Source of the DNA: Vicugna vicugna
Taxonomy: Eukaryota
Reading direction: 5' to 3'
Assembly (NCBI GenBank): GCA_013265495.1
Contig: MU057656.1
Location: 62,001 to 109,771 of the forward strand
DNA: 47,771 nt
Within the stretch, counting starts at the first letter, position 1, and each line of letters opens with the position of its first letter. A program made the translations under genes and the position numbers. The notes below the pieces were generated by a model. It was not told where the DNA came from, did no database searches, and was given only the letters and a program-made list of their open reading frames with translations. This document shows, in pieces, positions 1 to 47,771 of the stretch.

Positions 1-3000
1 TTTGGGCTGGAATACAGCCCATGACCATGTGGCTGGGAGAGGGCTTGATGCTGCTCCTGCCTGGTCAGTCATAAACATGTGACTGAGGCATTGGTCAGGG
101 CAGTGACATCACAGCCCACAGTAAAGAGAGCTGCTCCGGAACCAGTGTTGGGGGTAGGAGTGATCTGCTTGCCGGCACGCCCTGGGAGCTGCACAGATGA
201 AGACTCTAATGGAAGGCCTCTGGAAAAAGCAAGCTGAGCTTCCAAAACAGGATGAATACAGAAATAGTTCACATTAAAAGTGCACAGTCTCCAGGATACA
301 CTGACTACATCCTTGTTTAATCTGTTTCTATCTGTTCCATTTTTATTACCTGCTTAATTTTTACTTCTTAGGCAATTATATATACGCCCCCTTTTAAATC
401 CCATTGAAATTTTTTAAAAATATTTTTAATATTATTATTTTTCAAAACTCTGCTTCACCTTGCTCAACTATTATGTATTATACGATGTCTTCAAACATTT
501 ATTTCCCCCTCTTTAAAATTGTTTGTCTCCCTCTCTCTTTTTTCTGTTTTTTTAGTTGTATTACTACCTAGGTATTAGGTAGATAAACTACTTTAGGGCC
601 ACAATACATAACTGATACTCCATAAACCACAGTGCCAGAGAGGTATGAGCAAGACAAAGAAGCAGACAAACCATTACCACTTAAAAAACAAGAGAAATCC
701 CCTGAAAGAATGATAGGTGAAATATATATCAATAGCCTACTAGATCAAGATTTCAGAAGAGGATTGATCAAATGACTGAAGGAAATGAAAGATAATGTTT
801 AGAGATATAAAATAAGTTAGAAATGAAATGGAAGCTATAAGAAGAGCCGAGTAGTATAGGTAAACACATTGACTGAGATGAGTAATGATCTAAAGGGGTC
901 GCAAAGCTGACTAGATAATGCAAAGGAATGAATTATTGACCTAGAATACAGGACAATAGAAAGCACCCAATCAAAACAACTACAAGAGAAACAATGAGAA
1001 AGAAATGAAAAAAAATGAGAGACCTATGGGATAATAGAAAGCATGCCAGCATTGGCATGATACAATTCCCAGAAGGGGAGGAAAGATCAAAGGGGATTGC
1101 AAAGGTGTTTGAAGAAATCATGACTGAGAACTTCCCAAACTTAAAGAAGGAATCAGATATCCAAGTACAGGAAGCTCGCAGTGTCCCAAACAGGAAGAAC
1201 TCAAATAAACCCACAACAAGACATATAATTAAGATGGCCAGAGTCAAGGATAAAGAAACGATCCTAAAGGCAGCAAGAGAATAGCAAAGAGTGAGTTACA
1301 AGGGAATCCCCATAGGGCTCCCAGCTGATTTCACAACACAAATACTACAGAACAGAATGGAGTGGCAAGATATATTCAAAGTCCTGAATAAAAAAAGGAT
1401 ATACCCTTGGATACTTTAACCAGCAAGCCTATCCTCTTTGATAGAAGGAGACATAAAGGATTTCACAGACAAGAAAAAGCTACAAGAGTTTAGCAACTCT
1501 AGACCCATGTTAAAAGAAATATTGAAAGTCCTGCTCTAAAAAGAAAAGCAGCAGGATTCTATAGAAATTTGAAACACACTGCTGGAAAGGTGATAACTCA
1601 TGAACTACAAATAAAATAAACACAAAATTTTAAAACAAGACATACAAATCATTGAGAGTGGGAAAAGGGAGTAGGAAATTAGAGAATTTTTTCTTGGGAG
1701 GTCTTTCCTTTTAAAATGTTTGGTTCTCGGTAGGATGGTTTATGTTACTATCAGTTTAATAAAATCAGTTATACTAATGGTCTAATAGACTTATATAAAA
1801 GGGTAAAAACAAGACAAAAACATATTCAGGGAGTCACTAAACCTAAATAAATTTCATGATAATACAAAGGAAATTGACCAAACCAAAAAGTGAAGATTAA
1901 ACGAACAAAGAGGAAATACCAAATCAACTGGAATGATAAGGACAAAATGGCAATAAACACAAACATATCATCGATTATTGTAAAGGTTAATGGAGTAAAT
2001 GCTCCAGTCAATGTCATTGAGTGGCAGGCTGGATAATAAAGCAAGAACCTTCAATATGCTGCATATAAGAGACCCACTTCAGCGAGAAGGAAATATATAG
2101 TTTGAGAGTGAAAGGATGGAAAAGGGTATTCTATACAAATGGAAAAGAAAAAAAGCAGGTGTTGTAGTACTGACTTCTGACAAAATAGTCTTTAAAACAA
2201 AGGCCATAAAGAAAGATAAGGAAGGACATTTTATAATGATTGAAGCAGTGATACAAGATGAGGATATCACACTTGTTAATACATATGCATCAGATAGAGG
2301 ACTGCCTAAGTACATGAAATAATTACTAACAGATATTAAGGGGGATAGTGTTGGGAATCTAATCATAGTTGGAAATTTCAACACTGCATTAACATCACTG
2401 GACAGATCATCGAGATAGAAAATAAATTAGGCAACAGAGAATTTAAATAATACAATAGAAATATTACACTTGGTGGATATTTTCAGAGCATTGCACCCCC
2501 CCAAAAATAGTACATACATTCTTTTCAAGTGCACATGGGACATTTTCCAGGATTCATGATATACTTGGGCACAAAAGAAACCTCAGCAACTTTAAGAAGA
2601 TAGAAATTACCTCAAGCATCATTACTAAACACAATGTTATTAAGCTAGAAATCAACAACATAGAAACAAAAGAGAACAAAAGGAAAACATGGGGATTAAA
2701 CAATATGTTATTAAAAAATCTATGGGTCATAGAAGAAATCAAAGCTGAAATGAAAATGTACCTTGAGACAAAAGAAAATGAATGCAAAACCACAAAATTT
2801 TATGGGACACAGCAAAAGCAGTGTTGAGAGGGGAGTTTATAGCGATACATGCCTTCCTCATAAAGAAGAACAATCACAAATAAACAATTAAACCCATGAG
2901 GAGAATGAACTAGAAAAAGAAGAAAAAAAACCCCAAAAGACAGCAGAAGGAAGGAAATCATAAATATTGGTGAGGAAATAAATAAAATAGAGTTCTAAAA

Positions 3001-5785
3001 TACCATAGGAAATAAATCAACCATTTCAAAGGCTGATTTTTCAAAAAAGTAAGTAAAATCGACAAGCCTCTGGCCAAACTCAAAAGAAGAAAAGGGAGAG
3101 AGCACATATTATTAAAATAAGGTAGGAGAATTGGGAATTTACAGCTAATAAAATAGAAATACAGAATATCAAATGAGAATATTATGAAAAGTATATTGAA
3201 CCAAACTGGATATCCTAGAGGAGATGGACAATTTACTGGAAACATACAGTACACCAAGACTGAATCAAGAAGAAACTGACCACTTGAACATACAGAGCAC
3301 TTGAAATGAAATCAAAATAGCAATATAAAACCTCTCTACAAATAACAGTCCAGGACCGGACGGCTTCACTATGGAATTCTACCAAACATGTATCGAAGAA
3401 CTCATACCAGTCTTTCTCAAATTCTTCTAGAAGATTGAAAAGGAAGGAATACTCCCAAAGCCATTCTATGAAGCCAAAATTACTCAGATATCACAACCAG
3501 GCAAAGACAATACCAAACAAGACAATTATAAGCCTATATCGCTGATGAACACAGACGCAAATATCCTCATCAAAATAGTAGTGAATAGAATCCAAAAACA
3601 CAGAAAAAAAGATTATACATCATGACCAAGTGGGGGTTATGCCAGGGACACAGGGGTGGTTCAACATATGCAAATCAAGTCAATGTAACACAGCTTATCA
3701 ACAAGAGAAAGGACCAAAATCACATGATCATCTCATAGATGTAGGAAAACATTTGATAAAATTCAACACACACTTATGATAAAAAGTCTCACCAAAGTGG
3801 GCATAGAGGCAACATATATCAGCATCATAAAAGCTATAGATTACAAACCTACAGCCAGCATAGTACTCAAAGGTGAGAAAGTCAAAATCTTCCCACTAAA
3901 ATCTGGGACAAGACAAGGATGCACAATATCACCACTCCTACTCAACATAGTCTTAGAAGTCCTAGCCACAGAAATCAAACAAGAGAAAGAAGCAAAAGGG
4001 ATGCAAATTGGAAAGGAAAAGGTAAAAGTCTCAGTATATGCAGATGTTACTATGTATAGAATACCCTACAAGATCCAGACAAAAACTACTTCAGCTGATC
4101 GAAGAATTCAGCAATGTAGCAGGTTAAAAGATTAAGGTACAAAAATCAGTGGCATTTCATAAGCTAATGATTCAGATAACGCTATAGAGCTACAGACAAT
4201 ATGACAGCACTGTATTGGTAGGAAAAGTTACGTATAGGCCAATGGAACAGAATACAGAGCCCAGAAAGAAACCCACAAATTTTTGGTCAGTTAATCTTAC
4301 ACAAAGGAGGCAAGAAAATACAATGGAAGAGAGAAAGACTGTTCAGAAACTGGTGTTGGGAAAACTGGAGAGCAGCATTTAAATCAATGAAGCTAGAACA
4401 CTCCAAATGAAGCTAGAACACAATACACAAATATAAACTCAGAATGAATAAAAGACTTATACATAAGAAAATATTCAGTATACTTCCTAGTGGAAAATAT
4501 AGGCAAAACATTATCTTACATATGTCTCATAAATTTTCTCATAAAAAAATTAAAAGCAAGAATAAACAAATGAAACCTAATGAAACTTACAATCTTCTGC
4601 ACAGTAAAGAAACCAGAAGTCAAACAAAAATACAACCTACCGAATGGGAAAAAATCTGAATATGAAATCGACAAAGGCTTGATCTCCAGAGTATAGAAGC
4701 AGTGCATCCAACTGAATAAGAAAAAATAAATCACCCAATGCAAATATTGGCAGAAGACCTAAACAAGAAGTTCTCCAAGGAAGACATGCAAATGATCAAA
4801 AGGCACATCAGAAAATGCTCACTCACACTGATTATCAGAGAAATGCAAAAAATGGCAGAAGACCTAAACAAGAAGTTCTCCAAGGAAGACATGCAAATGA
4901 TCAAAAGGCACATCAGAAAATGCTCAGTATCACTCATTATCAGAGAAATGCAAATCAGAACTACAATGAGGTATCACCTCACAGCAGTCAGAATGGCCGT
5001 CATTCAAAAATTCACAAATGACAAATGCTGGAGAGGCTGTGGAGAAAAGGGAAACTTCCTTCACTGCTGGCGGCAATGCAGTTTGGTGCAGCCACTGTGG
5101 AAAACAGGATGGAGATTCCTCAAAAGCCTAGGAATAGACTTACCATATGACCCAGGAATCCCGCATCTGGCCATAAATCATGAAAGAACCCTACTTCTGG
5201 ATGACACATGCACCCGAATATTTAAAGCCAGCACTATTTACAATAGCCAAGATATGGAAACGGCCTAAATATCCATCAACAGTTGACTGGATTAAGAAGA
5301 GGTGGTATATTTATACAATGGAATACTGATCAGCCATATAAAGCGACAACAAAACGCCATTTTCAGCAACATGGATGATCCAGGGGAAAATCAGTTTAAG
5401 TGAAGTAAGCCAGAAAGAGAAAGAAAAATACTATATGAGATGGCTCATCAGTGGAATCTAAAAACAAAGCAAAACAAAACAAATAAAGCACAAATACAAA
5501 AGAGAAATAGACTCGCAGACAGAGAATAAAAGGTTTTGTTAGCAAAGGGGGCTGGGGGTGGGAAGAGATAGACTGGGAGGTATATATTGTAGGATAGATA
5601 AACAGGATTTTACTGTATAGCGCAGGGAAATATATAAAAGTTCGTACGGAAGCCCACAGTAGAAAAAATGGGACAAAAAATGTATATATTTTCCTTGTAA
5701 CTGAAAAACTGTGCTCTATGCTGGGATTGCAGACAACTTTGTAAAATGATTGTAAATCAATAAAGAAAACTTAAAAAAATTAAAA
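1..5785 (+). mobile_element. LINE-1, near full length (5' end beyond window), degenerate; camelid-like subfamily
   Basis: 5'UTR; ORF1 remnant ~645-1539 (RHIIIKMARVKDKETILKAARE); ORF2 remnant from ATG 1947 (endonuclease [54 protein letters not shown]-terminal [11 protein letters not shown]); AATAAA 5759-5764 and A-rich tail. Many stops and frameshifts. Confidence 0.95.
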
Positions 5786-5789
5786 CACA

Positions 5790-8700
5790 TGATCCTAAAT
5801 ATTAAATGTGTAAATATACATTACAGAGAAAAAGAGAACTATGCAAAAGAGCATGAAAACCAAAGATATTTTGTTTTTTTTTAAGATAAGCAAAGTCAAA
5901 AAACCTCTAGCCAGGTGCATCATGAAGAAAATAGAGATGCTGCAAAGAAATAAAGTAAGAAATAAAAGAAGAGAAATAACAATTCTTACCTCAGATATAC
6001 AAAAAGGGATCATTTTGACAACACTTACATTTGAATAAACTGGACAACTTAGAAGAAATAGACAAATGTCTAGAAAGAGACAGAGATAAGGAGAAACAAA
6101 TAATTTGAACAAACTGTTTTCTAGAAGAAAGAATCTGCATTTAAAAAAATCATTAAATAGAAGTGCAGATTTAAACAAATTCTGTGGAGACTATACAAAA
6201 ATACAAAGCAGAACTTATACTCTTCAAACTATTCAAAAATATTGAAGATGTGGGAAACTCCTAAATTAATTCTATGAAGAATTCATCACCCTGATAGCAA
6301 AACTAACAAAGAAACTACAGGCAAAGGGAACTTCTAGTCAATAAATTTGATAGATTTAGATGCAAAAATTCTACAAAATATTATTAGCAAACTAAATCCA
6401 GCAATAACAAAAATAAATCATTCACCATGATCAACGTGGTTTCATTCTCTTCTCACAAGAGAAGTTCAACATACACAAATCAATCAGTTTGATACACCAC
6501 ATTAGCAAAAGGAATAGAGAAAATGACATGGTCCCCCCAATAAATCCATAAAAAGTATTTCACAAAATTCAAAACTTATTCATTAAAACAACAACAACAT
6601 CAACAACAGCAACAACAACAGAAAACTCTTACCAAAGTAGGATTCAGGCAATATATCTCAACATAAATAAAGTCATTACTTAGAAACCCACAGGCAACAT
6701 AATATGCAAAAGTGAATAACTGAAAGCCAAATTAAGGAATAAGACAAGGATGCCCAATCTCAACATTTCTGTTAAACATAGTATGGGGAGTACTAGCAAC
6801 AGCAATCGGACAAGAAAAATAGTTATTCAAGTTGGATTGAATGAAGTTAAACTGTTATTATTTTAGATGACATGATAATCTATATAGAGATCCCTAAATA
6901 TTCTCCACACCAGAACAACTAAAACTAATAAAGACATTTTGCAAAGTAGCATGATTCATGATTAATATACTAAAAATGTCACATTTCTTTACACAAACTA
7001 TCAAATATTCCATAACTTAAAGAATCCATATGAAATCAGGTCATAAAATGAAAAACCTATGGAAAATCCGAGATAATAAAATCTATAGGACACTGAAAAA
7101 GAAATTTGAAGATGATGCAAAGAAATGGAAAGAAACTTCATGGTCTTAGTTTAGAAGAATTAATATTTTTAAAATATACATAGTACAAAATATGTCTACA
7201 GATATAAATTCATTCATATCCAACTACATGATATTTTCCACAGAAATTAAAACAGTCCTATGATTTGCATGGAACTGCAAAAGAACCAGAACCCCAAAAG
7301 GAACAATGAGGAAAAAGAACAAAGTTGGAGGCATAACCCATAACCCTCCCAGATCTCAGACTATAGTACAAAAATACAGTAATCAATACAGCACAATACT
7401 GGAGAACAAATAAACATCTATATCACTGGAACAGAACAGAGAGGCAGAAATAAAACATCAAAATTATGGTCAACTAAACTATGACAAAGGAAACAAAAAT
7501 ATACAATGCCTAAATAACAGTCTTCAGCAAGTGATGTTGAGAAAGCTAGAGAGCTATATGTAAATCAATCAAATTAGAACAATCACTCACACTGTACAAG
7601 AATAAATTCAAAATGTTTGAAATATCTGAATCTAATACATGACACAATAAAACTCCTGGAATTTAACATAGGCAAAACAAAACAAAAATTGTAGTAAAAT
7701 TTTCCTATGTCACACTCCCAAGCTGAAAACAATAAAGGTAAAATAAAGAAATAGGTCCTAAGTAAACTTAAAAGTTTCTACACAGCAAAATAAACAAAAT
7801 GATCAGATGAACTTTCAAACGGGAGAAAACAGTAGGAAACAATGCAATCAAGAGGTTAATTTCTAATATACACAAATATATCATACAACTCCATTTCAAA
7901 AATCTACAAACAACTCAGCCAGAAAATGAGCAGAAGACAATTCACTAAAAAAGACATACAAATGACAAACAGGAACATAAAAACGTGCTCACATTGCTAA
8001 TCATTATACAAAGGCAAGACAAAAATTATATAATATTTTACCCCACACTAGTGAGAAGGGCTGTCATCCAAATGTCTACAAATAATAAAGACTGGGGAGA
8101 TTCTGGAGAAAAAGGGACACTCCAATGCTGTTAGTGGGAATAAAAATTGGTGAAACCAGTTTGGAAACAGTATGGAAGTTCCTTTAAATAATAAATATAG
8201 ACCTATCATATGACAAAGCAATCCCACCCCTGGGCATATAAAACATAAATCCTGAAATTAAAGAATCCTAGGTTAAAATATAAGAAATACACTCTGACAT
8301 TGGACTTAATTTGATTCTACATATGTCTCCTCTGGCAAGGGAAGCAGAAGTAAAACTAACAAAATATGATTGTGTCACACTAAACAGATTTACACTGCAG
8401 AACAGACGAACAATATAATGAACAGTCAACCAACACAATGGTATAAAATATTTTCAGTTATAATTTCCAATAAAGTGTTAATATCCAAAATATATGGCAA
8501 ACTCTTAACCCCAAAACTACAACAAAAAAGAGCAAACAATTCAATTAAATAAAGTCCATAGGAAATGAATAGATAGATCTGAATCAATTTTCTGTAGAAA
8601 ACATAAAGTTTGCTATATGACATATGAAAATGTGTTCAGATTTATAAATTATTAGGATAGTCATAAACCAAAAATGAGACAATAACACACAATTGTCAGA

Positions 8701-8790
8701 AGGCTCTCACCAAAAAGAAAAGAAATAGATGTTGGTGAGATTGTGGAGAAAAAGGAACAACGTGGACACTCTTGATAGTAATGCAAAGTA
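5790..8790 (+). mobile_element. Older 5'-truncated L1 ORF2 fragments (main piece ~5790-8240, second C-terminal piece ~8240-8790)
   Basis: Degenerate ORF2 DNA (aagacaaggatgccca; ttagatgacatgata resembling the ADDM motif; ggaaacagtatggaagttcct). The ORF2 C-terminal region is read twice. Confidence 0.8.
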
Positions 8791-8846
8791 TTGATTCCAT
8801 TGCATATATACATCAAATATTTTTCATCCATTTTTCTGTCAAGGGA

Positions 8847-9299
8847 TGTTGGGATTGTAGGCCCCTGTCTGAAGGTTCTAGAGAATAAGCCCATGGGCTG
8901 AACTGATAAACAATCTGTGAGGAATGTCATAAATCCAGGCTGGATAAAAAATGGCCTACTCAATGTATCCAGTATGGATGGCTGGATAGCCTATGCTGGG
9001 TAAGATCCTCAGAGGAGGACAACCTAAGACAGGCACAGCCTGCTGGATAAGAGATGGCCTACTTAATGAAGTTCCGTGATGAAATTTGAAACAATCCTTG
9101 ATAATTTAACTTCCTACGCTTACTGTAGGAGCATGGGAAAATAAATAGCTTAAGATTATTAACATTGTTATAACATAGACTATATGTGAGGCATTGTGCA
9201 TGTCCTATATAAACCCTTCTTCTAAGATTCAATAAACAGAGAACTGCTTCACTTCTCTCCACACAGTGTTTGTGTGTAAATGATATCGTGCCACTGACA
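8847..9299 (+). mobile_element. Solo ERV LTR (~453 bp), copy A
   Basis: TG...CA termini, TATATAAA 9206-9213, AATAAA 9231-9236 followed by a GT-rich U5; flanks GGGA/GGGT (imperfect 4-bp TSD); no internal retroviral sequence. Confidence 0.8.
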
Positions 9300-9304
9300 G
9301 GGTT

Positions 9305-10170
9305 AATTTAATTTGTTGGGAGTATCTTAAAAGGATGTTCATTATATACAATGCTCTTTCTGCACATATTGAGATGATTATGTGAGTTCTTTTACTCATT
9401 CTATTAGTGTGGCATGTCACCTTTATTGATTTGAATATTTTGAAGTATCTTTAAACCCAGGGTTAAATAACTTTACTCAAATATGTTTATGATACATTAA
9501 GAGTGTTGTTGAATTCATTTTGCTTGTGTTTTGTTGAGAATTTTGGCACATATTTTCATCAGCTATAAAATTCTATATTTTGCATATAATGTCCTTTCTA
9601 GCTTTTTAAGCAAATAAATCTCACATCATAAAACTTGTTTGGAATCTTTCACCCCCTTCAAATTCTTGGAATATTTGGGGAAGTATTGGTGAATATTTGT
9701 CTTCAAATATATGACAGAATTCACCAGTAAAGTCGTCTTGTAAATTATTTCTGGTTTTCGAAGTTTGGATTATTGACTTACTCAAACAAACTTTTGCTCT
9801 ATTATCTTTCTAACTTTTCTTGATTCGGCATTGGAGGACATGTTTCTGGGAATTTGTCTTTTGTTCTAGATCATTCAAATCTTTGGCTTGTGATAATTTC
9901 TTATGGTGCTTTGCATCTCTGAAATATAAGTGGTAACATCTTCTCTTTTATTTCTAATTTTATTTGAGTCTTTACTTTCTTAGCCAACCTAAACTTTTGT
10001 CCAGTTTTTGTTAAAAATAAACATACTTAGGTGTATATTTTTTTATCTTTTCAATTGTTTCTCTTGTTATTTGCCTTACTCTCATTCATTCAATTTTCTT
10101 TTTTATTGTTTTGTTTTCTCCTAGATCCTTGAAGTGTAAAATTATGTAGTGTGAATTTTTATATTTCATT
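9305..10170 (-). mobile_element. Old L1 ORF2 fragment
   Basis: Minus-strand translation HIIISICAERAL resembles L1 RT HMIISIDAEKAF. Confidence 0.75.
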
Positions 10171-10184
10171 TATTATTAAATATT

Positions 10185-13100
10185 TTTTATTTAGTTATAA
10201 TTTATTTATTTATTTATTTTATATATTTGCATATTATTCATTTATTTATAATTGATTACTGCCATTTACAATGTGTCAATCTGTGGTGTATAGCACAGTG
10301 TCCCTGTACATGCATATATTTTTGTGCCTATTAAACATTACTTCACATTATTTAAATTACTGCCCTGTGTCATACAAGTGAAAATTTGAAAAAAATCTAT
10401 TTTTATATATAGTGGAAAAAATTTATGAATCTTCATCTTCCAAATATATCCTCTCACAGCCCCTTTCCGCAGTAATCATAAAATTGTTTAGTAGATCTGT
10501 GAGTGTGATTAAATTTTGTAGGTGAAATCATACTGTTCTCATCTAAATTTTTTTTAAGTTTCCACTTATGTCATGTAATGTATTATTTTTCTTTCTCTTT
10601 CTGACTTACTTCAATTAAAATGACACTTTTTGGGGACATCCATTTTGCTGCAAATGTCATTGTTTTTATCATTTTTTATTGCATAATATTATTCCATTGT
10701 GTAAATACGGCATAATTTCTGAATACTGTCATCTGTTGTTGGACAAATAGGTTGCTTCCATGTCATGACTGCTGTATATAGCACTGCTAAAAACATTGGA
10801 GTGCAGGTGTCTTTTTGAATTAGGGTTCCCTTTGATATACTTCCAGAAGTGGGATTGCTGGATCATATCTTAAGTCTATTTTTATTCTTTTGAGGAATCC
10901 CCATCCTGGTTTCCACAATGACTGCACCAATCTACATTACTTCCAACAGTGTAGGAGGGTCCCCTTTCTCCACAGCTTCCCCAGCATTTAATGTTTGTGG
11001 AATTTTGAACGATGGCCATTGTGATTATTGTGAGGTGATACTTCATTATAGTTTTGAATTACCCTTCTCTGATGATGATATTGAGCAATTTTTTTTCATA
11101 TATCTATGTGGCATTTGTATGTCTCTATTGAAGAATGGCTTGTTTAGGGCTTCTGCCCATTTTCAGATGGGATTTCTTGTTTTTTATTATTATTATTACA
11201 TTGTGCGAAGTCTTTATATATTAGAAAATAAGACTTTGTCAGTCACATCACTTCTAAATACTTTCTTTAAACCTGTAGGTTGTCATTTTGCTTTGTTTAT
11301 GGTTCCCTCTGCTGTGCAAAAGCTTATAAGTTTAATTAGGTCAAATTTATTAATTTTGCCCTTACATCCATTACCTGGGTAGGCTGTACTTGGAGATCAT
11401 TTCTGACATTTATCTCAGAGTGTTTTGCCTATGTTTTCTTCTAGGAGATTTACTGTGTCTTGCCTAACATAAAAGTCTTCAAGCCATTTTGAGTTTATTC
11501 TTGTGTATGCAGTGAAGGAGTGTTCTAACTCCTTTGCTGTGATGCTGCTATCCAGTTTTCCCAACAACAATTTGTGAAGAGATGGTCTTTTCTCTGTCAT
11601 ATTACTGGCTACTCTGTCAAAGATTAATAGAACATAGGCCTGTTGATTTATTCCTAGGCCCTCTATTCTGTTCCAATGGTCCATATGCCTGCTTCTGTAC
11701 CAATATCATGTCATTTTGATTACGGTAGCTTTGCAATAGCGTATGGAGACCAGTTGGTTTATTCCTCAAGACTGTTTCTTTTTCTTTATTATTGCTTTGG
11801 AAATTATGGATATTTTATGACTGTGTGTAAATCTTAGGATCATTTATTTCAGTCCCAAAAAAAAGATTTGCTTAATTTGTTAGGAAATCACATTAAGTCT
11901 GTGGATTGCCTTGAGCAGTATGACCAATTTAACCATTTTTTTCCTTCCATTACGAGACCATTGGGTATCTTTTCAATTCTTCAAATCTTTTTTGATTTCC
12001 TCAATCAATGTTTTCTCGTTCTCCATGTATAATTCATTCACCTCTTTGGTCAGATTTATTCTTAAGCATTTTATAGTTTTCGGTGCAGTTATAAAAGCAG
12101 TTGTCTCTATACTTTGTTTTCTTGTTGATTCAGTGGTAGTGTAAGGAAATGCAATTGGCTTTTTGTACATTACTCTGGGTACCTTACCCAGTTCCTTTTT
12201 TAGCCTAAGTATATTTTGTGAAGCTTTTACAGTTTTCTCTTTATAGTATCATGTCTGCATATCATGACAATTTTACCTCTTCTTTTCCAGTCTGAATCAT
12301 TTTATTTCTTTTCCTAGCCTGATCATTGTGGTTAGGAATTCCAAGACTATATTGAATTGAATTTGGGAGAATTGGCAACCTTGTCTTGTCTCACGTTTTT
12401 GTGGGAAGGGTTTCTGCTTTTCACCATTGAGTATTTTGCTGGCTATATGTTTGTCATAAATAGCTTTCATTATGTTGAGACATGGTCCCTCTATGCACAC
12501 TGTGATAAGAACTTTTATTGCAAATATGTGTTAATTTTTATCAAATGCTTTCTCTGCATCTACTGAGATGTTCATGTGGTTTTTTTGTCCTCTCTGTTAT
12601 TGATATGGTGAATCACAATTGATTGATTGATTTTCATAAGTTTAACCATCCTTCTGTTCCTGGGATGAACCTAACTTGACCATGTTTTATGATCTTTTTT
12701 TACATGCTGTTGGATTCTGTTTGTCAGTACATTCTTAAAGACATTTACATCTATGTTTATCAAGGATCTTGGCCTATAGTTTTCTTTTTGGGGTAGTGTC
12801 TTTATCTGGTTTTGGAATCAGGTTGATGTTGGCCTTACGGTGTGAGTTTGGTTGTACTGTCTCCGTATCAATCTTTTGGAAGAATTTGAGGAGGACTGGT
12901 ATGGATTTTTCTTTGTATGTTTGGTCAAATTCCCCAGTGAAACTACTTGGGTCTGAATTTTTGTTTGCAGATATTTTTTATTTTATTGATAATACTATTC
13001 CAATTCTGGTGATCTGTCTATTCAAATGGTTTATTTGTTCTTGATGAATTATTGATGGGCCGAATGTTTCCAAAATCTTCTCCATTTCTTCCTGGTTATC

Positions 13101-14804
13101 CAGTTTGTTTCCATACAGTTCCTCATGGTATTCACTTATGATATTATGCAAATTTGTTGTACTCTTTTTAGTTTCTCCATTTTCATTTCTAATATTATTT
13201 GTGTTCTCTCTCTTTTCTTGTTGGTGAACCTGTCCAGAGTTTTGTCAATTATGTTTACTATTTCAAAAAATAGTTTGATTTAGTTTTTCTATTTTTAAAT
13301 GTGTATTTCAATTCTTTCTTCCTTGATCTTTCTTATTTCTCTCTTTCTGCTGACTTTTGGTTTTGTTTGCTTTCCTATTCATGAATTGGTTTACATAGAA
13401 CTTTAGATTATTTATTTGAAATTGCTCTTCTACTTTGAGGAGGGCCTTGTCACTATGAACTTCCCTCTTAAGCCTTCTTTAACTGTATTTTATAGACTTT
13501 GTGTAGTGTTTTGACATATTTCTCAAGATATTTTTTAATTTCTTCTTTTACTTCTTCACCTCCCCCACTTGTTATCGTACCATGGTGTTTAATTTACATG
13601 CTGTAAATTTTTCTTCCTATTTTTCTGTGATTGATTTATAGTTTCATGGTGTTATACTCAGAAAAGATGCTTGAAAGTATTTTTATCTTCTTAAATTTTT
13701 TGAGGCTTCTTCTGTGCCTGAGTAGATAATCTTTCCTAGAAAATATTCCATGTGAACTGGAAGAGAATATATATTCTGTTTGGGGAGGAGTACTGTTTTG
13801 AAAATATCAACCAACTCCAATTATTTTAACATATCTTTTTGTATATTTGTTCCCTTATTAGTTTTCTGTCTGAAAAACCAGTCTTGTGATGGTAATGGGG
13901 AGTTATAGTCTCCTACAGTGATTGTGTTCCCATCCATTTCTCCCTTTTTATCTATTAGTATTTTCTTTATGTATTTAGGTGTTCCTATATTGAGTGCATA
14001 TATCTTAATGAGTTTAATACCCTAATTTTTTATTGCTCCTTTAATCATTATATCATGTCCTTGTCTATCTTTCTCTATGGCCTTTTTTGTAAAGTCTATT
14101 TTGTGTGAAGTCATTACTGTTAGTCCTGCTTTCTTGTCATGTCCATTTGCATGCAATATACTTTTCCATCTTCTGACTTTCAATTCATCTGTGTTCCTCT
14201 TACTAAAGTGAGTCTCTTCTATGCTTCATAATGTAGGGTTTTGTTATATTATCACATCTGACAATATATATCTTTTGATTGAAGCACTAAGTCCATTTAC
14301 AATTGTGATAATTATTGATAGACTGGTGTTTATTTAAATTTTAAACTTCATTTTCCAGTTGATTTGGTATTTCCTTTTTGTTCATTTCATTTTCTTTTTG
14401 TGGCTTGATAAGTTTTCTGTTATTATCTTGGTTTCTTTTTGGCTTTGTNNNNNNNNNNNNNNNNNNNNNNNNNNNNNNNNNNNNNNNGACTTATGTTTGT
14501 TTTGTATGTATATAGAAATATTAGTATATCTTTTTATGTTAACTGATAGGAATACAAATTCTAACCCCTCCTATAGAGAACAGAAACAAGAAGAAAATTC
14601 ACTGTATTGTATTCTTTCACTCCGTGACCCATAAAAATTTTGATATCCTGTTTTACAACATCATATTTATTCTATTTTAAGACATTGTAGCTATTGCCTT
14701 TCTAATTATGCCTTTCTCCTTTCTATAGAATCCTGCTTCATTTTTTTTTGTAGATTTTTCATTATATCTTTTATTTTTGCTTAATTCTTTTATTTTTTGC
14801 TTTT
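10185..14804 (-). mobile_element. LINE-1 (3'UTR, whole ORF2 remnant, inter-ORF region), degenerate
   Basis: Decayed A-tail as (TTTA)n at ~10190-10250; minus-strand ORFs MDHWNRIE..., RETRQGCQFSQIQFNIVLEFL; ORF2 start region at ~14340; runs into an N gap. Confidence 0.92.
14449..14487. other. Assembly gap (N run)
   Basis: N characters. Confidence 0.99.
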
Positions 14805-15015
14805 NNNNNNNNNNNNNNNNNNNNNNNNNNNNNNNNNNNNNNNNNNNNNNNNNNNNNNNNNNNNNNNNNNNNNNNNNNNNNNNNNNNNNNNNNNNNNNNN
14901 NNNNNNNNNNNNNNNNNNNNNNNNNNNNNNNNNNNNNNNNNNNNNNNNNNNNNNNNNNNNNNNNNNNNNNNNNNNNNNNNNNNNNNNNNNNNNNNNNNNN
15001 NNNNNNNNNNNNNNN
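14805..15015. other. Assembly gap (N run)
   Basis: N characters. Confidence 0.99.
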
Positions 15016-15540
15016 TAAGGAGAAATACATTAAAAAATAGAAAACATTGATTAAGGAAGTTAAAACTTATCCAAAGAAATGAAAAGATCTCTTATGTTAA
15101 TGATGTGAAACAATGTGGTTGAAACAACCATTCTACTCAAAGCAATCGACATTTAGTGTGATTCATGTCAAAGTACCCATGAGATTTTTCCATTTAATAA
15201 AACAAGTAATTTCAAAATTTATATGTAACCGCATAGACCATGAGTTGCCAAAATTATCTTGAAAAAGTGTGTTAAATCTGAGTGTAATATTCTCTGATGT
15301 TAAACAGTCCAACAAAGCTTTAGTAATTTAAACAACATGTTACTGGCTCAAAAACAGACACCAATCAATAGAAGAGAATAGAGCAACCAGATATAATCCC
15401 TCACACCTATGATCAATTAACCCATGAAAAAGGAAGCAAGATTATAAAATGAAGAATAGACATTCTCCTCAATAAGTAGTGCAGGGGAGATTGAACATGT
15501 AAAAGATACATTAGAATAGTTCCTCACTTGTATACAATCC
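15016..15540 (+). mobile_element. Old L1 ORF2 fragment
   Basis: Degenerate ORF2 DNA (caaagcaatc..., tactggctcaaaaacagacac, ctcaataagtagtgc). Confidence 0.7.
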
Positions 15541-16290
15541 ATAAGTAGAGAATATCTTTCTATTTATATTGGTTACTTATGTTTCTTGCACCTGTAATTT
15601 ATAGATCAATGTTTAGATCTTTTATTTCACTTTATTCTTTTTGGTGTAAATATACACACAATAGTTTTCCAAATTTCTCTTTCTGATAATTTGTTGTTAC
15701 TATACAAGAATGCAATGGATTATTGCATATTGATTTTGTATTATGTAAGTTTACTAAGTTTGTTCATTATTTCTAACAGTCACTGGAGAAGTCTATGAAG
15801 TTTTCTATCTATGTAATTATGTCATCTGTAAAAATTTTACTGCTTTTTTGCAAGTTGGATGCCTTTTATATTTTTTTTTTGACTAGTTGTTCTGGCTAGG
15901 GCTTCACGTAGTGTAATTTACAACTTGTGAGAATGAGCTACCTTTTCTTATTAATGGACCAGGGGAACACCTACCTGTATGTTAATATTGAACTTGATGT
16001 TAGTCATGGGTGTTTCATATATGACTAATATGATGTTTAGTTACATTCTATTTAAAGTGAATTTGTTAAGAATATTTTTATAAATAAGTATAGGTCAGAT
16101 CTGTGAATAATTTTCCTACTTTTTTTGACAATGTTGTTTTTGAATTCTCTGCTTTTTATGGGATTTTATCACATATATTGATTTGCATATGATAAGTAAT
16201 ATTTATGAATCACAAATAAATCCAACTTAACTATAGTTTATAATACTTATAATATGCAATGAATTCAGCTTTCTAATGTTTATTTAGAAT
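15540..16290 (-). mobile_element. Old L1 ORF2 (RT) fragment
   Basis: Reverse-strand L1 signature (ttggatgccttttat..., ctggctagggcttc, tgatgttagtcatggg). Confidence 0.7.
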
Positions 16291-16684
16291 GGAATGTACA
16301 CATACTGAAAGAAAAATTTACATTGTAACTTGAGTGTACATTTATTTATTTAAAACTTTTTCCTATCATTTTGAACTTAGCTTATGTTGAATGGAATTTA
16401 TTTCTAAATAAATAATATAACTTTTGGTAGAACTGGATTTTCTATGGTTTACTGATACACAACGTAGCTATTATTTGCAATTAGTGAATAAAGCACTTGC
16501 CTTAAAATGCCATATTTTTCTACCAATGTCATCCGTTTCAGGACTGAGATACATATTGTTTCGTAAAATGCATTACCTGGACTTTTCCACCCCAAAACAC
16601 ATATAGTGTTATTTCTTTGTTTTTTGGTTGTTTGCTTGTTTGCCCCTTAATGGAGGCACTGCTTTTTGAACCAAGGATCTTGTG

Positions 16685-16800
16685 CATAAGTGTATTTATC
16701 AACAACATTTTGGAACACTTAACAGAAGGCATAAGGGTATGGATTATAAAGATGACAAGAAAATTTATTCATTCTAGGGACTGAAAAACCTCTGAGTGAA
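16685..16800 (-). mobile_element. Possible ancient L2 3' fragment
   Basis: atttatcaacaacattttggaacactta...ataaagatgacaagaaa resembles the remembered L2 terminus; highly diverged. Confidence 0.35.
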
Positions 16801-17425
16801 AAAATGGCAAAAATAAATTTTTGTAAATATACTATAATATTTTCTCTTTTGTAATTTTAGAGTAGAATATTAAATTACATTTGTTTTACTTATAGAACTG
16901 AATTACAATTTAAAACAATAATTCCCCCCTTGAGATTTCTTAAATTTGATTCATTATTTTTAACTAATTTTATTTCATATTTATTTACCATTTATTTACA
17001 TACAAAACAAATAAACTGATATTTATTCGACTCATGTTCTGAATATAGAGCTACTTATTTTAATGTACACCAATACATACCTACTTCCATTTCCAAATCA
17101 AATAATGTTTCACTTTAATTACAAATAAAATTGAAATAGATATATATTATCTGAACATGTTTTACACAAATTTCACTTTAAATTCCAAAACTTTAAAATT
17201 ATTTTATATTTTATGTGCATTATTTATCCTCTGTTCACATATCTGGTATAAATTTCCTTACAAAAGGAAGGAGATTGGTTTTAATTCATAAACACCAAAA
17301 TTAAATTATTTAAAAAGATTTTGTTGGAATAATATTTGGAGATCACACTATAAAAAGAAGAATCCAATATGTTTCATTTTTACTGGATGAATGAGAAGAA
17401 AACACTGGCTGAATGTTACACTTGA

Positions 17426-17458
17426 GTTGCTGGGAGACCATTTGTTTCGTGATGTCAC
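17426..17458 (+). promoter_or_regulatory. Candidate HSFY proximal promoter: X-box (RFX)-like GTTGCTGGGAGAC plus CRE-like GTGATGTCAC
   Basis: Motifs at 17426-17438 and 17449-17458, 130-165 bp upstream of the ATG, where AT-rich DNA gives way to more mixed composition. Motif resemblance only. Confidence 0.4.
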
Positions 17459-17589
17459 AGCTACTCAAGTTGAGGTCCATTGTGAAGGCCTAGCAGTTTA
17501 TCTGTGCAGGCCTGCTAAAGCAGCATTTGTTGCTGCAATGCTCAAAATCATGCAGATTAGAAAAGTAGCTGGAGATAAATTTATTTTAG

Positions 17590-18096
17590 ATGGCAAATAT
17601 TTCTCCAGAAATTCAAGATGTGTCTCATAAAGATGGACCAACTGGTTCAGGAAACTCCGGTAGATCTCTATTGTGAGATCAAACATTTTCTGGGGACTTG
17701 GACTTGAGGTCTATGATTGAAGAAAATGCTTTTCAGACTTTGAAGAATCCTTGATAAAAACACCGTGTTACACACATTGTGTCTCTGAACCAGATGAAGA
17801 TAATGATTTTCGTTCTCTGACACTTCCAAGAAAACTCTGGAAAATAGCTGGGAGTGACCAATTTAAATCCATCTGATGTGATGATAATGGATCTTTCATA
17901 GTGATTGATGAAGGTGTCTTTAAGAAGGAACTATTGGAAAGAAAGTCAACTTTCAGAGTATTTGAAACTGGAAGTATGAAAAGTTTACTTAGACAGCTTA
18001 ACCTTTATGGGTTTAGGAAAGTGCTGCAGAATTTTCAAATATCTGCTTGTCTAGCTGACTTTCTGGCAGAAGAAAAAGAACTCTGTTTTAAGAAAG
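17590..18096 (+). other. HSFY: HSFY pseudogene exon 1 coding part (N-terminus and most of the HSF DBD)
   Basis: Runs from ATG 17590 to donor AAG|GTATTC. ORF-track 17901..18113 is its frame-3 fragment containing RQLNLYGF. Confidence 0.9.
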
Positions 18097-18570
18097 GTAT
18101 TCAGAAATTTTAGTTACCACTTGGTAACTTATATATAAAATTTTATTTTGTATATCAATCAATGGTAATATAAATGTAAAGCTAGATTTTGAAAATTGTA
18201 TAAAACTACTAAGGCTAAAATCCTTTATTTTTTCTGAAAAATGAGGACAGTGCTTTAAGAAGTCAATATTATGAGAAACTTTGCTTACAACTATGAATAT
18301 TTCCAGAAATCTAAATAAAGGTATTAAGGCTGCTTTTAAAAAGTGGCATTCACCATTAAAGCAATTGCTAACTTCTTAAATTTGATCAGTATACTATTTA
18401 AATGTGTAGTTTCCAAATAAGGAACTTCAAAATGTCGTCAGCAATGTTCATATTTTGATGATATTATCTTTGCATAGTAAACTGGGAATCTGAGGTTTTA
18501 TAGGTTAGGATTATTGTAGTCTTGTATTATGGTTTAAAATATTACTAAAATGTTTATCATTTTGTTGTAG
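18097..18570 (+). other. HSFY intron (474 bp, GT-AG)
   Basis: GTATTC donor, TACTAAA branch-like motif at ~18543, TTTTGTTGTAG acceptor. Homology resumes exactly at CTG CAT TTC TAT (L-H-F-Y; human LKFYY). Confidence 0.9.
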
Positions 18571-19302
18571 CTGCATTTCTATCATAATCCAAATTTTAAA
18601 CGAGGCTTTCCCCAGCTTTTAGTGAGAATAAATAGAAGAGTTGGGATTAAAAATTCTTCTCTGGTGTCTTCATTTGCTGAAGATTTCAACAAGAAGCACT
18701 TTAATGCAGACTGAAAATTTCAACAAGAAGCACTTTAAAGCAGGGGTAATGTGGATAACAATAATTCTGATTTTGTGGTTGACACTAGTGGAGAAAGTGA
18801 ATTTTTACCTTCTGCAAATTTAAACATGCCTCTTATAAGTAAGCCCTCTACTAGCCACATAATTGGTGATACAACTACCCCGATCAGAGGTGATTATTCT
18901 CCTCCATCATCAATGTCATTTAGACCACCAGATAAAATTGCAGTGGATCAACGAGCTATTTTAAATCAGTTGACCACAGTCCACGGGCACTCTCAAAGCA
19001 GCTACACTGAAGCAAATGGCCGTGTTGTGAACTTCATTACAACTACAAGTTCTACTTCTCAGAACAGCAACTTGTCTCCCATACAGACCAATTATTTTGT
19101 ACTAATGGTGGATCCTTCTAATTTTCCAAAAAGTTATCACTACATAGCTGCCAATGAAGGTCATTTTTCTAAACTTCAACCAGGGAAACGGATCAACCCA
19201 CAATTTCCAGTGCCAGTGATAGCTGATACTTCAGCTACCTCTCTTTGAAGGCCAACTCATCAGACATCTTTAGTTTATGAAAGTCATCCTAATTACAACT
19301 GA
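18571..19302 (+). other. HSFY: HSFY pseudogene exon 2 coding part
   Basis: LHFYHNPNFKRG...; ORF-track 18751..19248 is its longest open piece. Ancestral stop is TGA 19300-19302, after HPNYN. Confidence 0.9.
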
Positions 19303-20099
19303 TATACTAGAGGACTACCAGATTATGCAGGAAAACATATATTAAAATTGATGTTGGCCAATGTTGACAAATATCTGCAATTTTCTTATTTGAACTATAA
19401 ACATAGATGTGTACCTGTATTTTCCTTATTTTTTTTAAATATTGTAAAGAGGTAAACAGGATACTAACTTGCCATTTAAAGAGAGAAAGAGATATCTGGT
19501 TGACATGATGTTTTTATGGAACATTATGGGAGTAAATTTAAATAATTTCTTGTAAGGAAAAAGAAAAAATGGAAGAATTTGGAAAAAGACTAAAACATGG
19601 AGAGAGGGAAAAGAACTTAATGGTTTCTGGTCCATCCTTGAAAGTACGAAAAGTGTTAAGTTAGGATAGTTTGGAACAGGAGATAAATGCAGGAACCAGC
19701 CCAGGGATCATGGTCTCTATTATGTCATCCCTGGAATCAAAAAGATCACATGATATATTCTCAGATGGCACATTCAGCATGTGGTAGAATTTAAGAAGTA
19801 ATTTTATCTATGGTCTTCTTTGTGCTGTTTTCAAAGCATTCAAATTGGTGCTTTCATTTACTGCCCTCAAGAGTCTACACTATACTTTATAATCAATAAT
19901 TTATGTTGCTTTTATGTTCCAGCCAAAGACAAGTTTACGTCCTCAGGGTGGCACTCAATGCCTTTCCAACTCTAAGCACACAAACTCAACTTACTTTAGT
20001 CTTTTCTTTATAAATCTGGCATCTTACTACCTTGGCATATCTTATGTTTCACTGTATCTGGAGATTTATCCAGGCAAATGCTTGTCAAAAGTGTTAGTT

Positions 20100-20300
20100 C
20101 CAACCTCAATACTTTTAATCCAGCTCATCCTTGGACTTTGGTTGTCCTCCTTTTACCTACTTTGACTATCCCTGTCTCAGCACTGAAACCACCTCCTCCA
20201 GATGTTTTCTGTCTATCCTCCTTTCCTTGTCTAACTTGGAAACCAGCACAGTAAGCCCAGCACATGCCACAGGATGCATTTTAGTATTTAGTGAATGAAA
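20100..20300 (+). mobile_element. Possible ancient L2 3' fragment
   Basis: ccagcacagtaagcccagcaca...tatttagtgaatgaa resembles the L2 3' end (cctagcacagtgcctggcaca...tatttgttgaatgaa). Confidence 0.4.
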
Positions 20301-21029
20301 AATACATGTTGACTTTAAGCAAAATCTACTTTCCTGAAACAACAAAACTCTCATGGTTTTCAAACTATTTCATTATGGTCTATACACTTCAACACAAACT
20401 CTTTTCATAGCCCAAGGACTAATCACTCAAAACAGTAATTGGAGGTAGGTACAGGAGACAAGTTATTATTTTCTTCTTAATTCATGCCTCCAGAAATCTA
20501 AAGTATTCCATTCTCATTTGCTGGATATTTTCCTGTCTCTTCATCACACACCCATCACAAAATAGCTGATATTCTTCCCCATACCAATAACTATACTGCC
20601 TTCCAATTAATTTTCTTCTTAAAATCAGAGATTTGTCCAGAAGAGACAGTGCCTTTGCAAATATTTAATATAGGTTTATACACCCCACAAAACTTGTGCC
20701 CCTTCTAACCTTCACACAGGATGTATCTAATATGTAGTAGCACCTTGGTTGTGGTGGTCATATTCAGTAACCAAATTGCAATCTAAAATGTGTGGACTAG
20801 AAGGAGGTGAGGGTGGTAGAATTAAAAATTTGTCCAACTGCAAGAATACCAAATTTATACAGATATTAAGAAATATAAAATATTCATGGAAGTCTGTGAC
20901 TATTTCCCATTAATTTAAAATAAAATGTGAAGAATTTTCAAAATGTGATATGCCCAGAAATGCTTGAAAAAGTGTAGGCAAGGTCAGGGAGACTACGGCT
21001 TCTTCTCACAATGATGCAGCCAGTGCCAG

Positions 21030-21300
21030 CTGATAAGACTGGAATAGCAAAATTGAGTACTGAAAATGTGTCACCCATTGTGAAGAAAGCCTTTGATCAT
21101 CTGGAGTATGGGCAAATGGGCCAGGGTGAACTCTAGCAACATGCCACCAATATGACCGTTACCAAGAGAAGAATAGAGACTACTTACAGCTGGAGAAATG
21201 TGTCTGGACAGCAGTGGTTCTTCCTACAACAAAAACATCAAGCTTTTTAGTTTGTCAGCTGAAATTTGATGGTGGCTATGTTGTTGCTTACATTAGCATT
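21030..21300 (+). mobile_element. Possible ancient CR1/L3 fragment
   Basis: Ordered weak matches to the remembered L3 consensus (ctttgatcatctggagtatgggc; tacagctggagaaatgtgtctggacagcagt; tttttagttt). Confidence 0.3.
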
Positions 21301-22659
21301 CTGGGGTTCTGATGGTCTGGTTCAGCAGCTAGTTTCCAGCGCTCTTATCACACAGTGGGTCTTACCGTGATCATCTTAATAAGGTTCTAGACTGATAAGT
21401 CAAAAGCTAGAGTTTAATATCAAAATTAGAAATCCTAAAGAAGAATATTGTTTGTCCATCTGTAGTTTTCTACCTGGGAAATTCTAGACTATTGGCAAAG
21501 GACAAAAGTTGACTGGTGCTTTGAAAACTATACTCTGAGCTCTGCCCACTGAAATCTTCCCACTAAATACAACAAATCTCTGTACCACTGTGTGTGTGTG
21601 TGAAGATGGATTGTTAATCAGTAACTAAGTTTGTCTTAGTTGAGTGATCAGTGAATTATTCCTCTGTATCTGGCAGAATCTCTGTGAATTAAGAGTTACA
21701 TTGAACAACCAGATTTTCTTCTGATCAGGGAGAGGTACATTATATTTCTCCCAGTATACTAATTGTTACCTGTTCATTGAATCCCGAGCTGATGCTATGG
21801 CCAAGCCACTGAACCCTTGAATGTGACAGAGGCATATAAATTCTCCAGTCCCCAGAGCCCAGCACAGGACTGTATCACCTTTTTAATTTAAGCTAATGTC
21901 TAAGATATTTTCTTTTAATTCTAATTGTTGACACAACTTATTTTGGCTTTGAACACCCTTTGACAAATTTATAGTGTCTGAACCACTGACTTATTCCTGT
22001 TCACCTAGAAATTGCAATAACCTACCCTTGGACTGGAAGAGAGTGAGCGCCCTCATCATTTTGAAAGCAGTCCTCTGTCCTAATAATGCAGAACCTTTAC
22101 ACTTCTTTGCCCAGCACTTGAGTGAGAATGTTTGTTGTGGATCACAGGGATTATCCTCACATTCCCAAATGCAACCATGAGAAAACTCCATATTGTTATC
22201 CAAAATCAAGTCTTTGTCAGCATTGCATTCCCATTGCAAAACAGTTAAGAATTGAAGGAGTTCTGAGATTTTACCATGCTGAAATTTTTAGCAACCTTGC
22301 ATGTCCATTTCTTACAGATGCTGTAGGGGAGATGAGACCATCGGTCCGAGACTGTGAACTTTATCACTTACAGCAAGAGCGGTCAGTTTTAAATTTGTAT
22401 CCATTCATTAATCTCAGATGAATACAAAAATTGAAATTTTGATGCCTACAGAAGCAGTGAGCTGTTAACATGAAGAAAGTTTAAGGCATGTTGAAACACT
22501 AATTTTATTAGTATCTTTTGTATAATTTATTAGAATCACTAATTTATTAGTATCTTTACCTAGGATAAGTATACCATGACTCAAATTTACTTGCTGCAGA
22601 AACAATCATGAGAAATGATATGGGAAAAAATGACCGTTGATTTTCCATTTTTCCTGCTG

Positions 22660-25600
22660 CTTTTATTTGCATATAAATGGCATAAAACATTGTGTAAGTT
22701 AAGGTGCACAGGATAGTGATTTGATTTACAAGTATCATGAAATAAATATCGTAGCAACTTTAGGGAGAATTCATTATCCCATTTAGATAAAATTTTAAAG
22801 AAATACAATTTGTCATTTGGTTGTGATGAGAAATCTTATGGTCTACTCTCTTAACAACATTCATAGAGAACATAAATCAGTATTAATTGTAATTTTCATG
22901 TTATTAAGGGCATCCCTAGAACACATTTATTTTATGGCTGGAGGTTTGTAGCTTTTGAGTGCATTAATCAAATTCTACTTTTCCAAACCCTGCCTGTGTT
23001 AATTACAAATCTAATTTATTTTTCTATAAGTATCTTTGTTTTTGAAGTGTACTTTAATCTATAACACTGTGTTAGTTTCTCCTACACAACATAATGTTCG
23101 CTATTTTTAATGCATTTCAAACTGTTCACCAGAATATATCTAGTTTTAAAATTTTGCGATGAAAATATATTTCATAGTTATTGACTATTCCCCATACAGT
23201 ACATTTCTTGTCCCTGATTCATTTATCTTGCAAATGGAAAATTTTCTCTCTTAATTTTCCTCAACTTTTTCTTTTCCTCACCCCTTTACCCTCCTTCTTG
23301 TGAACATCCTGTTTTTTCCTATATGTATAAATCCTTTTCAGTGTTGTTATGTTCATTAGTTTAAAATTCCAAATTTGAGTAAAATCATTCAGTATTTGTC
23401 ATTCACTTTCTGACTTATTTCACTTAGCATATTACAATTTTGTTCTACCCAGTTGTTGCAAATGACAAAATCTTGTTCTATTTAGAGCTGAATAATAACC
23501 CATTGTATCTTTATGTGTGTGTGTGCATATATATATGTATATCTATATATACTGCATACATATATACTGCATATATATATATATACTGCATATGTATATA
23601 GTTTCTGTGTGTGTATATACATATAAATATAGATAAATCTGTAGATAAGATGGGTAGATATATATATAATAATCAAACATCTTTTTATCCATCATCTACT
23701 GATGAGCAATTAATTTGCTTCTATATCCTGTCTATTGTGAATAATGCTGCAGTGAATATAGGGTTAAATTTATCTTTTCTAATTAGGGTTTTTTTTCCTT
23801 GGAATTAGTATCCACATATGGAAATGTAGAATTATGTTTCAATTTTTATTTTTAGATAAATCTCCATGTTGTTTCCAAAGTGGCAGCACATTTTTCCATT
23901 CACTCCAGCAGTGCATCAGGTTTGTTTTTCTTACATCCTCACCAAACTTATGTTTGTTATCTTTTTGATAATAGTCATTCTGACAGGAGTGACATAAAAT
24001 CTCATTGTGTTTTGTACTTGCATTTTCCTGATGGTTAGAGATGTTGATCTTTTTCATGTGTCTGTTGGTTATCATTCCCCCACTGTATATTCATTTTTTG
24101 TAATGGGCTAAATGACCATAACTGTCTGATTTCATTTTCAGGCATTCTTTGTGTTCCATTATTCTGTTTGTTCTGTGCCTCTACCGTATTTTTTTATTAC
24201 TGTAGCTTTGTATTATAGTTTAAAATGAGGGACAGTGACACATCCTCTTTGCTCTTTGTCAAAGTTGTTTGTGTATTCAGTTTGTTTGCTTTCTTTTCTT
24301 TCTTTTTTCATTTTTTAGTGATTTCAATGCTTTTGTGTTTACATGTATATTTTAGAATTATTTATTGTAAGTGTCTGAAAATGCCCTTGGTATTTTGATA
24401 GGCACTGAATTTAATTTGTGTATTTTCTTGTCTTATGCTGTCATTCAAACAATATAATTTTCCTCATCTATGAACACAGTATATCCTTTCATCTGTTTGA
24501 ATTATCTTCAATTTCTGTTGTAAATATTTTATAGTTTTCTGTGTACAGGTCTTTTTCCTCCTTGGTTGGATAAATTTCTTGATTTATTTTTTGTAATGCA
24601 ACTCTAAATGAGACATTTCCCTCACTTTCTGTATCAGTCAGATTCTTGTTAGTGTGTAGAAATGCAATATTTCTGTATGTTAATTTTACATTCCGAAATT
24701 TTACCTAATGCATTGATAAGCCCTAGTAGCTTTGTGGCACCATTTTTAGAATTTCTGTTTAAATTATGTCATTTGGAAACAGATACATTTACTCCTTTTC
24801 TTAATTAGCTATATTTACTTTTATTTTGGATAGCTATGGATAGAATTTCAAATACTATAATGAATTAAAGTGGTTAGAGTGAGCATTCTTGTCTTCTTCC
24901 TGCTCTTATTGGAGCTGCTTTCAGCTTTTAATCAGTGAGTGTCATGTTAGTTGATTTCTTGTCATATAAGACATTAAATGTGTTGATGTATGTTTCCTCT
25001 TGCCCACTTTGAGGAGAAATATATTCATAAATATATACTGAAATTATCAAAATATTTTATGGCACTATTGAGGTGACCATATAAATTTTATTATTCAGGT
25101 TTTTAGTGTGGTGTAACATAGTGTTTAATTTGTGGATATTGAATCACATTTGCATCCCTGAATTAAAATGGGCTTAATCATATTGTATAAACCTCTTAAT
25201 GTATTGTTTGATTTGTTAACAATTTAGTATTGATTTTTGCATCTATGCTTATCAGTAGTATGTAACCTGTAATTTTTTGAGGTAATTGTTCCAGTTTTAG
25301 TAGAAGTGTGATACAGAAATTTGGTGTAGAATGCCTCCCTTCCTCTTGAAATTTTTGTAATACGCTGAGAAGTATAGGTGATAGCTCTTCTTTAAATGTT
25401 TGGCAGAAATCACCTGTGAAGCTGTTTAGGCCTGGAATTTTGTTTCTTGGGAGATTTTGTTTAATTACTGATTCAATTTCATTAGTGATAATCTGTTCAT
25501 ATTTTCTTTCTCATTCCATTCTGGAGATTAGTTCTTTGTTAGAAATTGTCCATTTCTTTAGGGTTTCCATTTTATTAGCATATAATTTGTTGTATCTTTA

Positions 25601-26090
25601 TATGATGCTTTGTATTTCTTTGATATAAGCTGTAACTTCTCTTTTAGAACTTATAAATCTGTACTCTCTTTTCTGCTCATGTGTCTGGTTAAAGATTATC
25701 AACATTATTTATTTTTGATTTGAAATGAAAAGCCATTATTTAGTTTGATAAAATGTTTCTGTTTTTAATCTTTATTTAATTATGTTCTGACCTCTCAGCT
25801 GTCTTTCCTTCTATTAACAAGTTTGTTTATTATTTTGCTACAACTTTTGTTTGTAAGAATATGTTGTAAGAGAGACATGTTTCTTATTTGTATAAGTGGG
25901 ATTATTTTGCTATAAGCATCCCTATTAATACTGGTTTTGTTAAACCCCATGGATTTTGTTTTTGTTGTCATTTTTCTTTATATATTTTTCTTTGATTTAT
26001 ACAGCAATCCAGATGTTGTTAATATTGTACGATTTATACTCCACACTTTAGAATTTTTCTCATGTTTTTTCTTTTAGTAAATTTCTACTC
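22660..26090 (-). mobile_element. Old L1 (L1MA-like 3'UTR plus ORF2 remnant with internal deletion)
   Basis: 3' end acattgtgtaagttaaggtgcaca...; minus ORF 23839..24075 (HCWSEWKNVLPLWK); RT and upstream ORF2 remnants to ~26090. Confidence 0.85.
23516..23670. repeat. Compound (TG)/(TA) low-complexity tract with three TATATACTGCA units
   Basis: Seen directly in the sequence. Confidence 0.85.
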
Positions 26091-26099
26091 TCACAGAAT

Positions 26100-27740
26100 C
26101 CATATGTTTCATCTCAAAACAGGAGAAAATAATAAAATTTATGCAAAAATATGAAAGACCGAAATTTTCTAAAACTATTTTTAAAAATAAGCAAAGCTGT
26201 GGGTATTATCCTCCCTGAATTTATAACATAAAACATAGCTACAGTAATAAATACTTCAAAATATGGCACTTAAAGAATCACAAAGATCAATGGAAAAAAA
26301 TAAAGAGTCCTAAAATAAACCCACATATATTTGGTCAATTAGTCTACAATGAAGGATGCAAGAGTATACAATAGAAAAAAGGCAGTCTCTTCAAAAAGTA
26401 GATCTGAGAAAACTGGACAGTACATGTAAAAGGAAGATATAAGAGCACTTCTTTCCATAGTATACAACATAAGAAAAAATGGATTGATTTCCTAAATGTA
26501 AAGCCCGAAACTTTACAATTTCTGACAAAGAACAGGAGCAGAACTGACCTTGAGATAAATCATAGCAATGTTTATTTTTGATCTGTCTCCAAATTAAAAA
26601 AAGTGAAAAGGAACAATTACAGTTTTTAGTTTATGGAGAAAAAATAAAAGTACTATGCGATATAGGGACTCTACTTCTTGTATAATTGTGAAGTGCAAAA
26701 CCTTTTGCAGAGCAAAGAAACCTTAAACAAGAGATATGATAACACACAGAATAGAAGGAAAAATTTCAGATAATGAAACCAACAAGATGTTAATATCCAT
26801 ATTATATATATATATCATATTAGACTCAGTATTTAAAAAAACAAAACCCAACTTAAAAACAGTTGAAAGATCTTCATGGAAACTTTTCAAAATCAGACAT
26901 GTGGATGATTTTCATGCACATACAAAGAAACATAAAGTTGCTATTCATTAGGAAAACATAAATCAAAACCAGAATGAAATATAATCTCACAGCAACCAAA
27001 ATGGCTATTAACAAAATGTCTACAAATGACAAACATTAATAAGAATGTTGAGAAGATGGAACCAATGTACACTGTTGGTGGAAATATAAATTGATGCATT
27101 CACTAATATAAAAGTGTGGACAGTGCCCAGAAAACTAGAAATAGAAGCATTATATGTTGCAGCAATGCCAGTTTTCAGTATAAATCTGAAAAAAAATGAA
27201 AACATTTACTTAAAGTATATATTACCCCCAATGTTCTTAACATCATCATTTATAGTAGCCAAGGAAAGAAGCACAACTCAACTGCCCATCAACTGATGAT
27301 TGGCTGAAGAAGTTGTCAGATATATATATCATAATAAATACTTAGTCATTGTTATATTAAAAAATAAAATACTGCCATTTGGAAAAATATGAATGGACCC
27401 AGATCCTTTTGCACATAGGAAAATAAATCATACTCAGAATAACAATTTACATTGTCATTTAAATGTGGAAAATAAAGATATAAGAGAAATAATCATAAAA
27501 AAACAGGTACAGAATGACATATATATGTGTAGTGTATCAAGAATTGTTTTCCTGTGGGGACGGGGAAGAAGGATGGAAAAGACAGAAATGTGCAAGCTAC
27601 TAGTAATAAGTTAGAGAATCTACAGGGCTATTTACAGCACAGAGAAATATTTTAATAATTTAATTGATTTTAAAGAGATTAGAGGGATATATTATATTAA
27701 AATTTGCATGTAGGTGGGAAAACATTAAAAAAATAAACCC
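26100..27740 (+). mobile_element. Old 5'-truncated L1 (ORF2 C-terminus and 3'UTR)
   Basis: aaataaacccacatatatttggtcaatt, ggcagtctcttcaa, acactgttggtggaaatataaattg; A-rich end at ~27730. Confidence 0.85.
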
Positions 27741-28664
27741 AGTAAAATCAAAATATATTGTAGTACTTTGATATTAAGAAAGGTGATTTATTCACTATCT
27801 TTACTGTTTTCATAATGTCCTTAGTAGAATTTAAGCTTTTAATTGAAAAAGTATATACTTTGAAAAGTGACATAAGTTTAAACAATTTTTGTCTCTCCCC
27901 TTATATCTACAGTCAATAAAATGTTCACATCTCAACAAAAATAAATACAACACAAAACAATACTCTTTAACGCATGTGAACAGGTAAAGTTTGGTGGACT
28001 AAAACACACAAAAGTGGCTGAACTGAGGGAAGAGAAGAGTTGGTGTCTGCAACCAAGGCCCCCTGATTAGGATACATGTGTCCTCAAGTTCAGAGAACCC
28101 AGTAGAAACAGGATCTCAGTGGTTCACACAGCTTCGTCCTCCAACTGCACCAGTACTCATGGTCAAATGTAACTAGGAGGGATCCACAATGGAGACAGAA
28201 TTTCCATCCTTCAGACAATCAGACATTCATGACACTGTCCCTAATTCCCATTCACAGTGGTGGAGACAAGTTACCTTGCAACACTGGAAATAGCAAAGGC
28301 ACTTGCCTGATTCCAAATACCCACCTGTCTTTACACCTTTCCCCAATGTGTACACTGAGTCTCAAGGGATATCACATAAAAGTAAGGGTTTACCGTTCCA
28401 GTGACAACAGTGGCATTTACTACCAGAGAAGTCTAAGAAGTGACAATGAAAGCACATCTTTTATCCAGACAGTAGCGACTGGAAAGTGCCATTTTGAAAT
28501 ATTATCAGAGGTAGCTCAGGTAAGTAAAACCAAAAATTCTGCAATATTGCAAACTACCAGAAAACAAAAGCAAGGACTCCAACTCCCAATCTGTTATTTA
28601 ACGTCATCAGAGCAATAATTTACCAAGATCATGACCAATCACAGTAACTTTATTGGGCACGCAA

Positions 28665-28741
28665 ACACACAGATACACAGACACAGTCACCGACACAGAC
28701 ACAGACACACATGCACATTCACCAGCCCAGACACACACACA
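28665..28741. repeat. Imperfect (CA)/(CACAGA) microsatellite
   Basis: Seen directly in the sequence. Confidence 0.8.
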
Positions 28742-29584
28742 ATGTCATCCATGCAGCAAACAAACTTAAAGTCATAGTATATTACCATATAAATAATAGA
28801 GAATCCAAATAAGTGTCATACAGAAACTCAATACAAAAAACAAAACTAAGAAAGCAGTTTAGTGAGCTCAGGAATAAATGAAATGATGATAAGGAAAACA
28901 TTACCAAAGAGACTGAAACTATAAAATTACCAAACATTATTGGAGGACCAATAGAACTTCATAAGTGAGATGAAGATTGCAAAAGAAAGCATTGGAAGTA
29001 GAGTGTCTTTGTGGAAGATAGATTAGCAAACTCACCAATACAAAACTAGAAATGATAGGAGAGGGGAGAGATGCAAGATATTAAAAAGTGAGGTAATTCT
29101 ACAGTAGCCATCAGACTTCCTTAGGAAGTGCACATTAGATTGGAATCCTGGAGGGAATAGAATGTTAGAAGGCAGCAGATGGTTTATATAAAGAAGTAAA
29201 ATTTGATAACTTTCTGAACCCGTGTAAGGAACTGTTATCCAAGTCCTTGAGCCCTAAAAACACCAATAACTTTAAGAAGAAGGGATCTCCTTCAAGATAC
29301 GTCATATGCAAATTGGCAAGTCAATGACAGAGTAATATTTTAAAGGCAGCCAAAAATAGTTATGATAATCTACAAAGGAACCCCCATTAGGCTATCAGCA
29401 GATTTCTGAGCAGAAAACACAGGCCACAGGTAAATAAAATTACATTTCAAACAACTGAAATAAGAAATCACTCAACCAATATTACTTACACAGTTATCAC
29501 TTAGATACAAAATGAAACTAAATATTTTACCAGTAAAACAAACATGAATGTGATAAAAAAAAAACCGAGACACCTTATAAGAGG

Positions 29585-29760
29585 NNNNNNNNNNNNNNNN
29601 NNNNNNNNNNNNNNNNNNNNNNNNNNNNNNNNNNNNNNNNNNNNNNNNNNNNNNNNNNNNNNNNNNNNNNNNNNNNNNNNNNNNNNNNNNNNNNNNNNNN
29701 NNNNNNNNNNNNNNNNNNNNNNNNNNNNNNNNNNNNNNNNNNNNNNNNNNNNNNNNNNNN
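29585..29760. other. Assembly gap (N run)
   Basis: N characters. Confidence 0.99.
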
Positions 29761-29891
29761 AATTCAAACTCATGTTCACAACAGTAAAAGAAATAATTTA
29801 AAACAGTAATCATAAAAGTTAAAGAGTAAAAATAAAACAATATTAAAGGAAGCTTCTATCAGTGTAAAAAGGACTAAATTATACATGAGGT

Positions 29892-30221
29892 ATTTTATTT
29901 TTAATTGAAGTACAGAAGATGTACTTTATTGTGTAGTTTCAGATGTACAGCATAGTTATCTAATCACTTTATAGATTATATTGCATTATGAATTATTACA
30001 ATAATTTTAACATAAAATTATTTTAAGCTATTGTGTATAATTCCATGATCTATATTGATTATCATTGTTGCTTCTCTCCTTTATGTATACTACTTCCTAT
30101 CTGTCAATATTCTTCCATTAAAATCTCTTTCCCTTCCATTTTGGTAAACATAAATTCTTTCGCATATCTTTGAGTTTGCTAAAGTCTTGTCTATCTAATC
30201 TCTTTCCCTCTCCAACATGTC

Positions 30222-30279
<58 letters not shown>

Positions 30280-33200
30280 ATGTATTATCCTTCTATCTAT
30301 TTATCTGTCATCTATCAATAGATAGCTATAGATAGATGTACACAGATATTTGTTATTCTTTAGATTCCACATGTAAATTGTATTATATACATTTGTCTTT
30401 GTCTAAGTTACTTCATTAAGCACATTATTTACTAGGTCCATTCAGGATGATGAAATAGCAATTTGTTCTACATTTCCAAGGCTGAGTATTATTCCATTGC
30501 ATATTTATAGAAACATCATATCTTCTTAAATCCATAGTCTACTGTGGACTCTTGGAATGCTTCCCTGTCTTGCATATTATAAACAGTGGTGTTGTGAACA
30601 TTGGTTCCACTCAATTTAGGATTTTCTTCCAGATGTTTCCTAGGAGAGGTATTACTGGGTCATATGGTAGTTAACTTTTTAGTGTTTAAACAAATCTGAA
30701 TAGTGTTTTCCGAAGAAGTTGTAGCAATTTATATTACTACCTAGAGTATACAAGAGATTTCTTACCTCCACATCTCCTCCAACACTTACTATTTGTAGTC
30801 TTTTTGATAATAGCCATTTCACCAGTTTGAAGTGATAATTCATTGTGGTTTTGATTTGCAATTACCTAATAATTAGTAATGTTGAGCAATTTTATCACTT
30901 GCCTGTTACTCATTTGTATGTTTTCTTTGGAAAAATATTGACTCAGGTACTCTGCTCTTGTTTTTTATTGGGTTTTTGTTTTTCACCTTGAATTGTGTAA
31001 CCTAAATCCATGTTACATCTACTAACCTACATCTATTAAACCCTGGTCACTTGCATTGACTTGCATTGTAATATGTTCTCCAATTACACAGGTAGAGTTT
31101 TCATTTCACTGATTCTGTCCTAAGCTGTGCAGAAATTTTCAGGTTTATTTAGGTCACACTTGCTTATTTTTGCTTTTGTTTCTTTTGCCTAAGGAGACTG
31201 ATATAAGAAAATATTCCTATGATATATATGCAATAGGTTATCACCTAAATTCCCTTCTAGCTGTTTTATAGTATCAGGTATTACATTTAGGTCCTTAATA
31301 CTCTTGGAGTTTATTTTTGTATATGATGTCAGGAAATGCACTCATTTCACTGTTTTACATGTAGTTGTCGAGCTTTCCCTACACCATCCTTTGATGTGAC
31401 TGTGTTTTTTCCATCGTGCACTCTTGCTTCTTTTATCAAAGATTCATTGCTCATAGGTGTGTGGAAATATTTCTAGGCTCTCTATCTGTTTTTATTGATT
31501 ATATCTCTGTGCCAATGCCATACTACTTTTATTACTGAAGGTTTGCAGTATAGTAAGGTATCTGGGTGGATTATACCTCCAGATTTGTTGTTTTTTCTCA
31601 AGATCATTTTGGCAATTTTTAATGGTTTCATGTAAAACATAGAGTTACTTATTTTCTGGTTCTGTGGAAAATACTACAGCTTCGTAACAGGAATTTCCCT
31701 ACATCTGTAGGTTTATTTGTGTAGTAAGGCCATGTTAACAATATTGACTCTTTCAATCCAAGAGCACAATACATTTTTCCATTTCTTTGAATCATTTTTA
31801 ATTTCTTTCTCAATGTTTTATAATTTTCAGTATTTTGATCTTTCACATATGTGGTTACATTTATTCCAAGATATTCGGGGGATTGGGGTTTTAAATATTA
31901 TTGCTTTCAACGTCCATTTTATGGTATCTCATAATTAATGTGTAGAAATACAAGAGACTTCTTTACAGTAATCTTGTACCTTGCTCCCTTGATGAAATTA
32001 TTTTTTGTTCATTATAGTCAGTGTGGAGCCCTTAGGATGCTGTTGGTAGATTGTTATGCCATCAATACTGGTGACAATTTTGCCTTTTTCTTTCCATTTT
32101 GCATTTCTTTTTCTCCTTTTTCTTTTCCTTTTCCTTTTCTTTTCTTCTATTACTATTGAACAGAATTGGTGACAGTAGGAATCTTTGTCTTGTTCACGAA
32201 TTTACCCAGATGGATTTCACCCTTTCCCCTGAGTATTATAAATTGTTATAAATGGCCTTTAGTATGTTGAGAGATGTTCCCACTGTAGTCACTTTTATGA
32301 GAATTCTGATGATGAATCTATGTTGAATTTTGTCAAATGCTTATACTTTGTGTATTGACATGTTCTTGTGAATTTGTCCTTCCTTTATTAGATATGTGTT
32401 ATGCTGCTTGAGTTGTGTATGTTGAACCATCCCTGTGACTTTGGAAGGAATCCAACTGATGATCATGTATAATCCTTTCTATGTATTGCTGGATTCTTTT
32501 GTTGAGGATTTTTGAGGATTTTTGAATGTATGTCATCATTCATCAAGGATATTGGATTTTCATTTTCTTTTTTTTTTTTGGTAGTGCTTTTGACTAGTTT
32601 TTTTATCAGGGTAATGGTGGCCTCAAAGAATAACTTTGGGAATTTTCCTTCCTCCTTCATTTTTTAAAATAGTTGGGGGAAAGAGGTTTTAGTGAAGGCA
32701 TCCACACATTTTGTTAAAGGGGTGTTTTTAAAATTATACATTTTACTTAACTTATATTGATTGCTCTTTTCATGTTCTCAGTTTTCACTTTATTCAGTGT
32801 TGGAGGGCTGTACGTTTCTAGAAATGTGTCCATTTCTTTTAGGTCTTCCATTTGGTTGTCACATAACAGCTCATAGTGCTTCCATAATCTTTTTTTGTTT
32901 TTCTGTAATATCAGATATTATTTCTACTCTTTCATTTCTTATTTTGTTTGGGTGCACTCTCTGTATTTCTTGATAAGTCTGGCTAAATGCTTACCTGTTT
33001 GTTAATATTTTTTTAAAAAATTAAAGCTTTTGATTTTATGATTTGTAATTTATTTTTCAATTATTATTTTATTTATTTTCAAAATAATCATTAAAATTTT
33101 TTCTTCTACTGTCTTTGGGTTTTGTTTGTTGTTATTTCTTGTTATTTTGGGTGGTATGTTTGGTCCTTTCTATGAGGTTTTTTTGTTCCTTGTAGAAGTA

Positions 33201-33965
33201 CTAATTTGTTTTCAACTTCCCTCTTAGATTTGTCTTTGCTGCATCCCATACATTTAATGAAGCTGTGTTTTCATTGTAATTTGTCTCCAGGTATGATTTT
33301 ATTACCTCTTTCATTTCATCATTGACCTTGTTTTATTTTTTTTTTTAACGGATGTTGTTTGACCTCATGTTTGTGCTTTTCCTACTCTTCTTTCTAAAGT
33401 TCATGCACAGTCTGTTAATTTTGCGTATGGAAAAATACTTGCTGTAATCTATATTTGCTTAAAGTTCCTGAGGTTCATTTCATGACATAATTTGTGGTTA
33501 ATTCCTTAGATAACATCCTGTGCACACTTGAAATATTTATGTCTTCTGCTTTTCTGATGCAGTGTCCAAAAGCTCAGTTAGTTTCAAATGATCTAATTTG
33601 CTATTAAAATCTCTGTTTCCTTACAGATATACTTTCTGAATGATCTGGCTATCAGAATAGTGAGGTGTTAAACTCATCTACAATTATTGCTTTATAATGA
33701 ATTAATTCTTTCATGTCCACTAAAATTTAATTTTATACTTATGATCTATGGTGGTGTTACCATATGCAGTTTAATGAGTGTAATACCCTATTTTAATATT
33801 AATCTCTTTTTCTTTATATAATATCATATTTTTTCATTTTGGCCCCTTTTTTAAATGTACTTTGTATGAGTTGAGCATTGCAATCTGCACTTTGTTTTCA
33901 TTTCCATGGGATATCTTTTCCATTTATTTCCAGAATATGTACATCTTCCACCAAAAACTGAGAGT
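29892..33965 (-). mobile_element. Old L1 (3'UTR and ORF2 remnant up to the endonuclease region)
   Basis: 3' end ttttaattgaagtacag...; minus ORFs [39 protein letters not shown]. Confidence 0.88.
30222..30277. repeat. Perfect (TCTA)14 tetranucleotide microsatellite
   Basis: 14 uninterrupted TCTA units counted, inside an L1 3'UTR. Confidence 0.95.
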
Positions 33966-33969
33966 TTTT

Positions 33970-36900
33970 GAGGGGTGAGGCAAAGTTGGTGGAGTAGAGA
34001 GATGCTCATAGCTCACCCTATCCCACAAATTCACCAAGACTCACATCAACAGACCCACTCAGCTAACCAGAGAACTTGCAGGTCTCTGTCAGATCATTGT
34101 CCTCTTCAATAGATAAAGATGTGTAAAATCTGGTAGGAGAAAAAGAAGAAAGAAAGAAGAAAAGGCAAAACAGAGTGGGACAGGTCAGACAGGGAGGGAG
34201 CAGCATAGAAGGGCTGGTGCTCAATCACTGTGTCTCCCCTCTCCAACTGAGAGATTGGTAGGACAGTGTGGGAGCCTCCAAGGCTTGGACATGTACATAG
34301 TATAAGTTGACTGACATAACTAAATTAAACAGGCAGAGGATCCCTGTGACACTCAGCCAAAGATGTAGCCCAGAAGCTGAGGGCAGAGCCATGCTGCCTG
34401 ACCAGGGTGGTAGATGGGGATGGCTGCACTGTGGCGGCCCAGGGGAATGGAATTGGCTTTGTGTCATGGCTGTGGGTGCACAGGGCAGAACAATCTGGGT
34501 CCTCCATAAAACAACAGGGCAGATTTTCCCTGTGGGTGGAAGGGTGCTTTCTCCATGTCTGAAATTCCACAAAATTTTGTAGGTGAAGAGAGCTGGGGAT
34601 CAGACACATCCTACATACCCTCTGGTGCTTTACACCCAGGTGGCATTGGGAGCAATACCTGCATCTACACCTAAGGACTTAGCAGCCTCAGGGGCCAGAC
34701 AGAGACTTGTCTACAGATGAGGCATATAGGATACTTCTGTTCGGTTCCTCAGAGAACTTGTTTGACAAGACAAACAAGGAGCTGGATTTTGGGCCAGACC
34801 AGGGACAGGGCTGTTACTCAGTCTTCCCTGAGCACACTTCTGGTGTGCAAACCTGAGGCAGAGCATACATAGAGTGGCACAGAGCAGCAGAGTGATTGGC
34901 AATTTGAGAGGGTGGGTGGCCCCTCAAATTTCGGCAGGAATACAGCCCCTGACCATGGTGCTGGAGAGGGCATGATGCCCAATCCTGACTGGTCAGTCTG
35001 CAACATCTGACTGCAGCATTGGGCAGGGCATTGACAAGCCAGCCCAGAGTAAAGAGAGCTTCATCAGACCCAGTGTTGGGTGTAGGAGTGATCTGCTTGC
35101 CAACATGCCGTGGGAGCAGCACAGATGAGGACTCCAATGGAGGGCCTCTGGAAACAACAAGCTGAGCTTCCAAATCAGGATGAATAAAGAAAGACTTCAC
35201 ATTAAATGTTCAGTTTCCAGGAGGACACTGAACACCCCCTTGTATTAACCTATTTTTACCTCTTCCATTTTCTATTACCCTCTTTATTTTTACTTCTTAT
35301 TGAATTATATATACCCCCATTTAAATCCATTTGAAATTTTTAAAATATTTTTATTATTATTTTTGAAAACTCTGCTTCAACTTCCTTTTCTATTACTCAT
35401 TATATAATGTCTTCAAACGTCTATTTCTCCCTTCTTTAAAATTCTTTATCTCTCTCTCTCTTTTTTCTCTTTTCTAAGTTGTATTACTACATAGGCATTA
35501 GATAGATAAACTCATTTAGGACCACAGTAAATAACTGATACTCCAAAAACCACATTGCCAGAGAAGTAGAAGTAAGGCAAAGGAGCAGAGAAAGCATTCC
35601 CAATTAAAAGAACAGGAGAAATCCCCTGAAAGAATGATCAGTGTAATAGACACCGATATCCAAATAGATTAAGATTTCAAAAATGGAGTGATCAAAGTAC
35701 TGAAGGAAATAAAATAAACAGTGTTTAGAGATACAAATATGTCAAAAATGAAACTGAAGCTATAAAGAAGAGACGAGTAGAATAGGTAAACTCATTGACT
35801 GACATGAGGAATGATTTAAAGGTGTAGCAAAGCTGACTAGATAATGCAGAGGAATGAATTAGTGACTTACGAGACTGGACAATAGAAAGAACCAAGTCAG
35901 AAGACCTGCAAGATAAACAATGAGCAACAAATTAAAAAAGCATAAGGGAACTATGGGATAATAGATATCATGACATTCTTGGAATGAGAGATGTCCCAGA
36001 AGGTGAAGAATGATCAAAGGGGATTGCAAAGTTTTTGTAGAAATCATGACTGAGACCTTCCCAAACTTAAAGATGGAATCAGATATCCAAGTACAGGATG
36101 CTCACAGTGACCCAAACAGGAAGAAAACAAATACACACACACCAAGACATATAATTAAGATGGCAAGAGTCAAGGATAAAGAAATGATCCTAAAGACAGC
36201 AAGAGAATAATAAAGTGTGAGTTACAAGGGAACCCCCATAAGCCTAACAGCTGATTTCTCTACACAAATACTACAGTCCAGAAGGGAGAGACAATATATA
36301 TTCAAAGTCCTGAATGAAAAAAATTATATACTGTAGGATACTTTGACCAGAAATGCTATTCTTTTTGGTAGAAATAAAGGATTTCACAGAGAAGAAAAAG
36401 CTTCAAGAGTTAGCAACACTAGACCCATGCTAAAAGAATTATTGAAATGTCTTCTCTAAAAAGAAAAGCAGCAGGATGCTACAGACATGTGAAACTCACA
36501 GCTGCAAAGGTGATATCTCATGAATTACAAATAAAATAAACACAAAATTGTAAAATAAGACATACCAATCTTTGAGAGTCAGAGAGGGAGGCAGGAAAAT
36601 AGAGAATTTTTTTTTTTTGGTTTTTCATTTGAAAAATTTTTGTTCTTGGTAGGATGGGTTTGAGATCATGTTACTATCAGTTTAATAAAAGCAGTTATAG
36701 TAATGGTCTAATGGACTTATAAAAAAGGGTAAGAAGACAAAAACTTATCATGGAGTCACTAAACCTAAATAAAATTCATGATAATACAAAGGAAAATGAC
36801 CAAACCATAAAAGGAAGATGCAAGGAACAAAGAGGAAATACCAAATCAACTGCAAAGATAAGGTGAAATTGGAAATAAACCCAAGCCTATCATCAATTAT

Positions 36901-39900
36901 TGTAAATGTTAATGGACTAAATGCTCCAGTCGAAAGTCATAGAGTGGCATGCTGGATAATAAAGCAAGAACCTTCAATATGCTGCATACAAGAGACCCAC
37001 TTCAGAGAGAATGACACATATAAATTGAGAGCGAAAGGATGGAAAAGGGTATTCCATACAATTGGAAAAGCGAAAAAAAAGGTGTTGCATTACTGATTTC
37101 AGACAAAATACTCTTTAAAACAAGGGCCATAAAGAAAGATACAGAAGGACATTTTATAATGATTGAAGGAGTGATACATTATGAAGATAGCACCCCACTT
37201 GTTAATACATATTCACCAAATACAGGTGCACCTAAGTACATAAAATAATTACTAACAGATATAAAGGGTGAGTCACATTTGTAGACTTCAACACTGCTTT
37301 AACATCAATGAACAGAACATCGAGACAGAAAATAACAGAAAAATTAAATAATACAATAGAAATTTTAAACTTGGTGGATATTTTCAAAACATTGCAACCC
37401 CCAAAATACGATATACATTCTTTTCAAGTGCACATGGAACATTTTCCAGGATTCATGATGTACTTGGACACAAAAGAAACCTCAGCAATTTTAAGAAGAT
37501 AGAAATTACCTCAAGCAACTTTACTGACGACAATGCCATGAAGCTAAAAATCAACAAAAGGGAAACAAAGGAGAACAAAGGAAAACATGGGGATTAAACA
37601 ATATGTTATTTAAAAACCAATGGGTCAATGAACAAATCAAAGCTGAAATAAAAAAGTACTTTGAGACAACAGAAAATGAAAGGAAAACCACACAAAATTT
37701 ATGGGACGTGGCAAAAGTAGTTCTGAGAGGGGAATTTATAGCGATAAAGGCCTTCCTCAAAAAGAAAAAAAACCACAAATGAACAATTTATCCCACCAGC
37801 AGAATGAAGTAGAAAAAGAAGACCAAAAATACCCAAAATACAGCAGAAGGAAGGAAACCATCAATATTGGGGGGAAATAAAAAAAATAGAGATTAAAATG
37901 AGTATAGGAAAAAAGTCAACCAATCCAAAAACTGATTTGCAAAAAAGTAACTAAAATAGAGAAACCTCTGGCCAAACTCAAAAAGAAGAAAAGAGAGAGA
38001 GCACAAATTAGCAAAATAAGAAAAGAGAATGGAGAAATTACAACAAAAAAATAGAAATACAGAATATCAAATGACAATATTATGAAGACTATATGGAACC
38101 AAACTGTATAACATAGAAGAGATGGACAAGTTTCTGGAAACATACTGTCCACCAAGAATGAATCAAGATGAAACTGACCCCTTGAAAAAACAGAGCACTA
38201 GAAATGAAATCAAAATAGCAATATAAAACCTCCCTACATATGAAAGTCCAGGACCGGATGGATTCACTGAGGAATTCTACCAAGCAATCAAAGAATTCAT
38301 ACTAGTCCTTCTCAAACTCTTCCAGAAGATTGAAAAGGAAGGAATACTCCCAAAGACACTGTATGAAGCCACAATCACCCTGATACCACAACCAGGCAAA
38401 GACACTACCAAAACAGAGGATTATAGGCCAATATCACTGATGAACACAGATGCCAAAATCCTCACCAAAATAGTAGCAAATACAATCCAACAACACAGAA
38501 AAAAGATTATATATCATGACCAATTGGGGATCATGCCAGGGACACAGGGGTGGCTCAACTTATGTAAATCACTCAATGTATTGCAGCACATCAAAAAGAG
38601 GAAAGACCGAAACAACATGACAATCTCAATAGATGCAGGGAAAGCATTTGATGAAATTCAACATTCACGAATGATAAAAATTCTCACCAAAGTGGGCATA
38701 CAGGGAACATATCTCAGCATCATGAAAGTTATAGATAACAAACCTACAGCCAGCATAATACTCAAAGGCGAGAAAGTCAAATTCATCCTACTAAAATCTG
38801 GGAGAGTAAAAGGATGCACACTATCATGACTCCTACTCAAGATAGTCTTGGAAGTCCTAGCCACAGCAATCAAACAAGAGAGAGGAGAAAAAGTGATGCA
38901 AATTGGAAAGGAAGATATAAAATTTAAACTATATGCAGATAATATGTTACTATTTATAGAAAACCCTACAAGATTCAGAATGAATTTACTACAGCTGATC
39001 ACAGAATTCAGCATGGTAGCAGGTTACAAGATTAAGGTACAAATATCAGTGGTAATTCTTAACGCTAAAGATTCAGATAATAATATAGATATACAGTCAA
39101 CATGACAGCACTGTATTGGTAGAGAAACATACATATAGGCCAATGGCACAGAATACAGAGCCCAGAAATGAACCCACAAATTTTGGTCAATTAGTCTTNN
39201 NNNNNNNNNNNNNNNNNNNNNNNNNNNNNNNNNNNNNNNNNNNNNNNNNNNNNNNNNNNNNNNNNNNNNNNNNNNNNNNNNNNNNNNNNNNNNNNNNNNN
39301 NNNNNNNNNNNNNNNNNNNNNNNNNNNNNNNNNNNNNNNNNNNNNNNNNNNNNNNNNNNNNNNNNNNNNNNNNNNNNNNNNNNNNNNNNNNNNNNNNNNN
39401 NNNNNNNNNNNNNNNNNNNNNNNNNNNNNNNNNNNNNNNNNNNNNNNNNNNNNNNNNNNNNNNNNNNNNNNNNNNNNNNNNNNNNNNNNNNNNNNNNNNN
39501 NNNNNNNNNNNNNNNNNNNNNNNNNNNNNNNNNNNNNNNNNNNNNNNNNNNNNNNNNNNNNNNNNNNNNNNNNNNNNNNNNNNNNNNNNNNNNNNNNNNN
39601 NNNNNNNNNNNNNNNNNNNNNNNNNNNNNNNNNNNNNNNNNNNNNNNNNNNNNNNNNNNNNNNNNNNNNNNNNNNNNNNNNNNNNNNNNNNNNNNNNNNN
39701 NNNNNNNNNNNNNNNNNNNNNNNNNNNNNNNNNNNNNNNNNNNNNNNNNNNNNCAAATCAAAACTGCAATGAGGTATCACCTCACAACAGTCAGAATGGA
39801 CATCATTTAAAAATCCACAAATGACAAATACTGGAGAGGCTCTGGAATAAAGGGAACCGTCCTTCACTGCTGGTGGCAATTTGGTGCAGCCACTGTGGAA

Positions 39901-40577
39901 AACAGGATGGAGATTCCTCAAAAGCCTAGGAATAGGCTTAGCATATAAGCAAAGAATCCAGCTTCTGGGCATAAATCCAGATGGAACCCTACTCCAGGAT
40001 GACACCTGCACACCATTGTTCATAGCCAGCACTATTTACAATAGCCAAGACATAGAAACAGCCTAAGTGTCCATCGACAGTTGACTAGATAAAGAAGAGG
40101 TGGTATATTTATACAATGTAATAGTAGTCAGTCTTATAAACTGACAACATAACGCCGTTTTCAGCAACATGGTTGATCCTGGAGAAAATGTCTACGTGAA
40201 GTAAGCCAGAAAGTGAAAGAAAATTACCATATGAGAAGGCTCATGTGTGGAATCTAAAAACAAAATCAAACCAAACAAAAAACTCATAAATACAAAACAG
40301 AAATAGACTCACAGGCAGAGAATACAAAGTTTTGGTTGCCAAGTAGATGGGGTGTGGAAGTAGATATGCTGGGAGGTCAAAATTGTAAAATAGATAAACA
40401 GGATTGTACTGTATAGCACAGCGAAATGTATAAAAGATCTTACGGCAGCTCACAGGGGAAAAAAATGGTACAGCAAATGTATATATGTTCATTGTAACTA
40501 AAAAATTGTGCTCTACAATGGAATTTGAGACAACTTTTTAAAATGATTAAAAATCAATAAAAAAAAGTAAAAAAAAA
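33970..40577 (+). mobile_element. Full-length degenerate LINE-1 (paralog of 1-5785)
   Basis: 5' end gaggggtgaggcaaagttggtggagtag (decayed caagatggcgg-type start), ~1.6 kb 5'UTR, ORF1 remnant (RHIIKMARVKDKEMILKTARE), ORF2 EN/RT remnants (ICCIQETHF, LYADNM), AATAAA 40556-40561 and A tail. Confidence 0.95.
39199..39753. other. Assembly gap (N run)
   Basis: N characters. Confidence 0.99.
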
Positions 40578-40579
40578 TG

Positions 40580-43500
40580 ACCCTAAATATTACAGGTGTA
40601 AATATAAATTAGAGAGAAAAACAACTACGCAAAGGAGAAGTAAAATCAAAGATTTTGTTTTTGTTTTCTTCTTAAGATAAGCAAAATCAAAAAACCTCTA
40701 GCCAGGTGCATCTTGAAGAAAAGAGAGATGCTCCAAAGAAAATGTCAGAAATAAATGTGGAGAAATAACAATTGTCCCTCAGATATACAAAAAAGCGATC
40801 ATTTTGTCAACACTTACATGCCAATTAACTGGACAACTTAGAAGAAATAGACAAATGTCTAAAAGGAGACAGAGATAAGGAGAAACAAATAATTTGAACA
40901 AACTGTTTACTAGAAGAAAGAAAGAATCTGCATTTAAAAAATCATTTAATACAAGTGCAGATATAAACAACTCCCATTGAAAACTGTACAAAAATACAAA
41001 ACAGAACTTATACTCTTCAAAATATTCAAAAATAGTGAAGATGTGGGAAACTCACAAATTCTATGGAGCTTTCATCACCCTGATAGCAAAGCCAACAAAC
41101 AAAGTACAGGCAAAGAGAATTTCAAGCCAATATCTTTGATTGATATAGATGCAAAAATTCTAGAAGCTATTATTAGCAAACTAAATCCGGCAATACCAAA
41201 AATGAATTATACACCACGATCAACTTTAATTCATTGAAGGGTCATAAGAGAGGTGGAACATATATGAAATCAATCATTTTGATACACCACATTAACAAAA
41301 GAAAAAGGGAAAATGACGTGGTCATCCCAATAAATCGATAAAAAACAATTCACAATATTCAACATTTATTCATTAAAATAGCAGCAATAACAGCAACAAC
41401 AAAAAAACAACAGAAACAACAACAACAGAAACCTCTTACCAAAGAAGGATTCAGGAAATATATCTCAACATAACTAAAGTCATTAATAACAGACACACAG
41501 ACAGCATAATATGCAAAAGTGAATAACTGAAAGACAAATTAAGGAATAAGAAAAGGATACCCACTCTCACCATTTCTATTTAACATAGTATGGGAAGTCT
41601 CAATCAACAGCAATCAGAGAAGAAAAAGTTATTCAAGATGGATTGAATGAAGTAAAACTATTATTATTTTAGATGACATGATAATCTATATAGAGAACCC
41701 TAAAGATTCTCCGCTCCAGAATGACTAAAATTAATACAGACATTTAGCAAAGTAGCATTATTCATGATTAATGTAAAAAAATTGTCACATTTCTTTAAAA
41801 TAAGAATGAAATATTCCATAATTTAAAAAATCCATATGATATCAGATCAAAAATGAAAAACCTATGGAAAAAACAAGATGATAAAGTCTATAGGACACTG
41901 AAAAAGAAATTTGAAGATGAGGCAAAGAAATGGAAAATATCTCAAGGTCTTAGTTTAGAGGAATTAATATTTTTAAAATATACATACTACAAAAGATGTC
42001 TACAGATATAAAGTGATTCAGATCGATATACATGATACTTTTCAAAGTAATTAAAAGAGTCCTAAGATTTGTATAGAACTGCAAAAGTACCAGAACTGCA
42101 AAAGAAACAAGAGGAAAACGAACAATGTTGGACTCATAACCCATAACCCTCCCAGATCTCAGACTATATTACAAAATCAGTAATCAAAACAGCACAATAC
42201 AGGAAAACGAACACAACTATATCACTGGAACAGAACACAGAGGCAGAAATAAAAAACATTACATATAAACTAAATTATGACAAAGGAAACAAAAATACAC
42301 AATGCCTAAAAGACAGTCTTCAGCAAGTGATGTTGGAAAGCTAGAGAGCTACATGTAAATCAATGAAATTAGAACACTCCCTCACACTGTACAAAAATAA
42401 ACTCAAAATGTTTGAAATATCTGAATGTAATACATGACACAATAAAAATCCTGGAAACTAACATAGGCAAATCAAGACATAAATTGCAGCGAAATTTTCT
42501 TATGTCAATCTCCCAAGCTGAAAACAATAAAAGCAAAATAATCAAATAGGTCCTAGTTAAACTTAAAACCTTCTACACAGCAAAATAAACAATATGAAAA
42601 GATGAAATTCCAAATGGGAGAAAACATTAGGAAACAATGCTATCAACAAGAGGCTAATTTCTAAAATACACACTTCGTTCATAAAACTCCATTTCAAAAA
42701 TCTACAAACAACTCAGCCAGAAAATTAGCAGAAGACCATTTTCTGAAGAAGACACACAGATGTCAATCAGAAACTTAAAAACATGCTCACATAGCTAATC
42801 ATTATACAAATGCAAGACAAAAATAAAATAATGTTTTACCTCACACAAGTGAGAAGGGCTGTAATCACAATGTCTACAAATAATAAACACTGGGGAAGTT
42901 GTGGAGAAAAAGGGACTCTCCAACGCTGTTGGTGGGAATGAAAATTGGTGCAACCACTTTGGAAACAGTATGGAAGTTCCATTAAATAATTAAAATAGAA
43001 ATATCATATGACACAGAAATCCCACTCCTGGGTATATAAAGTATAAAACATGAAAACAAAGAATCGTAGGGTAAATTACAAGAAACACATTCTGACATTG
43101 GACTGAAATTGATTCTACATATGTCTCCCCTGGCAAGGGAAGCAGAAGCAAAACTAACAAAATATAATTTTATCACTCTAAACAGATTTACACTGCAGAA
43201 GAAATGAACAATAAAATGAAAACTCAACCAACACAATGGGAGAATATATTTGCAAGTGATATTTTCCAATCAAGTGTTAATATCCAAATATATGGCAAAC
43301 TCTTACCCCACAACAACAACAAAAAAGACCAAACAATCTATTAAAAAAATGTCTGTAGGAACAGAATAGATAGATCTGAATCAATTATCTGTAGAAAACA
43401 TACAGCTGGCTAAATCACACATGAAAATATGTTCAGAGTTATAAATAATTAGGAAAATCATAAACCAAAAGTGAGAAAAGACCTCCCAATATTCAGAAGG

Positions 43501-43585
43501 TTCTCATTATAAATAAAAGAAACAAATGTTGGTGAGATTGTGGAGAAAATGGTACACTGTGGACACTCTTGATAGGAATGCAAAG
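40580..43585 (+). mobile_element. Older L1 ORF2 fragments (paralog of 5790-8790)
   Basis: Collinear with copy A, including the (CAA)n tract and the doubled C-terminal piece. Confidence 0.8.
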
Positions 43586-43643
43586 TATTCATTCCATTGC
43601 ATATATACAACAAATTTTGTTCATCCAATGTTTTGTCAAGGGA

Positions 43644-44095
43644 TGTTGGCTTTCTAGGCTCCTGTCTGAAGGCTCTAGAGAATAAGCCCATGGGCTGAAC
43701 TGATAAACAAGCTGTGAGGAATGTCACATATCCAGGCTGGAGAAGAAATGTCCTAATCAATGTATCCAGTATGGATGGCTGGATAGCCTATGATAGGTAA
43801 GACCCTCAGAGGAGGACAACCTAAGACAGGCACAGCTGGCTGGATAAGAGAAGGCCTACTTAATGAAGTTCCGTGATGAACTTTAAAACAATCCTTGATC
43901 ATTTAACATCCTGTGCTTACTGCAGGAGCATGGGGCCTAAGTTGCTTAAGATTATTAACATTGTTATAACTTAGATGATATGTGAGGCATTGTGCATGTC
44001 CTATATAAACCCTTCTTCTAAGAATCAATAAACAGAGAACTGCTTCGCTTCTCTCCACACAGTTTTTGTGTGTATATGAAATTGTGCCACTGACA
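43644..44095 (+). mobile_element. Solo ERV LTR, copy B
   Basis: TG...CA termini, TATATAAA, AATAAA, and the same GGGA/GGGT flanks as 8847-9299. Confidence 0.8.
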
Positions 44096-44099
44096 GGGT

Positions 44100-44970
44100 T
44101 AATTGAATTTGTTCTGAGTGTCTTAAAAGGATGTTGCATTATATACAATGCTCTTTCTGCACCTATTGTGATGGTTATGTGAGTTTTATTTCTCATTCTA
44201 TTAGTGTGGCATGTCACCTTTATTGATTTGAAAAATTTGTAGTATCCTTAAACCCAGGGATAAATCCCTCTACTCAAGTATGTGTATGATACATTAAATA
44301 TTTTGTTGAATTTGTGTTTCTTGTGTTTTGTTGAGAATTTTGGCACATATGTTCATCAGGGTTTATATTCTATATTTTGCATATAATGTCCTTTCTAACA
44401 TTGTAATGCAAATAAAGCTGGCATCATAAATCTAGTTTGGATACTTTCACCCACTTCAAAATCTTGGAAGATTTGGGTAAGAATTGGTGAAAATTGTCTT
44501 CAAATGTATGACAGAATTCACCAGTAAAGTCATCTTGTAAATTTTTTCTGGTTTGGGAGGTTTGGAATACTGATTTACTCATACACACTTTTGCTCTATT
44601 TAATTTTGTAATTTCTTCATGATTCAGTATTGGAAGACATATGATTCTGGGAATATGTCTTTTGTTCTAGGTCATTCAAATTGTTGACTAGTGGAAATTT
44701 CTTCTGATTCTATGCACCTCTACACATCTACAGTATCTTCTCTTTTATTTCTAATTTTATTCGAGTCTTTATTTTCTTAGCCAACCTAAACGTTTGTCCA
44801 CTTTATGTTTAAAAGAAACAGACTTAGGTATATTTTTTTATCTTTTCAATTGTTTCTCTTGTTATTTCCCTTACTCTCATTCATTCAATTTTCTTTATTC
44901 TTTCTGTTTTCTCCTAGTTCTTGATGTTTAAATTTATGTAGTGTGATTTTTGTATTTCTTTTATTATTAA
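44100..44970 (-). mobile_element. Old L1 ORF2 fragment (paralog of 9305-10170)
   Basis: Collinear with copy A. Confidence 0.75.
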
Positions 44971-44974
44971 ATAT

Positions 44975-47771
44975 GATATTTACTTATTTATTCATTCATT
45001 CATTCATTCATTTATCTATTTACTTACTTATTTACTTATTTATTCATTTATTTATCATTGAAGTACTTCCATTTACAATGTGTCAATCTATGGTGTATAG
45101 CACAGTGTCCCGCATCATGCATATATTTGTGTGCCTATTAAAGTAAACTTCATGATATTTACATACTGTCCAGTGTTATACAAAAGGCATTTTGAAAAAA
45201 TCTATTTTTATATATAGTGGATAACATTTATAACTCTACAGCTTCCAAGTATATCCTCTCCTATGCCTTGTCTGCAGTAACCATAAGAGTATTAAGTAGA
45301 TCTGCAAGTGTGTTTCAGTTTTGTAGATGAAATCATAGTGTTCTTATCCAAATTGTTTTTTTAATGTTCTACATATGTCATATCATGCATTATTTTTCTT
45401 TCTCTTTCAGGCTTACTTCATTTAGAATGTCACTTTTTGGGGACATCCATTTTGCTGCAGATGTCATTGTTTTATCATTTTTTATGGCAGAATATAAATC
45501 CATTGTGTAAATATGGCATAAATTCTGTAAACTGTCATCTGTTCATGGACAATTAGGGTGTTTCCATGTCGTGACTTTTGTATATAGCACTGCTAAGGTC
45601 ATAGGGGAGCAGGTGACATTTTGAACTATGGTTCTCTCTGATATATACCCAAATGTGGGATTGCTGGATCATATGTTAAGTCTAGTTTTATTCTTTTGAT
45701 TAATCCCCATCCTGTTTTCCACAATGACTGCACCAAACTACATTCCTACCAATAGTGTAGAAGTGTTCCCTTTCTCCACAGCTTCCCCAGCATTTATTGT
45801 TTGTTGACTTTTGAATGATGGCCATTGTGACTATTGTGAGGTGATACTTCATTTAAGTTTTGAATTGCCCTTCTCTGCTAATGATATTGAGCAATTTTAT
45901 TTTCATATTTCTATGTGACATATGTATGTCTCTAATGGAGAATTGTTTGTTTAGTGCTTCTGCCCATTTTCAGATAGGGTTTCTTGGTTATTTTTTATTA
46001 TTATTAGGTTGTATGATGTCTTTATATTTTGGAAATTTAGCCTTTGTCAGTTGCATCACTTCTAAATATTTTCTTTAATCCTGTAGGTTGTCATTTTGCT
46101 ATGTTTATGGTTCCCTTTGCTGTGCAAAATGTTTTAAGTTTAAATAGGTCCCATTTATTAATTTTGCTCTTACATCCATTACCTGGGTAGGATGTTCTAG
46201 GAGTTCATTGCTGAGATTTTTCTCAGAGTGTTTTGCCTGTTTTCTTCTAAGAGTTTTACTGTGTCTTGGCTTACATTTTAGTCTTCAAGCCATTTTGAGT
46301 TTATTCTTGTGTATGGAGTGAAGGAGTGTTCTAACTCCATTGCTTTGCATGCTTATATCCAGTTTTCCCAACACCAATTGCTGAAGAGATGGTCTTTTCT
46401 CTGTCATACTCTAAGCTACCCTGTCAAATATTAATTGAACATAGGCATGTAGATTTATTCCCAGGCTCTCTATTCTGTTCCATTAGTCCATTTGCCTGTT
46501 TCTGTACCAGTATCATGTCGTTTTGATTATTGTAACTCTGCAATAGTGTATGGAGACAAGGCGGTTTATTGCTACAACCTCTTTTAGTCTTCAATATTGT
46601 TTTGGAAATTATGGATCTTTTTTGATTCTATATAAATCTTATGATCATTTGTTCATTCCTAAAAAAGAAATGTTTTGTATATTTTGATAGGCACTCCGAT
46701 TAAGTCTGTGGATTTCCTTGGGCAGTATGGCCATTTTTACAATATTATTTCTTCCAATACGGGACCATTGGGTATCTTTTCAATTCTTCAAATCTTTCTT
46801 GATTTTCTCAATCAATGTTTTCTTCTTCTCCATGTGTAAATCATTCACCTCCTTGGTCAGAGTTATGCTTAAGCATTTTATAGTTTTGGGTGCAGTTATA
46901 AAAGGGGTTGTTTCTATTCTTTGTTTTCCTGTTGATTCAATGGTAGTGTAAAGAATCCTAATTGGTTTTTGCACACTAATCCATCTACCTTGCCCAGTTC
47001 CTTTTTTAGCCTAAGTAATTTTTTGTGAAACTTTTACACTTTTCTATATATAGTGTCATGTCTGCATGTCGTGACAATTTTATCTCTTCTCTTCCAGTCT
47101 GAATCATTTTATTTCTTTTTCTTGCCTGATCATTGTGGGTAGGACTTCCAAGACTATATTGAATTGAAATTGTGAGAATGGGCATCCTTGTCTTGTGTCA
47201 GGTCTTTGTGGGAAAGTTTCCAGTTTTTCACCATTGAGTATTTTGCTGGCTATATGTTTGTCATAAATAGCTTTCATTATGTTGAGATGTGGTCCTTATA
47301 TGCCCACTGTGATAAGAACTTTTATTGCAAATATGTGTTAAATTTTATCAAATGCTTTTTCTGCATTTACTGAGATGATCATATCATTTTTGTCTTCTCT
47401 TTTGTTGATATGGAGTACCACAATTGATTGATTGATTTGCATATATTAAACCATCCCTGTGTTCCTGGGGTGAACCTAACTTGTCCATGGTGCATGAGCT
47501 TTCATTTACATGCTGTTGGATTCTGTTTGTTAATAATTTCTTAAGGACATTTACATCTATGTTTATCAATGATATTGGCCAATAGTTTTCTTTTTGTGGT
47601 AGTGTCTTTGTCTGGTTTTGGTATCAGTTTGATTTTGGCCTTATGGTGTGAGTTTGTGAGCACTCTCTCCATATCAGTCTTTTGGAAAAGTTTGAGGAGG
47701 ACTGGTGTGGATTTTTCTTTGTATGATTTTTCAAATTCCCCAGTGAAGCTATTTGGGTCTGAATTTTGTTT
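44975..47771 (-). mobile_element. LINE-1 3' part (paralog of 10185-12966), continues beyond the window
   Basis: Collinear with copy A; ORF2 RT remnants (MINIDVNVLKKLLTNRIQQHV). Confidence 0.92.

Follow-up and report, generated by a model that had tools for sequence, protein, structure and literature searches.

A 47,771-nt stretch of Vicugna vicugna DNA (MU057656.1; hereafter the window) carries a variant of the known amplification of the testis gene HSFY, for which a home off the Y chromosome is favoured. Our preferred reading, held with moderate confidence, is that the window spans a single period of an old array of HSFY units, ~35 kb long and all in one direction, whose family arose by a single radiation among South American camelids and resides for the most part outside the Y.

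An old duplication at both edges of the window

The window was examined by self-BLASTN, and the two copies of the repeat that it contains were aligned globally. Self-BLASTN detected two direct, collinear matches, 1–4298 against 34929–39198 (84.2% identity, offset 34,928) and 4951–12966 against 39754–47771 (85.7%, offset 34,803), separated by an N gap at 39199–39753. The global alignment of copy A with copy B gave 10,533 matches among 12,168 compared sites (86.6%, K2P 0.148). The elements of the window are as follows.

1–12966: copy A of the duplicated block, truncated on the left by the window edge; identity with copy B 86.6% (12,168 sites)
1–5780, plus strand: decayed L1 with part of the 5′UTR, ORF1, ORF2 (about 1956–5455), and an A tail
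4737–4954: 105-bp tandem duplication inside the decayed L1 of 1–5780
5792–8800, plus strand: older 5′-truncated L1 fragments, ORF2 from about residue 335; copy-B counterpart from 40584
8846–9298, plus strand: solo-LTR-like element with TG...CA ends, TATA at 9206, AATAAA at 9231, and an internal 27-bp repeat
9323–10150, minus strand: old L1 fragment, ORF2 residues about 380–599; right end approximate
10420–14800, minus strand: decayed L1 with the whole ORF2 (14333 to 10574), entering N gaps; repeated in copy B up to 12966
15044–16256: a pair of old, oppositely oriented L1 ORF2 fragments
16300–22600: non-L1 island carrying the HSFY pseudogene, without a second copy in the window
17590–19302, plus strand: HSFY pseudogene, two exons
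17590–18096, plus strand: HSFY exon 1, encoding the HSF DNA-binding domain and interrupted by stops (codon 29; 17874–17876) and by frameshifts near 17740 and near 18080
18097–18570, plus strand: HSFY intron, GT–AG, 474 bp, following the DNA-binding domain
18571–19302, plus strand: HSFY exon 2, frame shifted by a 34-bp tandem duplication; premature stop at 19246–19248
23315–27655: old L1 fragments, minus strand at 23315–26087 and plus strand at 26108–27655
29900–33970, minus strand: old L1, ORF2 residues about 50–1209, stopping where the copy-B L1 begins; ends approximate
33972–40576, plus strand: decayed but full-length L1 (~6.6 kb) belonging to copy B, its GC-rich, CpG-depleted 5′UTR complete; start approximate
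34929–47771: copy B of the duplicated block, from self-BLASTN and global alignment; right end cut by the window

The tail of the L1, both ends of the LTR, a microsatellite, and the end of the minus-strand L1 keep their register in both copies. The recurrence of 1–12966 at 34929–47771 with the same element order and junctions, described in the initial annotation, was borne out by both self-BLASTN and this junction check, and the four N gaps that it mentioned are present, at 14449–14487, 14805–15015, 29585–29760, and 39199–39753. The solo-LTR-like element has its counterpart at 43643–44096 (91% identity). Apart from the 105-bp tandem duplication, the other matches listed within the window are at most 2.3 kb long and 63–74% identical, so the repeat goes beyond the similarity expected from common L1 ancestry. 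Independent L1 insertions were ruled out as the source of the repeat by the common junctions and by an identity of 84–86% as against 63–74%.

The window has a GC content of 33.1% and is roughly 75% L1, and several junctions join L1 pieces that are not collinear. A duplication by unequal L1–L1 crossover would leave a chimeric junction L1 lacking a target-site duplication. Non-collinear pieces do flank the full-length L1, but an 8/9 match that overlaps its A tail may represent the decayed remains of a target-site duplication. Since the copy-B L1 possesses the whole 5′UTR, the repeat unit probably extends to the left of position 1. The duplicated match reaches both edges of the window, with no breakpoint inside it. 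Of the proposed 34.8-kb unit, just 12.9 kb is present in two copies here, bounded on both sides by the window edges, and for 12967–34928 (21.9 kb, HSFY included) no second copy was found within the window.

The divergence between the copies, ~13%, had not appeared in the initial annotation. It is uniform along the block (homogeneity p 0.28), the longest identical run is 63 bp, and the private changes in four polarised segments number 199 on one copy and 210 on the other. The uniformity and the similar numbers of private changes give no sign of recent conversion. Indels between the copies amount to 104 per 1,635 substitutions. Because the copies are only 86.6% identical, below the benchmark of Y amplicons (up to 99.99% in bull), the duplication is old and is not a homogenised amplicon; a young homogenised amplicon is ruled out by this identity and by the length of the longest identical run.

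The HSFY pseudogene

The initial annotation had placed an HSFY pseudogene inside the single complete period, and this assignment stands. The copy gives a domain match to PF00447 (Pfam HSF_DNA-bind, E 5e-12), its top protein matches are camelid HSFY-like proteins with 76–82% identity, and it nests among HSFY proteins in the protein tree, which bears out its family membership. No second HSFY copy was found elsewhere within the 47,771-nt window. Three stops and three frameshifts break the reading frame, making the copy a pseudogene; the alpaca models P0005 and P0007 terminate at the same residue as the stop at 19246–19248. The two-exon layout is common to the window copy and alpaca HSFY (published Table 3). 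The presence of the GT–AG intron indicates that the copy arose via DNA duplication, and a retrocopy origin is ruled out. Judged from its sequence, the HSFY unit of the window is predicted to have no protein function and to be a passenger or relic of amplification.

Similarity to a published alpaca array

That HSFY is amplified in alpaca was known, as the initial annotation had stated; two arrays, tig1 and tig223, have been published (Jevit et al. 2021, PMC7830431). In tig223, nine directional HSFY copies lie in 297,467 bp, approximately 33 kb each, with a GC content of 33.3% and a LINE content of 67.4%; in tig1, 16 copies lie in 1.12 Mb, on average ~70 kb apart (PMC7830431). The period of the window is 34.8–34.9 kb (offsets 34,803–34,928). 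As tig223 has nine same-direction copies with similar spacing, GC content, and LINE content, it is plausible from this comparison that the HSFY of the window belongs to the monomer of a tandem array. The initial annotation's arithmetic for the predicted neighbouring copies (about +52.4 kb, about −17.3 kb) is right, and several diverged HSFY-like models occur on single alpaca sequences. In the accessible parts of the literature, subscription papers lying outside the search, neither off-Y camelid HSFY copies nor such a monomer is described, and the portions of PMC7830431 consulted do not give a monomer structure.

Chromosomal location of the family

The HSFY copy was placed in a tree of 46 proteins, built by a quick search without bootstrap and including some truncated or chimeric gene models. 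It falls in a clade of 13 rows (SH-aLRT 96) whose other members are alpaca-named apart from one protein without a name, and this clade is sister to the Camelus pair (SH-aLRT 99). The shape of the alpaca-only clade, apart from the Camelus proteins, is that of a star radiation. Camel HSFY pseudogenes that have no protein record are invisible to such a protein comparison.

Sixteen alpaca-named HSFY-like clusters were located by the length of the host sequence, not by chromosome name. Eight lie on sequences of 26–99 Mb (four on a 99.4-Mb, two on a 78.5-Mb, and two on a 26.4-Mb sequence), and the alpaca Y is estimated at 15–20 Mb. The sequence-length column reproduced the length of the T2T sheep Y exactly. 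Large sequences may carry mis-scaffolded pieces of the Y. The alpaca assemblies VicPac3.1 and earlier derive from one female.

Between the published HSFY transcript of the alpaca Y and a camel HSFY the identity is 94.39%, which predicts an amino-acid identity of ~89% (0.86–0.92). The window copy shows 76–78%, and the best row of the alpaca group 81.5%; this comparison assumes that the camel record behind the 94.39% resembles P0004/P0013. The true alpaca Y protein may hide inside the six-member cluster P0013. The published male-specific forward primer has mismatches at 5 of 24 positions in the window copy, the reverse primer has no good site at the expected place there, and three tig1 forward primers found no convincing site in the window (5–7 mismatches). 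Linkage to the Y, as proposed in the initial annotation, is weakened by the tree position, the host sequence lengths, and the primer fit, and none of the tests that we ran supports it.

In favour of a home off the Y, alpaca Y paint lights up the centromeres and the heterochromatic short arms of autosomes in alpaca, and hardly in camels, and pseudogene-rich blocks expanded in alpaca exist on chromosomes 11, 17, and 36. The alpaca-only clade and the long host sequences would fit such a duplication block. Against it, HSFY occurs 0 times among the pseudogene blocks in the accessible part of the VicPac4 satellite paper. When 653 sampled words of the island (16300–22600) were sought in sequencing data, 20 of the 24 listed runs, representing four coded organisms and seven studies, held a fraction of 0.22–0.29 and none held half; these values were not used as evidence. 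No RNA run was among the listed holders, which gives no evidence on expression either way.

A transversion-rich spectrum

Unexpectedly, the differences between the two copies comprise 658 transitions but 977 transversions, a ratio of 0.67 (0.67–0.69), compared with ~1.9 for camel SNPs. Base composition was rejected as the cause, as it would give ~1.8 at kappa 4 and the implied kappa is 1.5, and so were alignment gaps, as the ratio stays at 0.63–0.66 away from gaps and for isolated mismatches. In a two-part fit, the 0.149 changes per site divide into an ordinary part of ~0.036, corresponding to ~13 My at 1.4e-9 per year, and a random-like part of ~0.11. A camelid-specific spectrum at the protein level appeared with the first controls (0.60 vs 1.03, p 1.7e-4) and was not upheld when better controls gave no significance: the values were 0.59 in the alpaca group, 0.73 in ruminants (p 0.13), 0.80 in primates (p 0.13), and 0.50 in the Camelus pair, with some control rows used in more than one pair. 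Since low transition shares also occur in HSFY proteins of ruminants and the Camelus pair, the spectrum is no argument against a Y home. No comparably low ratio was found in the accessible literature, subscription papers lying outside the search; the portions available of PMC10463633, PMC11062924, PMC6537670, and bioRxiv 2025.08.28.672513 contain nothing on the spectrum.

Origin of the unit

In the preferred reading of an old array mostly off the Y, each unit would consist of an intron-containing HSFY-like gene in L1-saturated DNA, and the family would lie in repeat-rich duplication blocks. An HSFY-bearing segment of the Y may have been copied as DNA into heterochromatin common to the alpaca Y and autosomes, where unequal crossing-over of misaligned L1-rich units would have generated a burst of copies. 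Exchange between units would then have ceased, leaving them ~13–15% apart and the window copy with its three stops and three frameshifts. Against this reading stands the fact that its closest structural match, tig223, was published as a male-specific Y sequence. It is possible, with a lower probability, that the window is instead one period of an old, decayed, male-specific Y array like tig223, its units having multiplied on the non-recombining Y through unequal exchange between sister chromatids. The agreement with tig223 in period, GC content, and LINE content suits this origin, as does the standing of HSFY as an ancestral Y gene amplified on the cattle, pig, and sheep Y, and the low transition shares of ruminant and Camelus-pair HSFY proteins mean that the spectrum does not count against it; this origin is opposed by the tree position apart from the camel proteins and the low identity to them, the relatives on 26–99 Mb, and the poor primer fit. 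In the supplement text available, tig223 is named once, in the row of the HSFY transcript primer pair; the evidence that it is male-specific thus comes from primers with a bad fit to the window copy.

We regard as improbable a mosaic segmental duplication in which the L1 block alone was duplicated, or the units are irregular, and HSFY is a separate passenger with no fixed 35-kb period. The restriction of the twice-seen stretch to 12.9 kb would fit it, as would the non-collinear L1 pieces at several junctions, the ~70-kb average distance of the tig1 copies, and the description of alpaca pseudogene blocks as dispersed, "not a simple tandem array" (PMC13751797); however, the duplicated match runs to both window edges without an internal breakpoint, and the period is near the tig223 average. 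An artefact, in which scaffolding over the four gaps created the spacing or base errors inflated the divergence and the transversion share, is very improbable. Three of the four gaps do lie between the copies or at their edge, and base errors would be expected to give a near-random spectrum (ratio 0.5). Plausible assembly error is nevertheless far below a 13% difference, the divergence is uniform over the block and of equal extent in the two copies, indels are few, and publicly annotated alpaca HSFY-like proteins diverge among themselves as much as they do from the window copy.

A bolder version of the off-Y reading, which we consider unlikely, is that a large intron-containing HSFY family escaped from the Y to autosomal or X heterochromatin in South American camelids, radiated after the split from camels in ~35-kb units built from L1, and resides in a compartment mutating several times faster than the genome and mostly irrespective of the base.

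Comparison with known systems

The window resembles tig1 and tig223 in its two-exon HSFY and in the same-direction arrangement of copies, whereas the copies of those arrays are called complete and male-specific (PMC7830431). The window copy is broken, fits the primers poorly, and lies at a distance from camel HSFY that exceeds, by ~10 points, the one expected for the published Y transcript. The amplicons of the bull Y long arm likewise carry HSFY and pseudogenes in large tandem repeat units, but with up to 99.99% identity between repeats, ongoing gene conversion, and mostly intact copies, in contrast to the 86.6% and the dead copy here (PMC7706723, PMC11436988). The HSFY block of pig Yp, with ~100 copies in repeat-rich DNA and one non-functional class, is also similar; it is an independent Y amplification whose short form is under purifying selection (Skinner et al. 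2015, PMC4460688), and pig HSFY proteins cluster apart from camelid ones in our tree. Blocks on alpaca chromosomes 11, 17, and 36 share multi-copy decayed genes, repeat richness, and expansion relative to camels, but their cargo is NEK10, ATF5, FMN2, ABHD17A, and others, not HSFY, and they are dispersed, not tandem (PMC13751797). Paralogues in human segmental duplications also show a transition/transversion ratio below that of SNPs (1.70 vs 2.11); the 0.67–0.69 of the window is far lower, at a divergence higher than that of the 90%-plus duplications in that study (PMC2640414).

Implications

The amplification of HSFY is usually read as a Y phenomenon of male fertility or X–Y conflict, upheld by gene conversion. 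If the unit is simply Y-linked, the present analysis contributes no more than a map of the monomer for an array already published. If the family is largely off the Y, it would be a case of escape from the Y to an autosome followed by amplification, and, if it is also decaying, assays of HSFY copy number and male markers in alpaca would need copy-specific design. The unit junctions offer simple probes for the location question. If long-read assemblies confirm it, a transition/transversion ratio of about 0.7 across 12 kb in a mammal would point to a local mutational regime that is directly measurable. Should the fast-mutating off-Y family be real, some of the HSFY copies counted as "Y" in the published alpaca work may be common to females, and the array would be a natural record of local transversion-rich mutation.

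Duplicated block and HSFY pseudogene

The initial annotation proposed that positions 1–12966 (copy A) recur at 34929–47771 (copy B) with the same junctions, and self-BLASTN, global alignment, and a junction check bore this out. Self-BLASTN of the window matched 1–4298 to 34929–39198 (84.2% identity, offset 34,928) and 4951–12966 to 39754–47771 (85.7% identity, offset 34,803); the two matches are separated by an N gap and by a 105-bp tandem duplication that copy A carries. In the global alignment, the copies share 86.6% identity over 12,168 sites (K2P 0.148), no identical run exceeds 63 bp, and identity is evenly spread over 13 bins of the block (p 0.28). Copies A and B have their junctions in register at the L1 tail, at either end of the LTR, at the microsatellite, and at the end of the next L1, and the remaining L1 pairs of the window are only 63–74% identical over at most 2.3 kb; the block is therefore a genuine segmental duplication. 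The window edges determine where the match begins and where it ends. Since the copy-B L1 has its whole 5′UTR, starting at ~33972, the unit probably reaches to the left of position 1. By a crude estimate, ~75% of the sequence other than N matches L1s from the window itself, and the GC content is 33.1%. The solo-LTR-like element (8846–9298 and 43643–44096), flanked by non-collinear L1 pieces, is 91% identical between the copies, compared to 85–87% for the rest. The L1 5′UTR at 33975–34930 retains 50% GC, with nearly all CpG gone (observed/expected 0.03).

Features of the window
4737–4954: 105-bp tandem duplication in L1 ORF2 of copy A, 94% identical; the copy-B counterpart falls in the N gap
17590–18096, plus strand: HSFY exon 1, followed by a GT-AG intron
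18571–19302, plus strand: HSFY exon 2, carrying a 34-bp tandem duplication

As also anticipated, an HSFY pseudogene lies inside the complete period, as one plus-strand copy at 17590–19302. Its reading frame is broken by stops at codon 29, at 19246, and, within the DNA-binding domain, at 17874, as well as by frameshifts near 17740 and 18080 and by another from the 34-bp duplication; it is a pseudogene that originated by DNA duplication. No second copy of the surrounding non-L1 island (16300–22600) was found within the window; from the period, further copies are predicted outside it, at about +52.4 kb and −17.3 kb. Two alpaca HSFY-like gene models, P0005 and P0007, end at the residue of the late stop (19246–19248) and begin downstream of codon 29. 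Both features possibly go back to lesions shared within an amplified, dead sub-lineage. Exon 2 is identical between the two models and exon 1 is different, suggesting a gene model stitched across two units.

Transversion-rich spectrum

Copies A and B differ by 977 transversions and 658 transitions (ratio 0.67, corrected 0.69; transition share 0.38–0.43), and the largest class, with 384 cases, is that of A/T exchanges. Transversions exceed transitions in all 13 bins, the raw ratio is 0.58–0.81 in all six elements, and the low ratio also holds away from alignment gaps. The tandem at 4737–4954 shows six transversions and no transitions. Five independent L1 pairs of the window gave corrected ratios of 1.07–1.36. 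Polarised counts in four segments are higher (192 transitions to 217 transversions, ~0.9), and the polarising filter presumably favours transitions. Base composition, as computed, does not explain the ratio. For reference, Bactrian camel SNPs show transitions to transversions of 65:35, human segmental duplications a ratio of 1.70 (PMC2640414), and regions near human centromeres mutation rates raised 1.1–4.1-fold.

At the protein level, camelid HSFY paralogues gave 0.59–0.60, which in neutral simulation fits a DNA ratio of ~0.7 and not 2; a fault of the window sequence alone is therefore unlikely. A first protein control set gave 1.03. Ruminant (0.73) and primate (0.80) HSFY pairs did not differ significantly from camelid ones (p 0.13 each), and thus the proxy lacks specificity. 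It may be usual for HSFY regions to show low ratios. Amino-acid changes in ruminant, primate, and Camelus HSFY pairs lean to transversions (0.5–0.8; neutral expectation 1.5 at a DNA ratio of 2). In the literature searched, we found no report of a comparably low ratio.

Probable array structure and chromosomal location

Alpaca HSFY amplification and same-direction arrangement are already in print (PMC7830431), in agreement with the initial remark that amplification itself is not new. Jevit et al. counted 26 HSFY copies across Y contigs of alpaca; tig223 (297,467 bp, GC 33.3%, LINE 67.4%) carries nine same-direction copies, which we compute as ~33 kb per copy, near the window period. Among the matches listed (120 of 160) in a protein-collection search, diverged alpaca HSFY-like clusters have common host-sequence lengths: four at 99.4 Mb, three at 4.7 Mb, two at 78.5 Mb, and two at 26.4 Mb. 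Against a regular period, another contig, tig1, has 16 copies in 1.12 Mb (PMC7830431), and PMC13751797 characterises the pseudogene blocks of alpaca as dispersed. Across all locations taken together, the window is likely part of an HSFY array.

The proposed Y-linkage did not fare as well: tree position, host-sequence lengths, camel identity, and primer fit all lean against it. We placed the window copy in a tree of 46 proteins, for which pig, ruminants, primates, horse, and carnivores supplied the outgroups. It groups with 11 alpaca-named rows and one unnamed row in a 13-row, star-like clade (SH-aLRT 96), whose sister is a dromedary and wild-camel pair (SH-aLRT 99). Two other trees agree with weaker support (86–92), all being quick searches without bootstrap. 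Host sequences of 26.4–99.4 Mb, known by length alone, were found for 8 of 16 alpaca clusters among the matches listed, compared to an estimated alpaca Y of 15–20 Mb. The length column is credible because a sheep record shows 25,917,078, the T2T sheep Y length; mis-scaffolding is a possible source of the long hosts. For two alpaca loci, a small and a large sequence each carry a near-identical version, as if two assemblies were represented.

The published alpaca Y HSFY transcript has 94.39% identity to a camel HSFY, for which neutral simulation predicts 86–92% amino-acid identity; the window copy reaches 76–78% to camel proteins and the best alpaca-group row 81.5%, though the camel record behind 94.39% may lie outside the compared set. 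The male-specific primers fit the window copy badly (forward, 5 of 24 mismatches; reverse, no good site), so their result does not speak for it. An off-Y context also fits the alpaca Y paint, which labelled autosomal centromeres and heterochromatic arms in alpaca only, and the expansion of pseudogene-rich blocks in alpaca (PMC13751797). However, PMC7830431 assigned tig223, which resembles the window most closely in structure, to the Y. We slightly favour an off-Y location for the window family and regard a Y location as a weaker possibility.

In Table S1 of PMC7830431, tig223 has an HSFY transcript primer-pair row only, and the supplement text covered gives no contig-specific genomic primer for it. 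Among the matches listed, P0102 from wild camel is a full-length HSFY-like protein whose host sequence measures 121 Mb; it has only 67% identity to dromedary HSFY, is basal to the remaining camelid copies, and appears to be an older off-Y copy. Deer and muntjac HSFY-like records listed there have hosts of 147–166 Mb. Sequencing runs X14 and X19 (one sample; 245 and 25 million letters of contigs; library type not given) contain a share of 0.22–0.23 of the island's words, as much as whole-genome runs, to which we give no weight as evidence.

Origin and age

Private changes after duplication number 199 and 210 in the two copies over four polarised segments. One duplication of a pre-assembled L1 mosaic was followed by even decay of both copies. 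The star tree suggests that L1-rich units underwent unequal exchange in a burst, after which homogenisation may have been lost. At what appears to be the boundary of the unit, the full-length L1 may be a chimera: its flanks are non-collinear, yet it also has a weak 9-bp target-site candidate. Copy divergence corresponds to 53 My at 1.4e-9 per year (PMC7331169), or 26 My at 2.8e-9 (horse Y rate, 6-year generation). If the radiation is younger than the camel split (11–25 My), the rate must be 3–6.7e-9.

In the literature searched, which left out the paper on the alpaca assembly VicPac4, figures, and most supplements that may bear on it, we found no monomer map, off-Y camelid HSFY family, or low-ratio spectrum. 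The unit works like the HSFY amplifications of cattle, pig, and alpaca, but at 86.6% lacks the high identity between repeats of Y amplicons. The recurrence of the block is confirmed, its membership in an HSFY array likely, and its Y-linkage doubtful.
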